64,000 nucleotides of DNA, from IMG/VR virus record IMGVR_UViG_3300035703_000008, positions 62,001 through 126,000 of that record; one strand, given 5' to 3'. The notes below the pieces were generated by a model, which was given only the letters and a program-made list of their open reading frames with translations, was not told where the DNA came from and did no database searches. Made by a program: the position numbers and the translations under genes. This document shows positions 1 through 64,000 of this stretch, in pieces. The first letter of the stretch is position 1. Each line of letters begins with the position of its first letter.

Positions 1-2
1 CT

Positions 3-164
3 GGAGAAATCCAGTACACCGACGAGATTGACCCCAGATACCATTGCGTGTGCGTGGAACAGACTCCGGACTTTGCTCCCATCCTTTTCGAAGACGTGAT
101 CAAGAGGATCGAAGCCGAAGGCGGTCAAATAGGGTTCCGCAACGGCAATGGTCCGGTGATGTAG
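3..164 (+). CDS. 3' end of a gene truncated at the window edge; probable calcineurin-like metallophosphoesterase C-terminus
   Basis: Manual translation GEIQYTDEIDPRYHCVCVEQTPDFAPILFEDVIKRIEAEGG...PVM*. The RYxCVCVEQxDFxPI tail resembles phage metallophosphoesterase C-termini. Confidence 0.5.
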   Translation, partial: GEIQYTDEIDPRYHCVCVEQTPDFAPILFEDVIKRIEAEGGQIGFRNGNGPVM

Positions 165-167
165 ATT

Positions 168-243
168 CCGACCGTAGCTCAGTGGATAGAGCATCTGCCT
201 TCTAAGCAGAGAGTCGCAGGTTCGATTCCTGCCGGTCGGGCCA
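168..243 (+). tRNA. tRNA-Arg(UCU)
   Basis: Acceptor CCGACCG/CGGTCGG, anticodon arm TCTGC-CTTCTAA-GCAGA, T-loop TTCGATT, encoded CCA. Confidence 0.96.
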
Positions 244-302
244 GTAAAAAGCATATTGCTACAAGTGCAAACAGATTTCGAGACGATGTCATATAATAAT
301 AC

Positions 303-425
303 ATGCGTTCAAAATCTGTCGTTCCTGTTGTTTTGCTCATACTCTTTGCCTTGGCTCTGATCGCTGTCGGCGAAGTCCTGGAGTGTGTGATGTTGATCAA
401 TCCCTATGAGACCTGGTGCGATTGA
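303..425 (+). CDS. small hydrophobic (single transmembrane helix) hypothetical protein, 40 aa
   Basis: Manual ORF MRSKSVVPVVLLILFALALIAVGEVLECVMLINPYETWCD* after a TATAAT box. Below the ORF-track cutoff. Confidence 0.4.
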   Translation: MRSKSVVPVVLLILFALALIAVGEVLECVMLINPYETWCD

Positions 426-450
426 TTTTGATCCACTGCCACACAAAGTT

Positions 451-456
451 TAAATA
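451..456 (+). promoter_or_regulatory. T4-like late promoter core (TAAATA) 5 nt upstream of the fpr ATG
   Basis: TAAATA-tccat-ATG. The same core recurs before many genes in the window. Confidence 0.55.
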
Positions 457-461
457 TCCAT

Positions 462-1202
462 ATGGCCACTTATACTCGTCAAACCGTTACCCATGTGCAT
501 CACTGGAGTGATCGCACCTTTACCTTTCGTTGCACACGTGATCGGTCATTCCGATTCGCTGCCGGTGAATTCGTCATGATCGGACTCGAAGTCGAGGGTC
601 GGGCCGTGCTGCGTGCCTATTCAGTGACCTCGGCGCCCTGGGAAGAAGAACTGGAGTTCCTGTCGATCAAGATCGCCGACGGCGAACTCACCAGCCGACT
701 ACAACACATACAAGTGGGCGATACCGTGTTGATCGGCGAACGTGCCACCGGTACGTTAAGGAACGAAGCTCTTGCGCCCGGGCGCGATCTCTGGATGCTG
801 GCCACTGGCACAGGACTGGCACCATTCATGAGCCTGATGCGTGACCTTGACACCATCGAGCGTTGGCAGCATCTACATGTGGTACACAGCGTGAGACATG
901 GCCAGGACTTGGCCTATCACAACCAGCTGGCGGAGGCCTTTGCCGGCGAAGACCTGCATGACTTGGTGGCCGCCAAACTGGTCTATCATCCAGTGGTCAC
1001 TGGCGAGGGTGCAGCTCGCATCGGCGATCAGCTCAAGTCAGGTCAGTTGGAGTTGGATCCTGATCAGGATCGTGTGATGCTGTGCGGCAATCTCGAGTTC
1101 AATCATGAACTGGCCGAATGGTGCCGCGGTGCAGGCATGACCGAGGGTTTGATGCGTAGGCCTGGTGGCTTCGTGCTGGAACGAGCCTTTGTGGAAAAAT
1201 AA
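462..1202 (+). CDS. fpr: ferredoxin/flavodoxin-NADP+ reductase (bacterial FPR type)
   Basis: HHWSDRTFTFRCTRD, GEFVMIGL, RAYS (FAD binding), GELTSRL, MLATGTGLAPFMS (NADP binding), MLCG and terminal ERAFVEK. Confidence 0.93.
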   Translation: MATYTRQTVTHVHHWSDRTFTFRCTRDRSFRFAAGEFVMIGLEVEGRAVLRAYSVTSAPWEEELEFLSIKIADGELTSRLQHIQVGDTVLIGERATGTLRNEALAPGRDLWMLATGTGLAPFMSLMRDLDTIERWQHLHVVHSVRHGQDLAYHNQLAEAFAGEDLHDLVAAKLVYHPVVTGEGAARIGDQLKSGQLELDPDQDRVMLCGNLEFNHELAEWCRGAGMTEGLMRRPGGFVLERAFVEK

Positions 1203-1213
1203 TAGATCTAGAT

Positions 1214-1287
1214 GCGGGTATGGTTTAATGGTAAAACGAAACCTTGCCAAGGTTTAGTTGCGAGTTCGATTCTCGCTACCCGCTCCA
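1214..1287 (+). tRNA. tRNA-Gly(GCC)
   Basis: Acceptor GCGGGTA/TACCCGC, anticodon arm AAACC-TTGCCAA-GGTTT, TTCGATT, T73 then CCA. Confidence 0.96.
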
Positions 1288-1293
1288 CGCTGG

Positions 1294-1322
1294 TTGACAT
1301 CTAAAACCCGATATTGTATACT
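1294..1322 (+). promoter_or_regulatory. sigma70-type promoter upstream of tRNA-Ser
   Basis: TTGACA-17 nt-TATACT. Confidence 0.75.
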
Positions 1323-1332
1323 AACAACAACT

Positions 1333-1423
1333 GGAGACGTGACCGAGAGGCCGAAGGTGCTCCCCTGCTAAGGGAGTATGCGCCAAAAGCGCATCGTGGG
1401 TTCGAATCCCACCGTCTCCGCCA
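1333..1423 (+). tRNA. tRNA-Ser(GCU)
   Basis: Acceptor GGAGACG/CGTCTCC, anticodon arm CTCCC-CTGCTAA-GGGAG, long variable arm, G73, CCA. Confidence 0.96.
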
Positions 1424-1427
1424 AGAC

Positions 1428-1860
1428 GTGCTGTCTAATCAACAGCTAGTGTGGTCCGCATGTCGAGAAGTGGTGTGATAGCCACAGGACCTTACCATTT
1501 GGAGCAAATGGCGCTGGCAATGCGACAATCCTCCCTGGTCGGGAAGCGGGTGGAAGGCATGCGTGATGGGATTGAGACCGCTCGGTTCTTGATGTGCTAC
1601 AATTACCGCCGCAGGGGGGAAGCACCTGTTGTCATCAGTGAAGGCGTGAGCGAAAGTATGGCCATGCCCCAACTACCAGGGGAGAGCACCACCCCGAGCT
1701 TCTGCGACTCTGTTATAGAGCGGACCTGATCCTGGCCGGTCAGGATGAGCATGCGGCGGGGGACATTGGCGTTGGATTCATAGTCCAGATAACGTTCGGG
1801 TCTTAAACACAGGGTAGTGCCTTCACCGATGACGATATCGCCACAGATATCTCGGCATAA
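1428..1860 (+). ncRNA. candidate large structured non-coding RNA (possibly GOLLD-like; unassigned)
   Basis: About 430 nt directly after tRNA-Ser with no convincing gene. Many stems: GCTGT/ACAGC, GTGGT/GCCAC, CCATTTG/CAAATGG, CAATCC/GGATTG, GCAGG/CCTGT, GCGTG/CATGC with a GAAA loop, GGGG/CCCC, CTCT/AGAG, CCTGATC/GGTCAGG, TGGAT/GTCCA, GATATC/GATATC, and long-range CCGCATG/CATGCGG. Confidence 0.5.
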
Positions 1861-1913
1861 AACGATGTCTTTGCTGTGTCTGGGTTAAATATTTTCCTAT
1901 ACGGAGTCAAATC

Positions 1914-2108
1914 ATGGATATATCCATATTACTATTATTGGCAGCAGTGGCAGTGCTTGTATTTTTGTTGAGCAAAAAACAGAACCGTCCGCAAAATCTC
2001 GATGTCAACAACGATGGCGTGCTCAATGAAAAAGATGCAGAAATATTAGATCAGAATTTGCCCAAAGATCCCGACCCCCGCGTCGAAGAATCCCGGGATC
2101 GTAGATGA
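1914..2108 (+). CDS. small membrane-anchored protein with an EF-hand/dockerin-like Ca-binding loop
   Basis: N-terminal hydrophobic helix, then DVNNDGVLNEKD. GGAG Shine-Dalgarno upstream. Confidence 0.65.
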   Translation: MDISILLLLAAVAVLVFLLSKKQNRPQNLDVNNDGVLNEKDAEILDQNLPKDPDPRVEESRDRR

Positions 2109-2494
2109 TGTTGGGCACGATGAAAAAAATCGCGTCATTGGCCTGTGTGGCATTGATATCGTGGTCATGCACCGAGGAGTCTTCTCGCACCGGTGCCGAC
2201 GGATACACATTTGGCACCAAGCAGTTTGAGAAAAAAACCGTGACTGTGGAAATAGTAGTACATCCCACACTAGAAGAACTGCAGACCGAAGCCGAAAGAA
2301 TAGGCGCTGTGCGAAGAATCAATAACCAATCTGCGAGTGTCCAGGCATTTACTCATCTTTATCCACCCAATTTTGATACTTGCACCATACACATGGTAGA
2401 TCCTTCGGTCCATTACAGTCCGGAATTCGTGGGCCACGAATTCTTACATTGCGTGTACGGTCAGTGGCACACTGACAATCACAGTCGTCAATAA
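2105..2494 (+). CDS. hypothetical secreted/lipoprotein-like protein with an HExxH zinc-peptidase motif
   Basis: Signal-like MKKIASLACVALISWSC (likely start 2120) and GHEFLHCVYG. Confidence 0.6.
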   Translation: MMLGTMKKIASLACVALISWSCTEESSRTGADGYTFGTKQFEKKTVTVEIVVHPTLEELQTEAERIGAVRRINNQSASVQAFTHLYPPNFDTCTIHMVDPSVHYSPEFVGHEFLHCVYGQWHTDNHSRQ

Positions 2495-2504
2495 ACAAGA
2501 TCCA

Positions 2505-2579
2505 GCATCGTTAGCTCAGTGGTAGAGCAGGGCCCTTACAAGGCCAAGGTCGGGAGTTCGACCCTCTCACGATGCACCA
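2505..2579 (+). tRNA. tRNA-Val(UAC)
   Basis: Acceptor GCATCGT/ACGATGC, anticodon loop CTTACAA, TTCGACC, A73, CCA. G27-A43 mismatch. Confidence 0.92.
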
Positions 2580-2594
2580 GTCATACATAAACAT

Positions 2595-3911
2595 ATGAAT
2601 CGCAAAGACACCTTCTGTATACTGCCTTTTGTGGGCATGAACGTGCATATCAATGGAGGTCTCACTCCATGCTGTTATCAAGATCGCGGACCCGATGTCA
2701 AATATCGATTCCAAGACTACCAACAATGGCGCCAAGAAGGTCTCGCAGATCTTAAACGAGATCTCCTCACCGGAGTGAGAAACAGCCAATGTCGGCGATG
2801 CTGGGACGAAGAAGATGCCGGTGCTGACAGTTACCGACAGCAACACAACAAACAATACCCCAACCATCCAGCCTGGAAGATCGACGTCACTGAGCCGGGA
2901 TGGGAAAATCTCATCTATGATTTTCGCATGCTACATCTTGAATTTGACAGTCTTTGCAATCTAAGATGCATCATGTGTCACCCCACGGTGAGCACCAGTC
3001 TCGAGACTGAATACAAGCTCAATGCCGATCGATATCAGCCCTTTACCGGAATACTAAATTTTGAAAAAATCAAGTGGACCGAGACCGAACAATTTGAAAA
3101 ACTACTGTCGGCCTTGCAAAACGTAGACACTCTCATGGTCACCGGAGGCGAGCCTCTCACCAATCCCACATTCATACGACTGCTAAAGTCATTTCCCAAT
3201 CTCGAAGAACTCAATATATCAGTGACCACTAATGCCACTGTGATCAAGGACGATGTATACGAATTACTGAGTCGGGCCAAGACCAGTTCCATCACTGTGA
3301 GCTTGGAAGGCATTGGTGCCCACAACGATTATCTGCGGCACGGCAGCGACTGGGACACCGTGGATGCCAACATACAAAAACTGGCACAATTACCTAACTG
3401 GCGATGGATACCCATCAATATAGCCACTGTTTTACAATATACCAGTCTCTGGAGCTTGTCACCATTGATCGACTACTGTATAGAACGCGGCTACAATCTC
3501 CGGATCAACCATCTGCATCACCCTGACTATCTCACATTGTCGTGCATGGAAGACAAGGAACGCAAGAAATTCGTTGCCCAGCTACGCAAGAAATTCAAGG
3601 GACTTTATATAAGTCGTAGGGAGCCACGTGGCAAACAAATCACCTATGCCATAGACACCTTACTGAACACCGAATTTAATTCCAAATCTCGAGAAAAGTT
3701 TTTTTCTTATGTTGGCATGCTAGACAGCGTGAGAGGTACCAAGTTCCATGAAATATTTGACATCAACGAAAAGAGATCCAAATGTCAAAAATCAGTATCC
3801 CCGACGTCATTGAATTCGTCAATCAGCAAGGACCCAACACCCGCGTTTATCTCGGGGCCGATTCAGAACGATTCCGCGAACGCGGAGTCTGGTGGGCCGA
3901 ATACACCGTAG
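2595..3911 (+). CDS. radical SAM protein with an N-terminal twitch/SPASM-like Cys cluster
   Basis: CNLRCIMC, TGGEP, and N-terminal FCILPF...PCC...CRRC. The C-terminal tail overlaps the next gene by 130 nt. Confidence 0.88.
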   Translation: MNRKDTFCILPFVGMNVHINGGLTPCCYQDRGPDVKYRFQDYQQWRQEGLADLKRDLLTGVRNSQCRRCWDEEDAGADSYRQQHNKQYPNHPAWKIDVTEPGWENLIYDFRMLHLEFDSLCNLRCIMCHPTVSTSLETEYKLNADRYQPFTGILNFEKIKWTETEQFEKLLSALQNVDTLMVTGGEPLTNPTFIRLLKSFPNLEELNISVTTNATVIKDDVYELLSRAKTSSITVSLEGIGAHNDYLRHGSDWDTVDANIQKLAQLPNWRWIPINIATVLQYTSLWSLSPLIDYCIERGYNLRINHLHHPDYLTLSCMEDKERKKFVAQLRKKFKGLYISRREPRGKQITYAIDTLLNTEFNSKSREKFFSYVGMLDSVRGTKFHEIFDINEKRSKCQKSVSPTSLNSSISKDPTPAFISGPIQNDSANAESGGPNTP

Positions 3912-4252
3912 TGGTAGTGATACATATCAACGGCAACAACGGCTGCCGTATTTTCGGCGAAGTCACTAGAGAACGCGACTATGATCAACGGCAGGATCGT
4001 CCCAGCATGCGTCTCATGAACGAAGTATATCGTGTCAGTGAGCTGTTCCAGAATCTCGCACCAGCCCTGACAAATCGCGAAGTGGAAGTGCATCTTGACA
4101 TCAATCCCAACGAGCTGCATGGAAGTTCTTGCGTGATACAGCAAGCCATCGGCTATATAAGAGGTACCTGCAATGTGATCCCCATGGTCAAACCGCAGGC
4201 ATTCGCGGCCAGCTATGCAGCTGACCGATTCCGCAATCTCAAAGTAGCATAA
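3782..4252 (+). CDS. RNase H-like protein (YkuK/DUF458 family)
   Basis: VYLGADS, YTVVVVIH, RLMNEV, EVHLDINP, GSS, AADR motifs. Confidence 0.8.
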   Translation: MSKISIPDVIEFVNQQGPNTRVYLGADSERFRERGVWWAEYTVVVVIHINGNNGCRIFGEVTRERDYDQRQDRPSMRLMNEVYRVSELFQNLAPALTNREVEVHLDINPNELHGSSCVIQQAIGYIRGTCNVIPMVKPQAFAASYAADRFRNLKVA

Positions 4253-4262
4253 AGGAAACATC

Positions 4263-4499
4263 GTGGCCAGAATTACCAGCGAAACCGCTGCACAGAAAGT
4301 CGGTAGCAAATATGATCTCATCCTGATCGCGTCGCGACGTGCTCGCGAACTCAGACACGGACATGCACCCATGGTCGCTGCCGAAGACGACAACGAAGTG
4401 GTCATCGCTCTCAGAGAGATCGAACAAGGTCTTGTGGGTCGCGATTATCTTCTCAAGCAACCCGATCTCAAACACGAACCAAGGAAATCACGCACATGA
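4263..4499 (+). CDS. rpoZ: RNA polymerase omega subunit homologue
   Basis: MARIT...KYDLILIASRRAREL..GHAPMV...VVIALREIEQG matches the RpoZ pattern. GTG start with AGGA Shine-Dalgarno. Confidence 0.85.
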   Translation: MARITSETAAQKVGSKYDLILIASRRARELRHGHAPMVAAEDDNEVVIALREIEQGLVGRDYLLKQPDLKHEPRKSRT

Positions 4500-4651
4500 A
4501 AGCCAACAGCCAATATCGCATGAGCAAGCAATCAAAGATCTTCTTAGGCAATGCCTGGAATCGCAGGGATCGCGAACAGTATCGCCGGGCTTTGATCCAG
4601 GCCGAATTGGACAGCAAGATTGTAGTGCGAGCCAAAATCAAAGATAATTAA
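4496..4651 (+). CDS. small basic hypothetical protein, 51 aa
   Basis: Manual ORF MKANSQYRMSKQSKIFLG...KIKDN*, ATGA-coupled to the rpoZ stop. Confidence 0.6.
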   Translation: MKANSQYRMSKQSKIFLGNAWNRRDREQYRRALIQAELDSKIVVRAKIKDN

Positions 4652-4658
4652 AAGTATT

Positions 4659-4733
4659 GCTGGATTAGCTCAGGGGTAGAGCAACCGCCTTGTAAGCGGT
4701 AGGTCGTCAGTTCGAATCCGACATCCAGCACCA
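4659..4733 (+). tRNA. tRNA-Thr(UGU)
   Basis: Acceptor GCTGGAT/ATCCAGC, anticodon arm ACCGC-CTTGTAA-GCGGT, TTCGAAT, CCA. Confidence 0.96.
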
Positions 4734-4750
4734 TCCATCGAGGTACTCTC

Positions 4751-4906
4751 ATGCCCATCAAAGGACTCAAAGAAATCCTGGAAAAGAAACGCGGTAACAC
4801 CGTGCCCGGGGAGAAAACCCCCGATGCCACGGACCGTGGTCCGGCACCCAAGTCACCAGTGCAAAGCAACAAACCCGCTCGTCGCGCTGCGGGTCGAGGT
4901 CGTTAG
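4751..4906 (+). CDS. small basic, low-complexity hypothetical protein, 51 aa
   Basis: Manual ORF MPIKGLKEILEKKRG...KPARRAAGRGR*. AGGT upstream; the stop overlaps the next GTG. Confidence 0.55.
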   Translation: MPIKGLKEILEKKRGNTVPGEKTPDATDRGPAPKSPVQSNKPARRAAGRGR

Positions 4907-5934
4907 TGAGCTATCAAGAAACCTATCAAGGCGAGATCTTCGTCAAGAGCGGTTGCTTGGATCACGAATATCATCTCCTGGAAAGCATCAGAGCCATGCT
5001 GATCAAGGCTGGTTGGATCAGCCAAGATCCACGCCGCTTGATCTGGCAACGCGATCACCGACGTGCATGGTTGGCCATAGTAGACGACATCGAGTCCATA
5101 CCCGAACATTCGCACGAAGATTTCCTGGCCACTCTGGGGCACGATGATCTAGTGATCACCGACAACTTTATCGCACGTCCTGTCCGGGCCCGTGTGATCG
5201 AGCTGCCACGATCCTGGTTTGGCATCTATGCCTATCGGCCCGAGATCACTGTCGACGAGCCTGATCGCGACTATGGATTTGCTGTGAACCGCCTGGATGC
5301 CGTGCGTGCCCAGATACTCTTGGAGATGCAGCAGTGGCGCCACCTCAGTGGTGTACAAGGCTATGTGAATTTCAACTGTGCTAGCCATGCCCTGGACCAG
5401 ACCTATCAGCAAAAACGCGAGCTATGGGCACGGGTGTGCGAAGATCTGCGCGCCTGGCATGAAGATCGCTATGATCGAGCTATTCGCGACATTGATACCT
5501 TGATACCATTCCGCAACCACGACCTCGAGCTGGAGCAGGTCATGCAACGATCTTTGCTCAATGTCATCGTTGAGACCTACAGCAGCGACTACTCAGTGAG
5601 CGTGAGTGAAAAGATATTCCGCGCTTTGGTCACACCGCGACCATGGACCGTGTTTGGCGGCATGTGGACCGTGGCCCGACTGGAACAACTGGGCTTTGAT
5701 TGCGTGAGAGACATAGTGGATCACAAAACCGATGCCATGAAAAGCACCGAAGACCGCATCAAAGAATTCGTTCGCAACTCGGCCAATCATTGGCGCAGCC
5801 TGGTGTGGTCAGAAATCAAAGATCGCTGTGAACAGGCTGCACAACACAATCAAGCAGTGCTGGCCAGCATGCGTGAGCAGTGGCCCACAGATCAGGCCCG
5901 GTTCTTGCAAGAATTACAGCCGTTGCTGGCTTAA
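4906..5934 (+). CDS. glycosyltransferase-like protein (VIVET...SEKIF family, GT10-like motif)
   Basis: LNVIVETY...VSEKIFRAL..PRPW..FG......L.QLGFD, shared with the 30061, 31157, 38780 and 43590 paralogues. Confidence 0.6.
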   Translation: MSYQETYQGEIFVKSGCLDHEYHLLESIRAMLIKAGWISQDPRRLIWQRDHRRAWLAIVDDIESIPEHSHEDFLATLGHDDLVITDNFIARPVRARVIELPRSWFGIYAYRPEITVDEPDRDYGFAVNRLDAVRAQILLEMQQWRHLSGVQGYVNFNCASHALDQTYQQKRELWARVCEDLRAWHEDRYDRAIRDIDTLIPFRNHDLELEQVMQRSLLNVIVETYSSDYSVSVSEKIFRALVTPRPWTVFGGMWTVARLEQLGFDCVRDIVDHKTDAMKSTEDRIKEFVRNSANHWRSLVWSEIKDRCEQAAQHNQAVLASMREQWPTDQARFLQELQPLLA

Positions 5935-6488
5935 AAATCCCACTGCGACCAAGTCACAGGCCGGGCGCACCAATCTCGAGTAAACTGGAATTCCGGTGGT
6001 TGTCCAGCTAGATAGTTTTTTATCATGCGAGCTCGTTGGTCTTCGTCGTGCATGTGGTGGCTGGAATCTGGGTCTACGATCTCAATCCATTCCACAGGAT
6101 CACGGAAAATGTTGGTATTGGCGGGATTGGTAACGATCTCTACAGCACGGAATCCACAATAGTATCTGAGATCTTCCATGTCTTGTATCACGATGCCCTC
6201 GGGCTCGGCCAGTTGTGCCAGCACAGGCGCATGTGTACGACCCAATACATCCAGGGCCATCATGCGTGTATCGCCCACGATCACTTGCCAGTTGGCATCA
6301 ACAAAGATGGGTTTCCTGAGTCGATCTTGCCGGAGATTTTCTACCATCCAATTCAATCGCACGAGATTGATGCGGCTGTCACCGTGATTGGTGGGTTGAT
6401 TGGCCTGGGCTAACATCTGGTCCAGGACGCGCACAGGGCGTATGCGCTGCACGTCGCAGTGTTCGATCCAACACAGTGAAATAGTCAT
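5931..6488 (-). CDS. hypothetical protein with a ParB/sulfiredoxin-like N-terminal motif
   Basis: LRKPIFVDANWQVIVGDTRMMAL resembles ParB-N PIxV...IIDGHxRxxA. Confidence 0.55.
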   Translation of the reverse strand: MTISLCWIEHCDVQRIRPVRVLDQMLAQANQPTNHGDSRINLVRLNWMVENLRQDRLRKPIFVDANWQVIVGDTRMMALDVLGRTHAPVLAQLAEPEGIVIQDMEDLRYYCGFRAVEIVTNPANTNIFRDPVEWIEIVDPDSSHHMHDEDQRARMIKNYLAGQPPEFQFTRDWCARPVTWSQWDF

Positions 6489-6516
6489 TGACAGTGTCTC
6501 TTTGATTTGTTAGAAT
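6488..6516 (+). promoter_or_regulatory. sigma70-type promoter upstream of the RNA cluster/ssrA
   Basis: TTGACA-17 nt-TAGAAT. Confidence 0.65.
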
Positions 6517-6669
6517 AGTTATACACGATGCTGTGGTGTAAATAAAGAAGACTTCGCAGGGGGATGCGCCCGGCAGCTCTGGATCTATCTGCCGGAATCG
6601 TTTGCACGGTGAGACTCCGTGAGAACAGTGGCAGTTCCTACACGCCCTGGGAGATGCCATAAATAAGGT

Positions 6670-6962
6670 TTATCGCTGTATGAAGCGCGGCGAAATCGGT
6701 TCTGGACGCGGGTTCGATTCCCGCCCGGTCCACCATAAGCATGTTCTTTGAGGTCTTGGTCGTTACCAGCGTGGCAAAAACGGCGACAGAGCATGCTTAT
6801 GATGGGCCGGACCTGGTTTCGACAGGGCAAGGAGTAGCCAAGTGGACAGCGGGGTAGGCGATGACCCTAAATCAAGCAAAACCTATAAACGCCAATGATG
6901 AGGTGTTTGCACTGGCCGCTTGAGCCATGCCGGGGTAGCTATACCTTGTTACCAAAAATAGC
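6670..6962 (+). ncRNA. ssrA: circularly permuted (two-piece) tmRNA: acceptor piece ~6670-6735, intervening segment 6736-6803, coding piece from 6804; tag ANDEVFALAA*
   Basis: The 3' tRNA-like part (GCGGG-TTCGATT-CCCGC-CCGGTCC-A-CCA, ends 6735) lies before the 5' part (GGGCCGG-ACCTGGTTTCGAC, starts 6804). G3-U70 alanyl determinant. P2 pairing ACAGCGG/TCGCTGT. pk1 GGGT/ACCC plus TAGG/CCTA. Resume codon GCC at 6891, tag stop at 6923. Confidence 0.93.
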
Positions 6963-6988
6963 AAAACCCGCTCCGGCGGGTTTTTTTT
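6963..6988 (+). terminator. rho-independent terminator after ssrA
   Basis: AAAACCCGC-TCCG-GCGGG followed by T8. Confidence 0.88.
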
Positions 6989-7061
6989 GATTTCTTCTCC
7001 TGGCAGTTAAATACATGCCAGCAGCGCCACCATCCCGGTGACGTCGGTTCAACCTCGACGC

Positions 7062-7090
7062 TTGACACATCGATGTCTTTACTGTATTGT
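7062..7090 (+). promoter_or_regulatory. candidate sigma70 promoter of the porin-MFS operon, overlapped by palindromes
   Basis: TTGACA-17 nt-TATTGT. The spacer contains the palindrome ACATCGATGT, and CTGTAT/ATACAG overlaps the -10 box. Confidence 0.5.
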
Positions 7091-7157
7091 TGATACAGAA
7101 CGCCGACCGTAGCAGTGTTCACTGCGAGCTCAAAATTCAAACTATAGGAAAACTTCA

Positions 7158-7709
7158 ATGAAGAAGATCATCGCATCTATTGTTGTATCTTTGTCTACCA
7201 TTGCGGCTCAAGCCTCGACCACCAGCGTGCTCAGCCTGGGCCAAGAAGAACTCAACTCTACTTCCAAGGCCAATCTCGCTACTGTTAGCATTTCAAAACG
7301 CCTGGAGTCGGGTGTGGAATTTTTCGCAAATGCCCATAGGATCACTCCTGTGGCAGAAAAGTCTTCGTCGGAATATCGCCCCGAACTGGGGTTGGGTTAT
7401 GCTGCACCTACACCGGCGGGGCTGGCCTATGCTCAAGCCTTTGTAGGCCAGCGTGTGCTACCCAATCGAGCCAATGCCGACTATCATGGCGTTCGTGTGG
7501 GTCTGCGCACACCCATCGCTGCAGGTTGGTTCACTGATGTATCGTATCGGTATCGCGACGCACACAGCATCGCCTGGGAAAACCATACCTATGTGGCTGG
7601 GGTGGGCCATAGTATCACCAAATCCACTGCAGTGGTAGTTGGTGTTGGGAAAACCACCGGCGATTATCAATCTAAAGGTGTACAACTGCTGTTGGTCACT
7701 CGCCACTGA
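7158..7709 (+). CDS. outer-membrane beta-barrel/porin-like protein
   Basis: Signal peptide MKKIIASIVVSLSTIAAQA and alternating amphipathic beta-strands (YRPELGLGY, VRVGLRTPI, FTDVSYRYR, HTYVAGVGH). Confidence 0.7.
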   Translation: MKKIIASIVVSLSTIAAQASTTSVLSLGQEELNSTSKANLATVSISKRLESGVEFFANAHRITPVAEKSSSEYRPELGLGYAAPTPAGLAYAQAFVGQRVLPNRANADYHGVRVGLRTPIAAGWFTDVSYRYRDAHSIAWENHTYVAGVGHSITKSTAVVVGVGKTTGDYQSKGVQLLLVTRH

Positions 7710-7721
7710 TAGGAAACGATC

Positions 7722-8960
7722 ATGGACATCAAAACTCGCGTAAATCTTTCGTCGACCATGGGAGCAACATTTGCCTGGTACGATTTTGCTATCTTTAACA
7801 TCGCTGTGGCACTGATATTCCCCCAGCTGTTTTTCACGGGCATGGGTTTTCTCATCCCTGTATTGGTGTTTGCCGTAGGTACAGTGGCTCGCCCTTTGGG
7901 CAGCTTGGTTTTTGGCTACATCGGAGATCGGCTCGGTCGAAAAACAGCTTTGATATCTACCCTGTATCTCACTGGCATCACCACTGTGGCCATTGGCCTC
8001 ATGCCCACATATCAGGACATAGGCGTGATCGCCACTGTGCTGCTGATCACGGCTCGCTTGATACAGACCGTGGCCGTGGGAGGAGAATGGGCCGCGGCCT
8101 CGACCATGATGCTGGAATACAATGTGGAAAGTACCAGGAAAGGATTTATCTCCAGTTTTATCACTTCGGGATTCGCACTGGCACACATCCTCGCTTCCTT
8201 GGTTTTCATGATAGTCACGCAGTTCGGCGATGAATTCTTTGCCACTGTTGGCTGGAGGATTCCTTTCTTACTCAGCGCCTTCATGTTGTTGATCGGTGTA
8301 TATGTGCGTCGTAAAATCCTGGAAACTCCCGAGTTTGAGCAAATGAAATCCCAGGGAACCATACAAAAAAATCCAGTGGCTGCGCTGTTCAGGGATCATC
8401 TCAGGCCCATGGTAGTGGGTGCCTTGTCTGTGAGCCTAGGGCCTGCCTGGTTTTATACCCTGATCACTGCAGGATCAGCTTATGTGCTCAGCGCTGGACT
8501 ATTGACTCGGTCCGACCTCACTCAACAGCAGTTTGCGGCATGGTGGGTGATACTGGGCATCATGTTGTTGTGTGGATGGCTGATCGACAAAGTCAAGCCC
8601 TACTACATGTTTGTGGCCACTTCGGTGTTTTCAGTCATATTGGCCTTGCCAGTGATCGGTTGGCTGCAGCAAGGGCAAATTTTGTGGGCCATGGTAGGCA
8701 CTGGGGTGATCATGACCCCGGCACTGATGACAGCTCCTTATCTTTTTTGCAAAATGTACCCGGCGCCGGTTCGACAAACCGGTAGCGGATGGACCTATGG
8801 CATAGGACTGGCATTGTCGGGACTGTTTACGGTGCTGGCACAAAAAGTGGTGGGCACCACCGGTGATATCTACTCGCTGATCTATGTGTTTGGAGTGTTG
8901 ACTGTGATCACTTTGGTTACCGGCGGACTTTACCTGAGAAAGTACAGCCAAGAATCATGA
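7722..8960 (+). CDS. MFS transporter, metabolite:H+ symporter (MHS; ShiA/ProP-like)
   Basis: GATFAWYDFAIF, ARPLGSLVFGYIGDRLGRK, GGEW, GWRIPF, ETPEF; about 12 hydrophobic segments. Confidence 0.92.
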   Translation: MDIKTRVNLSSTMGATFAWYDFAIFNIAVALIFPQLFFTGMGFLIPVLVFAVGTVARPLGSLVFGYIGDRLGRKTALISTLYLTGITTVAIGLMPTYQDIGVIATVLLITARLIQTVAVGGEWAAASTMMLEYNVESTRKGFISSFITSGFALAHILASLVFMIVTQFGDEFFATVGWRIPFLLSAFMLLIGVYVRRKILETPEFEQMKSQGTIQKNPVAALFRDHLRPMVVGALSVSLGPAWFYTLITAGSAYVLSAGLLTRSDLTQQQFAAWWVILGIMLLCGWLIDKVKPYYMFVATSVFSVILALPVIGWLQQGQILWAMVGTGVIMTPALMTAPYLFCKMYPAPVRQTGSGWTYGIGLALSGLFTVLAQKVVGTTGDIYSLIYVFGVLTVITLVTGGLYLRKYSQES

Positions 8961-10414
8961 TGCTGATAGATCTCTTACTGAATCACCCCAATGGTGATCA
9001 TATCGTATATCGTGGCACTGGTGTGGTGACCGTGAGAGATCTACAAACCATGTGCCAAAGCACTGCAAGATCTCTCAGAGACATGAATGTCGGTCCCGGG
9101 GATCGAGTGGTACTGATCGGCAATGACAGCGCTGAATGGGCTGCTACATTTTGGGCTCTTGTGCTGTTGGGAGCCCACGCTGTGATCCTACATGCAAATA
9201 TGCCGCAAGAACACGTGAACAACGTGATAAAAAAGCACCGAGTCAAACTGGTTTGCACAGATCAATCGAGATTCGACGATGTCGCTGTTTTTGACATAAA
9301 GTCAAAGGTTAAATCGAACATCGGACAGCCGATCGCACCATTTGATCATAAATCAAACACGCTGCTGAGCTGGCCTTCGTCGGGCACCAATGGCACATTC
9401 AAGCTCATCGAACATACCAATGCCAGTTTATGTGCGGCTACAATGTCTCTGGATAATTATGCATCCAGTCGCGAGGTACATCGCGGGGACGTGATTTTTT
9501 GCGGTGCCAAGATGTCGTTTGGCCTAGGATGGCTGTTCAATGTGCTGGGATGTTTGCACTTGCATATCACATCAGTGATTGGTACCGGCCTTGCAGAGTT
9601 GCGTAGTTTTTCGGCGATCGCCGAAAAACATCAGGTACAACATGTGGTAGTCACCCCTTACATATTAGACATCATACACAGAACATCCATGTGCCTTCCT
9701 GACAGTGTCAGGACTATATGTACCAGTGCGGAACCATTGCCTGATCGATTGATTGCGGACATAAAACAAAAATTTTCAATTGATGTAACAAACATCTACG
9801 GTCTTTGTGAATTGTTTATCGTGACCATGGCCGACCAAGATCGATCTTCCAACAGTGCTGGAAAGGTTGTCAACGGAGTAAATTATCGTTTGATCAGCGA
9901 TGATGGAAATGTTATCGGCCTGACTGGATGCGGAATCTTGCAGATCAAAAGTGGATCACAATTTGTTGGCTATCTCGATGACCCGGAATCTACTCGACAG
10001 GTGCTAAGAGATGGTTGGGTACATACCAACGACATGGTCGATGTGCTCGAGGACGGAGAAGTGATTTTCCTAGGGCGAGCCAATTCATGTATAAAAGTCA
10101 AAGGTCATTGGGTATCTTTGCTAGAAATCGAGCAGGCGATATCTCAGATCAGTGGTATCAATGATTGTGTGGTAGTAAAATCCACAGACTCTCAGGGATT
10201 CGATTCGATTTCAGCTTTTGTAGTCGTCGACAACAATTCTGATCTGAGATGTGTGGACACGATCAGAGATCGCCTGAGACGTGATCTAGGTAAAAAATAT
10301 CTCATGCCTTCAGACATATATCTCATCGATGAGATTCCTCGCACAGTGAATCTCAAAAAACTTCGTAATATTTCAGCCATGAATCAATGGCTAGAACAAA
10401 GGAACATGATATGA
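8957..10414 (+). CDS. AMP-forming acyl-CoA ligase (ANL adenylating enzyme), copy 1
   Basis: P-loop variant SSGTNGTFK, YGLCE, GWVHTND, GRANSCIKVKGHWVSLLEIE, IPRTVNLKKLR. ATGA-coupled to the MFS gene. Confidence 0.87.
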   Translation: MMLIDLLLNHPNGDHIVYRGTGVVTVRDLQTMCQSTARSLRDMNVGPGDRVVLIGNDSAEWAATFWALVLLGAHAVILHANMPQEHVNNVIKKHRVKLVCTDQSRFDDVAVFDIKSKVKSNIGQPIAPFDHKSNTLLSWPSSGTNGTFKLIEHTNASLCAATMSLDNYASSREVHRGDVIFCGAKMSFGLGWLFNVLGCLHLHITSVIGTGLAELRSFSAIAEKHQVQHVVVTPYILDIIHRTSMCLPDSVRTICTSAEPLPDRLIADIKQKFSIDVTNIYGLCELFIVTMADQDRSSNSAGKVVNGVNYRLISDDGNVIGLTGCGILQIKSGSQFVGYLDDPESTRQVLRDGWVHTNDMVDVLEDGEVIFLGRANSCIKVKGHWVSLLEIEQAISQISGINDCVVVKSTDSQGFDSISAFVVVDNNSDLRCVDTIRDRLRRDLGKKYLMPSDIYLIDEIPRTVNLKKLRNISAMNQWLEQRNMI

Positions 10415-11862
10415 ACTTTGCTGAATTTATTTTTGATCGGGTACGAAATCATGCTGGTGTGGCCTATTATTGCGGCGACCAGCAACTGTTGTTTCGAGAC
10501 CTCGAACCCCGAGTGAGAGAAACTGCTGGCTTCCTTGGCAGCCAGGGTGTGGATCATCACAGCACTGTGATGATCAATCTTCCCAACAGCCCCGAGTGGC
10601 CGGTGATATTTTATGCTCTTACCTTACTGGGTGCCCGGATCATGGTCACCCATGCCAATCTCGATCCGATCAGCCTCAAAACCATCGCTGCCAGGATCAA
10701 GTCCACACACATCATCGCTGTGACTGAGCGGGATCTAGGTCCGATCAATGTGTTGCTAGAACACATAACACATGACAGATCGGGATTTTTTTACAACGGC
10801 AGTCATGACTACAACGATGATGATCTGCACTTCATGATCACCACATCGGGCACCAGCGGTCGGCAGAAGATCGTCAAGCATCGCCATATTTCTTGTGTGA
10901 ATCTTTGTCGCGAGTTTGACCGTCGTGAAACCATCTATCAGGACCTCGATGAGTCGTCGGTGATCCTGTGTACAGCTAATCTAAACTTTCTCTACGGTCT
11001 TGGCACCTGTGTTTGTCTAGGTCCCAGCCAGGGTGTGCCCACCGTGATCTTCGACCAAACTCTCACTCCCAAAAATATCATCGGGTTGGCCAATCGATTC
11101 CGAGTCACACATCTGTTCAGTGGCCCAGCTGGGTACATGCTGATGACCAAGTATCCCGGAGACGACCTCCTACCCGACTCTGTCAAGTGTTGCGTGTCCG
11201 GCGGAGAGAAACTGCTGGCCAGCGTGTCCAGAGAATTTGAAAACAAGTTTGGACATCGAGTCTACGACTGCATCGGATGCAGCGAGTTGTTTTGGTTTTT
11301 TCTCGGGGAATGGTCTGGCAACATCAGATCCGGCAGCATGGGTCGGCCTTTCCCCGGGCACGATATCAAGGTGGTCAATGCCGACGGTACTCCGTGTCCG
11401 GTTGGCGAAATTGGCTACCTTGTGGTCAAGACCAACGTGATCAGTGCTGGTTATTTTGACGATGCTGAAGGCAACAGATTCAGCTTCCGCGACGGATGGT
11501 TTTGGACCAATGATCTCGTCAAGGTTGACGAGGATGGATACTTCTTTTATCTGGGCCGGCACGGACAACTGCACAAGGTGCACGGGATCTGGGTCAATCT
11601 CCTGGAAGTGGAAGACTATGTGAGTGCCTTGCCGGAAATCACCGACTGCCTGGCCAAGTTCGTGATCGACGATCGTGGACTGGTCGAAGTGGAAGCACAG
11701 GTAGTGACATCTCTGCAGGAGCCAGCAGCTGACATACGCCGTCGGCTACTGGAGATAGTTCCGCCCTGCCAGATGCCAAAATTTGTTACCTTGGTCAATG
11801 AAATACCTCGCACCATGAACGGCAAAAAAATACGTGATCTCGCTATCATCAATCAATCATGA
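10411..11862 (+). CDS. AMP-forming acyl-CoA ligase, benzoate-CoA-ligase-like, copy 2
   Basis: TTSGTSGRQK, YDCIGCSE, GSMGRPFPG, DGWFWTNDL, KVHGIWVNLLEVE, IPRTMNGKKIR. Start taken at the ATGA overlap (10411) rather than the ORF-track start 10387. Confidence 0.88.
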   Translation: MNFAEFIFDRVRNHAGVAYYCGDQQLLFRDLEPRVRETAGFLGSQGVDHHSTVMINLPNSPEWPVIFYALTLLGARIMVTHANLDPISLKTIAARIKSTHIIAVTERDLGPINVLLEHITHDRSGFFYNGSHDYNDDDLHFMITTSGTSGRQKIVKHRHISCVNLCREFDRRETIYQDLDESSVILCTANLNFLYGLGTCVCLGPSQGVPTVIFDQTLTPKNIIGLANRFRVTHLFSGPAGYMLMTKYPGDDLLPDSVKCCVSGGEKLLASVSREFENKFGHRVYDCIGCSELFWFFLGEWSGNIRSGSMGRPFPGHDIKVVNADGTPCPVGEIGYLVVKTNVISAGYFDDAEGNRFSFRDGWFWTNDLVKVDEDGYFFYLGRHGQLHKVHGIWVNLLEVEDYVSALPEITDCLAKFVIDDRGLVEVEAQVVTSLQEPAADIRRRLLEIVPPCQMPKFVTLVNEIPRTMNGKKIRDLAIINQS

Positions 11863-12590
11863 TCAAATCGCGCCCTTTGATTTTCATCGGTTCTCGATAC
11901 TACATGAACGATCTAGCCATCACAGCCGAGCTCATGGGTCTGGAAGTGCTGGGAATACTGGATCATCAGTATCACGGCAACACCGACGAAATTTCGAGCA
12001 TACCAGTGATCGGCAGCGATCACTGGTTGCTGGATCCCGAGAATCGAGAAGCACGAGTCTGGAAAAACACCTGTGATTTTTTTGTAGCCACACTGGACAC
12101 CGGTGAGCAAGAACGTGATCCAGCGAAAAATCGCACTCGACTCCGACAACAACGAATCAACATGCTCGAAGAGCTGGCACTTGGCACTGTCAATCTCATT
12201 GATCCTGAATCGCGCATCGTGCGCGATCAACGGTCGAGATTCTCACGTATCTCTCTGGGTCGCGGCATTTATGTGGCTCCGTTCGTGGACATCAATCACG
12301 AAGTAGTGATAGGCGACTTTTCCACCTTTGAGCATCAGAGCTATATCGGACATCATATCACCATCGGCAAGAACGTCACAGTATTGCCCACTGCTCGTAT
12401 ATGCCACTGCGACATCGGTGATCACGCTGTGATTGGCTACGGGTCCTGGACTAGACACGACGAACGCAAGAGTCGCTATCGTATAGGTTCTAGAAGCACA
12501 GTGTGGAGCCACACCTGTATCGATCGAAGCTGCCCCGACGATCATGTCTATACCAATGTTGGTAAGATTTTACGGAAAAGATCGGTATAG
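11859..12590 (+). CDS. NeuD/PglD-like sugar acyltransferase (left-handed beta-helix)
   Basis: N-terminal Rossmann-like LIFIGS...LEVLGILD, then hexapeptide repeats (ISLGRGIYV, VVIGDFSTF, ITIGKNVTV, CDIGDHAVIG). ATGA-coupled. Confidence 0.8.
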   Translation: MIKSRPLIFIGSRYYMNDLAITAELMGLEVLGILDHQYHGNTDEISSIPVIGSDHWLLDPENREARVWKNTCDFFVATLDTGEQERDPAKNRTRLRQQRINMLEELALGTVNLIDPESRIVRDQRSRFSRISLGRGIYVAPFVDINHEVVIGDFSTFEHQSYIGHHITIGKNVTVLPTARICHCDIGDHAVIGYGSWTRHDERKSRYRIGSRSTVWSHTCIDRSCPDDHVYTNVGKILRKRSV

Positions 12591-12591
12591 T

Positions 12592-13437
12592 CTAAAATCT
12601 TTTCCATCTCGATATCGAGTCTTGATGAGATCGATACCATGGTCCTAGTTCTTTGGCGAGAAAATCATTGTCGGAAAGGCTGTCTCGACTGAGTATCTTT
12701 CCTAAAAATTTTTTTCTGAAGTCAACGCTGTAGCATGTGCGACCCGAATACAAGGCATCGAATAACACATTGGTCAATCTTCGATGATTACTGAGACAAA
12801 GATGTCCGGTGCGTATATCACCAGCAGTGAGACCACATATGGCTTTGTCTGACCACTCCTGTCCCAGCTCCCATTGGCTGACTTGAAAAAGATAAAAATC
12901 AGTCCAGGTAAAACCTTTGATGTTGTGGTCGAATCCGCGAGAAAATTCTCTCAATGCAGAAAGACTTTCTTGAAAACATGGTATGGCCAAGACTCGGTAA
13001 TCGTGCTGTTGTGCGTGTAGTACTACATGCCCCAGCCAGTCAGCCATTGACACCGATCGCAGCTCGGGATCAAAAATATTGTATATTTTTCCAAAGTTTG
13101 CTTTGCCGTAGTGGTCTATCCACACCGAGACATCAGTCTCGCACACATCATCACGATCCAACCAAGCACGGTTGGGATTGGTCAGCACAAGTACCACTAA
13201 ATCTCCACTGGAAAAATTCGATCTCTGTTGATGCCATTGCCAACGAGAATATTCCATGGCCGACCCTGATGCCGAATAGTTTGAGTAGCTGAGCCCCAGA
13301 TATCTAGCCAGACTTGCTGGCCAAATAGGAAAATCTAATAGGTCACTGAGAGGAACCGGTGGCTTACGCTGATGCAGATGATGTCCGGGCATGTCACACC
13401 CATAACTATCACCAAAAATCCAAAGCCTGGATGTCAT
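12592..13437 (-). CDS. SGNH/GDSL-like hydrolase or acyltransferase
   Basis: WIFGDSYG, NYSASGSA, DIRTGHL (DxxxH-like). Tandem paralogue of the 13441 gene. Confidence 0.65.
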   Translation of the reverse strand: MTSRLWIFGDSYGCDMPGHHLHQRKPPVPLSDLLDFPIWPASLARYLGLSYSNYSASGSAMEYSRWQWHQQRSNFSSGDLVVLVLTNPNRAWLDRDDVCETDVSVWIDHYGKANFGKIYNIFDPELRSVSMADWLGHVVLHAQQHDYRVLAIPCFQESLSALREFSRGFDHNIKGFTWTDFYLFQVSQWELGQEWSDKAICGLTAGDIRTGHLCLSNHRRLTNVLFDALYSGRTCYSVDFRKKFLGKILSRDSLSDNDFLAKELGPWYRSHQDSISRWKRF

Positions 13438-13440
13438 GAT

Positions 13441-14274
13441 TTAGGAAATAGTCAATGCCGATTGTATACGGCGGTTGTGTCGAGTATACCAACTTCCAAG
13501 TTCGCGACAAAGAAAATCATGATCGCGTAATGTATCAGGGTTGAGTATTTCTGCCACGAAATTCTGTTTTAGATTCCAGGTCATGTTGTGTTGTTGAGCA
13601 TTTATAGCTCGGTAGATCAGGTCAGCAAGCACGCCGTGATTGGTGGCGGTAAAATGCCCGTTGCGTATGTCTCCGCCGAACATCAATGGACTTTTGTATC
13701 TCCAAGCTGGGTATAACTCCAGCACAGATAATTCGTATAAGTTGATATCAAGCCATACGCAACAACCAGGGACTTGGGTCAAGCCCTCGAACAATGTTTT
13801 TACGATGCGTTGACTCTCAATGAACGCAGGGACTATCACTAGTCGATATCCATTGTGTTGGGCATGTAATATCGCATGTCCCACCCAACCAGCGAGATTC
13901 TCGCCTTTGATGTCGGGATCAACAAGATTGAGTATGGATTTTGCGCACTGCTTGTCTAGCTGTTCTAACCAGGAGAAAGAATGCGCATTTTCCGGCTGAG
14001 CTCGATCAAACCACACACGGGATGGTTCCGTAAGGATCAATGTTACTACATCCCCGGGATTGAAGTTGGCTTTTTGTTGGTTCCACTGCCATTGGGAATA
14101 TTCAATGGCGGATCCACTAACCGAAAAATTCCTGTACTCCATGCCCAATTTACGGCATAGTAGATCTGGCCAAACAGGCAATTCCAAATCTATCAGTTGA
14201 TCACGACGACGTCCAGGGTGGTCCGAGAGATCGCACCCAAAGCTATCACCAAACACCCAAAATTTCGCTGTCAT
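13441..14274 (-). CDS. SGNH/GDSL-like hydrolase or acyltransferase
   Basis: WVFGDSFG, NFSVSGSA, DIRNGHF. Start placed at ATG 14274, 5 nt after a TAAATA box. Confidence 0.65.
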   Translation of the reverse strand: MTAKFWVFGDSFGCDLSDHPGRRRDQLIDLELPVWPDLLCRKLGMEYRNFSVSGSAIEYSQWQWNQQKANFNPGDVVTLILTEPSRVWFDRAQPENAHSFSWLEQLDKQCAKSILNLVDPDIKGENLAGWVGHAILHAQHNGYRLVIVPAFIESQRIVKTLFEGLTQVPGCCVWLDINLYELSVLELYPAWRYKSPLMFGGDIRNGHFTATNHGVLADLIYRAINAQQHNMTWNLKQNFVAEILNPDTLRDHDFLCRELGSWYTRHNRRIQSALTIS

Positions 14275-14293
14275 GACAGTATTTAACCACAGG

Positions 14294-14322
14294 TTGACCA
14301 AAAATTGTTCTTTTCGTATAAT
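14294..14322 (+). promoter_or_regulatory. early promoter 1 (GTTGACCAAWAATT family)
   Basis: TTGACC-aaaaattgttcttttcg(17)-TATAAT. Confidence 0.85.
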
Positions 14323-14354
14323 ATAGACATACTGTAACTCAAAGGAGCCACAGC

Positions 14355-14531
14355 ATGTCTAAGAAACACTTCGAACTGCTCGCCAAATACATCGACTCCA
14401 TCCTGGACCCACATGCCCGTCTCCAAGCGGCCATCGCTGTGGCGTCGGCTTGTAAGGAAGCCAACAGTCGTTTCAACTGTGATCGCTTCTTTTACGCCTG
14501 TGGCGTTGGCCCCGAGCCACAAAGTAAGTAA
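14355..14531 (+). CDS. small early hypothetical protein, 58 aa
   Basis: Manual ORF MSKKHFELLAKYIDSI...RFNCDRFFYACG...*, with an AAAGGAG Shine-Dalgarno behind early promoter 1. Confidence 0.75.
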   Translation: MSKKHFELLAKYIDSILDPHARLQAAIAVASACKEANSRFNCDRFFYACGVGPEPQSK

Positions 14532-14557
14532 CTGCTAACCTAGCAGTTCCGGGGCGG

Positions 14558-14586
14558 TTGACCAAAAATTCCCAATTTCGTATAAT
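14558..14586 (+). promoter_or_regulatory. early promoter 2
   Basis: TTGACC-aaaaattcccaatttcg(17)-TATAAT. Confidence 0.85.
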
Positions 14587-14616
14587 ATGTGTATAGTGAA
14601 CGACAAGGAGCGAACA

Positions 14617-14802
14617 GTGAGCTGGATCAAAGACGGAGAGCATATCAACGCTACCTACATGGGCCACCCGGTATCCGGTGTTGTAGAAAGTAGCCGTGTC
14701 AAGTACGGCGGCCAAGTTCAGTATACTGTGGTTCTGGACCAGCCCATTAATCTTCCATGGCGGCAGGAGTTGGTGAGCCGCGTATTAATTGACAGGGAAT
14801 AA
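14617..14802 (+). CDS. early hypothetical protein
   Basis: ORF track 14587-14802. The GTG at 14617 follows an AAGGAG Shine-Dalgarno. Confidence 0.7.
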   Translation: MSWIKDGEHINATYMGHPVSGVVESSRVKYGGQVQYTVVLDQPINLPWRQELVSRVLIDRE

Positions 14803-14804
14803 CT

Positions 14805-15179
14805 ATGAAGATCCTGATCACCACACAATATCGTGAAAACTACGGAACCCCCACAGAGCCCTACTGGAAGTTCAAGGGCAGTGAGGATTACTTCATCCTG
14901 AACGTGGATCCGCTCAAGGTGGCACCCGGGCTCTTGGTTGACCAGGTGCGTGACCAGATCGAGTACACCGACCCCATGAGCGCGGAGTACATCGTGGATT
15001 GGAGCCTAGTCGAGGACGACTACATCACCGATTACGAGCGTGACCAGCTGGAATACGAAGGCGAGATCCGCTACCCAGCCCGAGTGCTCTACCCCGCTGC
15101 GGGCATCCAAGACCCCCGGGCCTGGATGAACATGGCCGCAGATCTCGATGCCCAACACTATGGTTACCAAGGAGCCTAG
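14805..15179 (+). CDS. early hypothetical phage protein
   Basis: MKILITTQYRENYG...YWKFKG; co-oriented and tightly packed. Confidence 0.75.
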   Translation: MKILITTQYRENYGTPTEPYWKFKGSEDYFILNVDPLKVAPGLLVDQVRDQIEYTDPMSAEYIVDWSLVEDDYITDYERDQLEYEGEIRYPARVLYPAAGIQDPRAWMNMAADLDAQHYGYQGA

Positions 15180-15180
15180 C

Positions 15181-15303
15181 ATGGATGAAATGCAACAAAG
15201 ACTGGTTGTGGCCGAGTGGATACAAGAAGCCCTGGCTGTACTGACCCGCGGTGTGATTTTTTACGCTGTGCCTTTGACTCTATACTGGACCATTGTGGAG
15301 TAA
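15181..15303 (+). CDS. small membrane hypothetical protein, 40 aa
   Basis: Manual ORF MDEMQQRLVVAEW...LYWTIVE*, AGGAG upstream; fills the gap exactly. Confidence 0.5.
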   Translation: MDEMQQRLVVAEWIQEALAVLTRGVIFYAVPLTLYWTIVE

Positions 15304-15306
15304 ACC

Positions 15307-15561
15307 ATGAGCAAACTCGAATTCGTCAAACGCCCATTGGTGAGATTTGATCCAGCCAATCAAGATCATCGTCGTTATTATGCCGAATATCTCAAAACTC
15401 GCGGCTGGGGATCGTGTCCGGTGAGATTCGTATGCCCCGACGAAGTGGGCCAGAGCCTACCAGCCATGATCCACAGCCAGTTGATGACCCACTACCTCAC
15501 CCAGGAATTCCAGGATCCGGAATTGCACCAGGCCCTTGCCCGTCCCGGGGCACTGATCTAG
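15307..15561 (+). CDS. hypothetical phage protein
   Basis: 84-aa ORF in operon context (RPLVRFDPANQDHR...WGSCPVRF). Confidence 0.7.
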   Translation: MSKLEFVKRPLVRFDPANQDHRRYYAEYLKTRGWGSCPVRFVCPDEVGQSLPAMIHSQLMTHYLTQEFQDPELHQALARPGALI

Positions 15562-15590
15562 TTGACCAATAATTGCACCATCGCTATAAT
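15562..15590 (+). promoter_or_regulatory. early promoter 3 (AAA ATPase)
   Basis: TTGACC-aataattgcaccatcgc(17)-TATAAT. Confidence 0.85.
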
Positions 15591-15625
15591 TGTAGGACAG
15601 TAAACACACGAGAGGACAAAGCCCT

Positions 15626-16717
15626 ATGTCAGTAGAACATCGCACCGTAACCGCGTTTGGTGCCCGCAAAGCCATCGTCAAAGCATTCAAAGTACAACGC
15701 CCAGTATTCCTTTGGGGACCTCCTGGTATTGGTAAAAGCGAAGTGGTAGCAGACATCGCTGAGAGCATGGGCGGTCTCATGATTGACCTACGCCTAGGCC
15801 AGATGGATCCCACCGACATACGAGGTATCCCTTTCTACAATCGCGACACTGGGCGCATGGAATGGGCTCCACCTGTGGATCTGCCTGATGCCGAAATGGC
15901 CAGTCAGTATCCCATCATCGTACTGTTCATGGACGAGATGAACTCGGCGCCACCTGCAGTACAGGCCGCTGCCTATCAGCTGGTGCTCAATCGCAGGATT
16001 GGCAAGTATGTGCTGCCTGACAATGTGGTGATGATTGCCGCAGGTAATCGCGAGAGCGACAAAGGTGTCACATATCGCATGCCAACTCCCTTGGCCAATC
16101 GCTTCATCCATGTGGAGATGCGAGCAGACTTTGCCGCTTGGCAGGAATGGGCAGTGAGAAATGGTGAGCACAAGGACGTGGTTGGTTACCTCAGCTTTGC
16201 CAAGCAAGATCTCTATGATTTTGATGCCCGTAGCATCAGCCGCAGTTTCGCCACGCCACGTTCTTGGCATTTTGTCAGTGAACTGCTCAAAGACGAGGAT
16301 CTCGATGATGTCACTGCCACCGATCTCATCGCCGGTACTGTAGGCGAGGGCTTGGCTGTCAAGTTCATGGCACATCGCAAAATCTCAGGCAAGTTACCAC
16401 AGCCCGAGGACATCCTGTCCGGCAAAGAGACCGGGCTTGAAGTCAAAGAAGTTTCAGCCATGTACAGTCTGGTGATCAGCCTCTGCTACGAGCTCCAGGA
16501 CGCCTTGCAAGTGAAAAAGGTCACTGACAAAGAGTTCCATGTCATGGCTGATAATTTCTTTGCCTACATGATGAAGAACTTTGAGACTGAGATCGTTGTC
16601 ATGGGTGCCAGGATCGCACTGACCACATACAATCTGCCGTTCCAGCCCACCAAGCTCAAGAACTTTGACGAGTTCCATCAGCGTTACGGCAAGTACATCC
16701 TCCAGGCCAATAACTAA
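15626..16717 (+). CDS. MoxR-like AAA+ ATPase
   Basis: Walker A GPPGIGKS, Walker B LFMDEMN, AAGNRESD, PLANRF, TPRSW. Confidence 0.9.
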   Translation: MSVEHRTVTAFGARKAIVKAFKVQRPVFLWGPPGIGKSEVVADIAESMGGLMIDLRLGQMDPTDIRGIPFYNRDTGRMEWAPPVDLPDAEMASQYPIIVLFMDEMNSAPPAVQAAAYQLVLNRRIGKYVLPDNVVMIAAGNRESDKGVTYRMPTPLANRFIHVEMRADFAAWQEWAVRNGEHKDVVGYLSFAKQDLYDFDARSISRSFATPRSWHFVSELLKDEDLDDVTATDLIAGTVGEGLAVKFMAHRKISGKLPQPEDILSGKETGLEVKEVSAMYSLVISLCYELQDALQVKKVTDKEFHVMADNFFAYMMKNFETEIVVMGARIALTTYNLPFQPTKLKNFDEFHQRYGKYILQANN

Positions 16718-16759
16718 GGCTCCCGGGGCGGGGTCTACTCTCACAGAGGACATAGGGCT

Positions 16760-16999
16760 ATGTCAGATCCCGCCCCATCCACCCACTCGGTAAGGTACGA
16801 GTTCGTACCTTACAGTCACGAACAAGTCCGCAATCTCCTACACGAAGTAGCCCTGGATTTTGGCCCGCCAGGCGAGCGTCGGAGATGGCAGTTCGTTACC
16901 GCCGATACCCCCGATACCCAAAGCAATCTTTGGGTTGTGGACTTCCATTTTCGTGATATTCACGATGCTATGATGTTTGCCCTTAAATATCAGCGATGA
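16760..16999 (+). CDS. hypothetical protein
   Basis: 79-aa ORF, coupled to the next gene by ATGA. Confidence 0.6.
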   Translation: MSDPAPSTHSVRYEFVPYSHEQVRNLLHEVALDFGPPGERRRWQFVTADTPDTQSNLWVVDFHFRDIHDAMMFALKYQR

Positions 17000-17922
17000 A
17001 ACGATTATTTACTTTTGGATGTAGCTTCACCAGCTATCATTGGCCGACTTGGGCCGACATATTAGGCATTTCCTACGACGTTCACGAAAATTGGGGTCGC
17101 CCTGGCGGTGGAAATCATTTTATACTTTATAGTCTCGTTGAATGTATACAACGTCGTTCCATACAAAAAACCGACGATGTAATGATCATGTGGAGCACAT
17201 TGGCTAGAGAAGATCGATATCTTAATGGTCGATGGAAATTAGAGGGTAGTATTTACAACAGTTCAATGAGCCAAGAGTATATCAAAAAATACACAGACTC
17301 TGATGGGTATTTCCTCATTAATATGTCGGTGATACACGCAGCTCGTCTCATTTTGGACTCAATTGGATGTAAATATCGTTTTATGAGTATAGTGCCGTTC
17401 GATCGGGTGCTCGACGACAGTTACCAGAACAACCATTCTGACGTTTCTGCCGATTTACACCAACGTGTACAACTCCTATATGGTCATACCATGCAACTGA
17501 TTGAGCCCAGTGTCTACGAAGTGATATTTAACAGCAACTGGCATAATCGAGACCATAATGTGGTCAAATCTGTGAGAGATCGCAAAGAAAAGAGCATAGA
17601 CCAATTCCGAAAAAAATACCAGGAATGTTCCGGTCCAGATTGGCCTAGATTTGAAAACTATTTTGACGACAAATTTGCAGGTGTTGATACAAAAATATTG
17701 TCTGAAATCGATGAACATTTTGGATTCTTGGTCTGGAAACAAGGAATCAAGCTCAGAAAAAGAGATCGGCATCCTACGCCGCTCGAACATCTAGAATACA
17801 TTGAATATCTCGGTGGATTCAACATCAGTGACCAACAGCGACAGTTTGCCAAACACTGGGAAAATTGTGTTCTCAATGAGAGTGATTTAAAATTTGAAAG
17901 ATCCGTTGTAGAAAGATTTTAA
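16996..17922 (+). CDS. SGNH-like hypothetical protein (GCSF variant)
   Basis: LFTFGCSFT, NWGRPGGGN, DRHPTPLEH. Visibly AT-rich. Confidence 0.6.
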   Translation: MKRLFTFGCSFTSYHWPTWADILGISYDVHENWGRPGGGNHFILYSLVECIQRRSIQKTDDVMIMWSTLAREDRYLNGRWKLEGSIYNSSMSQEYIKKYTDSDGYFLINMSVIHAARLILDSIGCKYRFMSIVPFDRVLDDSYQNNHSDVSADLHQRVQLLYGHTMQLIEPSVYEVIFNSNWHNRDHNVVKSVRDRKEKSIDQFRKKYQECSGPDWPRFENYFDDKFAGVDTKILSEIDEHFGFLVWKQGIKLRKRDRHPTPLEHLEYIEYLGGFNISDQQRQFAKHWENCVLNESDLKFERSVVERF

Positions 17923-17923
17923 G

Positions 17924-18298
17924 ATGAGGTATCAAATAGTCAAATTGGATAAACGATTTGCGCATCACAACCAATTTGGTTACTGTATCAAGTTTTCTAA
18001 CCGCATGGCTGTGGATCACGGTCCACTGCAATTCAATGATGCGCTGAAATGGTTCATGATGACTTATGGCTGGAGTGCCGAGATTCGCGAGTATGCCAAG
18101 ATGCGTGCCTGGACCAAATCCAGCACAACTTGGATGGGCAACTACAGCCGCAACACAGCCTTGGGCATACTGGAAGAAATGCCAGATCATTGCAATCCAC
18201 ACTGGTCATGGACCAACGGCTACGATGACCTCCGCATCTATGTGGCATCAGACCGAGAACTGGCTTTTTTCCAGCTAGCTCGCCCCGTTGACCAATAA
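17924..18298 (+). CDS. hypothetical protein
   Basis: 124-aa ORF starting 1 nt after the upstream stop. Confidence 0.65.
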   Translation: MRYQIVKLDKRFAHHNQFGYCIKFSNRMAVDHGPLQFNDALKWFMMTYGWSAEIREYAKMRAWTKSSTTWMGNYSRNTALGILEEMPDHCNPHWSWTNGYDDLRIYVASDRELAFFQLARPVDQ

Positions 18299-18316
18299 TT
18301 CACGATCACATATAAT
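18288..18316 (+). promoter_or_regulatory. early promoter 4 (vWA protein)
   Basis: TTGACC-aataattcacgatcaca(17)-TATAAT, overlapping the upstream stop codon. Confidence 0.85.
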
Positions 18317-18337
18317 AATAGAATAAAGGAGCGATCT

Positions 18338-19627
18338 ATGACCACTGCCGCTAGTACACAGAACAAAGACGAAGCCAAAAAATTTGCCAATCTCATAGGT
18401 CCCATGGACCCGAAACTGGACCGTGAGGTGCGTGAGCTTTTGGTCACTGCACGTGTGGGCATGTTATTAAGGGCCAGCTTCTTTGGCAATCTGGCCACTC
18501 GCCTGCGCCTAGTCAATGCCGATGAGTGGTGTGCCACTGCAGCCACCGATGGCAGGAATTTCTACTATAACAGTCGCTTCATCAAGATGTTGCGTCCCAA
18601 AGAGATCGAGTTCTTGTTTGGACACGAGGTCTTGCATTGCGTTTATGACCACTTTGGTCGCAGGGGTGAACGGGATCCACAGCTCTGGAACATCGCCAAT
18701 GACTATTGTGTGAACTCTGATCTTAAAAAACATCGCGTAGGTGAGTTCATCACATCAGTACCTTGTCTCTATGATGCCAAATACGATGGTATGAGCAGTG
18801 AACAGGTCTACGACCATCTCTACGAGAATGCCGAAAAGATTGACATCAATGATCTTATTGATCGCATGATTGATGACCATCTGGATCAGGAAGATGAGGA
18901 CAATGATAGTGGTACCAGTTCCAGCGACGGCAAAAAAGAAGGAGCCAGTCGTCCCAAACCCATGAGCGCCGAAGAGCGTGCTCAACTCAGGGACGAGATC
19001 AAAGAAGCCGTGCTCAGTGCCGCACAGACCTGCGATGCTGGAAATCTGCCAGCGGGTGTGAAACGCATGATCCAGGATCTCACTGATCCCAAAATGGACT
19101 GGCGCGAGCTCCTGCGCATGCAACTGGAGAGCACCATCAAGAGCGATTTCACTTGGCAACGGCCCAGCCGCAAGAGCTGGCACATGGAAGCCGTGATGCC
19201 GGGCATGCGAAACAATGACATGATTGATATCGCTGTGGCCATTGACATGTCGGGATCAATTTCAGATGTACAAGGGCGTGACTTCCTCAGCGAAGTACAA
19301 GGCATCATGTCCCAGTTTGAAAGCTATCGCATCCATGTGTTTTGCTTTGACACCGAAGTCTACAACCCACAAAAGTTTGACTCCGACAATCTCGATGACA
19401 TCGCTGACTATGAACTCAAGGGCGGCGGCGGTACTGACTTTGACGCTATCTTCAACTACCTCAAGCAAGAAGAGATTGAGCCTCGACGCTTGGTGGTATT
19501 CACAGACGGCTATCCATTTGGTTCATGGGGAGATGCCAACTACTGCGACACTGTATGGGTCATACACGGCAACCCCAATCCTGATCCTCCCTTTGGTGTA
19601 TGGGTTGAATATCAGGAAAAAGCCTGA
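18338..19627 (+). CDS. DUF2201-type metallopeptidase-like plus vWA domain protein (AAA+ partner)
   Basis: TAATDGRNFYYN, HEVLH (HExxH), MIDAS-type VAIDMSGS, GGGTDF, VFTDGY. Confidence 0.88.
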   Translation: MTTAASTQNKDEAKKFANLIGPMDPKLDREVRELLVTARVGMLLRASFFGNLATRLRLVNADEWCATAATDGRNFYYNSRFIKMLRPKEIEFLFGHEVLHCVYDHFGRRGERDPQLWNIANDYCVNSDLKKHRVGEFITSVPCLYDAKYDGMSSEQVYDHLYENAEKIDINDLIDRMIDDHLDQEDEDNDSGTSSSDGKKEGASRPKPMSAEERAQLRDEIKEAVLSAAQTCDAGNLPAGVKRMIQDLTDPKMDWRELLRMQLESTIKSDFTWQRPSRKSWHMEAVMPGMRNNDMIDIAVAIDMSGSISDVQGRDFLSEVQGIMSQFESYRIHVFCFDTEVYNPQKFDSDNLDDIADYELKGGGGTDFDAIFNYLKQEEIEPRRLVVFTDGYPFGSWGDANYCDTVWVIHGNPNPDPPFGVWVEYQEKA

Positions 19628-19652
19628 TCAATTTTGCCAGAATCATCAAAAA

Positions 19653-19679
19653 CCCCCGATGATTTCCTGACATCGGGGG
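19653..19679 (-). terminator. hairpin; intrinsic terminator with its U-tract on the minus strand
   Basis: CCCCCGATG/CATCGGGGG 9-bp stem. An A5 on its left gives a U5 tail on the minus strand. Confidence 0.5.
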
Positions 19680-19704
19680 CGACCATGCATTAAATATCAA
19701 CACT

Positions 19705-19896
19705 ATGAATCTTACCATAACAGACCTGGCTGTGCTCAAAGACATCATTGATGTGGCCAGCTCCAGGGGCGCTTTCCGTGCCTCGGAAATGAAGGCTGTG
19801 GGCGAAGCCTATGAAAAACTCACCCAGTTCCTGGACTCGGTAATCCGACAAGCCGAGCAGGATGCGCAGGAAAACAAAGGAGAATCAAATGATTAA
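19705..19896 (+). CDS. small hypothetical phage protein
   Basis: MNLTITDLAVLKDIIDVASSRGAFRASEM; TAAATA box 8 nt upstream. Confidence 0.75.
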   Translation: MNLTITDLAVLKDIIDVASSRGAFRASEMKAVGEAYEKLTQFLDSVIRQAEQDAQENKGESND

Positions 19897-20587
19897 ACAC
19901 ATCGGCAAACACGGCGATCGCAAGGTGGCCATCGTATTCCGGGAAGTGCCCGGCGAAGAACACATGGCCTTGGTGGTCTACCCCGACATCCTCCCCGTGG
20001 CCATGCATGATTCCATCATGAAAGTGATCGAATCTCCAGTGGGTCAGACCGCTGAAAATCTCGGCGATGCCTTGTTCCGCAGCCTCTTGCCTGATGGTCG
20101 TCCCATGCTGCAGACCTTGCACGTGGAAGGCATGATCAAGAAGGTTCAGGCCAAGCAGGTAGTGGTCACTCCCAACGCCACTAGCCATGTGAACCTCGAC
20201 GAAATGAATGCCATCATCCGCAAGATGAAGATGGGCGAAGACGCCATCCGTGAAATGGCCGAGCTGGACAACAATCGTGGCATGACCGGTAAAGTGCGTC
20301 CCAGAGACGAGTACGGTCGTGAGATCGGTGCTCCCATCGATCAAGTCCGTGCTGGCAGTGCCGCAGTGGCTGGCAGTGATGCTGCCTTGGCTCTCGATGA
20401 TGCTGCCTTGGCACAAAACTTCCAGGCACAGGCTCAACGCATGGCTGCTGAAGCTAGATCATTGCTGGCCGAAAGCGAGCGCCTCATGAAAGAAGCTGCG
20501 GCCATGATGGGCACTACCACAGAAGCTGCCGCTCCAGCTCGCAAAACAGGTCGAACCAAACGTGTCAAGACCGCCGATGCAGCTTGA
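19889..20587 (+). CDS. hypothetical phage protein with a coiled-coil C-terminus
   Basis: MIKHIGKHGDRKVAIVFREVPGE. AAGGAG Shine-Dalgarno supports start 19889. Confidence 0.75.
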   Translation: MIKHIGKHGDRKVAIVFREVPGEEHMALVVYPDILPVAMHDSIMKVIESPVGQTAENLGDALFRSLLPDGRPMLQTLHVEGMIKKVQAKQVVVTPNATSHVNLDEMNAIIRKMKMGEDAIREMAELDNNRGMTGKVRPRDEYGREIGAPIDQVRAGSAAVAGSDAALALDDAALAQNFQAQAQRMAAEARSLLAESERLMKEAAAMMGTTTEAAAPARKTGRTKRVKTADAA

Positions 20588-20879
20588 TCACGATTTTTTG
20601 AAAAAGTGGGAAGATATCGTCAACGATGTGGAAAAAGATCATGTCCCCATCGAGTGCGTGAAAAAGGTGGTTTTCCGTCATCGTGACCGACGTCGGAAGA
20701 CCATCAACTTCCAGGCCTTGAAAAAACAGAACCTCAATCTCGACGAGATCACTTCGGCCGTGGAGAGATACATACAGGACAATGATGACTCTATCTCTAG
20801 CATGGAGTTTGTACTAGACATCGAGGCAGTGGCCGAGATACTGCAACCCGAAACCGATAAGATACTCAAAGACATTTGA
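20577..20879 (+). CDS. hypothetical phage protein
   Basis: MQLDHDFLKKWEDIVNDVEK...; start chosen at ATG 20577 within ORF 20562-20879. Confidence 0.7.
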   Translation: MQLDHDFLKKWEDIVNDVEKDHVPIECVKKVVFRHRDRRRKTINFQALKKQNLNLDEITSAVERYIQDNDDSISSMEFVLDIEAVAEILQPETDKILKDI

Positions 20880-20924
20880 TAAAATATTAAATCATCTCAA
20901 AGACATTGCTGTGTCATAGACGCT

Positions 20925-21785
20925 ATGATTAGAAAAAATATAGTAGTATCAGGATGTAGTTACACTGAAAATTCCATTTGGCCAAGACTAATTTGGCCGG
21001 ATTCTAGGATCATAAATCTAGCCCGCAGTGGTGCTGGAAACAACTACATTGCCGATTCGATCATGTATAGACGGGATCCGGCACATTCTCATATTTTTGC
21101 AGTGGATCCACAAAATCCTCCCGATTTTGTATATGTGGTCTTCAGCGGCATTAACCGCAGCGATCTTGCTGTGCCCAATTGCGAGGATACACAAGATTTT
21201 GCAATACAACATCAATTTTTCTTTTCCATCGATGATACTATCTACTTGTTTTCTGGTGGGCATCGAGGAAAATATAATCCATCATTAATAAAAAATTACA
21301 ACAATATCAAAGACCCATCTTGGCCGGAGATCTCGGGATTTCCTGACTGGGTAAAATTGCCATTGAATATTAGGACAGAATGTCTAGAAAAAAATATTTT
21401 TTCATGTGATGTCTGGACTTTGACTCAACAAATCCAAGGCGCATGGAACATACGATATTGGCCCAACGATACATTTTTACAGACCGAAACTTATAAAGCC
21501 GTGATCAGATGCCTGGACTTTCTGACATTGCACAAGATAAAGTATGCTTTCAGTTTTTTCTATGACGTTTTCAATCCCGAATACGAAACCATGAATTCCT
21601 ACGGCTGCCTGAGTCGAGATCATCCGTTATACCACAGGATTGATTGGTCAAAAATGATCAAACCTTTTCCGTTTGATCTAGCTTTGCGCCACGATCATAT
21701 ACTCCAGGATGGCTGTCATCAGAGCCAAGATGGAGAACGACTCTACGCCCAACATATCCAGGATCAATTAAGATCCATGCTCTAG
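20925..21785 (+). CDS. SGNH-like hypothetical protein (GCSY variant)
   Basis: VVSGCSYT, NLARSGAGN, DGCHQ. AT-rich. Confidence 0.6.
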   Translation: MIRKNIVVSGCSYTENSIWPRLIWPDSRIINLARSGAGNNYIADSIMYRRDPAHSHIFAVDPQNPPDFVYVVFSGINRSDLAVPNCEDTQDFAIQHQFFFSIDDTIYLFSGGHRGKYNPSLIKNYNNIKDPSWPEISGFPDWVKLPLNIRTECLEKNIFSCDVWTLTQQIQGAWNIRYWPNDTFLQTETYKAVIRCLDFLTLHKIKYAFSFFYDVFNPEYETMNSYGCLSRDHPLYHRIDWSKMIKPFPFDLALRHDHILQDGCHQSQDGERLYAQHIQDQLRSML

Positions 21786-21793
21786 GAGGTCAA

Positions 21794-22465
21794 ATGAAAG
21801 TACAACTGGTTTCGTATTCACAACCCACTGCGGAGTTCCAGAACCAAGGCATCACAGATGCACAAGAATTAGTGGCTTTTTGTGCCAGGGTCAGCAACCC
21901 CAGCAATCAATACAACGTGGAAACGTCAGAAAAACTCATCAGATATCTTGTCAAGCATCAACACTGGAGTCCACTTGAAATGGTTTCTGTGTGCCTGGAA
22001 ATCGAGACCACCCGAGACATCGCCCGGCAGATGCTGAGACATCGCAGCTTCTCGTTCCAGGAGTTCAGCCAACGCTATGCTGACCCCACACAAGATCTCG
22101 CATTTGAGATACGCGATGCTCGACTGCAAGATCCCCAAAATCGCCAGAATTCTGTGAGCTTGGATTTTTCCAATCCCGACGATCGCGAACTGGCACATCT
22201 CTGGGCAGAAAAACAACGCGAAGTGATCGGCGCAGCCCGTTCTGTATATACCTGGGCCATAACGAATGGCATCGCTCGAGAACAAGCTCGCGCAGTGTTG
22301 CCCGAAGGCAATACCGTGAGCCGTCTTTACATGAATGGCACACTGAGATCCTGGATTCACTACATCGAGCTGAGATCGGCCAATGGTACACAGCTTGAAC
22401 ACCAAGATGTGGCCCGTGCCTGTGCCCAAGTCATCACCCAGGTGTTTCCCATGACAGGTGAATAG
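21794..22465 (+). CDS. thyX: FAD-dependent thymidylate synthase
   Basis: ARVS, HWSPLEM, ThyX motif RHRSFSFQEFSQRY, ARAVLP, TLRSWIHYIELR, EH. AGGAGG Shine-Dalgarno. Confidence 0.96.
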   Translation: MKVQLVSYSQPTAEFQNQGITDAQELVAFCARVSNPSNQYNVETSEKLIRYLVKHQHWSPLEMVSVCLEIETTRDIARQMLRHRSFSFQEFSQRYADPTQDLAFEIRDARLQDPQNRQNSVSLDFSNPDDRELAHLWAEKQREVIGAARSVYTWAITNGIAREQARAVLPEGNTVSRLYMNGTLRSWIHYIELRSANGTQLEHQDVARACAQVITQVFPMTGE

Positions 22466-22717
22466 TTGATCAAGATACAGTTCCATTCGTTTGGCATGGG
22501 CGATGTCGAGGACCCGGAGCTCTATGCTGCCCATCCCATACGGGAATGGCAGAACACCGAACATGGTCAATGGGTCATGGAACACGGTCGTGACCTCACG
22601 TTCCACACGCAGGTAGACCACAACTCCATGGGCTACCGCGTTTTCATCACAGGATATCTACAAGAAGACATCCATGCCACAGAATATTTCCTAAGATGGC
22701 CCAAGGTAAAATACTAG
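22466..22717 (+). CDS. hypothetical phage protein
   Basis: 83-aa ORF (FGMGDVEDPELYAA...GQWVMEH) between thyX and the epimerase. Confidence 0.65.
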   Translation: MIKIQFHSFGMGDVEDPELYAAHPIREWQNTEHGQWVMEHGRDLTFHTQVDHNSMGYRVFITGYLQEDIHATEYFLRWPKVKY

Positions 22718-23670
22718 TCACCGGTGGACTTGGTTTCATCGGACACAATATAGTAGCACAGCTACAGGCTCTGGGTCATGCAATGGTCATCGTCGATGCT
22801 GTGTCAGACTATGGCATCATACCAAGAGATGAGCTAGAAGGTCTGGTAAGAGAACGAGCACGTCTCATCGATCAGACTGATCTCTATCTCACTGACATCA
22901 CAGATCCCGGCCTGGATCACATCTTCCAAGACCACGACATTGCCACAGTGATCCACTTGGCCAGTTTTCCCCGACAAAAAGTGGTTAATCGAGATCCAGT
23001 GTCGGGCAGTCGCGTCATGAGTGAAGGCCTGCTCAATCTCCTGGAACTCAGTGTTGCCCATCATGTTGATCGATTCGTGTATGTAAGTTCCAGCATGGTC
23101 TATGGTGAATTCACTGATGACACCACCGAAGACCATCCATGTGCTCCACAAGGACAATACGGGATCATGAAGCTGGCTGGAGAATGGCTCACACGCGACT
23201 ACACCCAACGCCGTGGCATGTCGCATGTGATCGTGCGTCCCAGTGCTGTGTACGGAGCCAGAGACGTGGAAGATCGCGTGGTCAGCCAGTTCATGATGGC
23301 TGCACATCGCGGCGAAACTCTACGAGTGCGTGGTGCCGGCGAGTGCCTAGATTTCACTGATGTGAGAGACACTGCACGCGGTATCGTTCTCGCTGCTGTC
23401 ACCCCTGCTGCTGCCAACAACACTTACAATATCACTCGTGGACGCGGTCGTAGCTTGCAGGAAGCCGCAGAGATCGCTGTAAAAATCTCAGGATCGGGCA
23501 CTATCGATGTTCTGGATCGCGATCCTTTGTTCCCCAGTCGGGGTGCATTAAATATAGATCGAGCCCGGAGAGATCTTAGCTTTGAACCCACTATAGACAT
23601 CGAGCAAGGCTTTGAAGACTACTACCGCTGGATTACGGATCCCATTCGCAGGTCTACCTCGTCAGTATAA
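22696..23670 (+). CDS. NAD-dependent nucleotide-sugar epimerase/dehydratase (extended SDR)
   Basis: ILVTGGLGFIG, HLAS, SSSMVYG, catalytic YGIMK (YxxxK), VRPSAVYG. Confidence 0.92.
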   Translation: MAQGKILVTGGLGFIGHNIVAQLQALGHAMVIVDAVSDYGIIPRDELEGLVRERARLIDQTDLYLTDITDPGLDHIFQDHDIATVIHLASFPRQKVVNRDPVSGSRVMSEGLLNLLELSVAHHVDRFVYVSSSMVYGEFTDDTTEDHPCAPQGQYGIMKLAGEWLTRDYTQRRGMSHVIVRPSAVYGARDVEDRVVSQFMMAAHRGETLRVRGAGECLDFTDVRDTARGIVLAAVTPAAANNTYNITRGRGRSLQEAAEIAVKISGSGTIDVLDRDPLFPSRGALNIDRARRDLSFEPTIDIEQGFEDYYRWITDPIRRSTSSV

Positions 23671-24739
23671 TACCCTGAGGTCAGAGATCCTTGACATCAC
23701 TGACCAGGTGTTGAGGTCAGGTCAAGTGATGTCTGGCAACTACACTGCCGAGTTCGAGCATTGGCTGGCACGCAAGAATAGATCAAAATTCGCGATCACG
23801 TGTCATTCTGGAACACAGGCCTTGGAGATCATCGCCGAGTTTTATCGTCAGCACTGGCCCTGCGATCCAGGACACACTCCCACGGTGGTCATGCCCAGCA
23901 TTTCTTATGTGGCCACTGCCAATGCATTTGTTCGAGCTAGATGGGATATAAGATTCGCTGATGTTGATGCCCATGGCATGCTTTCACTCAAGGACGTGCC
24001 CAACGATTCTCTCACACACTGGAATGCCATCTGCTTGGTGGGCTTGTATGGCCAGAGTGTGTATCAGTATTCAGACACACAGTTTTGGAAAAGTGTGCGA
24101 TACAAAAATCAAATCGTGATCGAGGATGGCGCCCAACATTGGCTCAGTGCCGGATCTTCGCGCATAGGGCATGCCACTGCCATAAGTTTTGATCCTACCA
24201 AAAATCTCGGCAACTACGGAAACGGTGGGGCGGTAGTCACCGACGACGAGGATCTAGCTACATTTGCACGAGCTTGGTGCGCGAATGGCAAGCCATATTA
24301 TCGCCAACCGGGCACCAACAGTAGGATGAGCGAAATAGATTGTGCCCAGATGTTGGTAAAAGTCAATCACTTGGACCAATGGCAGGTCCGTCGCCGGCAT
24401 ATCACTGAATACTGGTATAGTCGGCTGGCAGGAAAACGACAGGTGCGTAGTCTTGCAGATCTATCCAACATGGATACCCACTGTTTCCATAAATTTGTGA
24501 TTGATGCTGATCACAGGAATGACCTGCAAAGACATCTAAAAGAACACGGAATAGAAACTCGTGTACACTATGACCAGGCCTTGTTTGAACATGCTGGACT
24601 GAGTCAATTCATCAACCCCGGTGTGCTAAGTTCAGCGGCTTCGTTGTGTCGTCGTGTACTGAGCTTGCCACTCTACCCCGAACTCACGGATCTAGAAGTA
24701 GACTACATCATCGACCAGGTGATAGATTTCTCTTCATAA
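23612..24739 (+). CDS. DegT/DnrJ/EryC1/StrS-family PLP-dependent sugar aminotransferase
   Basis: SGTQAL, VATANA, IEDGAQ, SFDPTKNLGNYGNGG (PLP lysine), GTNSRMSE, VLSLPLYPEL. Confidence 0.93.
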   Translation: MKTTTAGLRIPFAGLPRQYNTLRSEILDITDQVLRSGQVMSGNYTAEFEHWLARKNRSKFAITCHSGTQALEIIAEFYRQHWPCDPGHTPTVVMPSISYVATANAFVRARWDIRFADVDAHGMLSLKDVPNDSLTHWNAICLVGLYGQSVYQYSDTQFWKSVRYKNQIVIEDGAQHWLSAGSSRIGHATAISFDPTKNLGNYGNGGAVVTDDEDLATFARAWCANGKPYYRQPGTNSRMSEIDCAQMLVKVNHLDQWQVRRRHITEYWYSRLAGKRQVRSLADLSNMDTHCFHKFVIDADHRNDLQRHLKEHGIETRVHYDQALFEHAGLSQFINPGVLSSAASLCRRVLSLPLYPELTDLEVDYIIDQVIDFSS

Positions 24740-27700
24740 ATGCATAGCTGGCCAACCAGGCCCACTCGTAGCTTTTCCTGAGCTGTTCAAAATCCCCACC
24801 GACTTCTTCGTAGTAGGCCACGGCATCTTCGGCTCCCCACACTGACCATTCGCCGTAGGGTCCTTCTCCACCAGTGAGCCAGGCACGGAGACGATATTCG
24901 TTTTCTACGTCAGGCAGACTGGCTCGTAGTTTGATCGCTTCGCGGAAGGCCGTGCGCCACGCAGTCCAGGCATCGGTGTTGTAGCGAGCCACACCCGACA
25001 TGATGGGCACTACTTCGTGTGCATCGTCTAGTGTGAAGTCCAAGCCACGACCGGGATTGGCCAACACCAGGTTCTTGTTGTAGGCGATCATGGCCTGGTG
25101 TCCATAGATCAAGCGATTCACAGGATTCCTAGCATGGAAGATGTAGTGCTTGGGCTGTTGCATGCGATCCGGCTGCCATGACCAGTCAAAGTCTGGATTC
25201 ACATCCAACTTGGCAAACACAGCAAAGAACCAAGGCGTTTCACTGGCTCGAGCAGCGGCATGATAAGCAGCAGCACGGCCCGGCACTCGATCCACTCGCA
25301 CCAAGCGGTTGGGTTGGCCTTGTTTGCGCAACATCAGGCTGCCCCAGTTTCGGTCAGCTTGGGGTTCTCCATTGGAGATGTAGACGATGTCCAAGGGCTG
25401 GCCTTTTAGTGTGTCGCGATGGCTGCGATCGATGTGGGGATAATCGTACATCTGTGTTCGAATGTAAGGTACAGCATTCTTGGGCACCACCACTACGCCA
25501 GCACCGGGATCCATGGGAATGATGGTCTTGGTCTTTTCTCTCCAGAGACTCACTGTGGGCATCTTGGCGTTGCCCACATCTCTGTTGGCGAACACGGCCA
25601 AGGGTCCCGAGAACGTGCTCGAGATCACTGTGTCCACATGCGTGTCCTGATCATTGCGGATCACTGGCATGGGCCAACGCGGTACTCTCTGATCTTCGCA
25701 GTAGTTCACGGTCTCAAACCAATCTAGCAGTTCCAGTTCGTTGATCTTGTCTCTCAACGCCCGCACAGGCACATAGAATGTGTCACCGAATTTCTGTTCC
25801 GCACTGGGGAACACGTGCAGCATGTCACGTTGCCAGGCTTCGGGTTGCCACGAGAAATCAAATCTCGAATAGTCGCATACACTGCCCGTCACCCATATGT
25901 GTTCGGCTTCGACGTCGGCGATCAAGCGTTTTAGAGTGTCAAGATAATTATCAAAGTATCTCGCGGTCTTGACCACGCGATAGCGACCCTGCAGGAACTC
26001 AATGGTCTTTGGTGCTTCGGCATTGCCAAAATCTATCACATAGATGTCCGAGGCATCGGCAGGTGCTACCACTTGTTGATCCTGCACAAAATTAAGATTG
26101 GGAAACTCTTCTATGCCCGCAGCCCACTTGGCGTGCCGCTCGAACTCCCAGCGATTGATCAGGAATGTGTCCGACCATTTGTTCCACTGGCTACCAAACA
26201 CGTGAGTCATGAAGCTCTGCCAGGGCTGTGCGTGCCAAGCGAAATCAAAGTCTGAGTAGTCGTTTTCGCTGCCTATGACCCAGAATCTCATGCTCTTGGT
26301 CTTGGTGAGACAGCGTTGTATGGTGTCCATCACAGAATTTACATAACGCACTTTTTGTATGTGAGGATACTGTTCGCGAAGGCGTTCAAACCTCGACGCG
26401 CTCATGGCATTGCTGCGATCCATGTAAAAAATATCCAATACACGCACCACGGATTGAGGCTGTTCTTGGATGATCTGTGGAGGATCGCCGGCAAACTTGA
26501 GATCTTGGGCTCCGGGCACAGTGTAGGTGAGTCCCACTGATGCTTGATATTCTGTACCGAAGTGGTAGATATAAGGCGGCTCTTGTGGGTCGGGTATCCA
26601 TGAATAGTCGATGACATCGGCATCTACTTCTTCGGGCACTGACCATCGCGCGCGATCAGGCAAGATGCGGGCCAGTGGTTCGGTCATGAACTTGCGCTCA
26701 GTGGCACCTGGCACATGATATTCAATGGTGCTCATCTGTGTGGCAGGCCACCACTGGTTGCCAAACACATAGATGTAAGGCGGTGAGCCAGGATCGGGCC
26801 GCCAGGAACGATCAAACTCGAACACATGATCAGTAGTCACTTGCCAACACTGATCGGTGGCAACAAGACGTGCCTGCGGTTCAGACATGAATTTGCGTTC
26901 TGTTGCCCCAGGAACGCGATATTCTACCGTGGGCATGATCTCTGCAGGCCACCACTGATTGCCGAACACATAGATGTAAGCGGGCGATCCAGGATCGGGT
27001 TCCCACGAGTAGTCAAACTCGCAGTCATAATGCGTGACGAACTCGTTGGGTCTGGCTGCGCGTCGTGCTCGCGGTTCCGACATGTACTTGATCTCTGTGG
27101 CTCCAGTCACACGATACTGCAAGGCCGGACGTTGTTCAGGTGTGAGCCATTGGTTACCAAACACATAGACGTAGGCGGGATCTGTGGGATTTGGGCGCCA
27201 CGAATAATCAAACTCTTCGATGTCATCCAACTGCTCCCAGGCCGAGACATCCTGTGCTAGAGTGGCCACCGGTTCTGCCATGTACTTGATCTCAGTGCCA
27301 CCTGTGTTGTATACCACAGTGGGTTCCAGCACAGCAGGGTTCCACTGGTTGCCAAACACATAGGTCATGGGAGGATCAAAGGGATTGGGTTCCCACGAGT
27401 AATCAAAGTCGCTGACAGCGAGATTGTGGCCAAACAACGCAGGCTGCGGCAGTCTGCGTGTGCGTGTGTCCATGTACTTGACTTCGGTGGCACCCGGTAC
27501 CGTATATCGCACACTGGCTTTGTATTCAGCCGGGTTCCACTGGTTGCCCCACACATAGATGTAGGCCGGATCCCGAGGATTGGGTCGCCAGGTCCAGTCC
27601 CAATCCTCTTCGGCTATGGGTTCGAGGATTTCCCAGTGATCGCGCGATTCTGACAACTGCGCTCGCGGTTCATCCACGAACTTTTCTTGAGTCGCTCCAG

Positions 27701-30062
27701 CCACACGATAACGAACAGTGGGCATGACAGTACCAGGATAATGCTGATTACCAAAAACATAGATGTAGGGTTCCTCTGTGGTGTCAGGATGCCAGCTAAA
27801 ATCAAAATCGGTGATAGATTCTAACACCTCCCAGTGATGATCCTGGGAGGCCTTCCTTTGATGCACAATGTCAACAAACTTGCGTTCTTGGGCTCCAGGA
27901 ACCACATAGCAGGCTCCGCCGTTTCTCTGCCACTGGGTGGCAAACTCATAGATGTAGGCAGGGTCGCCCGGATCGGGACACCAGGTATAGTCCACGGTGC
28001 TGTCGTCAATGACATCGGGCGTGACCCAGTTTTCGAGGTTGGGCAGCAGCCTAGGACCTCCGGTCATGTACTTGCGCTCAGTGGCGCCCGGTACACGATA
28101 TTCCAGGGTGGGCATCTTTTCTGCAGGCCAGTGTTGATTGCCCCACACATAGATATAGGCCGGATCTCGGGGGTGTGGTCTCCATGACCAATCAAACGAT
28201 GCATCGTCGATGCTGTGCAATCTGTGCCAATTGATCTGGCTGGCCGACAATGTGGCACGTGGAGACTCGTGGTATTTGCGTTCTTCCGCGCCGGGCATGT
28301 GGAATACGGGTCCACCTTCGTCGTACCATTGCGTGCCGAACTCGTGGGTGTAGAGCGGATCAAGTGGGTTAGGATGCCAGGTGTAGTCAAACCCCACAAT
28401 GTTGTCGGGCACGGACCACAACGACAAGTCCTTGATTGATCTCACCCGGGGAGATTCCAGCAACTTGACCTCTCCGGCTCCGGGTACTGTGTACGTGACG
28501 CCACTGGCTGGTTGATGCTGGCTGGGGAAGTGATAGATGTAGGCAGGTTCTAGGGGATTGGGATGCCAGGTATAATCCACACTATCGGCATTGATCCAAG
28601 CTGGCACCGACCATGGCTCACGATCTCGAGCATGTGCTACTACCTGGAAGGCGTCTACGAGCTTGATCTCTGTGGCCCCAGGTACAGTGTACGTGACACC
28701 ACTCACTGGTTGATGTTGATCTGGGAAGTGGTAGATGTAGGGCGGATCAAGTGGATTGGGATGCCAGGTGTAGTCAACGCCAGTGACTTCAGCAGGTACG
28801 TTCCATGCGGTATGTTCAACCCGAGTGGTCCTGACTTGGAAAGCATCCACCATCTTGATCTCTGTAGCCCCAGGTACTGTATAGGTAACGCCACTAATGG
28901 GTTGGTGTTGATCCGGGAAGTGATAGATGTAGGGCGGATCTAGTGGGTTTGGGTGCCAAGTATAGTCAACATTGTCTACAAATTCAGGCACCGTCCAGTA
29001 TTCGCGATTTTCTTTGATTGCCTTGGCTTGGAAGGCATCCACCATCTTGATCTCTGTAGCCCCAGGTACTGTGTAGGTAACGCCACTTACCGGTTGATGT
29101 TGATCCGGGAAGTGATAGATGTAGGGTGGGTCAAGTGGGTTTGGGTGCCAGGTGTAATCAATACCTACTACTCCATCGGGCACTGACCAGTTTGTGTTGT
29201 CTGTTTTTTTAGTGGTTACTTGGAAAGCATCTGTGAGCTTGATCTCCGTGGCACCAGCGACCGTATAGGTAACGCCACTTACCGGTTGATGTTGATCCGG
29301 GAAGTGATAGATGTAGGGTGGGTCAAGTGGGTTTGGGTGCCAGGTGTAATCAATACCTACTACTCCATCGGGCACTGACCAGTTTGTGTTGTCTGTTTTT
29401 TTAGTGGTTACTTGGAAAGCATCCGTGAGCTTGATCTCTGTGGCACCAGGCACTGTATAGGTAACGCCACTCACTGGCTGGTGTTGATCTGGAAAGTGAT
29501 AGATGTAGGGCGGATCCAGTGGGTTTGGATGCCAGGTGTAGTCGACGCCGGTGATGTGTTGTGGCACCATCCAATTGGTAGGATCAGGTCTGCGTTGTGC
29601 TCGTTGATCGTGTACCAGTTTCGTGCCAGCAGTGCCGGGATACACGGGCCCGCCTGCACTCTGCCACTGTGTACCAAAATGATATTCATAGTCGGGTTCA
29701 GCGAAATCTGGATGCCAAGAGTAATCGAACCCAGTAGTGCCACGTGTGTTGAGCCACACAGACTCGTCGGCACGTCGTGTTATGCGTCGATCCTGATGAT
29801 AGTTGGTGTCAGTGTAGCCTGATTTGGGCACTAGGTATGTGCCTGAGTCTCGCTGCCATTGGCTGGGCCATGCATGACGTTGATGGCTTTGCCAAGGCAC
29901 CGGCTCCCAAAGCCAATCCCACCCTTGATAGTCCGATAAGTAGTTTACGATCCAGAAATATCGAGTGCGACTCAGTTCGCAGGCTTCTTGGATCGATGCT
30001 GCAGATCGTTCATGCGGGAAAAGTCCCGGCTTCTTACCACTGATATAGAAAACATCAAACAT
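24708..30062 (-). CDS. 1784-aa multidomain protein: 17 tandem ~64-aa repeats flanked by glycosyltransferase-like domains
   Basis: Repeat core D(Y/F)xWxPxPxDPxYxYxF(G/P)xQ. The C-terminal domain (LDIVYISNGE...AYHAAA...WRTAFREAIKL) resembles the 46116 protein. Confidence 0.85.
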   Translation of the reverse strand: MFDVFYISGKKPGLFPHERSAASIQEACELSRTRYFWIVNYLSDYQGWDWLWEPVPWQSHQRHAWPSQWQRDSGTYLVPKSGYTDTNYHQDRRITRRADESVWLNTRGTTGFDYSWHPDFAEPDYEYHFGTQWQSAGGPVYPGTAGTKLVHDQRAQRRPDPTNWMVPQHITGVDYTWHPNPLDPPYIYHFPDQHQPVSGVTYTVPGATEIKLTDAFQVTTKKTDNTNWSVPDGVVGIDYTWHPNPLDPPYIYHFPDQHQPVSGVTYTVAGATEIKLTDAFQVTTKKTDNTNWSVPDGVVGIDYTWHPNPLDPPYIYHFPDQHQPVSGVTYTVPGATEIKMVDAFQAKAIKENREYWTVPEFVDNVDYTWHPNPLDPPYIYHFPDQHQPISGVTYTVPGATEIKMVDAFQVRTTRVEHTAWNVPAEVTGVDYTWHPNPLDPPYIYHFPDQHQPVSGVTYTVPGATEIKLVDAFQVVAHARDREPWSVPAWINADSVDYTWHPNPLEPAYIYHFPSQHQPASGVTYTVPGAGEVKLLESPRVRSIKDLSLWSVPDNIVGFDYTWHPNPLDPLYTHEFGTQWYDEGGPVFHMPGAEERKYHESPRATLSASQINWHRLHSIDDASFDWSWRPHPRDPAYIYVWGNQHWPAEKMPTLEYRVPGATERKYMTGGPRLLPNLENWVTPDVIDDSTVDYTWCPDPGDPAYIYEFATQWQRNGGACYVVPGAQERKFVDIVHQRKASQDHHWEVLESITDFDFSWHPDTTEEPYIYVFGNQHYPGTVMPTVRYRVAGATQEKFVDEPRAQLSESRDHWEILEPIAEEDWDWTWRPNPRDPAYIYVWGNQWNPAEYKASVRYTVPGATEVKYMDTRTRRLPQPALFGHNLAVSDFDYSWEPNPFDPPMTYVFGNQWNPAVLEPTVVYNTGGTEIKYMAEPVATLAQDVSAWEQLDDIEEFDYSWRPNPTDPAYVYVFGNQWLTPEQRPALQYRVTGATEIKYMSEPRARRAARPNEFVTHYDCEFDYSWEPDPGSPAYIYVFGNQWWPAEIMPTVEYRVPGATERKFMSEPQARLVATDQCWQVTTDHVFEFDRSWRPDPGSPPYIYVFGNQWWPATQMSTIEYHVPGATERKFMTEPLARILPDRARWSVPEEVDADVIDYSWIPDPQEPPYIYHFGTEYQASVGLTYTVPGAQDLKFAGDPPQIIQEQPQSVVRVLDIFYMDRSNAMSASRFERLREQYPHIQKVRYVNSVMDTIQRCLTKTKSMRFWVIGSENDYSDFDFAWHAQPWQSFMTHVFGSQWNKWSDTFLINRWEFERHAKWAAGIEEFPNLNFVQDQQVVAPADASDIYVIDFGNAEAPKTIEFLQGRYRVVKTARYFDNYLDTLKRLIADVEAEHIWVTGSVCDYSRFDFSWQPEAWQRDMLHVFPSAEQKFGDTFYVPVRALRDKINELELLDWFETVNYCEDQRVPRWPMPVIRNDQDTHVDTVISSTFSGPLAVFANRDVGNAKMPTVSLWREKTKTIIPMDPGAGVVVVPKNAVPYIRTQMYDYPHIDRSHRDTLKGQPLDIVYISNGEPQADRNWGSLMLRKQGQPNRLVRVDRVPGRAAAYHAAARASETPWFFAVFAKLDVNPDFDWSWQPDRMQQPKHYIFHARNPVNRLIYGHQAMIAYNKNLVLANPGRGLDFTLDDAHEVVPIMSGVARYNTDAWTAWRTAFREAIKLRASLPDVENEYRLRAWLTGGEGPYGEWSVWGAEDAVAYYEEVGGDFEQLRKSYEWAWLASYAFMKRNLSPGR
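26520..29740 (-). repeat. in-frame tandem repeat array (~192-nt period, 17 units)
   Basis: 17 occurrences of the repeat core counted in the translation. Units at 29081 and 29273 are identical over roughly 150 nt. Confidence 0.85.
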
Positions 30063-31173
30063 GATTAGGATAGATGAGCTTTATAACAATACCTTTTGGC
30101 CTTACATCACCAAGAACATTCCCTTGACCCGACTGTTTTTCTGCGATCCGCCGGGGAGGAGCGACCCTGATGCGTTGTTTAACTTCGGCAGTGATACCAT
30201 AGAGTCTAATTATATATTCTTACATGACCAAGAGCCAATACATCTGGACATACATCGGCCCTTGTTTGATGATGTTGTTCGCCGGAATCTCGATCTCAAC
30301 AACGGACAAGGTGCCCGACATCGGGCCATAGTCACCAGCGAGTGGAACAGTGAATTCGTTGATCAAGTATGTAGCCAATATGACTGGAGCCACTACTATT
30401 ATTTCTGGCACGGATGGGCTGCATTGGATTGGTATCGTGGATATCACCGAACATTCCTGATGACTCCACCCGAAGATCGCGAGATACGCCGGAGCTTTAT
30501 CAGTCCCAATCGCATCATCGGCGGCAAGCGTGATCACCGTGTGCTGCTGCTGTATCATATCTTCAAGAACGGCGTCCGTAATGCCTGGGTCAGTTGCCCC
30601 GAAACATGTCCCTACGAAAACGTGCCTATCTCCGACATCGGTGCTCGATTCAGCGATCGTTACCAAGACATCGAACAGGTATTCAAAGATGCTCCTGTAC
30701 CTTTGCATTTCCCCGGAGAGACCGATCATCCCATGCACTCTTGCTGGTTGAGCTTGTTTGATCAAGTGGATGAGACCTTGGCCTATGTGGTGACAGAAAC
30801 TGTGTTTTTTGGGCGCAGAAATCACATCACAGAAAAAACATTCAAGCCCATCTGTCAGCAGCTACCATTCGTGCTGGCATCAACCGCAGGCAGCCTCGAG
30901 TATCTACGACGCTATGGTTTCCAGACATTTTCATCGATCTGGGACGAGAGCTACGACGAAGAAACCAACGATCTACTGCGCATAGAAAAGATCGCTGCTC
31001 TTCTCCGAGATCTCGATGCGATGACGCCGCGCGAACTCAATCAAATGTATCAGGCCGTCATGCCCATAGTAAAACACAACTATGAGCATTTCTACGGCGG
31101 TGGGTTTGAACGATTGCTCTGGCCCGAACTCACTGGTATGCTAGACAGGATCACCAATGATTTTCGAGTTTGA
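30061..31173 (+). CDS. glycosyltransferase-like protein (TEKTFKP family)
   Basis: VVTETVFF...HITEKTFKPI...PF...L.YLRRYGFQTF..IWDESYD. Confidence 0.65.
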   Translation: MIRIDELYNNTFWPYITKNIPLTRLFFCDPPGRSDPDALFNFGSDTIESNYIFLHDQEPIHLDIHRPLFDDVVRRNLDLNNGQGARHRAIVTSEWNSEFVDQVCSQYDWSHYYYFWHGWAALDWYRGYHRTFLMTPPEDREIRRSFISPNRIIGGKRDHRVLLLYHIFKNGVRNAWVSCPETCPYENVPISDIGARFSDRYQDIEQVFKDAPVPLHFPGETDHPMHSCWLSLFDQVDETLAYVVTETVFFGRRNHITEKTFKPICQQLPFVLASTAGSLEYLRRYGFQTFSSIWDESYDEETNDLLRIEKIAALLRDLDAMTPRELNQMYQAVMPIVKHNYEHFYGGGFERLLWPELTGMLDRITNDFRV

Positions 31174-32317
31174 TCGTTACTCGCAAGACAAACCCTATCC
31201 CAATCTCGCACGGCATCGCGCCGAAGCCTACACCCCCGAGTGGCGCAGGTTCAGCCATCATTGGCCGTTTTCAGAACCGCCCATGCTGATCGAATACATG
31301 CAAGACGAAGGCTTGGATTGGCGCAGCTCGGGACCCAGGGTGTTGTTGGTGGCCGTGAGTTTCTTTGATTTCAGCATACGATGGTTTGATCTCGTACCCG
31401 ATGAGCATCTCCGTGATCTACGCAAGGGCGATCTACATCTGTGTTTTTTCTACAGCGAAGGCGACAATCCTGCGGTGATACGCCGGCATCTCGAACAACA
31501 ATGTGAGGCTGCTGGCGTGAGCACAGATCAACTGATGTTGATCACTGCCAACTCAGCTGCTGACCTCTTGCCCAACTCGGCCTGGTTTGCCGACGACGAG
31601 CTCTTGTTCCGCAAAAGAAATCGTCGGCAGCCAGCCTTGCCTTATCACGAGCAGCCACGCCGTAGGATGTTTACAGCTCTGGTTCGCACACACAAATGGT
31701 GGAGAGCCACTGTGATGGCTGACCTATGGCGTCGAGACTATCATCAACTCGGTTACTTCAGTTACAATCCCGATGTAGCCGTAGGCGAACCTGAATCGGA
31801 AAATCCCATCGAAGTAGATCGCTGGGCAGGATTGAGATCAGCCACACACGAATTTTTGAAACAGAGATTCCAGGCCGACTCGCTCACAGCCGACGAGCAC
31901 AACGATCATCATCTCTTGGTGGCCGATCATTTCCAAGACAGCTATCTCAACATCGTGATAGAAACACACATGGATGTGGATCAAAGCGGAGGAGTGTTCC
32001 TCACCGAAAAAACATTCAAACCCATCAAGCACGCACAACCATTCGTGATATTTGGTGCCGCACACAGCCTAGCACGACTGAGAGACCTCGGATATCGGAC
32101 CTTTGACTCTGTGATTGATCCCAGCTATGACAGCATCGACAACACCACCGAACGCTATGAATGCTTGATGTATCTCTTGGATGAGATGCTGAGTCGTGGG
32201 CCCGAATACATGCATCGTCAGCTCCGGGCCTGTCGTACAGACCTCGAGCACAACCAGCAGCATTTTTTGTCAGACAAGAAACAGCGTTTAAATAACTTAC
32301 TAGGAAAATTCAAATGA
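31157..32317 (+). CDS. glycosyltransferase-like protein (TEKTFKP family)
   Basis: LNIVIETH...FLTEKTFKPIKHAQPF...LRDLGYRTFD.VIDPSYD. Confidence 0.65.
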   Translation: MIFEFDRYSQDKPYPNLARHRAEAYTPEWRRFSHHWPFSEPPMLIEYMQDEGLDWRSSGPRVLLVAVSFFDFSIRWFDLVPDEHLRDLRKGDLHLCFFYSEGDNPAVIRRHLEQQCEAAGVSTDQLMLITANSAADLLPNSAWFADDELLFRKRNRRQPALPYHEQPRRRMFTALVRTHKWWRATVMADLWRRDYHQLGYFSYNPDVAVGEPESENPIEVDRWAGLRSATHEFLKQRFQADSLTADEHNDHHLLVADHFQDSYLNIVIETHMDVDQSGGVFLTEKTFKPIKHAQPFVIFGAAHSLARLRDLGYRTFDSVIDPSYDSIDNTTERYECLMYLLDEMLSRGPEYMHRQLRACRTDLEHNQQHFLSDKKQRLNNLLGKFK

Positions 32318-33339
32318 AAAGAGTAAACTCATACACCAGCTGGCAACCCTTGGAAGAAGTCATCGTGGGCCGTGCCTATAGCCCCGACTATTTTGACTTC
32401 ATCGACGATGCCCAGGTCAGGAATCAACTGCAACAGATCCTGGCCGAGACCGAAGAAGATCTCAACAATCTTGCTCGTACCATCCAAGAATACGGAGCTG
32501 TAGTACAACGTCCTGATCTTCCCAGCAAGGACCAGTTCGTATGGTTCCAGACCGAAGGCGGTGGCGCACCACTTCCACCACTCACTCCTCGGGACTGGCA
32601 GATCACGCTAGGCGACAAGCTGTTGCGTGTGCTCAACATGAAAGAGCTGGATTCGATCTGTGCCCAGTACGGAGATCAAGTGATAAACCCGCATCGCAGC
32701 GAGTGGGACGAAGACTGCATACTCAACGGTGCATCAGCATCGTGCATCGTGCGTGTGGGCCGTGACGTGTTCTTTGACAATTCAGACTTCCTGCGCCCTG
32801 ATCAGACCCGTTGGATCGTTGACAATGTTCTAGGTCCCGAGTACCGCATACACGAAGCTGTCACCGACGGGCACGGCGATGCTGTGTTTGCCATCCTCAA
32901 GCCCGGTGTTCTCTTGAGTTCCAAGCATGATGTGAATCTAGACTTGGCACGCGACTTTCCGGGATGGGATGTATGCAAGATCTGGGATAGCTCGATCTGG
33001 GCAGCCATGGAAGTGGGCAAGTTCAAGTACGAAGAGTCACCAGGTGCATGGTATGTGCAAGGTCAGACACCCACAGCCGAGTTTACCAAGTTCGTGGATA
33101 CCTATCTCAACAAGTGGACCGGGTTCGTGGCAGAAACAGTGTTTGATGTCAACTGCTTGGTTCTCGACGAGTCTAACGTGATATTCTCGGCCTACAACAA
33201 AGAAGTGTTTGCCTACTGCGAAAAGCACGGTATCAACCCCATCATCTCAGAACTGCGTCACAGTTATTTCTGGGACGGCGGTATATCTTGTTGCACACAA
33301 GACATACACCGACGTGGTGGTCTTGAAACTTATCTTTAA
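32314..33339 (+). CDS. amidinotransferase (glycine/inosamine-phosphate amidinotransferase family)
   Basis: VNSYTSWQPLEEVIVGR, PRD, DGHGD (catalytic His), FDVNCL, DGGISCCT (catalytic Cys). Confidence 0.85.
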   Translation: MKRVNSYTSWQPLEEVIVGRAYSPDYFDFIDDAQVRNQLQQILAETEEDLNNLARTIQEYGAVVQRPDLPSKDQFVWFQTEGGGAPLPPLTPRDWQITLGDKLLRVLNMKELDSICAQYGDQVINPHRSEWDEDCILNGASASCIVRVGRDVFFDNSDFLRPDQTRWIVDNVLGPEYRIHEAVTDGHGDAVFAILKPGVLLSSKHDVNLDLARDFPGWDVCKIWDSSIWAAMEVGKFKYEESPGAWYVQGQTPTAEFTKFVDTYLNKWTGFVAETVFDVNCLVLDESNVIFSAYNKEVFAYCEKHGINPIISELRHSYFWDGGISCCTQDIHRRGGLETYL

Positions 33340-34112
33340 CGAGTACCAAACCCGGGGTCTGGATACCGAACACAGTTGGGATTTACGATCTGGAATCCTG
33401 ACAGATCTATTTCCTGTACTCCGGGACGATAATCTTCAATGTCGTTTATTATTGTTTTGGCCAACGCCAGGTTGTTCTCAGCTCCAAAATGATTGTAGCG
33501 GTTTTCGTCTACAGAAATAGCCGATCTGATTTCATCATCGGTACCAGTTCTCTCTCCCACAGAAATCTGCACCAACGGTGTGGTATAGATCACACAGTCA
33601 TCGCCGAGATAATGTTGTATTTGTTGTGTTTCCGTAAAACAATGGAAGTGTATCACAGGAATGCCCGGAAACATCGACGACAATTCTCGAAACCATTGTA
33701 TCATTGCCCATTGGTGGAAATTCCCGTCCCAGAGATGGGTATAATAAAATTTTCTTGCCTTGACTACGTCTGGGTCACTGGGTCTCACTGCTAAATCATC
33801 GTGACGAACCATAAGGTCATTGGTATCGTGACTGATCAACATCCTCCCCCAATCAGTGTGCATACATACCACTGCTTTCAATCTCGATCGATCCTGTGGA
33901 TTTCGATCGAGATGGCTGGTCATATGATGTCGGCTATACCACCAACCTTTGCCAGCAAAACCAAATAGTAACTGATCAGCATCAAAGTGGTCGCAGATCA
34001 GGTCCTGATAAGAGGGGTAGTCCTTGGAATAAAGCTGGTCCTTGTGCCAGCAAGCCCGTCCAGTATTAGAGAAACTGTCTCCAAAAAATAATATAGCCGG
34101 TTTTACGAGCAT
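33336..34112 (-). CDS. SGNH/GDSL-like hydrolase or acyltransferase
   Basis: LFFGDSFS, GFAGKGWW, NHFGAENN. Confidence 0.6.
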   Translation of the reverse strand: MLVKPAILFFGDSFSNTGRACWHKDQLYSKDYPSYQDLICDHFDADQLLFGFAGKGWWYSRHHMTSHLDRNPQDRSRLKAVVCMHTDWGRMLISHDTNDLMVRHDDLAVRPSDPDVVKARKFYYTHLWDGNFHQWAMIQWFRELSSMFPGIPVIHFHCFTETQQIQHYLGDDCVIYTTPLVQISVGERTGTDDEIRSAISVDENRYNHFGAENNLALAKTIINDIEDYRPGVQEIDLSGFQIVNPNCVRYPDPGFGTR

Positions 34113-35584
34113 ACTTTTACACCATACCGCTCCTGGAATCGATCAGCATCTGCACGATCATTGACCATGGGCTCTCCCCGGATATTGAGACTGGTGTTGA
34201 GCAGCATGGGACATCCTGTCAGCAAGAACCAGGCTTCCAATAGCTGTCTGATACCCGATCCATCAGCGGGCACGGTCTGCACTCGGGCTGTGTTGTCTAC
34301 ATGGCATATGGCCGGGAAACTGGCAGGATCTCGAACTCGTGCCACGATCTGCATGTAAGGACTGGAGGTCCACTTGTCAGGCATGTCAAAGTAGTCGTTG
34401 ACATGCTCTTCTAGGATCACTGGAGCAAAGGGACGGAACTTTTGTCTGCGCTTGATCTCATTGACACGATCTTTGATGTCAGGACCGCGTGGGTCAGCCA
34501 AGAGACTGCGATTGCCCAAGGCCCTGGGACCAAACTCAGCGCGACCGCTGGCCACTCCCACGATCTTATTGATCACTAGTTCGTCCAACAGAGGTTTCAC
34601 AGGATAGGCACCGGGTATGAGTCGTCCAAGGAAAGCGTCGCGCCAGTTGAGTTGCTTTCCATAACTGAGAGCCGCAGCACCGAGACTGCTACCAGCATCA
34701 CCGGGATTGGGCATGATCCATATGCGATCAAATACTTCGCCCAGTCTGCGATTGGCTACGCAGTTGAGAGCCACTCCGCCCATGTAAACGAGATTGGGAC
34801 TATTGGTGATGCGTCGAGCATGCTGCATCACGCTCATGATCAAGCGTTCAGTGATGTGCTGTGCGCAGGCTGCCACATGCACGTCTTCCATGTCATAGAC
34901 CACGTTGTCGGGCATGCCGATATGGAAATTGTGTTGTAGCTCGATGCGATCTAGATCAGCCACTACCTTGCGTTCTACAGCCTGATAGTCCTGGTAGCTG
35001 CCCCAGGCAGCCATGCCCATGGTGATGTATTCCTCGTCCATGGGACGGAGACCCACATGTTTGGTCACGGCCGAGTAAAACAATCCGATCGAATGCGGAT
35101 AACCTTGGCGCCACAAACGTAGGTACTGTGCGCGGCCTTGGCTGTCATACCAGGCTTGGTAGATCGAAATAGTGTCCATCTCACCGATGGCATCAATCAC
35201 CACCACGGCCGCGAATTCAAACGGAGATGTCTGGAATCCTGCAGCAGCATGGCTGAGATGGTGGCTGTGTCCTTGTATTCGTGCTGGACGTTGGAGCCAA
35301 TCGCCGAGATGTTTTTTTACTGCGCTCTTGACTGTCCAGGCACCAAACTCTCGTTGACCAGACCATAGTTGCTGGAGATTGTGCATCCACGGACGTTCGT
35401 AGAACGCGATGGTGTCAATGTCATAGTCGCAGCATTCACGCAAGAGATCAGGATGTATCTCTGCATCGTTCTTGCGTTTGCTGTATCTTTCGCTGTGTCC
35501 GGCGAATTCGATGTCACCATCGCTGTTGATCACGCTCACAGCAGCGTCATGGAAACCGGCACTGATTCCTAGATAGTGTTTCAT
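34103..35584 (-). CDS. O-carbamoyltransferase (NodU/CmcH/TobZ family)
   Basis: LGISAGFHDAA, ERYSKRK, HHLSHAA, GGVALNC, GDAG, GRAEFGPRALGNRSLLADP, RPFAP, LLNTSLN. Confidence 0.93.
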   Translation of the reverse strand: MKHYLGISAGFHDAAVSVINSDGDIEFAGHSERYSKRKNDAEIHPDLLRECCDYDIDTIAFYERPWMHNLQQLWSGQREFGAWTVKSAVKKHLGDWLQRPARIQGHSHHLSHAAAGFQTSPFEFAAVVVIDAIGEMDTISIYQAWYDSQGRAQYLRLWRQGYPHSIGLFYSAVTKHVGLRPMDEEYITMGMAAWGSYQDYQAVERKVVADLDRIELQHNFHIGMPDNVVYDMEDVHVAACAQHITERLIMSVMQHARRITNSPNLVYMGGVALNCVANRRLGEVFDRIWIMPNPGDAGSSLGAAALSYGKQLNWRDAFLGRLIPGAYPVKPLLDELVINKIVGVASGRAEFGPRALGNRSLLADPRGPDIKDRVNEIKRRQKFRPFAPVILEEHVNDYFDMPDKWTSSPYMQIVARVRDPASFPAICHVDNTARVQTVPADGSGIRQLLEAWFLLTGCPMLLNTSLNIRGEPMVNDRADADRFQERYGVKVCS

Positions 35585-35682
35585 TTGTAGATAAATGGAT
35601 CTCTTTTGCGCAGCTCTTTGAGCTTTTTACGATAACGTATTTCTAGCTTGATCTTGTTGATGAGATTGATTAACCATTTCAT
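35581..35682 (-). CDS. small basic protein, 33 aa, coupled to the carbamoyltransferase
   Basis: MKWLINLINKIKLEIRYRKKLKELRKRDPFIYK*, with an ATGA overlap. Confidence 0.65.
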   Translation of the reverse strand: MKWLINLINKIKLEIRYRKKLKELRKRDPFIYK

Positions 35683-35704
35683 GGCAGTTTCCTTGTAAAA
35701 TCTG

Positions 35705-36423
35705 TCAACTGGTGCGGCGCACCAGAGGAGTATACGATCCCGATCGTTGTTTCTGTTCCATGTCGGGATCATAGTAGGGCACAGCCGTAAAAGTCACTGT
35801 GCCTTTTTCGAGATGTCGATCACGACGCACAGCTAACACAGTCTCGAGATTATAGTAATTATACGCAGTATCGATGGGCTGTGTCCATTTCAGGGCTGAT
35901 CCTATGCAGGAACCATGCTGTATGTCATAGTTGGGCTCGACCATGCCGGCAAATTCCTGCCAATCGGTGTTCCAGTCCATGAGATAGGGCAAGATCAGCA
36001 GGCGCCAACCTGGTGCCATGCGAGCGCGCCATGGCCAATGCAGCAATCTAATCGATATCGCCAGGGACTGGTATCTACATTACCGTCGGGCTCGGTCCAT
36101 TGAGCATCTTCGATACGTTCGGCCCAAGGAGTACCGTGCAACATGTCAGGATGCAGTCGACCTCGGCTGAAATAGGTGTCGTAGCCGGTTATGGTTTCAG
36201 GCAAAGGTATGGTATAGCCCAGATGTGCTAGACCACGGAATCCCAAGCAGTGTCGTATGGTCCGATCATCGGACATGTCAATGGGTCGGTAGGCTCGCAG
36301 ATCCTTGAACCACCTCGGCAAATGATTGATCATAGGCGAGGGCGGAGGGCAATCCAGGTACTGTATGTCAGGATCTGTACAGTACTCCCAGGTCAGATAA
36401 TCATTTACTTGTAAATCCATCAT
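35705..36423 (-). pseudogene. hypothetical gene split by a single-base frameshift near 36050 (pseudogene or sequence error)
   Basis: The 5' part (MMDLQVNDY...SPWRYRL, ATGA-coupled start 36423) continues sensibly only in the neighbouring frame (LHWPWRARMAPGWRLLILPY...). Confidence 0.6.
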
Positions 36424-37562
36424 CGTGCGATAATTTTTACTTGTTGTTCTCGATAGTCGGGATCGCTCCAGTGGTAATCGTACTCGCAACGAGCATCGCT
36501 GGTGGTCACTGACCACACATCGAGGTGATTGTCTAACATGGTCCAAATACGGCCGGCATCCGACGTACCAAAGCTACGATCGAGATCTACCTGTCCCACT
36601 TGTGGATGTCCGATAGTGAGACTCTTGTCTTCGGGGTCAAATCCATTGTCGCGAAGCCATCCACGGAAATCATCGAGACGATCTCGCTGCCACGGGAACT
36701 CGCCGGGATCCTTGCCCCACTCAATGTCAAAGTCAGCCGCAGCTTCGGTCTGGCTACGAAGGGTGGTGCTTACCAGTTCGCCGAGTCGGCTGTCGCGTCC
36801 TTCGTCGTTGAACACTTCCCAGTGGTGCTTGCCCACGGCCTTGTTCACGCCCACGAACACTCCGCCCAGGCTGCGATTGATAGTATCAACTCCGAACAGT
36901 TCGTAGTCTTCCTCATCGAGCACAAACCTCGGTGCATGCAACCAGCACATCAGTGTGCTGGGACGTTGCCATTCAGGAGCTTCGATCTCCTTGCGCCAGC
37001 TCAGGGCCCAGGATTCGAACTCGTGACACAAGAGATTCAGTTGTCTGATGTGCCAGCGCGTGGCTGGATCTGCTTTCAAGAAAAACTCGCTCATGGATCC
37101 ACTCACACCTTGAAGGTCTTCAAAGTATCTGTGCAGCCAATTGAATCGATCGTGGATGATATTGCGTCCCACATTGCGACCTGGCTCTGTGGGTTTATCG
37201 GTGATCACTGTCGACATGGTGAAATGATCGTCGATGTGATATCCAATGTTGGCAGCGTTGATGGCAGCGATACTGGCATTGACTTGATCCAGGATGTACC
37301 ATCCGTTGCGCTCGTGGTTAGTGAAACCAAAAAAGCAGTAGTTCTTTTCGAGATGCCGCTGATCGTCGAGAACATTGTTTAGAGCTGCCAGCCATTTGCG
37401 ACTGAGGCTGTTATCATAGACATCCACGTAGGTTTTAAGTAGATCGCCGGTGCGATGATCTCGCAATTCAAGCTCGACTACATCAAGCAGGTATTTTTTT
37501 CCACCAATCATATATTTCCTTGTCATTTTCTTCAAGTATGCGTTCAAGTGTGAAAGTGTCAT
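36420..37562 (-). CDS. hypothetical protein in the radical SAM cluster (start uncertain)
   Basis: 380-aa ORF. The true start is probably near 37490-37525, at the stop of the upstream radical SAM gene. Confidence 0.7.
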   Translation of the reverse strand: MTLSHLNAYLKKMTRKYMIGGKKYLLDVVELELRDHRTGDLLKTYVDVYDNSLSRKWLAALNNVLDDQRHLEKNYCFFGFTNHERNGWYILDQVNASIAAINAANIGYHIDDHFTMSTVITDKPTEPGRNVGRNIIHDRFNWLHRYFEDLQGVSGSMSEFFLKADPATRWHIRQLNLLCHEFESWALSWRKEIEAPEWQRPSTLMCWLHAPRFVLDEEDYELFGVDTINRSLGGVFVGVNKAVGKHHWEVFNDEGRDSRLGELVSTTLRSQTEAAADFDIEWGKDPGEFPWQRDRLDDFRGWLRDNGFDPEDKSLTIGHPQVGQVDLDRSFGTSDAGRIWTMLDNHLDVWSVTTSDARCEYDYHWSDPDYREQQVKIIAR

Positions 37563-38793
37563 TGCGTATATGCTCGAGCTTCAATACACGTTGTTTGCCT
37601 CGAGTCAAGGCTGCTTGCCATTCCCCGGGCCATTGTTGTTCGAATGTGGGACGATTCTTGAGCTGCAGCAAAACATCTTTGAGAGCACCATTGGGCATGC
37701 CCGCGGTAAGTGTGTCTACCCTGGCATCCAATAGCTCACGAGGTAAAGCCAAAGGACTCATGACGATGTCGGGCGTAAAAGAAAATATCACTTTGGCCAG
37801 GATTTCCACGCCCATCTCCTGTGCCAAGGACTGTATGCGATCCACTTCAAACAAGCCCGGCAATGTGAGGGTAAAGTCGATCCTCATTTGCCGCGGATGC
37901 TGCGCGATGTCTCGACCTTGTTGGAAATGCTGTCGCCATTGCTGGTAGTCCAATCCTGTGCGGATGTATTCTCCAATCGCTCCAGTTCCATCCAGACTCG
38001 CGCAGATTTGCCAGTCTCGGATATGCCGGAGTATATCACTATAAAGGTTGACACCACGGTAATCAACCCTACTAAGATTAGTATTATATCTTGCATAGAC
38101 ACGCGGTCCATCTCCCAGTTCTACTATCCGCTGCATGTAGCGCCAGTGTTGTTCGTACATGAGGGGCTCACCACCCACCCAGTAGATCTCCTCCACACGG
38201 TGTTGCTCCACAGCTTCGGCGAATTCTCGCTCGATCTGCTCGTCCTGGAATCTGGTGATCTCTCGTTTGACTTCGGGGCGCATCCAGGTATTCTTGGGAT
38301 TGGCCCAGTCGATCATGTCGTGCTGTCTCTGTTCAGTTTCCCAGGCCGAGCTCAGCATGTCGCCGCAGGTCCTGCACTTGAAGTTGCAGAGATTTGAGAA
38401 TCTATAATCCCAGCTCACGGGCTGCATGCTGGTGCGCCCGTCAGCGTCGGTGGTTGCCCAGATGTCGTCGTACTTGTGCCGGAAAAGATGCCAGAAATAA
38501 GTGCGGTAGACATCAGTATTTAACAAACGATTGTTACAAACGTCGCACTCAGGCAAGGTTTCTCCGGCCATCATCCTACGACGCACTGATCGCATGTGCT
38601 CTGAATTCCAGTGCTGATCCAGGGTCAAAGGAATGTAGCGACCAGTGCCTGCGGCTGTGTCGATGTACTGCTGGAAGTTTTGGGCAGGCTCGCGACTGGC
38701 GCAGCACATCCTGCGTTCGGTCTGTGGACTCAGATAAGTGTGAGTCCACGGTGCCATGCACAGGGTATCGGGTCGTTGATCAGGAGGTAGCAT
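37483..38793 (-). CDS. radical SAM protein with an N-terminal twitch-like cluster
   Basis: CNFKCRTC, VGGEP; N-terminal LCMAPW...MCC...CDVC. Confidence 0.9.
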   Translation of the reverse strand: MLPPDQRPDTLCMAPWTHTYLSPQTERRMCCASREPAQNFQQYIDTAAGTGRYIPLTLDQHWNSEHMRSVRRRMMAGETLPECDVCNNRLLNTDVYRTYFWHLFRHKYDDIWATTDADGRTSMQPVSWDYRFSNLCNFKCRTCGDMLSSAWETEQRQHDMIDWANPKNTWMRPEVKREITRFQDEQIEREFAEAVEQHRVEEIYWVGGEPLMYEQHWRYMQRIVELGDGPRVYARYNTNLSRVDYRGVNLYSDILRHIRDWQICASLDGTGAIGEYIRTGLDYQQWRQHFQQGRDIAQHPRQMRIDFTLTLPGLFEVDRIQSLAQEMGVEILAKVIFSFTPDIVMSPLALPRELLDARVDTLTAGMPNGALKDVLLQLKNRPTFEQQWPGEWQAALTRGKQRVLKLEHIRNDTFTLERILEENDKEIYDWWKKIPA

Positions 38794-39760
38794 ATTCTAG
38801 TACCGGGCGTATTACACGATCAAAGTATCTTCCCATTACAAAATCATGGTTCCAAAAATGTTGTCGATTATGTTCGATCCTGTCCAGGGTCTCCCGATCG
38901 TATCCGCGATCAAGGTCGATTACATCCAAGTTACTCAACATGAGTTTTACACGATCGTACATGTCATTTATTTTATCGTAGCTCTCATCAAATATATTGT
39001 CGAATGTGACAAATCCCAGCGACTTGATATACTCCAAGGTGCCAGGGCAGGCTTGGATCAAAAACGGATGACAATAAGCGATGGGCTTAAAAGTTTTTTC
39101 AGTGATCCATGGACCAGCGCCGATGTAGGTCTCTGATACCACTGAACAAAAGGTCTTGTTATACCAGTCCCACTTTACGTACCTATCATTGAAATAGTGA
39201 AAAAGAGTTTCATGGTCCACGTCCCCAGGTAGAAAGATATTTTCGTCGTTGAAACTCCAGATCATGCGATCCAACCAAGGACCGGCTAGTTCTTTTAACA
39301 TACGCCGATGAAAACGAGTCTTTCGAATCGGCATCAATGCTAATTTTTCAAGTTGAAGGTCCCAGACTCTCAGATTTTCATAATGCTGATTATTCACATA
39401 CTCATTGTACCAAAAATACTCTTGGCATTCTAAAATATACCACCCGTCTTGGACGGCCTCACCGATGTTGTAGTTGAGAGCGATAGAATCGTCGTCGTCG
39501 CGGGGAGCTAGCCACGACGGTATCTCCCAGAGATTATCGAGAATCACCCGGTGACCATTGCTTCTTAGTTCTTTGAGTATGGGAGTCGGGCCATGTATGA
39601 TGCTAGAAATAAAAACTGTGTTTTTTTTATCGTAATGCCGGTTGGCATCATAAATCTCGATATTGAAATACTGCTGCCAGATTTTCCTGTGATGATCAAC
39701 GATCATCGACGGAGCCGGGTACTCCATTTCTCGAAACCAGATCAACTTGGGCTTGGTCAT
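38780..39760 (-). CDS. glycosyltransferase-like protein (TEKTFKP family)
   Basis: SVVSETY...WITEKTFKPIAYCHPF...YIKSLGFVTFDNIFDESYD. AT-rich. Confidence 0.65.
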   Translation of the reverse strand: MTKPKLIWFREMEYPAPSMIVDHHRKIWQQYFNIEIYDANRHYDKKNTVFISSIIHGPTPILKELRSNGHRVILDNLWEIPSWLAPRDDDDSIALNYNIGEAVQDGWYILECQEYFWYNEYVNNQHYENLRVWDLQLEKLALMPIRKTRFHRRMLKELAGPWLDRMIWSFNDENIFLPGDVDHETLFHYFNDRYVKWDWYNKTFCSVVSETYIGAGPWITEKTFKPIAYCHPFLIQACPGTLEYIKSLGFVTFDNIFDESYDKINDMYDRVKLMLSNLDVIDLDRGYDRETLDRIEHNRQHFWNHDFVMGRYFDRVIRPVLEYATS

Positions 39761-40983
39761 CTACTGGGACCCGAGTACTCAATCGCTGCAGCCAATTCAG
39801 GATGATGATCGCAGAGATTTTGTTGGCGCTTCCAGTCAAGGTCTTCTACCTTCATCCTCAAGATGCTGCCATCGAGGCTGACACCACGCTCAATGAATTC
39901 AATCACTCGATCAAATTCAGCACGATGTCTGGCAGTGACCTGTGCCGATTTCAAGCGATCGATCACTGCTGATTTAGCAGCATCAGGCAGGGTGCCCACT
40001 GAAAAGTAGTAGGCTTCGTGCATCATATTCCAATACACAAAGTCGAAACCTTGCTGGTCAATCCAGTTGGCCAATCCTTCGAGATACATAACGTTAAAAA
40101 CATTTATAGTACTACAGACCTGTAGCTGTATGCGGCCAGGATGTCGAGATCTGAGATCCCGGAATCGCTGCAGATTTTCTTGCACCTCAGACCAAACAGC
40201 GTTGGTTCTTTGATATTCAAATCTCTCATCAAGGTCATCGATGCTGAATGCGATCTCTACTGTCTTGAAATGCCGCCAGATCTCTTCGGCTTCCTCAGGC
40301 CACTGAGTGCCGTTGGTGTTGTAGTGTATTTCTACGTTGCCGGCAATGCCACGCTCAACGATGCCACGCAAGAGTTGGAAGTGCTCGCGGATCATGAAAG
40401 GTTCACCACCGGTGAATTCGATGTAGCGGATCTGATCGATGATGGTGTCGATCTGGCTCCAGAACGTTTCGTTTTCCTTGGGCCAGGCACCCTTCTTCAG
40501 CATGGTGTAGTGGAAACTCTTTTTCTTGGTTTCTTCGTCGCGACTCACATATGTGAGCTCTTCCACGGCGAATGTACTGGAACTCCAGGACCCACAAATC
40601 CTGCATTTGAGATTGCAGATGTTGCCCAGCTTGAGATCAAGGAACATGAGAGGTTTGGCATCCACAGTCCACTCTTCGTCGGGGATCATGTGCTTGAGTC
40701 GATCCAAGGTATGCATGCGTTTGCTGGTACGGCCAGCACGTTCTTCGTTCCAGCACTTGCGGCAGGTGCGTGGCTTTTTGGCATCAAGGAACTCTTGGCG
40801 CAGCTGGATCATGTATCGACTCTGCTGTACTTGTCCGAGATCGGCTGTGCTGAGTTCAAACTTTTCTCCGGCATCGTCCACGATCTCTTCTTCGGCCAAG
40901 CAGCAAGGACGTACGGTACCGATCGGTGATGTTTCTAGGCTCACCCATGGTAGTACACAAAATTTGTCGTGTGGTATTTTCAT
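39757..40983 (-). CDS. radical SAM protein with an N-terminal twitch-like cluster
   Basis: CNLKCRIC, TGGEP; FCVLPW...PCC...CRKC. Confidence 0.9.
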   Translation of the reverse strand: MKIPHDKFCVLPWVSLETSPIGTVRPCCLAEEEIVDDAGEKFELSTADLGQVQQSRYMIQLRQEFLDAKKPRTCRKCWNEERAGRTSKRMHTLDRLKHMIPDEEWTVDAKPLMFLDLKLGNICNLKCRICGSWSSSTFAVEELTYVSRDEETKKKSFHYTMLKKGAWPKENETFWSQIDTIIDQIRYIEFTGGEPFMIREHFQLLRGIVERGIAGNVEIHYNTNGTQWPEEAEEIWRHFKTVEIAFSIDDLDERFEYQRTNAVWSEVQENLQRFRDLRSRHPGRIQLQVCSTINVFNVMYLEGLANWIDQQGFDFVYWNMMHEAYYFSVGTLPDAAKSAVIDRLKSAQVTARHRAEFDRVIEFIERGVSLDGSILRMKVEDLDWKRQQNLCDHHPELAAAIEYSGPSR

Positions 40984-42269
40984 CTCAGTGCCTCAAGTTC
41001 GGGGATGACATCTAGTAGGTTTTCGTTACGGATAGCATCCAGTTGCGCTGTTTTCTGCCAGAACTTTGGAATAAGAGCGGAGTTATCGGTGGCGTTCATA
41101 AATGCGATAGCTGATTCAAACCCCACTGTGGCTCTCTGCAAAGGATCTTGTGGGCGCAACCAATCAAGATGCTGATTAAATCTTTCAGTGAGTTTGATCT
41201 TGTAGTCAGGTGTGGCTATGTCGATTCGATAGTATTCAGGATCCTGCAGGATGTTTACATTGAGATCCTGCGGACGCAGCAGGCCTTTTTCGACCCAGTC
41301 TCTGTGGAACTCTGGCAGATGCCAGGCATTCATGATCGACAGCGTGGGAGAAATATAGAAGTCAACATCAGGACAGGTGTCCATCATCCTGCGACGATTT
41401 TCTTCGACCACGTTCCAACGGGTGCCTTTACGGATGTATTCTCCGCGAGCGCCCGAGTCATCGAGGCTGGCACCCACGGCCACTGATTTGAATTTTTTCC
41501 AATAATCAAACACGTAGCGATCTTTGAGTTTGACTTGTGTAAAGTTAGTATTGTAGATCAACCGTACATCAAATCTCCCACGCCGTTCCAGTTCGTCGAG
41601 GATGCGATAATGCTCGTCCATCATGAGAGGCTCGCCGCCGGCAAAATAGATCTGTTCCACATAGTCTAGATGCCCAGTCAGTTGTTCCCAGATATCAGTT
41701 TCGTGTCTCCCAGCATAGTTCAGGACTTTGTTGTTTTTGGCCCAATCACCGCCGGCCAGCTGTGCTTGATCCTGGAACCAAGAACTGGAAAAGATGTGCC
41801 CACAGCTACGGCAACTGAGATTGCAGAGATTGGAAAATCTCACGTCCCAGTAGGTCATCTTGAAATCTTCGTAGTGTCCGTCTCTGGCAGTGCGATCGGT
41901 GCGATCGATGTGATGTCCATGATGCTTGTTGGCGCTCTGGCGTCCACTGAAGAACCCTGATTTTTCTTGTTCGTAGCAGCGAGTACAATATGGATTCTTT
42001 CGTCCGTCCAACATGTCTCGGCGCAACTGTTTCATCTTATCGGAGTTCCAGATCTCTTGCATGCTGTTGTCTCGACAACTGCCCATGGGTCCAGCACGCA
42101 TCTCGGCATGGCAGCAAGGCCATGCTTCGCCGGTGGGATAGGCATGCATGTGGATCCAAGGATACATGCAGAAAGTTTTTGACTCACTGAGCAAAAATCG
42201 CTTGTGATCGCTGATGTCGTCGAGCTTGATCTTGATAGGATCAGCTGAATTGTAGTTGTATTGAGTCAT
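40980..42269 (-). CDS. radical SAM protein with an N-terminal twitch-like cluster
   Basis: CNLSCRSC, AGGEP; FCMYPW...PCC...CTRC. Confidence 0.9.
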   Translation of the reverse strand: MTQYNYNSADPIKIKLDDISDHKRFLLSESKTFCMYPWIHMHAYPTGEAWPCCHAEMRAGPMGSCRDNSMQEIWNSDKMKQLRRDMLDGRKNPYCTRCYEQEKSGFFSGRQSANKHHGHHIDRTDRTARDGHYEDFKMTYWDVRFSNLCNLSCRSCGHIFSSSWFQDQAQLAGGDWAKNNKVLNYAGRHETDIWEQLTGHLDYVEQIYFAGGEPLMMDEHYRILDELERRGRFDVRLIYNTNFTQVKLKDRYVFDYWKKFKSVAVGASLDDSGARGEYIRKGTRWNVVEENRRRMMDTCPDVDFYISPTLSIMNAWHLPEFHRDWVEKGLLRPQDLNVNILQDPEYYRIDIATPDYKIKLTERFNQHLDWLRPQDPLQRATVGFESAIAFMNATDNSALIPKFWQKTAQLDAIRNENLLDVIPELEALR

Positions 42270-43599
42270 ACCAATCTTTCAGTCGTGGAAAAGTCGCGGC
42301 AAAGTCTTTGCCGCGACGTTGATCATACTGTTGATAAAACAAGCGAAAATCGTTGTGCAGTTTAGACATCTCGAATGCATCAGAATGCGGAGTCTTGACC
42401 ACATCAAGGTAGTCAACTAGTCTCTGTAAATGATTGATCTCGTGCTCGTGCATGTAATCACAACCTTTGTGGCGCACCATAAATTCAGCGAGACGATCCT
42501 TGTAATAGCTGCGCAATTCATCGGGCAGCACCAATGGCGATTGGAAGCTAGGGAACCGCAGGATGTTTAAGGTAAAGTTCACACGTTCGCGGCCGTACTG
42601 CTTTTTGAATTCGATCACTTGTTCGAGATACTCAGGCAAGCTGTCTAGACACAGGGCATTGATGGTACACATACTGTGTACGGCACGTATGTGATCGTGC
42701 TCTAGTAATTCTCGCATGTTGCCTAGCCAAACATTATAATCGATACCGTCTCGTATGTATTCGCTTTGTGCACCAACCGCTTCGTTGCTGGTATAGATTT
42801 CCACATGAGACAACCCAGCTACGCTGTCCAGGAACTCTAGGAGCCTTTCCTTTTCCAAGGCGAGGTTAGAGTTGATGGCCAATTTCGTCGAGCAGCGACC
42901 TTGATTCTCCTTGAACCAGTCAAGTAACTGCCACATATAGCCGGACATGAGCGGTTCGCCGCCGGTGATGCGTAGTTCTTCGAGCGTACGGTGTAGGTCT
43001 GATTCCCACCACTCAAAGAACGCGCGGATATATGGATTATCCTCACCAAAGCGATATAACTGGGCACTATCATGAGTGTGAGTAAAATGGTTTCGACCAT
43101 CAGATACCAGTCCCCGATAAGGACCGGAATTCTTAATATCCTTAACCCATGTACTAGAAAAAGCAGGATTACAGTAAGAGCAAGCCAGTTGGCAAGTGCG
43201 ATCAAAGGCAATTTCCAGCGTGCGGAGATTGACATCCACGCTTGGATCAAGTTGGCTTGCATGATGTAGAGTCTGGATCGGGTAGATTCGGCTTTTATAT
43301 ACGCGATCTGATATTGCGTCCCGCCCCATGTCTTCAATCTTCCAGCAATACTCGCAACCAGGTGGTCTTCGACCCGCTTGCATGTCAGCTCGATCTTGTT
43401 TTTTAGCTGGTGTATTGTGGAGAGCACGTGGATTGATCTGGACATCTTCTATACTTATTTTGTGTGCGGGAGGATGGTGGCAGCTGGTGGTCATACCGGA
43501 GCCGAGCCAAATGGTGGCATTGTACCATTTGGCGCCACAAAAACTGTCGGATATGGTGTCTAGCACCTGTTGTCGGAATTCTAGATCGTTCATTGGCAA
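42241..43599 (-). CDS. radical SAM protein with an N-terminal Cys/His cluster
   Basis: CQLACSYC, TGGEP; FCGAKW...SCHH...CEYC. Confidence 0.9.
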   Translation of the reverse strand: MPMNDLEFRQQVLDTISDSFCGAKWYNATIWLGSGMTTSCHHPPAHKISIEDVQINPRALHNTPAKKQDRADMQAGRRPPGCEYCWKIEDMGRDAISDRVYKSRIYPIQTLHHASQLDPSVDVNLRTLEIAFDRTCQLACSYCNPAFSSTWVKDIKNSGPYRGLVSDGRNHFTHTHDSAQLYRFGEDNPYIRAFFEWWESDLHRTLEELRITGGEPLMSGYMWQLLDWFKENQGRCSTKLAINSNLALEKERLLEFLDSVAGLSHVEIYTSNEAVGAQSEYIRDGIDYNVWLGNMRELLEHDHIRAVHSMCTINALCLDSLPEYLEQVIEFKKQYGRERVNFTLNILRFPSFQSPLVLPDELRSYYKDRLAEFMVRHKGCDYMHEHEINHLQRLVDYLDVVKTPHSDAFEMSKLHNDFRLFYQQYDQRRGKDFAATFPRLKDWYDSIQLQFS

Positions 43600-44756
43600 T
43601 GGGGTTGGGTAAACTTCTGTAGTCGATCGGGAAACTCGGCCTGAATCTGTGGCACGAGTGCATTCAAGTGTTGCTGATTGTATTTACACACCTCTCGACA
43701 AGCATCAAGGAAAGCCGAGAGGTCTTGGCGACAAAGATCCTCGACAATGTCGGTGATGCGTTCAACTCGTGCCTGATTGTCGTCGATGAGATCAAAACTT
43801 TCATCAATGACATGGTTGAATGTACGGAATCCTAGATCCTGCATGTCGCGATAAAAGCCTCGGTTGGCCACTGCTATCCAAGGGTGTGCCATGGCCAAGG
43901 GCTTGGCTATTTTCTCGGTGCGGAAACTATAGGGATAATCAAACACTGTTTCTGTGATCAAACTGAAATAGGTATCGATATAGGGTTCAGGACGGAGATA
44001 GATTTCGCCCCAGTCATCACCAAATAGATGGAACTTGACAAACTGAACTCCTTGAGGCACGGGTTCAGCTAGTTTAGCACGATATGTGTCAACTTCATAG
44101 TTTTCTGGCAAATACTGTACGGGACGATCCTCTAGCATGAGATTGCGCCCGTCTTGTTCCAGTCGAAGAATGCGACTGTTAAATCCTTTTCCTTCGAGAC
44201 AACTCCATAGACTCTGATCCAGCAGTCCCGAACTACGGAATCGTTCCATGAGATACTTGCGATGTGGTCGTGCCCGACCATTCAGGAACAGGAACTTGTA
44301 GGGCTTGATCTTTTTCTTGAAGATTTCACCTGACAACAAAAATGCCGAATGATTTTCGTGATATTTTAGGACTTGGGCCAGGAATGCATCATAACGTAGA
44401 CATGTGTAACCGGGTTCCATGTCTCCGCCGCCGATTACCAGTATGTGTCCTGCTAGTATGAGATCTTCCAGGCCCATCATGCGCATCTGCCAACGAAAGG
44501 TTTCTGATCCCTCGGCTGGATTGCTGATGATTACCAATGATCCTGGTCGTTGGGCTAGATCTCGCACCTTGGATGTGTTTTCTTTGCACTGCTGTCGTCC
44601 AATGAGATAGATGCTGTTGTCTACTGGTTCATGGGAAGAGAAATCCCAGAATTCGATGTCGGCTAGATGCGCTATCAGCTCGTAGACTTCGCAGTGAGTA
44701 TCGATGATGAGTTTACGACCGTTGAGCATGTGCTCTGCACTCCTCCCACCAGGCAC
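43590..44756 (-). CDS. glycosyltransferase-like protein (TEKxxKP family)
   Basis: FSLITETVF...RTEKIAKPLAMAHPW...DLGFRTFNHVIDESFD. Start probably at MLNGRK. Confidence 0.65.
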   Translation of the reverse strand: MPGGRSAEHMLNGRKLIIDTHCEVYELIAHLADIEFWDFSSHEPVDNSIYLIGRQQCKENTSKVRDLAQRPGSLVIISNPAEGSETFRWQMRMMGLEDLILAGHILVIGGGDMEPGYTCLRYDAFLAQVLKYHENHSAFLLSGEIFKKKIKPYKFLFLNGRARPHRKYLMERFRSSGLLDQSLWSCLEGKGFNSRILRLEQDGRNLMLEDRPVQYLPENYEVDTYRAKLAEPVPQGVQFVKFHLFGDDWGEIYLRPEPYIDTYFSLITETVFDYPYSFRTEKIAKPLAMAHPWIAVANRGFYRDMQDLGFRTFNHVIDESFDLIDDNQARVERITDIVEDLCRQDLSAFLDACREVCKYNQQHLNALVPQIQAEFPDRLQKFTQPHCQ

Positions 44757-46122
44757 GCATCTCAGGGAACGTGGCTAGAAAATTGGTGCCACGACGGCGA
44801 TCATGTTCGTTGAAAAATCTATAGAAGTCGGCCCGGGCCACAATGTTGTCTTGTTCTTGGCCTCGACGCATCCAAGCAAGATCCCGATCCAGACGCTGGC
44901 ATTCGTAGTCTTTGAAGCCCTGAAAACGTGTGGCTTCGGTTTCTTGGTTGGTCAGCATCCAGTCACGTATACGCTCCACCCGGGCGGCATAGCTCTCGGG
45001 CAGGATCTGCAGGCTCTGCCAGGCAGGTTGTCGCAGTACAGGTGTGTCAAACCAAACTCGCTGATAGGTCTTGCTGTGACGTCGGCGTAGATTCAGGATC
45101 TCGGCCAGGAATCGATCCAGGCTGGTCACTGATAGATTGTTCATGGTGATGATGAATGTGAGGCTGCTGCGATATGGAACTTGTTCAAGGAACTGTTCCA
45201 CTCGGCTCCACATGAGATCAAAGTCCAGACCATGCCGCATGTATTCAGCCTGTGATCCCCAGCCATCCACGCTGACATATTGCATGTAGTGTTCTACACG
45301 ATCCTGTTCGGTGATGCGTTTGACATAGTCGAGATATCGATCAAACAGTTTCTGCTCCACTGAGAAATTGGATGTGACATTGAGATGCAGTCGGGGATTG
45401 AGATGTTCCAACACATAATCAAACACACGATAGGTGTTGCGGTCCATCAATGGCTCGCCGCCGGTCATGCGGAAGTGTTCCAGTTCAGGATACAGGTCCG
45501 GCCACCAGCGCCAGAATGCTTCCACATATGGATTGTGTTCTCGATGTGGGATAGGTCTGCGTTCGCCTTCGAAATGAGTGAGTTGGTTGTGCGGCACACT
45601 GGTAGGGTAAGCACCTTCGCGCTGTATCTCGTCCATCCAACTGCTGGAGAATTGCGGGCTACAATAGCTGCACCGGAGATTACATGCCGAGTTGAAATTG
45701 ACTTCTACATAACTGGGTGTGGCATCTTGGTCCCAGGGCGCCGACATGATGGCATGGAAATCTCGTGCTGCCCAGGGCTCGCCAGATCTGTAATGACGAT
45801 CACTGAGCTTGCCATTGTCCTCCATGTTCCAGCAGTATTGACATTCTGGGGGACGTTGACCTTGTTTCATCATCAGACGCTGTTGCTTTTTATGGGCAGT
45901 GTTATGGATACCACTGGCGCTGCGACCGATATCCTCGAGAGTGATGCGATGCAAGGGAGGGTGATAGCAACTGTTGGTATGCCCTGTGGTGAGATGCAGG
46001 CTGACCTGTTTCCATTTGGCCAAGCACATGGCGTCGCCGAGGTCCTCCTTCATCTGCTCAGCGGAACTCAGAAACTTGCTCTTTCCTTCTTGTGTGACTT
46101 CGTCACCTTTGTTGTTTACCAA
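44713..46122 (-). CDS. radical SAM protein with an N-terminal Cys/His cluster
   Basis: CNLRCSYC, TGGEP; MCLAKW...SCYH...CQYC. Confidence 0.9.
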   Translation of the reverse strand: MVNNKGDEVTQEGKSKFLSSAEQMKEDLGDAMCLAKWKQVSLHLTTGHTNSCYHPPLHRITLEDIGRSASGIHNTAHKKQQRLMMKQGQRPPECQYCWNMEDNGKLSDRHYRSGEPWAARDFHAIMSAPWDQDATPSYVEVNFNSACNLRCSYCSPQFSSSWMDEIQREGAYPTSVPHNQLTHFEGERRPIPHREHNPYVEAFWRWWPDLYPELEHFRMTGGEPLMDRNTYRVFDYVLEHLNPRLHLNVTSNFSVEQKLFDRYLDYVKRITEQDRVEHYMQYVSVDGWGSQAEYMRHGLDFDLMWSRVEQFLEQVPYRSSLTFIITMNNLSVTSLDRFLAEILNLRRRHSKTYQRVWFDTPVLRQPAWQSLQILPESYAARVERIRDWMLTNQETEATRFQGFKDYECQRLDRDLAWMRRGQEQDNIVARADFYRFFNEHDRRRGTNFLATFPEMRAWWEECRAHAQRS

Positions 46123-47039
46123 CCTTCTTGTCTCCGGATCACATCAATCTCACGCACCATGATGCCTTGGTTATGCCAGTTACCACGATAGTGATGTTTG
46201 AAGAAACGGCTCTGGTCGGGATTCAGGGTGCATACTGGAAGATCCAACTGTGTTCGTAGAGCATTGGCATAGGTCTCGGCGGCTTCGTATGGGTCCACAT
46301 ACTGTTCTACCTCCCAGAGTTTTTCCAGGGCATCAAACCATTGCACTTCTCGATAGTCCCAGTCCGTGAGCATGGTCATGTATGTGCCCATCCTGGCGCC
46401 CATTATGGCCCAGATACCATGTTCGACGTCGTCTCCTACATTGTGCCACACTGTGAGATTGTCGAGATTCCTGTGATGTACACGATCGCGGAATTCGCTG
46501 AGACTGGGTCTTGCACCTTTGTTGAGGCACATCTTGACACCTTCACGGAAACCCGCACGCCAGGCATGCTTGGCGGATCCGTTGGGATGGGTAGTAGAAT
46601 AACAATCATGCATGGGCCAATACAAGGGATCGAAACAAAATTCGACCACTGTCTCGTCCCTGCCATCAGTGTTTTCATGTGTTTTCATACCAAGCACAAA
46701 CTCGCGTGTCCACGAACTCATACCACCGTTACCGTACATGAGTCCATTGATCTCATTCCTGGCTCGCCAACGGAACACAGCCTGTTCCCATTCTCGGGTA
46801 GGCATGTCCAAGATCAGGTTAAAGAACTCAGGGTCAGGCATGTTGTCGCCATCGATGAGTATGAATCGTTCGGTGTCCGAAGCTTCGGCTGCGGCCTTGT
46901 GTGCAGCATCTGAGCCCTTGACTCCATCTACACGTTTGGCCCAAGGTACCATGTTGCGTATTCGAACCCAGAATTCTTCTTTCTGCGGTTCGTCGTAGCT
47001 GAGATAGATACAATCAAGATCGGCTACATCAATTTTCAT
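46116..47039 (-). CDS. GT-A-like glycosyltransferase
   Basis: DCIYLSYDEP, RVDGVKGSDAAHKAAA, FILIDGDN (DxD), YGNGG, AWRAGFREGVKM. Confidence 0.65.
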   Translation of the reverse strand: MKIDVADLDCIYLSYDEPQKEEFWVRIRNMVPWAKRVDGVKGSDAAHKAAAEASDTERFILIDGDNMPDPEFFNLILDMPTREWEQAVFRWRARNEINGLMYGNGGMSSWTREFVLGMKTHENTDGRDETVVEFCFDPLYWPMHDCYSTTHPNGSAKHAWRAGFREGVKMCLNKGARPSLSEFRDRVHHRNLDNLTVWHNVGDDVEHGIWAIMGARMGTYMTMLTDWDYREVQWFDALEKLWEVEQYVDPYEAAETYANALRTQLDLPVCTLNPDQSRFFKHHYRGNWHNQGIMVREIDVIRRQEGW

Positions 47040-47454
47040 AGGTTTTCTTCCATTTCGTATGAGCAGTGACAGGATCTACTACAACGCTGACATCCCTCGG
47101 GTGGCACGGTGTGCCCGAATCTCTGGGTCTCAATTTTCCCACCCCAGTGCCAGTGTCTAACAATACCAGTCGACCATCTACCACACGCACATTCCTGGAG
47201 CTTTGTGCATAAGTGGCCTGGTCGATGTCTATGTAATTACCGGGCAGATCTTCTTGGCTGTAGAATAAAGGATTGCCTTGATCATCATAGTATAAGCGAT
47301 AAAGAATCGGCTGTGCTTCTTGGCCTTGGGTAAGACGCGCTACCTCGGCCCAGAAATCTTCGGCTTCGCTCATGTCCAATCCTTGTGATAGTAGTGTACC
47401 AGCCCCCACTGTGCCACAGTATTGATCCTTAGACCTGGCTGTGTTTTTTCCCAC
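47029..47454 (-). CDS. hypothetical protein
   Basis: ORF in operon context. The true start is probably near MSEAEDF (47373). Confidence 0.6.
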   Translation of the reverse strand: MGKNTARSKDQYCGTVGAGTLLSQGLDMSEAEDFWAEVARLTQGQEAQPILYRLYYDDQGNPLFYSQEDLPGNYIDIDQATYAQSSRNVRVVDGRLVLLDTGTGVGKLRPRDSGTPCHPRDVSVVVDPVTAHTKWKKTYEN

Positions 47455-48104
47455 ACCAGTTCTTGACGCCAGTCATCAGTGGCTGTGCCGATGATGTTCT
47501 TTTTCATGTGTACTATGCGTGGAGTCACTGATGCAGGTAAGGTCACTGTTTCAGGACCAAGTATCTGTGCAGCCATGGCATAAACCACGTCTGTGGTGGG
47601 TTCATTTTCGGGCATGATCAGCATGCTGCGAAACTTGGACCAGTTGTCAAAGATCGATCTCACCGTGGCAAAAAATTGCTGTGCAGTGCGACTCAGCCTC
47701 CAGTAGGTCACAGCATTGTAGACATCGGGCAACCCATTGGCGTCAAACACCCGTCGATACCTGCGGTCTTTGCCGACTTGATCATAGTAGTCGCGGCAGC
47801 CTTGGCTGATGACCACATCCCGGTGTTCAAACAAGGCCCAGAGATGATCTATGGCACTGGCACACCACATGTCGGCTTCCAGCTTGATGGTCTGTCGATA
47901 GGGAGAAATCTCGAACATCTGCCAGTCATTGGCGAATCCGCCTTGATCACCGTGGGGAAGTTGATCCCGGGTGACTATGGTTATGTCGGCCGCGGGATGC
48001 CATTCGCGTATGGTGCGTGCCAGTTGTTCAGCGCAGGCCACATAGTCGCAGTCATCGGTGTTGATGGCCGGTATCAGATAGCCACGTTCAGCTCGTACTG
48101 GCAA
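47370..48104 (-). CDS. nucleotide-diphospho-sugar transferase-like (GT-A) protein
   Basis: RGYLIPAIN...DYVACA...SPYRQTIKLEADM; paralogue of 48088. Confidence 0.6.
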   Translation of the reverse strand: MPVRAERGYLIPAINTDDCDYVACAEQLARTIREWHPAADITIVTRDQLPHGDQGGFANDWQMFEISPYRQTIKLEADMWCASAIDHLWALFEHRDVVISQGCRDYYDQVGKDRRYRRVFDANGLPDVYNAVTYWRLSRTAQQFFATVRSIFDNWSKFRSMLIMPENEPTTDVVYAMAAQILGPETVTLPASVTPRIVHMKKNIIGTATDDWRQELVWEKTQPGLRINTVAQWGLVHYYHKDWT

Positions 48105-48951
48105 TGATGTCTCCTAGATGTTTTTTGCCCATGGCATGGAAATCATGATCGGCGATGTCAACCCATCGGGCGCGTCCGTCTTGAGCTCGATAGTCTACTC
48201 GGAAATGATCGTCACTGATCTGGCTCAGTCGGGAATCCGGCATTACCGATGCTAGATCCCAGGCTATGGCATTCTGGTTTCCTGTGTGGCCCGACAGTAT
48301 ATTGAGCGCGATGCTGAGAGCATGATCGTTGCGATAGGTACGACTGTTGATACCGTAGAGATCTTTGTAATGTACCCAATTTTCTTTGACCATGTTCATG
48401 ACACCAAAAACGTGATCAGCCACTGCTCCTTTGCGGAACATCATCACTGTGGCCCAAGACATGGGCATGCGAACACGTCCAAAATAATTGAGATCTTCGT
48501 GACCGGGCCTGGCAGCCACATCATAGGCCCAGCGATGGCAGAGAAAGTCTTCGCTGCTGTCTAACAACAGTCTCAATCGATCGCTGGCCACTACATAGTC
48601 AGCGTCTAAGACCAGGGTCTGTCGCCAGGGAGTGAACAAGTTGGCATCACAACGATTGTGATTGTACCAGGTCACAGAAGCGTCGAGATCTTCGAAGTAT
48701 CTACGAGTATCGTGTTCATAACGCTCGATGTCCAAGACTCGATCAAACATCTTCATGCCGCGAGTACTAGCATCAGTGACCACACATACTGGGATATCTA
48801 GATGTCGATGTATGCGTTCAGCGCTCCATGCAGCCATCCGTAGATAATCAATGCCTTCGTTGTTGATGGCGAAGATTAGAGCACCAACACTCATCGCTTT
48901 TTCTGCGCTTCCTGGTGCTCCAACAGCCAAGCTGTCATCTGCTCTTGCCAT
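48088..48951 (-). CDS. nucleotide-diphospho-sugar transferase-like (GT-A) protein
   Basis: GALIFAINN..IDY...PVCVVTD...TPWRQTLVLDADY (DxD), RNDHALSIA. Start probably at MSVGAL (48894). Confidence 0.65.
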   Translation of the reverse strand: MARADDSLAVGAPGSAEKAMSVGALIFAINNEGIDYLRMAAWSAERIHRHLDIPVCVVTDASTRGMKMFDRVLDIERYEHDTRRYFEDLDASVTWYNHNRCDANLFTPWRQTLVLDADYVVASDRLRLLLDSSEDFLCHRWAYDVAARPGHEDLNYFGRVRMPMSWATVMMFRKGAVADHVFGVMNMVKENWVHYKDLYGINSRTYRNDHALSIALNILSGHTGNQNAIAWDLASVMPDSRLSQISDDHFRVDYRAQDGRARWVDIADHDFHAMGKKHLGDIIASTS

Positions 48952-49196
48952 CTCTGTTGGCTCATGGCCATGAGCTGTTCTACTTCTACCCGCACAGGAT
49001 TGTCATAGAGATCCAGGATCACTGCCTGCGGCTCGACACAGGTCTTGAGCAGGATCTGCAATTCCGGTCCGGCTCGCCACATGCCTCCAGCATAGGCAAA
49101 CAGCATTTTGGCGAGATATTTTTCTTTGAGCACACGTTTTTGAGCCTCGTGGTCAAAACGGGCGCGAGCATTTTCTACTAGTTGATCAGTATTCAT
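48891..49196 (-). CDS. hypothetical protein
   Basis: 101-aa ORF, first gene after the tail-gene terminator. Confidence 0.7.
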   Translation of the reverse strand: MNTDQLVENARARFDHEAQKRVLKEKYLAKMLFAYAGGMWRAGPELQILLKTCVEPQAVILDLYDNPVRVEVEQLMAMSQQRWQEQMTAWLLEHQEAQKKR

Positions 49197-49228
49197 GAGT
49201 TGATTTTACAGCAAAAAAAGATAAAAGT

Positions 49229-49250
49229 AAAGGGCCACTAGGGCCCTTTT
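49229..49250. terminator. bidirectional intrinsic terminator
   Basis: AAAGGGCC-ACTAG-GGCCCTTT with T-rich tails on both strands. Confidence 0.7.
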
Positions 49251-49270
49251 GGTAAAACGTCAGTGTGCGA

Positions 49271-50263
49271 TTAGGCCACTGTGGCAGCGATAGTGGGTGT
49301 GCCCCAGGAAGCGCTGGTGAGATATGTGCTTGAAGGTGGGAAATAAGTGACCACTGTGGCCGGGGCTGTACCAAAACTCGAGAACGGAGATGTGGTAGCT
49401 GTACCGCCCGAAATAGCGTCAGTGGAACCTGCTCCCGAACCGCCCGGATCTACCCATGTGGTAGTAAGGATCAGCTGTGTGCCATCTGCGCTCTTGCGAG
49501 CAGCGATAGCGATGTACTGTGTGGTATAGGGAGGAGTATCTGCGTACTGCTGGTAAATCGTTACATTGCTGGTGGTGAGATCGTACCAACCTGTGGTTGT
49601 GGCCAGGGTGCTGGGAGTACCAGTACCACCAGTCTTGGTAGTACCTGTGTAAGTGGTCCCGCCAATGGTTTGTGTGAGGCTTCCACCGGTGATGAAAATA
49701 TCTCCACACAGTGTGTTGGCCAGATCGTTCCACTCGTCGTCGGCTTCAGTACCAGTGGATGTCTTGCTGAACTCGACCTTGATGCGTCCGCCAGCATTGA
49801 AAAAATAGCGTGCGGCATCTGTGCTGGCAAATGTCACTGTGTGTGTGAATGTGATGGTCCATGCACTGGATCCCGACCCTGTGCCTGTGGTCTTGCTGGT
49901 AGTGCCCGAAAATGTAGTGACCTGTGTGCCATTGGCCGCAGCATTACCGCGGTTGTTGGTGACATTGGTAAGGTCTGTGTTGAGTGCGTTAAGGATCGAG
50001 ATCGTATCGCCAGCCACTGGAGCGACACGAGCTGTGATCGAAGTTCCTTGATGGTTGGCCATGGCACTGATGGTGTTGACCAGGCTGGCCCATTGTGTAG
50101 CTGTCACTGTTCCAGCTGCAGATACAGTAGCCAAAGCACTTTGACCGTATCCTTTGTCTGCACTTCCTGTTGACCAAACGTCGTTTACGTTGGCACCAGA
50201 TGTAGTGCTCACAAATCCATTATAGTCTGTTGCTTGTATCAGTCCGCCCGATGTATACGTCAT
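49271..50263 (-). CDS. virion structural protein (tail fibre/baseplate-associated, Thr/Gly-rich)
   Basis: MTYTSGGLIQATDYN...ARYFFNAGGRI; T/G/S-rich beta composition; in the tail module. Confidence 0.65.
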   Translation of the reverse strand: MTYTSGGLIQATDYNGFVSTTSGANVNDVWSTGSADKGYGQSALATVSAAGTVTATQWASLVNTISAMANHQGTSITARVAPVAGDTISILNALNTDLTNVTNNRGNAAANGTQVTTFSGTTSKTTGTGSGSSAWTITFTHTVTFASTDAARYFFNAGGRIKVEFSKTSTGTEADDEWNDLANTLCGDIFITGGSLTQTIGGTTYTGTTKTGGTGTPSTLATTTGWYDLTTSNVTIYQQYADTPPYTTQYIAIAARKSADGTQLILTTTWVDPGGSGAGSTDAISGGTATTSPFSSFGTAPATVVTYFPPSSTYLTSASWGTPTIAATVA

Positions 50264-50272
50264 TTTCTGTCC

Positions 50273-51808
50273 TTATTTTGTTGCCACGATGGCTTCGACC
50301 ATGCCTTCAGAGGTCGAATTTTTGTCTTCAAGTGCTCGGCCTATAACATTAAATGCTGTGGCCTCACCTGGTCTAGCAGATCGGGCAAAACCGTCACCGG
50401 CACTGACCAATCTGTCTCCTTTTTTCACTGATCCTACTACTCGAACTGGTACCCGTCCTGTCATTGCGATAGGGGGATGTGTTTCATCTGTACCAGCCGC
50501 CGAGTTCATAAGATAGGCTGCTCTTGTACTTATTACACCAAACACATTTTCGCTGAGTTCGCTCTGTGCTTTGGTGATTTCTGCTACGCCGCCGAGCTCA
50601 ACTACAGTGCCCGGTGCATACTCTTGATCGGCTGCAAAACGCTCGGCTACGTCAGCGTACTGTGCCGAAGTGGCTTTGGCGAATACTGTATTGAAATAAC
50701 CGGTACTGGATCCCACGTTGCCCACGCCGTTGGCATTGTTATTAATGATACCAGCCAGGGCCACGTTACCTCCTACTGTGAGCTGATTCACTGACTTATT
50801 AAAGGCCAAACCGCTGGTGGCATTGAGAACACCGTTGTCGTTGAACTGTACCTGTGTGTTGGATCCAGCTGGTGTGACGTTGCCAGAAATGCTGCCACCG
50901 CTGAGTGTGAGGTTACCAGCGATGGAGACATTGGTTGGGAAAGTGACCACACTGGTGTCGCCACGCACTGACATGATGGTAGTGGATACACCACCGTCAT
51001 TGACTTGTACGAATAGGTTGCCGTCCTGGGTGGCATTGCGGATATACACATCGCTGCCTGTGACAGAAATACGAGCATCGCTGTCAACACCAACACTGAG
51101 ACCCGAATCATTGACGATTCCCAGGGTGCCGCTTGTGGTATCATTGGATGTGGAGCTTAAAAATCCTGTACTGTCTACACCATCCAATGTTTGTGCATCA
51201 GTGGAAGTGCCGCGGAATAGAGCATTTGTGATCGTGGTGCTCAGCTGGATACCTGGACCGATAGTGGTAAAACCCGAGATACCAGTTTGTGGAGTGAATG
51301 TGGCATCTTTGGATACGATGGCAACGACATCATCTTCAACAAACAGTTTTACTACCACATGATCTACCGAAAGATTGTCTGTTACAGTGTCTACAACAGC
51401 ACCTGATGTGCCTTGGCCCGAAGTTGATGCAGGGCCCACCAGGATCCATGCTGCACCTGTGTAAACTTTGAGCTGTGCGTTTACGGAGTCATACCAGAGA
51501 TCACCAGCCACGTTTGATGTTGGTGCGGTTGAACTAGCTGTGGCTGCGGATATCACCTTGAAGGTGCTTCCGTTGAATACCTTCATCACGCCACCGGCCT
51601 TGTCCCACCATAGCTGACCTACCAGCGGCGCGCCGGGTGGAGTGGTATTGGAACCATTTTCCAAAAGGTGGATAAAGTTTTCATCCAGGAACTCACCGTA
51701 GCCGGCGTAGTTTTTGCCCACCAATACCATGCTAGAGCTGGTATTAATGGTGCCATCAGCGATGGTAGCAAATATACTACCATCGGTTAAGTTAATCGTG
51801 TATGCCAT
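50273..51808 (-). CDS. tail fibre protein with a C-terminal intramolecular-chaperone-like (peptidase G2/S74-type) domain
   Basis: N-terminal LVGKNYAGYGEFLDENFIHLLEN...GQLWWD; C-terminal YADVAERF...PGTVV...GVIST...GRVPVRVVGSVKKGDRLVS. Confidence 0.75.
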   Translation of the reverse strand: MAYTINLTDGSIFATIADGTINTSSSMVLVGKNYAGYGEFLDENFIHLLENGSNTTPPGAPLVGQLWWDKAGGVMKVFNGSTFKVISAATASSTAPTSNVAGDLWYDSVNAQLKVYTGAAWILVGPASTSGQGTSGAVVDTVTDNLSVDHVVVKLFVEDDVVAIVSKDATFTPQTGISGFTTIGPGIQLSTTITNALFRGTSTDAQTLDGVDSTGFLSSTSNDTTSGTLGIVNDSGLSVGVDSDARISVTGSDVYIRNATQDGNLFVQVNDGGVSTTIMSVRGDTSVVTFPTNVSIAGNLTLSGGSISGNVTPAGSNTQVQFNDNGVLNATSGLAFNKSVNQLTVGGNVALAGIINNNANGVGNVGSSTGYFNTVFAKATSAQYADVAERFAADQEYAPGTVVELGGVAEITKAQSELSENVFGVISTRAAYLMNSAAGTDETHPPIAMTGRVPVRVVGSVKKGDRLVSAGDGFARSARPGEATAFNVIGRALEDKNSTSEGMVEAIVATK

Positions 51809-51831
51809 CTGTGGTTACTCCGTCCTGTCAG

Positions 51832-51839
51832 TATTTATA
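51832..51839 (-). promoter_or_regulatory. T4-type late promoter TATAAATA upstream of the tail fibre gene
   Basis: Perfect TATAAATA on the minus strand. A second CATAAATA lies at 51857-51864. Confidence 0.75.
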
Positions 51840-51859
51840 GCGGAATTCTGTACGCATAT

Positions 51860-52465
51860 TTATGCGGCACTCAAGTTAGTCAGTGTTTGAATACGCACTG
51901 TATAGTCAATCTGTATCTGTCGATTCAAGCTCTTTTGAACTGGGTGGAAGATCACGTGTGTGATCAACATGAGATCTGAACTGGATCCCTCCCAGCTCTT
52001 GAGTCCTAGTTCATCAAACACGTAATCGCCATTGAAATTGGTGCTGTTGTCAAAGGCCTGTTGCCCGGGTGGTTCACCGTAATCAAGCAAACAGCTGACC
52101 AGTACATCAGTATACACCCGACCCGAGGTATGCAATACCGTGAGTTTGTTTCGCGTAGGATCTGTGTTGGCCGGGCTGTTATCGTCCACAACTTTGCTGT
52201 AGGTTTGATTGTAGAGATCTGCGTTCTGTCCCGTGGTGTTAGGGGGCAGATATGTGATCACTCCTGTGGGATCTACACTGCTGCCGCCATTTCCAAAGGC
52301 CATGGCATAGACGAATCCCAGGTTCTTATTGGCCAAGGTCTGTGCCAATGCTATACTCATGTTTTCATAATGGATAGCATTTTTCTTTTCAACAAAAACT
52401 TCGCCCGAGTTGGGATCATAGATCTTGAGTCGGCCTTCGATCTGGGCAGGTCCTAGATCCATCAT
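51860..52465 (-). CDS. virion structural protein (baseplate/tail-associated, putative)
   Basis: GRLKIYDP...KNAIHYENMS...MAFGNGG...FDELGL...HPVQKSLNRQIQIDYTVRI; in the tail module. Confidence 0.65.
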   Translation of the reverse strand: MMDLGPAQIEGRLKIYDPNSGEVFVEKKNAIHYENMSIALAQTLANKNLGFVYAMAFGNGGSSVDPTGVITYLPPNTTGQNADLYNQTYSKVVDDNSPANTDPTRNKLTVLHTSGRVYTDVLVSCLLDYGEPPGQQAFDNSTNFNGDYVFDELGLKSWEGSSSDLMLITHVIFHPVQKSLNRQIQIDYTVRIQTLTNLSAA

Positions 52466-52614
52466 GCTCGTTTCTCCACGTAGACTTCTTTGGTGTTAGG
52501 GTCAAAAATCTTCACGAATCCGTCGATCTGCAAGGTGCCGGTTTCATTGGGACGTGCGGGCACAGGTTGCGATGCTTTTTCGTTGAGAGGTTGTGTTTCT
52601 TTCTTTTCTTCCAT
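52462..52614 (-). CDS. small protein, 50 aa, homologous to the N-terminus of the next gene
   Basis: Manual ORF MEEKKETQP...TLQIDGFVKIFDPNTKEVYVEKRA*. TAAATA 4 nt upstream; ATGA-coupled downstream. Confidence 0.7.
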   Translation of the reverse strand: MEEKKETQPLNEKASQPVPARPNETGTLQIDGFVKIFDPNTKEVYVEKRA

Positions 52615-52631
52615 ACCTTATTTACCAGTGT

Positions 52632-55600
52632 TTAATCGCCTCTTATAAACCTAGCAGCCACAGTGTCGGTTTCCTGGAGAGGAACACCATCAGAAGCTGT
52701 GCCCGGACCGGGTTGGTACCAACTGAGTCCACGACGAACTTGTATGCTGACCTGGTATCCATTGGTGGGCGGCTGCGAGAACTGTATGGTCACGGGATCT
52801 CCGTCCGTGATCACATAGCCGCCTACTTGTAAAATACCGCCTACATAGACTTGTACGCTGTCATCAAGCTCGGTACTGTCTACACCCAACACAGAAATTT
52901 CTGTGGCTTCAAATATGGTGGTTCGTCCGTCGGCCAAGAAGTTCTGGGCCACGATGCGATCCTGATATTCAGCTGGTAACATGTTTCCGACGCCAATGTC
53001 ATACACGGCAGCGCCCGCTGCGTGTGCTGCTACCCCTGTGCCTGCAGTACCGCGACGTAATCCTGTCAAGGTATTGGTGGCCAGATCACGCGATCTATAA
53101 GTGATACGTTCGCCGTCTATGGTGACCATTCCAAAGAATCCCTCGGCCAGATTTGGCTGTGGAAACTTGCTGGCGTCCTGCACTGAGATCACTGTGCTGT
53201 CAGTGGTCATGGCCTGGGTCAATATGCTGCTGGTGCTTTCTGTGATACGGTAAGTGGTCTGCTGGCCACGCATGTCCTGGAATATACGGAATTCAATGCT
53301 GCCAGGTACTGTGCTATTGGTCATAGTGGTAATAGCCACCACATCCGCGGCGTTGATTATCTCGCCTAGGATAGTGACCGTAGTACCAGTGACTGTGAAT
53401 CCCACTTCTGGGAACAAGAACTCGCCGTTGAGAGTCACGGTCATCCTGCTGGTGTCAGTGATGACGCGGCCGATGTTGAAGTTGTTGGTCTGAACCGACA
53501 GGCCCACGCCAAAATCATAGGGATCGTAGTCATAGCTGCCTGTGGTTCCTGGAGAAGAAGCCGAATCAAATCCCACATCTACTGTGATGCCTTCTGTGGT
53601 GGGTCCCACGAATACCTGTGTGAGCAAGCCTTGTTGTGCTGTGTCATTGAATGTGGTTATGCTCAATGTATCGCCGGGGATGGGAACCAGACCGCCCGAT
53701 GATCTCCACTGCATGAAATTGCCCGAAATAACATACTGTGCCGCGGTCCATACACTGATTACGATGCGGCTACCTGCAGGTGGCATCTGTAAAAACATGA
53801 TAGATCTTGGTGAGCTGCCATCCCAGGGAACCAACTCCCAGTCCACAAAGAGTTGTTGCTGTTGATCATCAACATATACATATACATCATTTTCAGTCAC
53901 AGCTGATTGATCATAATCTCCGCTGTAGGGCAAATAATACTCAAGGCTGCTGCCATCTGCGATCTCTTCGCTGCTTTCGGGCGGTCTTGCACGCACGCCG
54001 TTTTTCTCTACGATGGCATTCACAGCATTGGTGCCTTGCATGCTGTTAAACAAGGTAAAGGTGTAAGGACCGCCACCGTAACCCATGACCTGCTGCTGCG
54101 GAGTGCTCCAGTCGTTGAGTGTGTTGGTACCAAATGCTATCACAGTGACCCAGTCACTGCTGGTCCACTCGTCGTCAAATACCACTCGTGAGCTTACAGT
54201 GTCGTTGACTTGGGCTGTGAAATCTGTGTACCTAGCACCGTTGACAAACACCAAGAACTGGGTGGTCACAGAATCAATCACCAATGGTACCGGGACTATC
54301 ACGGTATCGCCTATGTCTTCGCCCGAGAAAGATCTACGATAGAGCTGGCTGCCACCACCCACACTGTAGGCCATGATCACCAGCACATCCCCGGTAACAG
54401 CACCTGAATTCACAGTCACTGACAAGTTGCCCCAATCCACTGTGAATTGGCGGCCTATGGCCAGCTCTGTACCTTGTGTGCGGTTGAACACACGTACCAC
54501 CACTGTGTAGTCAAGGATGCCATCAAAGCTGTAACTAGATCCCGATACGGTAAACACATAGTTGATGGCCTGCGATGTAAACCCATGCCCATCCAACTCC
54601 CAGTCTGATCCCGGAGTAGTCAACACGCGGATATCGAGCGTGTCAAATATAGCACCGGGTACCAGTTCTTCAGGAGCATGACTGCTATAGGTGTCAACAA
54701 ATGCACCGCCGTCAACGTCGATGGCTGCTGGGCCTACACCAAGATAGGGATCTACAAACTCGCTTTCGTAGATAGCGTCCAAGAGATTTTCATCATATGT
54801 GGGCAAGCCTTCAGGACCGTAGTCGATGTTGTCAAACGGCAAGGTATCAAAACCAGCGCCGCCGATGTAGCGATCAGCACACCATTGCGAAGGAGTGAAT
54901 GTTTCGGGCTCCCTTGGTACTACCACATAGGTACCGGTGTCTTCGTCGTAGGCGTAAAGTGTGGCCAGTTGTACATCGCGATAGCCTTCTACGTACAACG
55001 GATCCTGGCTGGCTGCTGGATCAAACAAGGGATTCACATAGCTGCCACTGTCAAAGCCGGGATTGAAATTAAAGCCCAATCCAAATACTTGTACGCCCGG
55101 GTAATCTACTCCGGATATCAAGAGAGCGAGATCCAGTCCAGGTTCATTGGCAGTGGGAGTATAAAATCCCATGGTACGGTCTACGCCACTGAGCGCAGAT
55201 GCTGGAACCAAAGTCCACTCATCGGGGTCAAATGTGATGGACTCCACGGCTGTGCTGTCGTCGGCCGAGGCTGCCCACACACGGTCGTCGTAGCGAACCA
55301 TCTCGCCATTGGCATAATCTCGCCCGGGCTGCCATTCCTGGATGGTGCTGGAATACTGATAACGGTCATACTTGATGGTGGTCGTGATTGATCGTACCAG
55401 ACCGTTGCCCATGTTGGCCACGGCCTGTGCTCGTGTGCCAAGATAGTTTAGTATAGTGGTACCATACACAATGTTGCCGGAGGCGGTGCTGGTGGGCGGC
55501 ACACTTTCAAACATGCCAGATTCGGCCACGCTGTAGACCAAGCCGCCGGGAGCTTCATAGATCTGGCCGGCAAATGCTTCGATGCTGGGCTGCCAAACAC

Positions 55601-58600
55601 GCGCTGCTGGGAGACCGCCATCAAGCACGAGCATGGCAGTGGTGGTTCTAGGCTGTCCAGGATTGACCACTGTGATGCCAGTGACCTGTCCTTGGCTGTT
55701 GATCGTAGCTGTGAGCACAGCCGTATCGTCATCTTCGACGATCACTGTGGGAGCCACGATGTAGCCTGATCCAGCACGAGCTATGGTCACGCTTTCAATG
55801 GTCAAGAGATAGTTTTGATACCACTGGCTGTAAGGCCATTCGGTCCAGATCGCAGCAGTGTCAGGGTAGCTGCTGGTAGTGCTCAAGGTGTTGGTGTTGT
55901 CCAACACCGGGCTCACAAACAGATTTTCACTGGCGTTCCAGAATGCTGGGAGATCGAAATCGTTGACACTGCCTTGGTAAACATCTTGGCCCTGATATAT
56001 GAGATTGAACTCGCGTATCTGCACATGATAGGGTTTGACTTCGCGGATGTAGTCTAGCACAAAGTCTTGATTGTCCTGACGATAGACCTGGAAAGGCACC
56101 AATTCACGTATGGTGTGGTCCACGTCTACTAGACTGGTCTTGACCAGCCATGTGGGAGCGATCTGTTCCGTGAGTATAAAGTTGAACATCAAGATCAAGA
56201 GACGATTGCGTTCAATGGCCAGCTCGTCGATGAATATCTCTTGATTGAGAGCCTGTATGATCTTGCGTGTTTCGATGCTGGGTTCTTTGTCAAAATATTG
56301 TGCATCAAAAACTTCAACGTCAAACCCAAATCTGCCGATGCTATAGTCCCAGATGCTGGCGGAAATTTCTATGGTTCCGCTTTCTAGAGCCACTCGATCC
56401 CAGCCAGTCGCTGTGCGCTGGTAGATTTCCCATTTGTTCTGTGCATTGGCCGTGACTTTGACTGCGCTGCCCACTGGTACTGTGAGAGTTTCCAGCAGCG
56501 AATCGTTGGCCACTTCTGTGACTGGACGTGTGAGAGGATTGAAGCCGGGTTGGTACCAGTTCACATAACTCCAATACAGCTTGGTGTCATAGTTTTGTAC
56601 TCGTATCAAAGCCAGCTCACGCTCGCCAAACAAGGATCCCGACACCACTTGATAGATGGTCCACAGTCCGTTGTTGGTGGCGTCACTGGCCACGAGATAG
56701 CGATAGCCCAAGGATACCTGTGCGAGATCCTGGAATGCCAGTTCTTCATAGTTGGCAAGACGCTTGTCCCAGGCGCCACTGCCAGGCGTGGGTTCGGGTT
56801 CCTCGCTGTTGAGCAAGGGAGACCTACGGGTTTCGGCCAAGGGGAACTGTGCCATCACACGATTGGCACGTTCGAGGTAGTTTTCCAGGGCCAGGAATCT
56901 GTTTATAAACATGCTCTGGCGCGGCCTCACTGCTACGCCATACTTTTCGCTGGGCGTCAAGAAAGGATCAGGCACAGCGCGACCCTGTGCATCTGATCCA
57001 GCGAGGCTGTCTGTGAGCTTCTGATACAAACTATCTACCAAGAAGCTGTCAGGGCGATTCTCGGCCACCAGCTGATATTCTAGGTGTACTGCATTTTCAG
57101 TGCGTTCGAGATCGTATTCCACGTGCAGCACTGTGTCTTCGGCGCTGATATATTGTAAGCCGTTATAGATGGCCACTGTGCTGGCATTGATGGGAACCAC
57201 ATAGCTGATTCCGCTGCTGCGCGGAGATTCGATGTAGCGAGCCAATGTTTCGATACTGAGTGTTTTTCCGGCCGCGGTATCAACTGTGGTGATACCGGAT
57301 ACCCAGAAGAAGTAGTTGGTGATAAAAAATCCCTGTTCGTTGACTTCGCTGGTCACTGTGTAGCTGAAGTCGCTGAGAGGTTCTCCTGGTCCGGTGTACT
57401 CCACAGGTGGGACTGGACTGCGCACCCATTGATAGATGTCTATGCTGCTGCCTGGGAAGGTCTGTCCCCATCTGCGGCTGGCATAAACTATGTCGTCCTG
57501 GTTGGGATCAATGAATCTCACATTGTTGGTATTCCACCAGATCTGACCCACGCGTTCTTGCGCCCACTTGACACCGTAGTTGTTGATATCTCCTACATTG
57601 TAGGCTGCAGGGTCCACGGCTCCGATGAAATCGAGATTCTGACGGACTGCGCCCAACACTGTGCCCTGGAGAGGATCAAAATAGTCAAAATACTGGCGCG
57701 CATTGCCTTGCACTCGATCGTACATGAACACTGTGTTGAGCAGGCTGATATCCACCACCGGCTGCTGGGATCTCACCACTTGCCAGGCCGGACTCAGTGT
57801 GGGATTCACAAACTGCCCAACTCGTCCAAAGTCGGCTGCGGCGCTGTCACCGCGGTCTTGGCTGGGTGCACCAACCAAAAGCACACCGGTGGTGAGATTG
57901 AGACTGGCTCCAAACTGCTCGAGTTCAGAAACACCCTCGTCATAGATCTCTTGACCAAACACAAATCTTCCGGGATTGTTTACTGTAGAGTTGGTACTGG
58001 GCAGGAAGTCGTATTCGTACACAGCACCACTCTGTGTGACCGGGTCAGAGAATACCGTAGACTTGGCATCAAATCGAGTGGTTCCCGCATCAAAGGTAGT
58101 GGGACGAATAGTGCTGCCGTTGGGCGCGCCAATTACCACTCCCAGTGAGGTCGAACTCAGTGCGATACTGGATCCAAAATAAGCATCGTCCTGTGCCACA
58201 GGAGCAGTGATGGTCTGTTGATACACATAGATGTCAAAACCCACGCTGTCAAACAACGTGCCCGAACCCGGCAAAACCTGTATCTTGTCGGCTGCAGGAG
58301 CCGTGGCCGAGTTCTTGATGCTGACCGTGATCCGTCCAGCAGCCACTCGTATCACTGAGCCCGCAGCCGGTGCTGCAGAGAATGTGATCTGCTTGGTGGT
58401 GTTGTTGTAGGTGTATCCCGAAGTTTGTATCACATCATTGATGTAGACCACCGTGGTATACGAACTGGCGCTGCTGTAGATTGACCCGATGTCAAACACT
58501 CGAGTAGCACCGTCGCCCGCGATTTCTAGATCCGGACCATACACGACATCAACGTTGGGTAGATCTCCGGCTGTGATAGCTGCTTGTATGTCTCGAGCGA

Positions 58601-61600
58601 ATGATTCAGCCCAGCCTGTGGGTTTCCAGTAAACAGCATCATCCAAGGTGATACCGATGGGCACATCTATGCGTGCCAGGAAAATATCACCGCTGCTGAT
58701 TACGAATGTGCCTGACAACCAGGTCTGACCGCTGCTCCATGCTGCCGGTGCGGTGAGGGTCACAAACACATCGTTGATACGTACAGCTTCTCCAACTTCG
58801 GCAGCGAGATTGGGATTGGCAATGGTGCTGGTAATGGTGCCATACACACGAGCTTGATTCTGCCAATACTCCACTTGTCCGGCCTGCGGTGCTGTGGTGG
58901 TCTGTCGTGGTGCGCCAACAAAGAAGCTGCAGCTATTGGTACACTGCTCTACGGCTGTGCCAAACACAGCATCTTTGCTGGGGGTCTGGCTGGTGAGATT
59001 CTGCAGCAGCGAGAACTGATTGGTACTGATCTCAATCTCGTCGCCCACTGTGAGTTGGACCTGCGGGAGCAGAGTCACGGTGCTGCCACTCACAGTATAA
59101 TCACCGTTGATGAAATAATCAGCATCGCTCAGTCGATTGCCATTTAGGAACACAAATACTGGGCCTTGCGGCGCGACGGTTGTGGTATAGCTGCGAACGT
59201 CTGTGCTGATCACAGCAAATCGTTGTACGCTGCGATCAAAGATGTAGCTGCGTCCAGCTTGAGTGAATGTGTCGACTGTGGAGTTGGGAGAACCTATCAT
59301 GATGGTGCGACCTTCGCCGCTGACATTGATGCTGCTGCCAAATCGATCGGCAGCACCCACGCCTGACACCGTGATGGTGTCAACATAATCCCAGTAGGTA
59401 CGATTCACTACCTGGATTACTGCACCCAAGGGCGGACTGGCCACAAACGTGATCTCTCCCAGCCCACTATCGTAGGTATAGTCAATGAAAGGTCGATAAA
59501 ATGCTTCGTTGACTTTGACCGAGAATGAAAAGATGTCAGATACGTTGTAGAGGTACGACGAAAGATCAAAAGTCAGAGTAGATGTAGACCCTGTGCCTGA
59601 TACTTTTTCAATGGCAGTAATGGCGTTTGGACTCACAAAAAACACTAGAGTACCAGCAGTCAGCGTAGGAGTGTCAATGATAAATTGCGTCTGGCTAGGA
59701 ACTGACAATATCGTTGTACCAGGCACAAAAGTGCCCGATCCTGACAGATAATGAAGAGTTTGTCCAGGCACCAACCCATCAGTGCTGGAAATGTTAATAG
59801 TGGTAGATCCGGCGCTGACGATAGTGGAATAGTTTGGTCCTGTTTGCAACACACGCAATACCAGATCGTTGGCCGGTGTGGATCCGCCCAATAATGTCCC
59901 AGGTATGGTCACAGTTTCAAGATAAGAGTATCCCGATCCACTGTCCTGGAGTGTTGGAGAATATTCGCCTCGAGCGACATTCACATAGAAAGATGCGCCC
60001 GACCCAGCAATCGAAGATCCAGTCACACCCGAATAGTTCTGCACATCAAGTTGATATGAACTGCGTCGAGCGATGACTAGGACCAGACCCGGAGCTGGTG
60101 TATTCGTAAGGATCACCACATTGTTGATTATAGAATAGTCAACTCCGGGAGCGAGTATCGCATTAGCGAGAGTCACGCTGATCTGTGTGTCAAATGCGGT
60201 ATCGTAGACTATGAGACCAGCAAAAGAATACTGTGTTTCCCCACGTTCAGTGATGTAGGTGACCACTTGTTCTTCGAGGTCCTGGCGTGCATAAGCAAAC
60301 ACTTTGTTGTCACCGGGGCTGCCCACATACATCCAAAGTTCGTCCTGGCTGATGCCCACAGATCGACCAAAGTCGCCGGTGCCCGAAAAATCGTTTTCAG
60401 GATTGACCAGCAGCTGGCGCTGCTCGTAGTTGTTGGCGCTGTTGTCGCGATAGATGGCTACTGCATAACCTTTGCCGCTGTAACTGTCTGCAGCGCCGGC
60501 CACTGCCCAGTTTTCACTGCCGATCTCTACGGCATTACCAAAGCCGGCCACACCGGCCACACGCAGGCTCTGTATGTCCTGGTCCTGCACATAACGATTG
60601 TTGCTCTCTTTGACGAACGTGTAGACACCACCACGACCTTGATCGTAGCCAGGAGCACCGACCAGGGCTGCTAGATTGCGATTGCTTTGTGTGACAGCAG
60701 CACCAAATCGTTGATCAGCGCTCTCATCCGATGGCTCCAGGCTAGTGGTCAGCGAGTAAGGATCGGTTTTTTCCAGCACTGCCCAGCGATCTTCGCCGGT
60801 GTTGTCGACCCATACCCGAGCACCAGCCACGAGACTGCGTGCATAAGGAAGATTCACGATGTCTGATGGTTGTGCTACACGTGCTGATTCCAACACGAAC
60901 GCCACGCCTTCGCCGGTGTAGGCAGCTTGAGTGCCAACAAATACGAAATCGACGATCACGGTTGTGAGTGAGGGCACTGCACGCACTTGATAGACACCGT
61001 TCACAGCATCATTGAAGAATCGTATAATGATCTGATCGTTCACTGACAGGCCGTGTTGTGCATCAAACTGCACCAGGGCACGATTGTTGAGATTGTTAGA
61101 GACCGTGGTCACTACGCCAGGAACACGCTCACAACGATAGATATTCCAATCATAGGAGTTGACTTTGGCTACCCATACAGTGGTGCCCACGCCGATGTCG
61201 TTGAGATCGTCGTTGAGGCTGCCGAGATCTTCAAAGTTGAACACAGTGTAGTCAACATCGTCGAGCTTGACATAACCTGCTGTGGGCAGTCCCACGTCAG
61301 TGACCGGAATGGTGGTCGTGGGCAGGAAATCTGGACTGTTGAGTTTGTAAGTGCTCTTCCAAACATTGCCGAACTGCACGGTCTGGTCGGCCTGGCTGGA
61401 TTGGCCTGGTGTGATCACTTGTATCAAAGCAGGGTCACTGCGCAGGCGTGCTTCGTTGAGCAAGAGCTCAACGTAGTTTCTGTTGGCAGTGGCGCCATAC
61501 TGGCTGCGCAGGATCGACCAGTATTCGTAGACATCGTACTCGGCGGTTTCTTTGCCAAGGTCAGCATAGGTAAACAGTTCAGCACTGCGTTTGGTACCTT

Positions 61601-64000
61601 TGCTGCCTAGGAAACTCTGATAGAGTCCTACCTGGCTCACATCGTCGAGGTTCAATGCCTGCATGTACTCTCTTGGACGGAATCCAATCAAGCCATAGGC
61701 AAAGAGATCTATCTCTTGCTCGAGGTTGGCGCTGTAGACGCTGTAGGAGTTGGACAATTCGTCGCTGACTGCGGCAGCGTTGGGCAAGAGACCTTTTTGT
61801 ATCTCGTCGTAGTCGCTCTTGATCCACAGCGTGTAGTCAAACTGTTGGCTGGGCTGTATGATAGTGGATGCAGACCAGTACTCGTTCTTGAACAGCACGA
61901 TCTCGCCTTTGGCATACTTACGGCTGGGCACCCACTCCTGGATGTTGTCTTGATTGAGCACGAATCCTGGAGCATTCACTGTACCGTTCCAGTCACCGCT
62001 GAGCCAGCCTGATACCAGCACGCGACCTTGGCGACTGCCCGTGGCAGGATCATAGATGAGATCAGCAAAGATGCTGACATCATCCAGCACTATCATGTGT
62101 TCGTAGTTGGTGAATCTCAGTTCGATGTAGTTGATAGTGTCTGATGTCAACGATGTCACGCGGAAAGTGTTGTCGAGACGATCGATCACGAGATTGCTCT
62201 GTGACAGAGTGAGACGATTTTGATTGAGTATGAGATTTTCTGGCGTGGGTGTGGCAATGCTTTCGGCCACAGCAAAGGGTCTCGTCACTGTGAGACGAGT
62301 GGCACTGGGGTTGAGATTGATCAAGGATCCCTCGCTCCAGCCTTGCTGGCTCCAGTACAGGAATTCCTGTGCCATCTGATTCCAGTTCAGCACATAGCCG
62401 TTTTCTTGATTTTCAAACTCCAGACCTTGCAGAGTCAACAGCTGACCGTAGCTGAGCAGGAAATCACAGACCGCGGTTTCATTGGTAAACACATAGCCGT
62501 AAGGCACACGCACCACCGTATCGGTGTAGGTGGTGGGCACACGCACCTGTTGATTGCCCACTGTGATCTGCCGTGTGGGTCCGGCCACTTGGCTGACAAG
62601 GATTTCAAAATAGGGTCGCGTGGTGCTGTATCCCAACACTGCCCAACCTGTGTCGGTCTTTTGCACGATCACCGAACTGTAGGTCACCCGCTCAAATGCT
62701 TGATTTTTGTACAACAGCAGCTGATAACTTTCGTCGGGCAGGAGCAGGCTGGTGTTGAGACTGTTGGGCGTAGATCTTTCAGTGTAGATCTTGAGATATT
62801 TCTTGTCAGTGAACGCTGCGGTTCTCCAACACAATCTCACTCCGGTATTGGCCAGCACAGTTTCGAGATCGCTGGTGCTGTTGCTGCCGGTCTGGCGATT
62901 GTAGTCGATGATCCAGTTCATGAAGCTGGCCTTGCTGACACCGTTGCCATACAAGGGTGCTAGATTCTTGGCGTCAAGGCGGTATCTACGATCCCACAGC
63001 CACTGGCCGAGATCAGGTTCAAACTGATAACGATCTCGGTCGGCAAACAAGGAAAAGAACTTGGCCGGTTTGGTGAGAGCCAGCAGCCGCATGATCGAGA
63101 ATGGGTAGGAGCTGCTGGATCTCCACGAGCTTTCTACTGGGCCACCGTCACCAAATGTCCAGGATCTGCGCATGGTTTCAAGGCTGTAGTTGCCTACCAC
63201 TGAATTCAGCGGGCTCAGTAAGTTTCCTTCCGAGTCCGACGGAATAACATCAGTGAGACCGGGTCTGGCGTATCTGGGCAGATAGTAGATTCCTGCAGGA
63301 TCACGCACCAGTCCTTGCTCGAGGTCATCCCAGAGCACCAAGTTGCCCGAAGTATAAGGAGCGGGTCCATATTGATTCTGCCACCAGTCGGGCTCTTCGC
63401 TGAATCCCAGCATTTCCCAGGGAGTGACATTGGGTCTTTCAGTGTCGTAGAAATAGAGATAGATACCACGCCATGCGCCTGGCATGAGCTCACCGCTGAT
63501 GCGATCTGAGCTCTGGCTGTAGTTCCAGGTAAACTCATTGGTGGCCACATAGTTCTGTGTGGTGTAGTCCAGCTTGTTCCAGCCCACCCAGCTGAGGAAA
63601 TCTGTGCTCAACATCTGATTGATTTCTTCCAGGGTATAATCCGTGTCACGAAAACGCCCGGGTATCACTTCAGATTCCACGAGCGGAACCGGAGTGGCCA
63701 CTTTGAGGTTGTCAAAGATGCGTGTTTCAAACTCCAACAATATCTGATCACGCACATCACCAAATGCGCGAGTTATTGATCCGTCGTGGCCTTGTATTAC
63801 CATCACTGATCCCGTGGATGTCTTGTCCAGGAACATTTGTGGACGGAATGCGGGATATAGGCCCATCTTGGTGGGTGTGTTGGGAACAAAACTACCGTAA
63901 GTGGTGGCATATTCACGTATGACGATGACATCGCCCACAGTCAAAGGCACAGTTACCGTGAGATTGGGTGCATCCACGGCCACTTCATACTCGTAACCTT
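52632..64000 (-). CDS. giant virion structural protein (baseplate wedge/receptor-binding-like), 5'-truncated, >3780 aa
   Basis: Open frame to the window edge. FG-GAP-like propeller repeats (FGAAV, FGNAV, FGRSVGIS, FGSSINVS, FGSSIALS, FGASLNL, xVGAP), CBM5/12-like WxxxxxYxxGxxV motifs, and T/S/V/G-rich composition. Confidence 0.8.
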   Translation of the reverse strand, partial: GYEYEVAVDAPNLTVTVPLTVGDVIVIREYATTYGSFVPNTPTKMGLYPAFRPQMFLDKTSTGSVMVIQGHDGSITRAFGDVRDQILLEFETRIFDNLKVATPVPLVESEVIPGRFRDTDYTLEEINQMLSTDFLSWVGWNKLDYTTQNYVATNEFTWNYSQSSDRISGELMPGAWRGIYLYFYDTERPNVTPWEMLGFSEEPDWWQNQYGPAPYTSGNLVLWDDLEQGLVRDPAGIYYLPRYARPGLTDVIPSDSEGNLLSPLNSVVGNYSLETMRRSWTFGDGGPVESSWRSSSSYPFSIMRLLALTKPAKFFSLFADRDRYQFEPDLGQWLWDRRYRLDAKNLAPLYGNGVSKASFMNWIIDYNRQTGSNSTSDLETVLANTGVRLCWRTAAFTDKKYLKIYTERSTPNSLNTSLLLPDESYQLLLYKNQAFERVTYSSVIVQKTDTGWAVLGYSTTRPYFEILVSQVAGPTRQITVGNQQVRVPTTYTDTVVRVPYGYVFTNETAVCDFLLSYGQLLTLQGLEFENQENGYVLNWNQMAQEFLYWSQQGWSEGSLINLNPSATRLTVTRPFAVAESIATPTPENLILNQNRLTLSQSNLVIDRLDNTFRVTSLTSDTINYIELRFTNYEHMIVLDDVSIFADLIYDPATGSRQGRVLVSGWLSGDWNGTVNAPGFVLNQDNIQEWVPSRKYAKGEIVLFKNEYWSASTIIQPSQQFDYTLWIKSDYDEIQKGLLPNAAAVSDELSNSYSVYSANLEQEIDLFAYGLIGFRPREYMQALNLDDVSQVGLYQSFLGSKGTKRSAELFTYADLGKETAEYDVYEYWSILRSQYGATANRNYVELLLNEARLRSDPALIQVITPGQSSQADQTVQFGNVWKSTYKLNSPDFLPTTTIPVTDVGLPTAGYVKLDDVDYTVFNFEDLGSLNDDLNDIGVGTTVWVAKVNSYDWNIYRCERVPGVVTTVSNNLNNRALVQFDAQHGLSVNDQIIIRFFNDAVNGVYQVRAVPSLTTVIVDFVFVGTQAAYTGEGVAFVLESARVAQPSDIVNLPYARSLVAGARVWVDNTGEDRWAVLEKTDPYSLTTSLEPSDESADQRFGAAVTQSNRNLAALVGAPGYDQGRGGVYTFVKESNNRYVQDQDIQSLRVAGVAGFGNAVEIGSENWAVAGAADSYSGKGYAVAIYRDNSANNYEQRQLLVNPENDFSGTGDFGRSVGISQDELWMYVGSPGDNKVFAYARQDLEEQVVTYITERGETQYSFAGLIVYDTAFDTQISVTLANAILAPGVDYSIINNVVILTNTPAPGLVLVIARRSSYQLDVQNYSGVTGSSIAGSGASFYVNVARGEYSPTLQDSGSGYSYLETVTIPGTLLGGSTPANDLVLRVLQTGPNYSTIVSAGSTTINISSTDGLVPGQTLHYLSGSGTFVPGTTILSVPSQTQFIIDTPTLTAGTLVFFVSPNAITAIEKVSGTGSTSTLTFDLSSYLYNVSDIFSFSVKVNEAFYRPFIDYTYDSGLGEITFVASPPLGAVIQVVNRTYWDYVDTITVSGVGAADRFGSSINVSGEGRTIMIGSPNSTVDTFTQAGRSYIFDRSVQRFAVISTDVRSYTTTVAPQGPVFVFLNGNRLSDADYFINGDYTVSGSTVTLLPQVQLTVGDEIEISTNQFSLLQNLTSQTPSKDAVFGTAVEQCTNSCSFFVGAPRQTTTAPQAGQVEYWQNQARVYGTITSTIANPNLAAEVGEAVRINDVFVTLTAPAAWSSGQTWLSGTFVISSGDIFLARIDVPIGITLDDAVYWKPTGWAESFARDIQAAITAGDLPNVDVVYGPDLEIAGDGATRVFDIGSIYSSASSYTTVVYINDVIQTSGYTYNNTTKQITFSAAPAAGSVIRVAAGRITVSIKNSATAPAADKIQVLPGSGTLFDSVGFDIYVYQQTITAPVAQDDAYFGSSIALSSTSLGVVIGAPNGSTIRPTTFDAGTTRFDAKSTVFSDPVTQSGAVYEYDFLPSTNSTVNNPGRFVFGQEIYDEGVSELEQFGASLNLTTGVLLVGAPSQDRGDSAAADFGRVGQFVNPTLSPAWQVVRSQQPVVDISLLNTVFMYDRVQGNARQYFDYFDPLQGTVLGAVRQNLDFIGAVDPAAYNVGDINNYGVKWAQERVGQIWWNTNNVRFIDPNQDDIVYASRRWGQTFPGSSIDIYQWVRSPVPPVEYTGPGEPLSDFSYTVTSEVNEQGFFITNYFFWVSGITTVDTAAGKTLSIETLARYIESPRSSGISYVVPINASTVAIYNGLQYISAEDTVLHVEYDLERTENAVHLEYQLVAENRPDSFLVDSLYQKLTDSLAGSDAQGRAVPDPFLTPSEKYGVAVRPRQSMFINRFLALENYLERANRVMAQFPLAETRRSPLLNSEEPEPTPGSGAWDKRLANYEELAFQDLAQVSLGYRYLVASDATNNGLWTIYQVVSGSLFGERELALIRVQNYDTKLYWSYVNWYQPGFNPLTRPVTEVANDSLLETLTVPVGSAVKVTANAQNKWEIYQRTATGWDRVALESGTIEISASIWDYSIGRFGFDVEVFDAQYFDKEPSIETRKIIQALNQEIFIDELAIERNRLLILMFNFILTEQIAPTWLVKTSLVDVDHTIRELVPFQVYRQDNQDFVLDYIREVKPYHVQIREFNLIYQGQDVYQGSVNDFDLPAFWNASENLFVSPVLDNTNTLSTTSSYPDTAAIWTEWPYSQWYQNYLLTIESVTIARAGSGYIVAPTVIVEDDDTAVLTATINSQGQVTGITVVNPGQPRTTTAMLVLDGGLPAARVWQPSIEAFAGQIYEAPGGLVYSVAESGMFESVPPTSTASGNIVYGTTILNYLGTRAQAVANMGNGLVRSITTTIKYDRYQYSSTIQEWQPGRDYANGEMVRYDDRVWAASADDSTAVESITFDPDEWTLVPASALSGVDRTMGFYTPTANEPGLDLALLISGVDYPGVQVFGLGFNFNPGFDSGSYVNPLFDPAASQDPLYVEGYRDVQLATLYAYDEDTGTYVVVPREPETFTPSQWCADRYIGGAGFDTLPFDNIDYGPEGLPTYDENLLDAIYESEFVDPYLGVGPAAIDVDGGAFVDTYSSHAPEELVPGAIFDTLDIRVLTTPGSDWELDGHGFTSQAINYVFTVSGSSYSFDGILDYTVVVRVFNRTQGTELAIGRQFTVDWGNLSVTVNSGAVTGDVLVIMAYSVGGGSQLYRRSFSGEDIGDTVIVPVPLVIDSVTTQFLVFVNGARYTDFTAQVNDTVSSRVVFDDEWTSSDWVTVIAFGTNTLNDWSTPQQQVMGYGGGPYTFTLFNSMQGTNAVNAIVEKNGVRARPPESSEEIADGSSLEYYLPYSGDYDQSAVTENDVYVYVDDQQQQLFVDWELVPWDGSSPRSIMFLQMPPAGSRIVISVWTAAQYVISGNFMQWRSSGGLVPIPGDTLSITTFNDTAQQGLLTQVFVGPTTEGITVDVGFDSASSPGTTGSYDYDPYDFGVGLSVQTNNFNIGRVITDTSRMTVTLNGEFLFPEVGFTVTGTTVTILGEIINAADVVAITTMTNSTVPGSIEFRIFQDMRGQQTTYRITESTSSILTQAMTTDSTVISVQDASKFPQPNLAEGFFGMVTIDGERITYRSRDLATNTLTGLRRGTAGTGVAAHAAGAAVYDIGVGNMLPAEYQDRIVAQNFLADGRTTIFEATEISVLGVDSTELDDSVQVYVGGILQVGGYVITDGDPVTIQFSQPPTNGYQVSIQVRRGLSWYQPGPGTASDGVPLQETDTVAARFIRGD

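What the first reader, a model, noticed from the sequence alone, without database searches (positions are those of the whole stretch)
1428..1860. Unassigned ~430-nt highly structured RNA co-transcribed with tRNA-Ser
Seen: the region starts 4 nt after the tRNA-Ser CCA, downstream of a near-consensus TTGACA/TATACT promoter. It is GC-rich and has at least 11 hairpins, GNRA-type loops (GCAA, GAAA) and a long-range CCGCATG/CATGCGG helix. The only ORF (1451-1729) has no ribosome-binding site or recognisable motif. Established: GOLLD and ROOL are large ornate RNAs found beside phage tRNA genes. Inference: a GOLLD-like or new phage ncRNA whose 5' end could be released by tRNA 3' processing.
Basis: partly seen in the sequence, partly recalled or inferred. 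Interest (0 to 1): 0.65.

Follow-up and report, generated by a model that had tools for sequence, protein, structure and literature searches.

The report
Two new phage tRNA-island RNAs
The 430 bases after a jumbo phage's tRNA-Ser gene hold neither one big RNA nor a protein gene. They hold two separate, conserved, intricately folded non-coding RNAs of unknown role that recur inside the tRNA gene arrays of more than 100 uncultured phages.

Summary
The window lies in a 209-kb IMG/VR virus record (a jumbo phage, about 60% complete). The region is real and non-coding, but it holds two RNAs, not one. RNA-1 (1426-1626) starts 2 nt after the tRNA-Ser CCA. A covariance model finds one full-length copy (105-243 bits) in each of more than 110 viral or metagenomic loci. 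In 98 distinct sequences, 95% of modelled pairs are kept and 38 of 57 pairs show compensatory changes. RNA-1 also has a kissing loop, further pseudoknots and a box C/D-type kink-turn. RNA-2 (1633-1831) belongs to a second family found in about 20 loci, with a covarying closing stem and a pseudoknot. Both sit in same-strand tRNA arrays, often flush against tRNAs on both sides, so tRNA processing probably releases them. In relatives the two RNAs are separated by a tRNA or occur in the other order. The 92-aa ORF is spurious: its frame is broken in 86 of 98 homologues and there is no codon periodicity. Neither RNA matches any Rfam 15 family, GOLLD and ROOL included. None was found in 185,579 prokaryote species genomes or 50,697 phage genomes. 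The closest analogue is T4's tRNA-Arg/rnaD/rnaC layout, also of unknown function. Expression could not be tested.

The parts
1294..1322 (+). Sigma-70-like promoter (TTGACA, 17-nt spacer, TATACT) between tRNA-Gly and tRNA-Ser. It is the presumed start of the tRNA-Ser/RNA-1/RNA-2 transcript.
   Evidence: Consensus scan gives 11 of 12 matches. This is a consensus match only; function is inferred.
1333..1423 (+). tRNA-Ser(GCT) with encoded CCA. Its 3' end abuts RNA-1.
   Evidence: ARAGORN; Rfam tRNA model, 55.7 bits.
1426..1626 (+). RNA-1, a conserved ~200-nt structured non-coding RNA. The 5' domain has hairpins H2 (1430-34/1442-46), H3 (1449-53/1457-61), H4 (1470-74/1481-85), H6 (1495-1500/1506-11) and H10 (1512-14/1522-24). 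The 3' rod has H7 (1529-37/1612-20), H8 (1546-49/1606-09) and H9, followed by a short tail at 1621-1626.
   Evidence: Model R1 hits 1424-1632 at 199.4 bits. Covariation statistics are, mutual-information pairs and extra pairs. There is a single copy in the 209-kb record.
1435..1479 (+). Kissing-loop pseudoknot between the H2 loop (1435-1441) and the H4 loop (1475-1480). A second pseudoknot joins the H3 loop (1454-1456) to 1487-1489. A third joins 1490-1492 to the H6 loop (1501-1504).
   Evidence: Paired loop variants across the family: AUCA/UGAU, GUCA/UGAC, UCAUAA/UUAUGA, AACG/CGUU, GCCA/UGGU. Column 41-77 is CG 86, AU 11, UA 1, and column 81-133 is GC 81, CG 13.
1556..1598 (+). H9 with a box C/D-type kink-turn. 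The C-stem is 1556-61/1593-98 and the 3-nt bulge is 1562-64. Tandem G.A and A.G pairs are 1565-66 with 1591-92, followed by a U.U pair at 1567/1590 and the NC stem. The tip is variable.
   Evidence: The C-stem is 98.6% paired, with covariation at 4 of 6 pairs. The bulge is (U/C)GU. The G and A of the sheared pairs are kept in 84-90 of 98 sequences, and a variant form in a minority keeps the same geometry.
1633..1831 (+). RNA-2, a second conserved structured RNA of a different family. P1 is 1638-45/1819-26, extended by 1633-36/1828-31. Px is 1672-77/1813-18. P2 is 1646-48/1808-10 and crosses Px, forming a pseudoknot. The conserved CUUAAAC is at 1802-1808. This subtype carries a ~50-nt insertion.
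   Evidence: Local nhmmer hit at window 1635-1830, E 6.8e-28. Alignment A9 and RNAalifold give 15 of 23 pairs with compensatory changes. P2 is paired in 13 of 13 with two covarying positions. Model R2, built from relatives only, finds 19 loci.
1451..1729 (+). Spurious 92-aa ORF (GTG start) lying over RNA-1 and the 5' part of RNA-2. It is not a gene.
   Evidence: Its 18 database 'homologues' are ragged (52-118 aa) and alike only over the RNA-1 core. The frame changes in 86 of 98 homologues and stops occur in 84 of 98. Entropy by codon position is 0.75, 0.70 and 0.69. There is no Pfam hit.
1834..1851 (+). Small 6-bp hairpin (GAUAUC...GAUAUC) after RNA-2 with no U-tract. Its role is unknown and it is not conserved in relatives.
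   Evidence: Read from the sequence. It is not called as a terminator and lies outside the conserved blocks.

Best explanation
Window 1426-1831 encodes two independent, stable, trans-acting structured non-coding RNAs: RNA-1 (~200 nt) and RNA-2 (~200 nt here, 150-210 nt in relatives). They are passengers of the phage's tRNA island.

Proposed biogenesis (inferred): they are transcribed with tRNA-Ser from the promoter at 1294-1322 and cut out of the polycistronic precursor by the host's tRNA-processing enzymes. 3'-end processing of the upstream CCA-bearing tRNA would set the 5' end. In the many relatives with a tRNA 6-14 nt downstream, RNase P would set the 3' end.

Each RNA folds into a compact pseudoknotted body. 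RNA-1 is a multi-hairpin 5' domain locked by a kissing loop and two further loop pairings. It is joined to a rod (H7-H8-H9) with two nearly invariant internal loops and a C/D-type kink-turn.

What is shown: sequence and structure conservation, placement, strand, the non-coding nature, and the independence of the two modules.

What is inferred: co-transcription, excision by tRNA processing, and stability.

Best guess at function (about 0.35): the invariant unpaired surfaces and the kink-turn bind a conserved host or phage factor of the translation or tRNA sphere. The RNA would then act as a scaffold or decoy during takeover or counter-defence, as is suspected for other tRNA-island RNAs. Less likely are a ribozyme (about 0.15) or a ligand-binding aptamer acting as a sponge (about 0.1).
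For: Family and structure:
- R1 finds one full-length copy per locus in 38 viral loci and 76 of 77 metagenome loci, at 105-243 bits.
- 95.2% of pairs are kept and 38 of 57 show compensatory changes; 0 of 500 shuffles match this, and slid controls give 36-48%.
- Extra tertiary pairs and the kink-turn are supported.
- RNA-2 shows covariation and a pseudoknot and occurs in 19 further loci.

Context (98 distinct RNA-1 loci):
- In 42 a tRNA ends 1-5 nt upstream.
- In 50 a tRNA starts 6-14 nt after H7.
- In 34 both are true.
- Within 400 nt there are 246 same-strand tRNAs and none on the opposite strand.
- RNA-2 is likewise flush with tRNAs.

Independence of the modules:
- L018, L208 and L209 have RNA-1, then tRNA-Asn, then RNA-2.
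- In L011 RNA-2 precedes RNA-1.
- Most loci have RNA-1 alone.

Non-coding.

Free-standing copies: 29 of 98 loci have no tRNA within 400 nt. L003 has its own promoter-like site placing the start at the same 5' end.

Precedents:
- T4 has tRNA-Arg, then rnaD 1 nt later, then rnaC 6 nt later. Both have unknown roles (PMC3014915).
- GOLLD and ROOL lie near phage tRNA islands (PMC12286853).
Against: - There is no expression data. Transcription, ends and stability are therefore inferred.
- No partner protein was found. The held 60% of the genome has no L7Ae-family, CCA-adding or RtcB gene.
- In this window no tRNA separates RNA-1 from RNA-2 (6-nt gap) or follows RNA-2. How those ends are made here is unknown, and the two may stay joined.
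- The single-sequence fold is no more stable than shuffles.
- The proposed function is a guess from anatomy and neighbourhood.
Confidence: 0.72

Rival explanations
1. The region is a protein-coding gene: the 92-aa ORF at 1451-1729, or the 93-aa stop-to-stop frame on the - strand at 1603-1884.
For: An open frame exists on the same strand as its neighbours. The 5.8-billion-protein database holds 18 'proteins' similar to it, some labelled hypothetical protein.
Against: - The database entries are 52-118 aa with different starts and ends, and are alike only over about 50 residues that coincide with the RNA-1 core.
- 86 of 98 homologues shift frame and 84 of 98 carry stops.
- Variability is flat across codon positions: 0.75, 0.70, 0.69. 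RNA-2 gives the same result in both candidate frames, and every homologue has indels that are not multiples of 3.
- There is no Pfam hit.
- Substitutions are compensatory in stems.
Confidence: 0.01
2. It is one large ~430-nt ornate RNA (GOLLD-like or ROOL-like) that needs both halves, joined by long-range helices.
For: The two modules are only 6 nt apart here, and also directly adjacent in L043 and L189. GOLLD and ROOL lie near phage tRNAs.
Against: - Neither half of the window, nor relatives L018 and L011, matches GOLLD, ROOL or any other Rfam family, even at E<=10.
- In L018, L208 and L209 a tRNA lies between the halves. In L011-type arrays the order is reversed. Most RNA-1 loci show no RNA-2 within reach.
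- The proposed long-range helix is not conserved.
Confidence: 0.05
3. They are cis-acting parts of the transcript: spacers or processing and stability elements for the tRNA precursor, or a riboswitch or leader controlling the downstream genes.
For: They always lie on the tRNA strand and are often flush with tRNAs. Downstream ORFs follow in this window (1914-2108 and 2105-2494).
Against: - In 50 of 98 loci the next feature is a tRNA 6-14 nt away, which leaves no room for an expression platform or a regulated ORF.
- 29 of 98 loci have no tRNA within 400 nt, yet the RNA is fully conserved there.
- A spacer would not need about 60 invariant unpaired nucleotides, a kink-turn and three tertiary pairings.
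- Most tRNA junctions in the same arrays are 1-10 nt and manage without such an element.
Confidence: 0.1
4. RNA-1 and/or RNA-2 is a ribozyme. It could be self-cleaving, defining its own ends where no tRNA flanks it, or it could act on tRNA ends.
For: - Both have pseudoknotted compact cores with invariant unpaired nucleotides, as in ribozymes.
- In this window no tRNA follows RNA-1 or RNA-2, so another end-forming activity is needed.
- Read by eye: the invariant H10 loop begins UGGC, complementary to a tRNA 3' GCCA. This resembles the CCA-binding UGGN of T-boxes and the GGU of RNase P.
Against: - There is no match to any known self-cleaving ribozyme, RNase P, group I or group II model in Rfam 15.
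- No conserved cleavage-site context was identified.
- Catalysis cannot be tested here.
- The resemblances of RNA-2 to the group I P7 region are short, not conserved across the family, and the topology differs.
Confidence: 0.12

Closest known systems
Phage T4 small stable RNAs rnaD (species 2, 119 nt) and rnaC (species 1, 139 nt)
   Same: The genomic layout is the same. Two non-tRNA RNAs lie in tandem directly after a tRNA in the phage tRNA cluster, on the same strand, with gaps of 1 and 6 nt. Their function is still unknown (PMC3014915). From general knowledge, they are released by tRNA-type processing.
   Different: There is no detectable homology. R1 and R2 give no significant hit on the T4 locus. 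The RNAs here are larger (~200 nt) and have a kink-turn and several pseudoknots. T4 rnaC ends in a tRNA-like T-arm and acceptor, which these lack.
GOLLD and ROOL ornate RNAs
   Same: They are phage-encoded, non-coding and of unknown function. They often lie near tRNA islands and are rich in pseudoknots (PMC12286853).
   Different: GOLLD and ROOL are much longer (GOLLD often over 800 nt; ROOL about 580 nt from memory) and form RNA-only nanocages. There is no Rfam match here. RNA-1 and RNA-2 are about 200 nt with different architectures. Whether they oligomerise is unknown.
Box C/D-type kink-turns (C/D sRNAs, U4 snRNA, and the kink-turns of T-box, SAM-I, lysine and OLE RNAs)
   Same: H9 of RNA-1 has the canonical arrangement. 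A covarying C-stem is followed by a 3-nt bulge, tandem sheared G.A and A.G pairs, a U.U pair and the NC stem. The sequence is UGAUG opposite UGA.
   Different: Here it is one local motif in a larger RNA. There are no guide regions or C'/D' boxes. No L7Ae-family gene is in the held genome. I did not test whether the likely proteobacterial host has one.
tRNA-punctuated passengers (mitochondrial tRNA punctuation, MALAT1-mascRNA, tRNA-snoRNA units)
   Same: A non-tRNA RNA occupies a 'tRNA slot' in a polycistron, so RNase P and 3' processing of the neighbours define its ends (spacing statistics).
   Different: Those systems are eukaryotic or organellar. In this case processing is inferred from geometry only.

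Membership tests
GOLLD (Rfam) | Match to the Rfam covariance model; many members over 800 nt; conserved 3' domain | tested here: not met
   cmscan of the whole window at gathering score and of 1250-2100 at E<=10 lists no GOLLD hit. Relatives L018 and L011 give the same result. Each conserved unit is about 200 nt.
ROOL (Rfam) | Match to the Rfam covariance model; length about 580 nt (from memory) | tested here: not met
   No hit.
GOLLD/ROOL-like 'tRNA-island RNA' (loose kind) | Phage-encoded structured ncRNA located in or beside tRNA gene clusters | tested here: met
   69 of 98 RNA-1 loci have a same-strand tRNA within 400 nt, and 34 are flanked on both sides. RNA-2 is likewise placed. The host record is viral.
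T4 rnaC/rnaD stable RNAs | Sequence or structure homology to T4 rnaC or rnaD | tested here: not met
   R1 with filters off on the T4 locus gives a best hit of 9.8 bits outside rnaC/rnaD, and 0.6 bits across the tRNA-Arg/rnaD junction. R2 gives no hit on L210.
T4 rnaC/rnaD stable RNAs | Tandem position directly 3' of a tRNA in the phage tRNA cluster | tested here: met
   T4 has tRNA-Arg, a 1-nt gap, rnaD, a 6-nt gap, then rnaC. The window has tRNA-Ser, a 2-nt gap, RNA-1, a 6-nt gap, then RNA-2.
T4 rnaC/rnaD stable RNAs | Accumulates as a discrete stable RNA in infected cells | not testable with these tools
Kink-turn motif | C-stem, 3-nt bulge, tandem sheared G.A/A.G pairs, NC stem | tested here: met
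   The C-stem is 98.6% paired with covariation. The bulge is (U/C)GU. G279 is kept in 90, A280 in 88, G367 in 84 and A374 in 88 of 98 sequences, and the U.U pair in 65 of 89 sequences with both bases. The three-dimensional kink itself was not tested.
Protein-coding gene | Reading frame conserved in homologues; third-position excess of substitutions | tested here: not met
   The frame changes in 86 of 98 homologues and stops occur in 84 of 98. Entropy is 0.75, 0.70 and 0.69. RNA-2 frames are flat and indels are not multiples of 3.
Riboswitch / cis-regulatory leader | Aptamer followed by an expression platform and a regulated ORF | tested here: not met
   In 50 of 98 loci the downstream neighbour is a tRNA 6-14 nt away. 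No riboswitch family matches.
Housekeeping RNAs (RNase P RNA, tmRNA, SRP RNA, 6S) | Match to the Rfam models; presence in bacterial genomes | tested here: not met
   No such hit on the region. The window's tmRNA is a separate gene at 6634-6987. Pattern scans of 185,579 prokaryote species genomes gave no true member.
Known self-cleaving ribozymes / group I introns | Match to the Rfam models; self-cleavage or splicing | tested here: inconclusive
   There are no model matches. Catalysis cannot be tested, and covariance models handle pseudoknotted ribozymes poorly.

The most novel reading that the evidence does not exclude
RNA-1 is a new class of tRNA-directed functional RNA. It would be a compact pseudoknotted ribozyme or binder that recognises the 3' CCA end of tRNAs through its invariant UGGC hairpin loop and GGUGG motifs, as T-boxes and RNase P do. 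Phages would deploy it, together with RNA-2 and a third array-resident RNA, as RNA-based counter-defence or tRNA quality control in their tRNA islands. If so, the 50-year-old puzzle of non-tRNA RNAs in phage tRNA clusters (T4 rnaC and rnaD) would gain a testable mechanism.
Probability: 0.12. Interest if true: 0.9.

Novelty: new variant of a known kind. Interest (0 to 1): 0.7.

Why it matters
Phage tRNA islands are now seen as counter-defence and takeover modules. The non-tRNA RNAs that live in them (T4 rnaC and rnaD since the 1970s, GOLLD, ROOL) still have no known function.

This work adds two, probably three, well-defined mid-sized RNA families. They have more than 100 natural sequences, strong covariation, several pseudoknots and a textbook kink-turn, and they sit in the slots of tRNA arrays. 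At about 200 nt they are small enough for chemical probing, crystallography or cryo-EM, and pull-downs. That makes them a practical entry point to what array-resident RNAs do.

There is also an annotation benefit. At least 18 'hypothetical proteins' in public protein collections are translations of RNA-1 and should be removed.

Tried and rejected
- Rfam at gathering and at E<=10 on the window and on relatives found nothing but tRNAs.
- Single-sequence folding showed no excess stability on either strand.
- blastn of 1290-1910 against 50,697 phage genomes matched only the tRNA-Ser part.
- The search for related loci with the neighbouring FNR-like protein found no relatives.
- Pfam on all candidate frames gave nothing.
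- Two pattern scans of genome contigs gave 0 hits and 41 chance hits. R1 confirmed none of them (one search was a syntax slip).
- Homology to T4 rnaC and rnaD was rejected.
- The CM's 'helix 1' (the 5' ACGU with GCG at 1522-24) was rejected. It shows no covariation and is 80% paired at one position, and the competing H10 hairpin covaries with CG 74 and UA 24. The G.U-rich 'H5' from RNAalifold was replaced by loop pairings that covary.
- By-eye resemblances were considered and dropped: T-box GGGUGGUACC, hammerhead CUGAUGA, group I P7 (R and S elements), and the 16S 530 loop. Each motif is either engaged in other covarying pairs or not conserved across the family.
- Partner proteins L7Ae, CCA-adding enzyme and RtcB are absent from the held genome.
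- The catalogue of 10,006 viral candidate RNAs (PMC10690425) could hold this family under a number, but its supplements are not held.
- Expression: no RNA run holds the stretch.
R2 was built from relatives only, the window was not given as a search source, and the window's own rows were analysed only locally.
- Pseudoknot counts were done in Python rather than by typing long bracket strings.

Full report
**Setting.** The window is bases 62001-126000 of a 208,932-base IMG/VR virus record, judged about 60% complete. Its genes fit a jumbo phage:
- A loose same-strand island of 13 tRNAs plus a permuted tmRNA lies at genome positions 49-69 kb.
- There is an RpoZ-like gene and an RNase H-like gene, several radical-SAM enzymes, and MoxR/VWA genes.
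- There are ORFs of 1784 and 3783 aa and a Peptidase_G2 tail-spike-type domain.

**The observation.**
- tRNA-Ser(GCT) occupies 1333-1423 and ends in an encoded CCA.
- A TTGACA-17-TATACT site lies at 1294-1322.
- The stretch 1424-1900 has no Rfam match, even at E<=10.
- As a single sequence it is not unusually stable. The z-score is +0.58 on the + strand and -0.07 on the - strand.

**The lead.** Searching the 92-aa ORF (1451-1729) against 5.8 billion proteins returned 18 'proteins' of 52-118 aa. Their starts and ends are ragged, and they are alike only over about 50 residues. That is the signature of gene callers translating a conserved RNA. Fetching their contigs and aligning the DNA showed a ~200-nt block (window 1426-1626) with visible compensatory changes and hairpin insertions.

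**RNA-1.**
- RNAalifold on 8 sequences gave 57 pairs, 23 of them with compensatory changes.
- The covariance model R1 then found exactly one full-length copy in each of 38 viral loci. Scores were 105-243 bits.
- On 34 distinct sequences, 95.2% of cells were paired and 38 of 57 pairs had double changes. No shuffle out of 500 did as well, and slid controls gave 36-48% paired.
- Mutual information on 98 distinct sequences recovered the modelled helices and added further pairs:
  - a 3-bp hairpin H10 with an invariant-start loop UGGCAAU (CG 74, UA 24);
  - a kissing loop between the H2 and H4 loops, with variants AUCA/UGAU, GUCA/UGAC, UCAUAA/UUAUGA, AACG/CGUU and GCCA/UGGU;
  - pairing of the H3 loop with the GGGU after H4 (CG 86, AU 11, UA 1);
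  - pairing of the next GGUU with the H6 loop (GC 81, CG 13).
- H9 carries a box C/D-type kink-turn. It has a covarying C-stem (98.6% paired), a 3-nt bulge, G.A and A.G pairs kept in 84-90 of 98 sequences, then a U.U pair and the NC stem.
- The CM's helix 1 and the G.U-rich H5 are not supported.
- About 60 unpaired nucleotides are nearly invariant.

**RNA-2.** The 3' half of the finding looked unconserved at first. Closer relatives changed that. L018, L208 and L209 have, after RNA-1 and a tRNA-Asn, a second element whose ends align with window 1633-1831.
- The closing stem covaries completely: UUAGUGAGAGU/ACUCUCACUAA in L018 against CAUCAGUGAAGGC/GCCUUCACCGAUG here.
- A local HMM hits window 1635-1830 at E 6.8e-28 and finds 15 further loci.
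- RNAalifold on 15 sequences gives 23 pairs, 15 with compensatory changes. These include all 7 pairs of P1 and 4 of the 6 pairs of the long-range helix Px.
- A 3-bp helix P2 that crosses Px is paired in 13 of 13 sequences, as CUG/CAG, CCG/CGG or GUG/CAC.
- Model R2, built from relatives only, confirms 19 loci. It finds nothing in T4 or in 15 bacterial control loci.

**Two RNAs, not one.**
- In L018, L208 and L209 a tRNA separates the two modules.
- In L011-type arrays RNA-2 lies upstream of RNA-1, with three tRNAs between them.
- In the window, L043 and L189 they are adjacent.
- Most RNA-1 loci have no RNA-2 within reach.

**Not coding.**
- Over 1451-1626, variability by codon position is flat (0.75, 0.70, 0.69). 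The frame changes in 86 of 98 homologues, and 84 of 98 have stops.
- For RNA-2, both candidate frames are flat, and every homologue has indels that are not multiples of three.
- No Pfam family matches any frame.

**Context and likely biogenesis.** Among the 98 distinct RNA-1 loci:
- In 42 a same-strand tRNA ends 1-5 nt before the conserved ACGU.
- In 50 a same-strand tRNA starts 6-14 nt after the last H7 pair.
- In 34 both are true.
- All 246 tRNAs within 400 nt are on the same strand.

RNA-2 is likewise flush with tRNAs; in L018 it fills the gap between tRNA-Asn and tRNA-Met exactly. The RNAs thus occupy 'tRNA slots', which implies release by RNase P and tRNA 3'-end processing. This is an inference. 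Another 29 loci have no tRNA nearby, and L003 has its own promoter-like site that places the start at the same nucleotide. RNA-1 is therefore an autonomous unit and not a tRNA accessory. In this window no tRNA follows either RNA, so the 1627-1632 junction and the 3' end of RNA-2 must be made in another way, or not at all.

**Distribution.**
- There is one copy of each RNA in the held genome.
- blastn finds none in 50,697 sequenced phage genomes.
- No true member is found in one genome for each of 185,579 prokaryote species.
- Members number 120 or more in JGI and ENA metagenome contigs. The run labels point mostly to freshwater and lake samples, but small-share runs were not verified.

**Comparison with known systems.**
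- The nearest analogue in layout is T4: tRNA-Arg, then rnaD after 1 nt, then rnaC after 6 nt. Their roles remain unknown (PMC3014915). There is no detectable homology.
- GOLLD and ROOL share the tRNA-island habitat (PMC12286853). They share neither size, sequence nor architecture with these RNAs.
- No paper describing these families was found. The catalogue of 10,006 viral candidate RNAs (PMC10690425) could include them unnamed, but its supplements are not held.

**Function.** Function is unknown, and what follows is inference. The compact folds, invariant loops and kink-turn argue for a trans-acting RNP scaffold or decoy, or for a ribozyme, acting in the tRNA and translation sphere. The invariant UGGC at the start of the H10 loop is complementary to a tRNA 3' GCCA; this is a lead only. 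The held genome has no L7Ae, CCA-adding enzyme or RtcB gene.

**Limits.**
- No expression evidence exists. No RNA run holds the stretch.
From then on, no letters of that stretch were sent to any search tool.
- Alignments fitted to R1 lean towards its structure. The tertiary pairs were counted on that alignment, and some loop columns are imperfectly aligned between subtypes.

Noticed in passing
L011:5083-5292 (also L094:1816-2023 on the - strand, L024:1519-1725, L157:4668-4990): A third conserved non-tRNA element ('RNA-3') has a ~130-nt conserved core followed by a U-run. It fills the ~210-nt gap between a tRNA and RNA-2 in several arrays. It is nearly identical among 4 loci, so there is little covariation yet, and it has no Rfam match.
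   Followed up: partly
window 6634-7014: A permuted (two-piece) tmRNA of betaproteobacterial type, with tag ANDEVFALAA, lies inside the viral record 5 kb downstream of the finding. It hints at a betaproteobacterial host. A porin-like ORF and an MFS transporter follow it.
   Followed up: partly
window 4263-4499: A phage-encoded RNA polymerase omega-like gene (RNA_pol_Rpb6, E 5e-16). The same family lies near RNA-1 in L003-L007, so there is loose synteny among these phages.
   Followed up: partly
public protein collections (P0001-P0018): Eighteen database 'proteins', some named hypothetical protein, are translations of RNA-1. They are annotation artefacts that seed spurious protein clusters.
   Followed up: yes
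L091 (JACCDU010716148.1, 785,472 bp) and L104 (JACCDG010129944.1, 583,758 bp): RNA-1 copies (199 and 203 bits) lie on metagenome contigs of 785 kb and 584 kb. These are either very large phage genomes or cellular contigs. Either way, they bear on the claim that the family is virus-only.
   Followed up: no
window 1914-2108: The 64-aa ORF just after RNA-2 has an N-terminal hydrophobic segment and a Dockerin_1 match just above cut-off (E 5.6e-5, 23.7 bits against a cut-off of 22.9).
   Followed up: no
window 24708-30062 and 52632-63983 (- strand): Giant ORFs of 1784 aa and at least 3783 aa. The first has no Pfam hit and the second was not searched. Such ORFs are typical of huge phages.
   Followed up: no
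   Followed up: no

What the first reader, a model, noticed from the sequence alone, without database searches (positions are those of the whole stretch)
2595..46122. Six radical SAM paralogues with the auxiliary Cys cluster at the N-terminus, in two sub-types
Seen: genes at 2595, 37483, 39757 and 40980 have CxxP(W/F)...CC...CxxC before the CxxxCxxC core. Genes at 42241 and 44713 have CxAKW...SC(H/Y)H...C(E/Q)YC, where the second Cys of the pair is replaced by His or Tyr. Established: in anSME, BtrN and MoaA the SPASM/twitch cluster is C-terminal. Inference: a permuted radical SAM subfamily, expanded by duplication and interleaved with GT-like genes, probably each doing a different sugar oxidation or epimerisation.
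Basis: partly seen in the sequence, partly recalled or inferred. Interest (0 to 1): 0.68.

Follow-up and report, generated by a model that had tools for sequence, protein, structure and literature searches.

The report
Phage array of N-terminal-twitch radical SAM enzymes
The six genes are real radical SAM enzymes whose extra iron-sulfur domain sits at the front instead of the back, but they belong to an already named (uncharacterised) family, and they lie in a jumbo bacteriophage where 12-13 such enzymes sit among glycosyltransferases in what looks like a sugar-chain building and editing module.

Summary
Observation confirmed: all six ORFs carry the stated motifs. All six score 273-418 bits (cut-off 170) on NCBIfam NF033640, "twitch domain-containing radical SAM protein" (N_Twi_rSAM), so this domain order is already the norm of a curated but biochemically uncharacterised family. 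The N-terminal domain is homologous to the C-terminal twitch domain of BtrN. Four Cys are invariant. The second Cys of the "CC" pair aligns to a BtrN Phe and is not a predicted ligand, so both sub-types keep four ligands.

The window is part of a 209-kb T4-like jumbo phage record from a subsurface metagenome. It holds 12 family members plus a 13th N-SPASM rSAM. Related phage records hold 7-12 above the cut-off. The interleaved genes form a nine-member GT-B fold family. A syntenic module (GT2-like, rSAM6, variable GTs, rSAM5-4-3-2, carbamoyltransferase), downstream of a tail-fibre-like gene wherever the locus reaches that far, recurs in 19 of 22 related loci.

The paralogues were not made by recent duplication. 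Each has its own orthologue in Bdellovibrionota glycan islands (35-50% identity).

Best reading (about 0.6): radical oxidation or epimerisation of sugars in a glycan pathway. The target is unknown.

The parts
2595..3911 (+). rS1: N_Twi_rSAM, CC sub-type, outside the main array
   Evidence: NF033640 273 bits; Pfam Radical_SAM
4906..5934 (+). GTe: member of the nine-copy GT-B-like family, next gene after rS1
   Evidence: all-vs-all blastp family; shared C-terminal motif
30061..31173 (+). GTc: GT-B-like family member
   Evidence: conserved in related phage loci
31157..32317 (+). GTd: GT-B-like family member
32314..33339 (+). u341: conserved unknown protein (75-87% identical in related phages); only a weak ETvFD-like motif match to the GT family
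34103..35584 (-). O-carbamoyltransferase (NodU/CmcH type), conserved end of the module
   Evidence: Pfam Carbam_trans_N and Carbam_trans_C; synteny; 31% identical homologue in a Bdellovibrionales island
36420..37562 (-). u380: unknown protein present in most related loci between rS2 and the carbamoyltransferase
   Evidence: no Pfam, PHROG or NCBIfam hit; synteny; unrelated to the GT family
37483..38793 (-). rS2: N_Twi_rSAM, CC sub-type
   Evidence: NF033640 282 bits; 1:1 orthologue in phage G002; 46.5% identical to a Bdellovibrionota chromosomal gene
38780..39760 (-). GTb: GT-B-like family member, present only in some related phages
39757..40983 (-). rS3: N_Twi_rSAM, CC sub-type
   Evidence: NF033640 326 bits; orthologue in G002
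40980..42269 (-). rS4: N_Twi_rSAM, CC sub-type; the best-conserved copy and the one modelled
   Evidence: NF033640 418 bits, Pfam SPASM 47 bits at residues 34-99; AF2 pLDDT 94, pTM 0.90; more than 7800 homologues, hundreds of clusters at 72-77% identity
42241..43599 (-). rS5: N_Twi_rSAM, CxAKW/SCHH sub-type
   Evidence: NF033640 303 bits; sub-type clade 100/100; about 50% identical to two Bdellovibrionota genes
43590..44756 (-). GTa: GT-B fold glycosyltransferase-like protein (modelled)
   Evidence: AF2 pLDDT 92, pTM 0.89; all top 50 PDB representatives are GT-B enzymes, Z 9.2-13.5 over the full length
44713..46122 (-). rS6: N_Twi_rSAM, CxAKW/SCYH sub-type
   Evidence: NF033640 315 bits; orthologue in G002; 35% identical to a Bdellovibrionota gene
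46116..47039 (-). u307: conserved first gene of the module, probably GT2-like; resembles the C-terminus of the 1784-aa ORF
   Evidence: 67-79% identical in most related phage loci (32-46% in the two most distant); Atlas score 0.99 to viral clusters auto-named 'Glycosyltransferase 2-like'; 38.5% identical full-length homologue beside an rSAM in a Bdellovibrionota island; blastp to ORF 24708-30062
50273..51808 (-). Tail-fibre-like protein upstream of the module on the same strand
   Evidence: PHROG tail fibre and virion structural families, Peptidase_G2 intramolecular chaperone domain; synteny
22696..24739 (+). NAD-dependent sugar epimerase/dehydratase and DegT-type sugar aminotransferase
   Evidence: Pfam
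11859..12590 (+). Hexapeptide-repeat acyltransferase, a plausible amino-sugar N-acyltransferase
   Evidence: Pfam Hexapep
462..1202 (+). Ferredoxin-NADP-reductase-like flavoprotein, a possible electron source for the rSAMs (inference)
   Evidence: Pfam FAD_binding_6 and NAD_binding_1

Best explanation
The six genes are intact members of the curated but uncharacterised family NF033640 (N_Twi_rSAM). In this family a single twitch-type auxiliary-cluster domain, homologous to the C-terminal twitch of BtrN, precedes the CX3CX2C radical SAM core. They lie in a T4-like jumbo phage that carries 12 such genes plus a 13th N-SPASM rSAM. Five of them form a tightly packed, same-strand module: GT2-like protein, rS6, variable GT-B genes, rS5, rS4, rS3, rS2, an unknown protein, then an O-carbamoyltransferase. 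The module sits downstream of a tail-fibre-like gene.

Most likely mechanism (inferred): glycosyltransferases build an oligosaccharide or glycoside. Each rSAM cleaves SAM at its core cluster, and the 5'-deoxyadenosyl radical abstracts one specific sugar C-H. The fully Cys-ligated N-terminal cluster then takes or relays the electron. The result would be a keto-sugar (BtrN-like dehydrogenation) or, with H-atom return, an epimer (HygY/NeoN-like). Carbamoylation follows. The paralogues are old, functionally separate types shared with Bdellovibrionota glycan islands, not recent duplicates. The glycan's destination (virion fibres, host envelope, DNA or a free product) is not settled.
For: Shown:
- All six score 273-418 bits against a cut-off of 170, over their full length.
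- Four N-terminal Cys, the CX3CX2C Cys and the GGEP motif are invariant.
- The N-terminal profile aligns Cys for Cys with BtrN residues 166-237, and Pfam SPASM matches the N-terminus.
- The model is confident (pLDDT 94), with a hairpin and helices before the barrel. Its best structural neighbours are BlsE, CteB, anSME and SkfB (Z 12-12.8), matching the core only.
- The record holds 12 copies. Five related phage records hold 9-14 matches each, 7-12 of them above the family cut-off.
- Array members have 1:1 orthologues on short branches.
- The module is syntenic in 19 of 22 related loci, with variable GT cassettes.
- The interleaved family has the GT-B fold. u307 looks GT2-like.
- The window also encodes a carbamoyltransferase, a DegT aminotransferase, an epimerase/dehydratase and a hexapeptide transferase.
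- An independent bacterial context points the same way. 45 of 201 Bdellovibrionota genomes carry the family, often in arrays. These arrays sit beside GT2, GT-C (PMT_2), UDP-Glc/GDP-Man dehydrogenase, nucleotidyltransferase, sugar-kinase-like, SGNH and carbamoyltransferase genes.
- Specific orthologues of rS2, rS4, rS5, rS6, u307 and the carbamoyltransferase occur there.

From the literature: BtrN's four-Cys auxiliary cluster is proposed to act as an electron acceptor in a two-electron oxidation (PMC9012708). NeoN and HygY are sugar-epimerising rSAMs (HygY a twitch enzyme), and both depend on one critical Cys, shown to be the H-atom donor in NeoN (PMC10991966 and its reference list).
Against: - No enzyme of this family has been assayed, and no substrate is shown.
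- Cluster binding is inferred from homology.
- SPASM/twitch enzymes very often act on peptides.
- Several conserved module genes (u380, u341, u244, u287, u330) have no recognisable function.
- The GT-B family is rare in Bdellovibrionota (3 of 201 genomes), so the rSAMs do not depend on that particular GT family.
- No flavodoxin or Fe-S assembly gene was found in the record, which is about 60% complete.
- No RNA data are available.
Confidence: 0.6

Rival explanations
1. The rSAMs are protein or peptide maturases. They would install cross-links, epimerised residues or oxidised residues in phage structural proteins (the neighbouring fibre-like and giant proteins) or in an unrecognised RiPP precursor. 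The GTs would then glycosylate the same protein.
For: The closest structural and sequence neighbours include the peptide-modifying SPASM/twitch enzymes anSME, CteB, SkfB, SuiB and TigE. The module directly follows a tail-fibre-like gene and lies near ORFs of 4952 and 1784 aa.
Against: Pfam detects no RRE/PqqD-like peptide-recognition domain. The tightly packed operon leaves no obvious small precursor ORF. The bacterial counterparts sit among nucleotide-sugar and GT genes rather than protease or transporter RiPP sets. The sequence match of the auxiliary domain is to BtrN, a carbohydrate enzyme.
Confidence: 0.15
2. The module makes a free, exported glycoside natural product (aminoglycoside- or oligosaccharide-antibiotic-like) during infection, rather than a surface or virion glycan.
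For: The gene mix resembles aminoglycoside clusters (resemblance from memory): twitch rSAMs, GT-B enzymes, a DegT aminotransferase, an O-carbamoyltransferase, AMP-binding enzymes and an MFS transporter are all in the window.
Against: These genes are spread over about 45 kb on both strands and are not one cluster. No cyclitol or NDP-sugar synthase core was recognised. The module is co-oriented with structural genes. The bacterial islands contain a PMT_2/GT-C membrane transferase typical of envelope glycoconjugates.
Confidence: 0.1
3. The GTs and rSAMs hypermodify phage DNA with tailored sugars to evade restriction.
For: T4 beta- and alpha-glucosyltransferases and a phage GT are among the best structural matches of GTa (Z 12.6, 11.7, 11.9). 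The phage is T4-like by its capsid protein. Glycan hypermodification of phage DNA is known (bioRxiv 10.1101/2023.12.21.572611, listed).
Against: Those Z-scores are tied with dozens of unrelated GT-B enzymes. No ThyA-like pyrimidine hydroxymethylase was found in the record, although the record is only about 60% complete. The homologous bacterial islands look like envelope-glycan loci.
Confidence: 0.08

Closest known systems
NCBIfam NF033640, N_Twi_rSAM (twitch domain-containing radical SAM protein)
   Same: All six proteins match the model end to end, well above its curated cut-off. The domain order is the same: a four-Cys domain followed by CX3CX2C.
   Different: Nothing structural differs. 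The family itself has no assayed member that I could find. Here it occurs in a jumbo phage at 12 copies per record.
BtrN (butirosin 2-deoxy-scyllo-inosamine dehydrogenase), the archetypal twitch enzyme
   Same: The auxiliary domain is homologous. The four Cys align with BtrN's C169, the Cys of 'LPCF', C232 and C235. BtrN's cluster is ligated by four Cys (PMC9012708). Its substrate is a carbohydrate.
   Different: In BtrN the twitch domain follows the barrel; here it precedes it. These proteins are 410-470 aa against 250-270 and carry an extra helical C-terminal region. Only the N-terminal domain gives a significant sequence match.
HygY, NeoN and AviX12, radical SAM sugar epimerases
   Same: They carry out post-glycosylation radical tailoring of sugars. 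In NeoN a Cys donates the H atom, and in HygY one Cys decides between epimerase and dehydrogenase activity (PMC10991966 and its reference 3). This is the chemistry proposed here.
   Different: The resemblance is mechanistic inference only.
anSME, CteB, SkfB and BlsE (SPASM/twitch rSAM cores)
   Same: They are the best structural matches to the barrel (Z 12.0-12.8; Foldseek E about 1e-5).
   Different: The matches cover residues 136-400 only. Their auxiliary domains are C-terminal, and most of them act on peptides.
T4-like environmental viral genome TARA_ERS488813_N000010 (Nishimura et al. 2017, PMC5332604)
   Same: It was reported in passing as a 183-kb T4-like phage genome with 12 radical SAM genes, the same count and phage type as here.
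   Different: The paper treats them only as Fe-S-related auxiliary genes. It does not analyse family, architecture or context. I could not check whether it belongs to the same clade.
GT-B glycosyltransferases (GT10 fucosyltransferases, T4 BGT/AGT)
   Same: The interleaved nine-copy family has the two-Rossmann GT-B fold. Its E...TEK...KP motif recalls the GT10 nucleotide-sugar motif (from memory; Atlas lead at 0.79).
   Different: No Pfam GT model matches it, so it is an unclassified GT-B family that is almost entirely viral.

Membership tests
NCBIfam NF033640 N_Twi_rSAM | Whole-protein HMM score at or above the curated cut-off (170 bits), with full-length coverage | tested here: met
   273, 282, 326, 418, 303 and 315 bits, covering about 1-398 of 398 model positions
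NCBIfam NF033640 N_Twi_rSAM | Twitch-like Cys domain placed N-terminal to the CX3CX2C core | tested here: met
   Translations; invariant C34, C52, C95, C98 before C149, C153, C156
Radical SAM superfamily | CX3CX2C motif and a GGE-type SAM-binding motif | tested here: met
   Both are invariant in 12 paralogues, including GGEP. Pfam PF04055 passes its cut-off (29.5 bits) in three of the six, scores 29.0 and 18.5 bits below it in two, and does not match the 42241 gene
Radical SAM superfamily | Partial (beta/alpha)6 barrel fold | tested here: met
   AF2 pLDDT 94; Z 10-12.8 to many solved rSAM enzymes over residues 136-400
Radical SAM superfamily | Reductive cleavage of SAM to the 5'-deoxyadenosyl radical | not testable with these tools
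   Needs anaerobic enzymology
SPASM/twitch subgroup | Auxiliary domain homologous to SPASM/twitch (hairpin, then helix, with Cys ligands) | tested here: met
   Pfam SPASM 47 bits at residues 34-99 of the 40980 gene. The N-terminal profile's only significant PDB hit is the BtrN twitch domain, E 0.004 alone and 8e-8 with the full profile. Predicted strands 40-43 and 48-50 are followed by helices
SPASM/twitch subgroup | The auxiliary domain is a C-terminal extension of the barrel (PMC9012708) | tested here: not met
   The domain lies at residues about 30-130, before the core
SPASM/twitch subgroup | The domain binds an auxiliary [4Fe-4S] cluster | not testable with these tools
Needs Fe/S analysis, EPR or Mossbauer spectroscopy
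GT-B glycosyltransferases (interleaved genes) | Two Rossmann-like domains with the GT-B topology | tested here: met
   All top 50 of 48,161 PDB representatives are GT-B enzymes, Z 9.2-13.5, aligned over residues about 10-388. The Foldseek list is consistent
GT10 fucosyltransferases | Match to Pfam PF00852 (Glyco_transf_10) | tested here: not met
   No Pfam hit at E <= 0.001 for four family members; the fifth member in the window (4906-5934) was not scanned. Only an Atlas feature lead at 0.79 and FUT9 and H. pylori FucT among tied structural hits
RiPP-type rSAM maturases | RRE/PqqD-like leader-recognition domain | tested here: not met
   No such Pfam domain in any of the six
RiPP-type rSAM maturases | Adjacent precursor-peptide gene | not tested
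   Genes overlap tightly, with no gap for a precursor inside the array, but small ORFs were not searched systematically

The most novel reading that the evidence does not exclude
A radical glycan-editing assembly line carried by jumbo phages and shared with Bdellovibrionota. A fixed set of at least four or five non-redundant N-terminal-twitch rSAMs would each oxidise or epimerise a different position of a growing sugar chain after transfer. Swappable GT cassettes would vary the backbone. In this way the phage could make rare sugars without needing many NDP-sugar pathways, to decorate its fibres or to re-coat the infected cell. The CC and C(H/Y) sub-types might correspond to an epimerase and a dehydrogenase outcome, by analogy with the single-Cys switch in HygY.
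Probability: 0.3. Interest if true: 0.8.

Novelty: new member of a known kind. Interest (0 to 1): 0.55.

Why it matters
The family is large: more than 7800 homologues of one copy alone, present in about a fifth of the sampled Bdellovibrionota and in many jumbo phages. It has a curated name but no known reaction and no solved structure. A conserved five-enzyme array beside glycosyltransferases gives a concrete, testable setting for new radical carbohydrate chemistry. It would also add to the few known cases of phage-encoded complex glycan synthesis. For radical SAM enzymology, the family offers a natural test of whether a twitch cluster works the same way when the domain is placed before the barrel.

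Tried and rejected
- Pfam, PHROGs and NCBIfam gave nothing for most interleaved or flanking genes (u380, u341, u258, u244, u287, u330, the GT family, the 1784-aa ORF). Their roles rest on fold or remain unknown.
- hhalign of u380 against the GT family profile was negative. u341 gave only a 17-column motif match.
- Searches of the record for an A-type Fe-S carrier (PF01521), a flavodoxin (PF00258) and a ThyA-like hydroxymethylase (PF00303) found none. The record is about 60% complete, so this is weak evidence.
- I suspected that the Bdellovibrionales contig with an rSAM array was a misbinned phage. I rejected this: that genome has no T4-type capsid gene; arrays lie on megabase chromosomes beside BipA and Dus; and 45 of 201 genomes of the phylum carry the family.
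- I tested co-occurrence of the GT-B family with the rSAMs in Bdellovibrionota. Only 3 of 201 genomes have it, all rSAM-positive and one adjacent. That is too few for statistics.
- An exact look-up of a bacterial homologue in the contig index returned nothing on record.
- Literature searches for 'N-terminal twitch/SPASM', the family name and its accession found no description of this architecture or family. A review (PMC4326806) is not held.
- No RNA run holds the locus.
- Model coordinates are not exposed, so Cys-Cys and cluster-cluster distances could not be measured.
- Not used: read laying, complex prediction and the large representative search. Relatives were abundant, and no claim here rests on binding or on absence of relatives.

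Full report
**Observation**

The six ORFs translate without stops and show the reported motifs.
- Four have CxxP(W/F)...CC...CxxC ahead of CxxxCxxC: 2595-3911(+), 37483-38793(-), 39757-40983(-) and 40980-42269(-).
- Two have CxAKW...SC(H/Y)H...C(E/Q)YC: 42241-43599(-) and 44713-46122(-).
- A scan of the whole record with the family model finds exactly these six inside the window.

**What the proteins are**

All six match NCBIfam NF033640, N_Twi_rSAM ("twitch domain-containing radical SAM protein"). The matches cover the full length at 273-418 bits against a curated cut-off of 170. Pfam places its SPASM model at the N-terminus (47 bits at residues 34-99 of the 40980 gene, weaker in two others), with Radical_SAM behind it.

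A profile of the family hits the C-terminal twitch domain of BtrN with its first 70 positions. A profile of the N-terminal domain alone has BtrN as its only significant PDB hit (E 0.004). In that alignment:
- the first Cys pairs with BtrN C169;
- the first Cys of the "CC" pair pairs with the Cys of BtrN's "LPCF";
- the CxxC pairs with C232 and C235;
- the second Cys of the pair falls on BtrN's Phe.

Across the record's 12 paralogues, C34, C52, C95 and C98, the three core Cys and the GGEP motif are invariant, while C53 is not. Both sub-types therefore keep four candidate ligands, like BtrN, whose auxiliary cluster is ligated by four Cys and is thought to accept an electron (PMC9012708).

An AlphaFold model of the 40980 gene is confident (pLDDT 94, pTM 0.90). 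It shows a hairpin (40-43, 48-50) and helices before the barrel. Solved structures match only the core, residues about 136-400: BlsE Z 12.8, CteB 12.4, anSME 12.4, SkfB 12.0. So no solved structure matched beyond the core, and none of the matches has this domain order. I could not measure Cys geometry because model coordinates are not exposed.

The window is bases 62001-126000 of a 208,932-base IMG/VR virus record that CheckV rates about 60% complete.
- It has a T4-type major capsid protein (333 bits). The closest cultured capsids, at about 66% identity, belong to jumbo myoviruses such as Vibrio phage 2.275.O, PA5oct and Phosso.
- The only run holding the whole stretch, and the likely source sample, is labelled a subsurface metagenome.
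- The record holds 12 NF033640 members, a 13th N-SPASM rSAM below the cut-off and a B12-domain-like rSAM.
- Five related phage records of 160-316 kb give 9-14 matches each, 7-12 of them above the cut-off.
- One copy alone has more than 7800 homologues, with hundreds of clusters at 72-77% identity on contigs up to 328 kb. The nearest Atlas structure clusters are viral.
- A 2017 survey mentioned in passing a 183-kb T4-like environmental genome with 12 radical SAM genes (PMC5332604).

**The interleaved genes**

All-against-all comparison shows a second family of nine paralogues. Five are in the window: 4906-5934, 30061-31173, 31157-32317, 38780-39760 and 43590-44756. They share a C-terminal E...TEK...KP...GF motif and have no Pfam or PHROG hit.

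A model of the 43590 gene (pLDDT 92) matches only GT-B glycosyltransferases. All top 50 of 48,161 PDB representatives are GT-B enzymes, Z 9.2-13.5, over the full length (Foldseek agrees).

The gene at 46116-47039 resembles the C-terminus of the 1784-aa ORF. It also sits at 0.99 to viral clusters auto-named "glycosyltransferase 2-like".

The window further encodes an O-carbamoyltransferase, a DegT aminotransferase, an NAD epimerase/dehydratase, a hexapeptide transferase, two AMP-binding enzymes, an MFS transporter and an FNR-like flavoprotein.

**Module and synteny**

In 19 of 22 related phage loci the gene order is: u307, [variable GT or unknown genes], rS6, [GTa or variable genes], rS5, rS4, rS3, (GTb), rS2, usually u380 and the carbamoyltransferase where the locus reaches that far. 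Upstream, loci that extend that way show the fibre-like gene, u330, u287 and u244. In about half of the loci u341, GTd and GTc follow on the other strand. Three loci depart from this pattern: one is cut short and two have extra rSAM or GT genes inserted. The rSAMs are constant and the GT cassettes vary. Within the window the genes overlap or abut on one strand.

**Origin of the paralogues**

A tree of phage copies shows that each array member has a 1:1 orthologue in another phage on a short branch, and that the CxAKW sub-type is one clade (100/100).

Adding bacterial sequences breaks phage monophyly. At least five phage/bacterium switches are forced by well-supported branches. Specific pairs emerge:

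| Phage gene | Identity to Bdellovibrionota gene |
|---|---|
| rS2 | 46.5% |
| rS5 | about 50% |
| rS6 | 35% |
| rS4 | 35% |
| u307 | 38.5% |
| carbamoyltransferase | 31% |

The family passes its cut-off in 45 of 201 sampled Bdellovibrionota genomes, often in arrays on megabase chromosomes. Up to 11 rSAM genes lie in a row. These islands also hold GT2, a PMT_2 (GT-C) transferase, a UDP-Glc/GDP-Man dehydrogenase, a nucleotidyltransferase, a kinase, SGNH proteins and a B12-rSAM. "Expanded by duplication" in this phage is therefore not the right description. A set of old, distinct enzyme types travels together.

**Mechanism**

Shown: family membership, domain order, conserved ligand candidates, the GT-B neighbours, and a carbohydrate context in two independent kinds of genome.

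Inferred: each rSAM abstracts a particular sugar C-H. The N-terminal cluster handles the electron, giving dehydrogenation as in BtrN, or epimerisation as in NeoN and HygY, which both depend on one critical Cys, shown to be the H-atom donor in NeoN (PMC10991966 and its references). GTs and the carbamoyltransferase complete a glycan.

I put this at about 0.6. The rivals are:
- modification of proteins or peptides (0.15);
- a free glycoside product (0.10);
- tailoring of DNA glycans (0.08).

The last has weak support. T4 DNA glucosyltransferases are only tied structural hits, and no pyrimidine hydroxymethylase was found.

**Novelty**

The architecture is already captured by a curated family, so the subfamily itself is not new. 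I found no paper describing it or any assayed member. The RadicalSAM.org paper notes only that some SPASM/twitch-group members have N-terminal Cys sets without structures (PMC9477430). What is worth following is the conserved multi-rSAM plus GT module in jumbo phages and Bdellovibrionota. Cultured Vibrio phage K566 has four clustered members and could serve as a model.

**Limits**

There is no biochemical evidence and no expression data. The record is incomplete, and several module genes remain unassigned. I used neither read laying, complex prediction nor the large representative search.

Noticed in passing
window 6634-6987 (+): The phage carries a permuted (two-piece) tmRNA. It matches Rfam beta_tmRNA at 155 bits and tmRNA_permuted at 134 bits, and ARAGORN reads the tag peptide ANDEVFALAA. 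This may hint at a betaproteobacterial host rather than Bdellovibrionota.
   Followed up: partly
window 168-243, 1214-1287, 1333-1423, 2505-2579, 4659-4733 (+): Five tRNA genes (Arg-tct, Gly-gcc, Ser-gct, Val-tac, Thr-tgt) are scattered around the first rSAM gene.
   Followed up: no
window 52632-63998 (-), continuing to G000:C1:129490: A giant 4952-aa ORF lies upstream of the module on the same strand. It has an FG-GAP repeat match and shares short segments with other fibre-like ORFs of the record, so it is probably a virion fibre or tail protein.
   Followed up: partly
window 24708-30062 (-): A 1784-aa ORF has no Pfam hit. Its last roughly 190 residues resemble the GT2-like u307 protein, so it may be a large protein with a glycosyltransferase-like end.
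   Followed up: partly
window 7722-12590 (+): An MFS transporter, two AMP-binding (adenylate-forming) enzymes and a hexapeptide acyltransferase lie in a row. This is an unusual metabolic set for a phage.
   Followed up: no
window 15626-16717 and 18338-19627 (+): A MoxR-type AAA ATPase and a DUF2201 metallopeptidase/VWA protein form a MoxR-VWA-like pair inside the phage.
   Followed up: no
window 21794-22465 (+): A flavin-dependent thymidylate synthase (ThyX) is present. No ThyA-like gene was found in the record.
   Followed up: partly
G000:C1:144868-146259 (L008) and G000:C1:20383-21411 (L003): Two further radical SAM genes lie outside the window. One has a weak B12-binding domain match (a similar B12-rSAM sits in a Bdellovibrionota island). 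The other is a short N-SPASM rSAM below the family cut-off.
   Followed up: partly
L059 (G168:C1:1408000-1427999) and L057/L058 (G030:C1:2376000-2410000): Bdellovibrionota chromosomes carry islands with up to 11 consecutive radical SAM genes of several types. I found no description of them in the literature searches I ran.
   Followed up: partly
L064 (Vibrio phage K566, OZ196521.1:161548-168284): This cultured 255-kb phage has four clustered N-terminal-twitch rSAM genes. One of them is annotated only as hypothetical.
   Followed up: partly

Follow-up and report, generated by a model that had tools for sequence, protein, structure and literature searches.

A virus-specific homologue of the RNA polymerase omega subunit encoded in the tRNA/tmRNA island of jumbo phages

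A jumbo bacteriophage in which we could recognize no RNA polymerase (RNAP) carries a well-conserved, virus-specific version of omega, the smallest subunit of the bacterial enzyme, suggesting that these phages refit the host's transcription machinery. The gene lies in a 64,000-nt stretch of DNA (hereafter, the window) that corresponds to bases 62001-126000 of a 208,932-bp IMG/VR virus record (IMGVR_UViG_3300035703_000008). An earlier note, based on sequence alone, described the gene as a phage-encoded omega subunit retaining an N-terminal MARIT sequence and located in an island with tRNAs and tmRNA; that observation proved correct in every detail. The note's interpretation, that the phage could swap omega on host RNAP to change stringent-response sensitivity or sigma-factor competition, with the island pointing to coordinated control of stress signalling, is only partly supported, as discussed below.

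The ORF comprises 78 codons plus a stop codon and begins with GTG. An in-frame TAG at 4245-4247 rules out a longer reading, and relatives have ATG at the homologous position behind the same AGGA box. The product, which begins M(GTG)-A-R-I-T-S-E, exceeds the curated cut-offs of both family models: PF01192 (RNA_pol_Rpb6; E 5.2e-16, 58.8 bits versus a cut-off of 26) and the NCBIfam equivalog TIGR00690 rpoZ (59.5 bits versus 23.6). It matches E. coli omega chains in the PDB at E about 1e-14 (residues 2-63 to 2-64), aligning to E. coli omega residues 2-64 with one gap and about 48% identity. An AlphaFold2 model built from 25 relatives (mean pLDDT 81.8) has helices at residues 7-13, 16-31, 45-54 and 60-64; the top 50 Foldseek hits in the PDB are all omega chains, with E. 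coli omega giving a TM score of 0.71 and an rmsd of 1.8 A over 62 residues. The features of the locus are listed in Table 1.

Table 1. Features of the omega locus and its surroundings (window coordinates)
Position	Strand	Feature	Basis
168..1423	+	tRNA-Arg(TCT) at 168-243, tRNA-Gly(GCC) at 1214-1287 and tRNA-Ser(GCT) at 1333-1423, with a ferredoxin-reductase-like ORF between them	ARAGORN, Rfam, Pfam
1294..1322	+	Sigma-70-type promoter-like site (TTGACA-17-TATACT, 11 of 12) just before tRNA-Ser	Consensus scan only
2505..2579	+	tRNA-Val(TAC), upstream member of the island	ARAGORN, Rfam
3782..4252	+	156-aa PF04308 RNase H-like protein (phrog_11311, function unknown), ending 10 nt before rpoZ	PF04308 at E 5.8e-16; phrog_11311 at 1.3e-53
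4253..4257	+	Shine-Dalgarno-like AGGAA, 5 nt before the GTG start	Read from the sequence
4263..4499	+	rpoZ-like gene, 78-aa phage-type omega subunit (stop included)	Profile, sequence and predicted-structure matches (see text)
4496..4651	+	51-aa basic ORF overlapping the rpoZ stop by ATGA (translational coupling)	No Pfam, PHROG or NCBIfam match
4659..4733	+	tRNA-Thr(TGT), 160 nt after rpoZ	ARAGORN, Rfam
6488..6516		Second promoter-like site (11 of 12), before the tmRNA	Consensus scan only
6634..7014	+	Permuted (two-piece) tmRNA gene with tag ANDEVFALAA, closing the island	RF01850 at 155 bits, RF04321 at 134 bits; ARAGORN tmRNA*

The source record is a myovirus-type jumbo phage, rated by CheckV as about 60% complete (of a ~350-kb genome). 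PHROG profiles identified a baseplate wedge (1.3e-284), baseplate hub, portal (1.9e-104), virion proteins, tail sheath (1.5e-212), large terminase (TerL; 2.9e-118) and a family-B DNA polymerase (1.6e-193). By terminase, the nearest cultured phages are the PA5oct group of Pseudomonas jumbo phages (52%), followed by Sinorhizobium phage Phosso and Agrobacterium phage Atu_ph07. Profile searches for beta' (PF04997, PF00623) and beta (PF00562) found nothing in this record or in four to five relatives of 316-353 kb that are 91-100% complete, one of which has terminal repeats, and no sigma-70 region-2 domain was found in the record or its near-complete relatives. A search for a T7-type RNAP (PF00940) also returned nothing, but its control genomes were equally silent, making that result uninformative. 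Omega is thus an orphan core subunit in a phage that appears to rely on host RNAP, although a polymerase too divergent for Pfam cannot be strictly excluded.

The gene is not a stray host fragment. A word-indexed search returned 497 proteins; the 120 examined are 57-100% identical and nearly all 74-85 aa long, and all 120 carry two phage-type motifs, RxRE[LI] and G[RK][DE]YL, while none carries the bacterial motifs. Six of these were traced to contigs of up to 342 kb, and each lies in the same phage setting, with omega followed by an overlapping 51-55-aa ORF and with a MoxR-type AAA ATPase and a VWA/DUF2201 gene a few kb downstream. A scan of IMG/VR found 71 loci encoding a relative, including the near-complete genomes described above; the phage identity of the shorter contigs rests on IMG/VR's classification and on their tRNA arrays. 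Pairwise dN/dS is 0.07-0.21, with synonymous sites near or at saturation, indicating strong purifying selection.

Bacterial omegas are clearly more distant. Among 401 sampled genomes of the GTDB class that holds Candidatus Contendobacter (one of which is unpublished and enters only into this count), 383 have one omega match each, the best being 52% identical. Against 1.84 billion cluster representatives, bacterial-type hits reached only about 50-55% identity, and about 49 of the top 150 representatives are of the phage type. A maximum-likelihood tree of 91 sequences places all 33 bacterial omegas on one side of a branch with 100/100 support and a length of about 1.2 changes per site, and all 55 phage-context sequences, plus three contigs binned into Bacteroidota MAGs, on the other. 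One of those MAG contigs is 183 kb and carries 19 tRNA genes beside its omega, and is therefore probably a misbinned jumbo phage. Because phage omegas form their own clade, the use of this phylogeny to predict the host, as had been proposed at the outset, fails; the beta-type permuted tmRNA is only a weak hint of a betaproteobacterial host.

Column statistics over 159 phage-type and 118 bacterial sequences revealed both a shared core and a set of phage-specific changes. Eighteen positions are conserved at 80% or more in both sets (M1, A2, R3, T5, E7, L19, L21, A23, R26, R28, G33, A49, L50, R51, E52, I53, G56 and L63, in the numbering of the window's protein). The phage type has near-invariant S6 (V in bacteria), A9 (C, or C/A, in bacteria), Y17 (F), E29 (Q) and E54 (A/E), and has gained an invariant block, G59-R60-D/E61-Y62-L63-x-K65. 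It has lost the bacterial N43-D44-K45-x-T47 loop motif, in which D44, K45 and T47 are 92-96% conserved in bacteria but the same positions are variable in phages. The tail after L63 is short and carries a net charge of +4 (positive in all 159 phage sequences), whereas the bacterial tail is long and carries a charge of -6 (negative in 90% of sequences). The new block lies in the C-terminal conserved region (CR3) near which dominant-lethal E. coli omega mutants such as omega6, N60D, map; those laboratory point mutants poison RNAP, binding core more tightly and disturbing initiation (PMC7700224), whereas the phage block is a natural, conserved sequence whose effect would have to be inferred. The MAR N-terminus is retained in the window's group, in which 105 of 121 sequences begin MARIT, and MAR (or MGR) is present in 42 of 54 distinct phage loci. 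It is replaced, or preceded by an extension, in the other 12 loci and in most of the more distant phage-type representatives (only 15 of 49 have it).

The genomic setting of the gene is also conserved. The source genome has 13 tRNAs and the permuted, beta-type tmRNA within 49-69 kb, with omega between tRNA-Val and tRNA-Thr, rather than in the gmk-rpoZ-spoT neighbourhood typical of cellular proteobacterial rpoZ. In 52 of 54 distinct phage loci a tRNA or tmRNA lies in the flanking DNA examined, often within 400 nt, with up to 33 tRNAs in 10 kb. In one complete relative of 352,754 bp, all 29 tRNAs and the tmRNA lie at 120.4-137.1 kb and omega at 134.9 kb, while only 7.6% of that genome lies within 5 kb of a tRNA. 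The loci are related and are therefore not 54 independent events, but their immediate neighbours differ between lineages, indicating that the association has survived rearrangement. A homologue of the PF04308 gene, 55-92% identical across loci, lies within the flank on the same strand in 20 of 54 loci, usually directly upstream; no solved structure related to it by sequence was found. The 51-aa ORF is conserved directly downstream in the window's subclade and is found in 9 of 54 loci. No terminator-like site separates the PF04308 gene, omega, the 51-aa ORF and tRNA-Thr.

Together, these results lead us to favor, with reasonable though not full confidence, the view that the gene encodes a functional, virus-specific omega that most likely binds the host's beta' subunit at the normal omega site and becomes part of host core RNAP during infection, either replacing host omega or filling enzymes that lack it. 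Our data establish membership in the omega family, a predicted omega fold, retention of the shared core residues, strong purifying selection, a long independent history inside phages, the absence of recognizable phage catalytic subunits and the fixed place of the gene in the tRNA/tmRNA island. Binding to host beta', expression, and any effect on ppGpp response or sigma choice are, by contrast, inferences, as are the ideas that the phage-specific block, basic tail and lost loop motif change how the subunit sits on RNAP or what it recruits, and that the enzyme is thereby kept assembled and biased towards phage transcription units such as the heavily transcribed tRNA array. A complex prediction with E. 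coli beta' residues 340-660 and 1240-1407 scored 0.35 against a best control of 0.01 (runs agreed in at least 53% of contacts; partner pLDDT at least 62), a level rated as weak support only, which few solved complexes reached but which was reached by all four of the mismatched pairs that passed, and which may reflect the model's memory of solved structures of RNAP from E. coli, which is not the host. Loss of the loop motif means that the beta' interface may differ from that in bacteria, and because rpoZ deletion has mild phenotypes in E. coli, the selective benefit of supplying omega is not obvious. The phage might gain an RNAP that stays assembled and stable through a long infection, an enzyme whose behavior changes because phage omega out-competes host omega through the new C-terminal block, or a phage-specific docking surface.

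The proposal in the earlier note that phage omega specifically alters ppGpp or sigma-factor control remains possible but doubtful. In its favor are the conserved MARIT of the window's group, the contribution of omega Ala2, Arg3 and Val4 to ppGpp site 1 (PMC10191844, PMC7676912), MazG-like genes in three of four near-complete relatives, and the location of the gene among tRNA genes, tRNA promoters being classical ppGpp targets in bacteria. However, the site-1 contacts are made through the omega main chain, and retention of MAR predicts a site that is probably preserved in this lineage rather than altered or destroyed, while the absence of MAR elsewhere makes it unlikely to be the family's defining function. 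In E. coli, moreover, site 1 is tied to elongation, backtracking and transcription-coupled repair and is dispensable for the stringent response at initiation (PMC10191844), so stringent-response sensitivity is not the obvious read-out. Coordinated control of stress signalling has no direct support, as searches of the phage genomes found no RelA/SpoT or DksA/TraR homologue. A role as a docking adaptor is likewise tentative: the invariant block and uniformly basic tail could recruit a phage factor, with the coupled 51-aa protein and the PF04308 protein, whose gene is adjacent across deep divergence, as candidates, or the tail could contact nucleic acid. There is precedent in GafA, which acts through omega in the Rhodobacter gene transfer agent (PMC9638019), but neither neighbor is universal and adjacency alone is weak evidence.

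The remaining alternatives are less likely. Subunit poisoning, in which phage omega would bind beta' more tightly than host omega and inhibit host transcription, draws on the position of the phage block in the region of the dominant-lethal mutants, but no phage RNAP was found in five genomes, so the phage appears to need an active host enzyme, and sigma-70-type promoter-like sites precede phage tRNA and tmRNA genes. A subunit of an undetected, highly divergent phage RNAP is very unlikely: some phiKZ-type jumbo phages encode RNAPs too divergent for standard models, and many large ORFs here have no annotation, but four Pfam beta and beta' domain models found nothing in five genomes even at E <= 0.1-1, the nearest cultured relatives are T4-like rather than phiKZ-type jumbo phages, phage multisubunit RNAPs are not known to include omega, and 48% identity to proteobacterial omega fits a proteobacterial beta'. 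Finally, a functionless passenger, host-DNA contamination or an assembly chimera is refuted by the recurrence of the gene in the same phage context in many independent assemblies, by its separate clade with its own invariant motifs, and by dN/dS. Contamination does occur in other records: of 50,697 GenBank phage records (GenBank/INPHARED), nine gave an rpoZ hit, none a relative of the phage-type omega; most look like host DNA, judged by size or label, or short fragments, and the one inspected, 'Acinetobacter phage MD-2021a', is a mislabelled bacterial gmk-rpoZ-spoT contig.

The phage protein therefore shares its predicted fold, length class, core and MAR N-terminus with proteobacterial RpoZ, but differs in its signature residues, tail and genomic setting. 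PHROGs has no omega family, and our full-text literature searches, which did not cover all journals, found no paper describing a phage-encoded omega, although JGI's automatic annotation already names some of these genes as omega. T4 Alt/ModA, AsiA, MotA and gp55/gp33, T7 Gp2, Xp10 P7 and phage-encoded sigma factors presumably serve the same aim of redirecting or stabilizing host RNAP for phage transcription, but they are phage-invented binders or enzymes, or sigma factors, whereas this protein is a homologue of a core-enzyme subunit. In the Rhodobacter gene transfer agent, a phage-derived element that depends on omega to select promoters, omega is the host's own and the element supplies the activator; here the phage supplies the omega. 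Huge phages also carry host-like tRNAs, tmRNA, ribosomal proteins and translation factors, and omega shares an island with the phage tRNAs and tmRNA, but it would act on transcription, not translation.

Omega is the least understood subunit of bacterial RNAP, and its roles in assembly, ppGpp sensing, sigma competition and elongation are still debated. A virus-specific lineage that has kept the core of the protein while systematically changing one loop, one C-terminal motif and the charge of the tail is a natural mutagenesis experiment showing which parts of omega matter, in a protein small enough and close enough to E. coli omega to be approached in standard laboratory systems. It also suggests a route of host takeover that has not been described, in which a core subunit is replaced instead of an inhibitor, a modifying enzyme or a sigma factor being added. 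A more far-reaching and tentative possibility is that phage-type omega is an old, widespread viral subunit family, a standard part of the tRNA/tmRNA island of many large phages and often paired with a PF04308 gene, that displaces host omega through its C-terminal motif and basic tail and converts host RNAP into a phage-adapted enzyme with, for example, altered elongation, pausing or ppGpp behavior, or a new docking surface, favoring transcription of the phage tRNA array and other phage genes; this would be the first case of a virus replacing a core subunit of bacterial RNAP with its own homologue. The tight link to phage tRNA/tmRNA islands and to the PF04308 gene gives further handles on how large phages organize expression of their translation-related genes.

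We found that a PF04308 RNase H-like gene of unknown function (phrog_11311) travels with phage omega across deep divergence. It occurs at the window's locus and at 20 of 54 related loci (L039, L075 and L086 are examples), is usually directly upstream of omega on the same strand, and is better conserved (55-92%) than omega itself, although a sequence search identified no solved relative. On the other side of omega, a 51-aa basic ORF overlaps the omega stop codon by ATGA. This ORF is conserved in the window's subclade, was found in 9 of 54 loci, and has no family match; on position alone, it could be a partner of omega.

The phage also carries a permuted (two-piece) tmRNA of the betaproteobacterial type with tag ANDEVFALAA, as do the complete relative G407 and many related loci. 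In the window it is accompanied by a strong sigma-70-like promoter match and a terminator-like hairpin. Further downstream of omega, a MoxR-type AAA ATPase (phrog_1297) and a VWA/DUF2201 protein are conserved a few kb downstream of omega in all relatives examined. The second of these proteins is labeled as an HNH endonuclease by PHROGs, whereas the Pfam hits on relatives indicate DUF2201/VWA.

Coordinates of features near phage omega, elsewhere in the window, and in other records
Sequence	Coordinates	Strand	Feature
Window	462-1202	+	Ferredoxin-NADP reductase-like gene
Window	2595-3911	+	Radical SAM, outside the main run
Window	3782-4252	+	PF04308 RNase H-like gene
Window	4496-4651	+	51-aa basic ORF
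Window	6488-6516		Sigma-70-like promoter match
Window	6634-7014	+	Permuted tmRNA
Window	6963-6984		Terminator-like hairpin
Window	7722-12590	+	Metabolic cassette
Window	15626-16717	+	MoxR-type AAA ATPase
Window	18338-19627	+	VWA/DUF2201 protein
Window	24708-30062	-	Giant ORF, 1,784 aa
Window	34103-35584		Carbamoyltransferase (NodU/CmcH-like, phrog_1601)
Window	37483-46122	-	Radical SAM run
Window	52632-63983	-	Giant ORF, 3,783 aa
L039 (related locus)	4517-4984		PF04308 gene
L075 (related locus)	4531-4998		PF04308 gene
L086 (related locus)	5240-5695		PF04308 gene
L012 (related locus)	5178-6428		Radical SAM
G407 (complete relative)	about 136.7 kb		Permuted tmRNA
L133 (Haliscomenobacter-labeled MAG)	G001:C1:122000-141999		Omega-match locus
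L019/L100 (same MAG)	G001:C90		Omega-match loci
L152 (GenBank record)	CAKLQH020000003.1:147712-153909		gmk-rpoZ-spoT region

A MAG labeled Haliscomenobacter (Bacteroidota) holds three omega matches, two of which are of the phage type, one of them on a 183-kb contig with 19 tRNA genes beside it. These are probably jumbo-phage contigs that were binned with the bacterium, an association that may hint at the host of that phage. The GenBank record named 'Acinetobacter phage MD-2021a' carries pilus genes, ispH and gmk-rpoZ-spoT, and is a bacterial chromosome contig filed as a phage.

Beyond the omega locus, the window encodes two giant ORFs. The larger has FG-GAP repeats and a faint DUF2460 match, and may therefore be a tail or fiber protein, whereas the smaller has no family match at all. 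Radical SAM genes are unusually numerous: at least five lie in a row at 37-46 kb, with others elsewhere in the genome and in relatives, and a carbamoyltransferase lies next to them. This arrangement looks like a modification or biosynthesis module.

Just after the tmRNA, an MFS transporter, two AMP-binding (acyl-adenylate-forming) enzymes and a hexapeptide-repeat transferase lie in a row, forming a metabolic cassette that is odd for a phage; it is present at the related locus L004 but is replaced by other genes at two further related loci, L002 and L005. Lastly, a ferredoxin-NADP reductase-like gene (FAD_binding_6 + NAD_binding_1) sits between tRNA genes, and AhpC/Redoxin and CMD genes lie near omega in relatives (L002 and the related loci L016 and L018), indicating that redox genes also live in this island.
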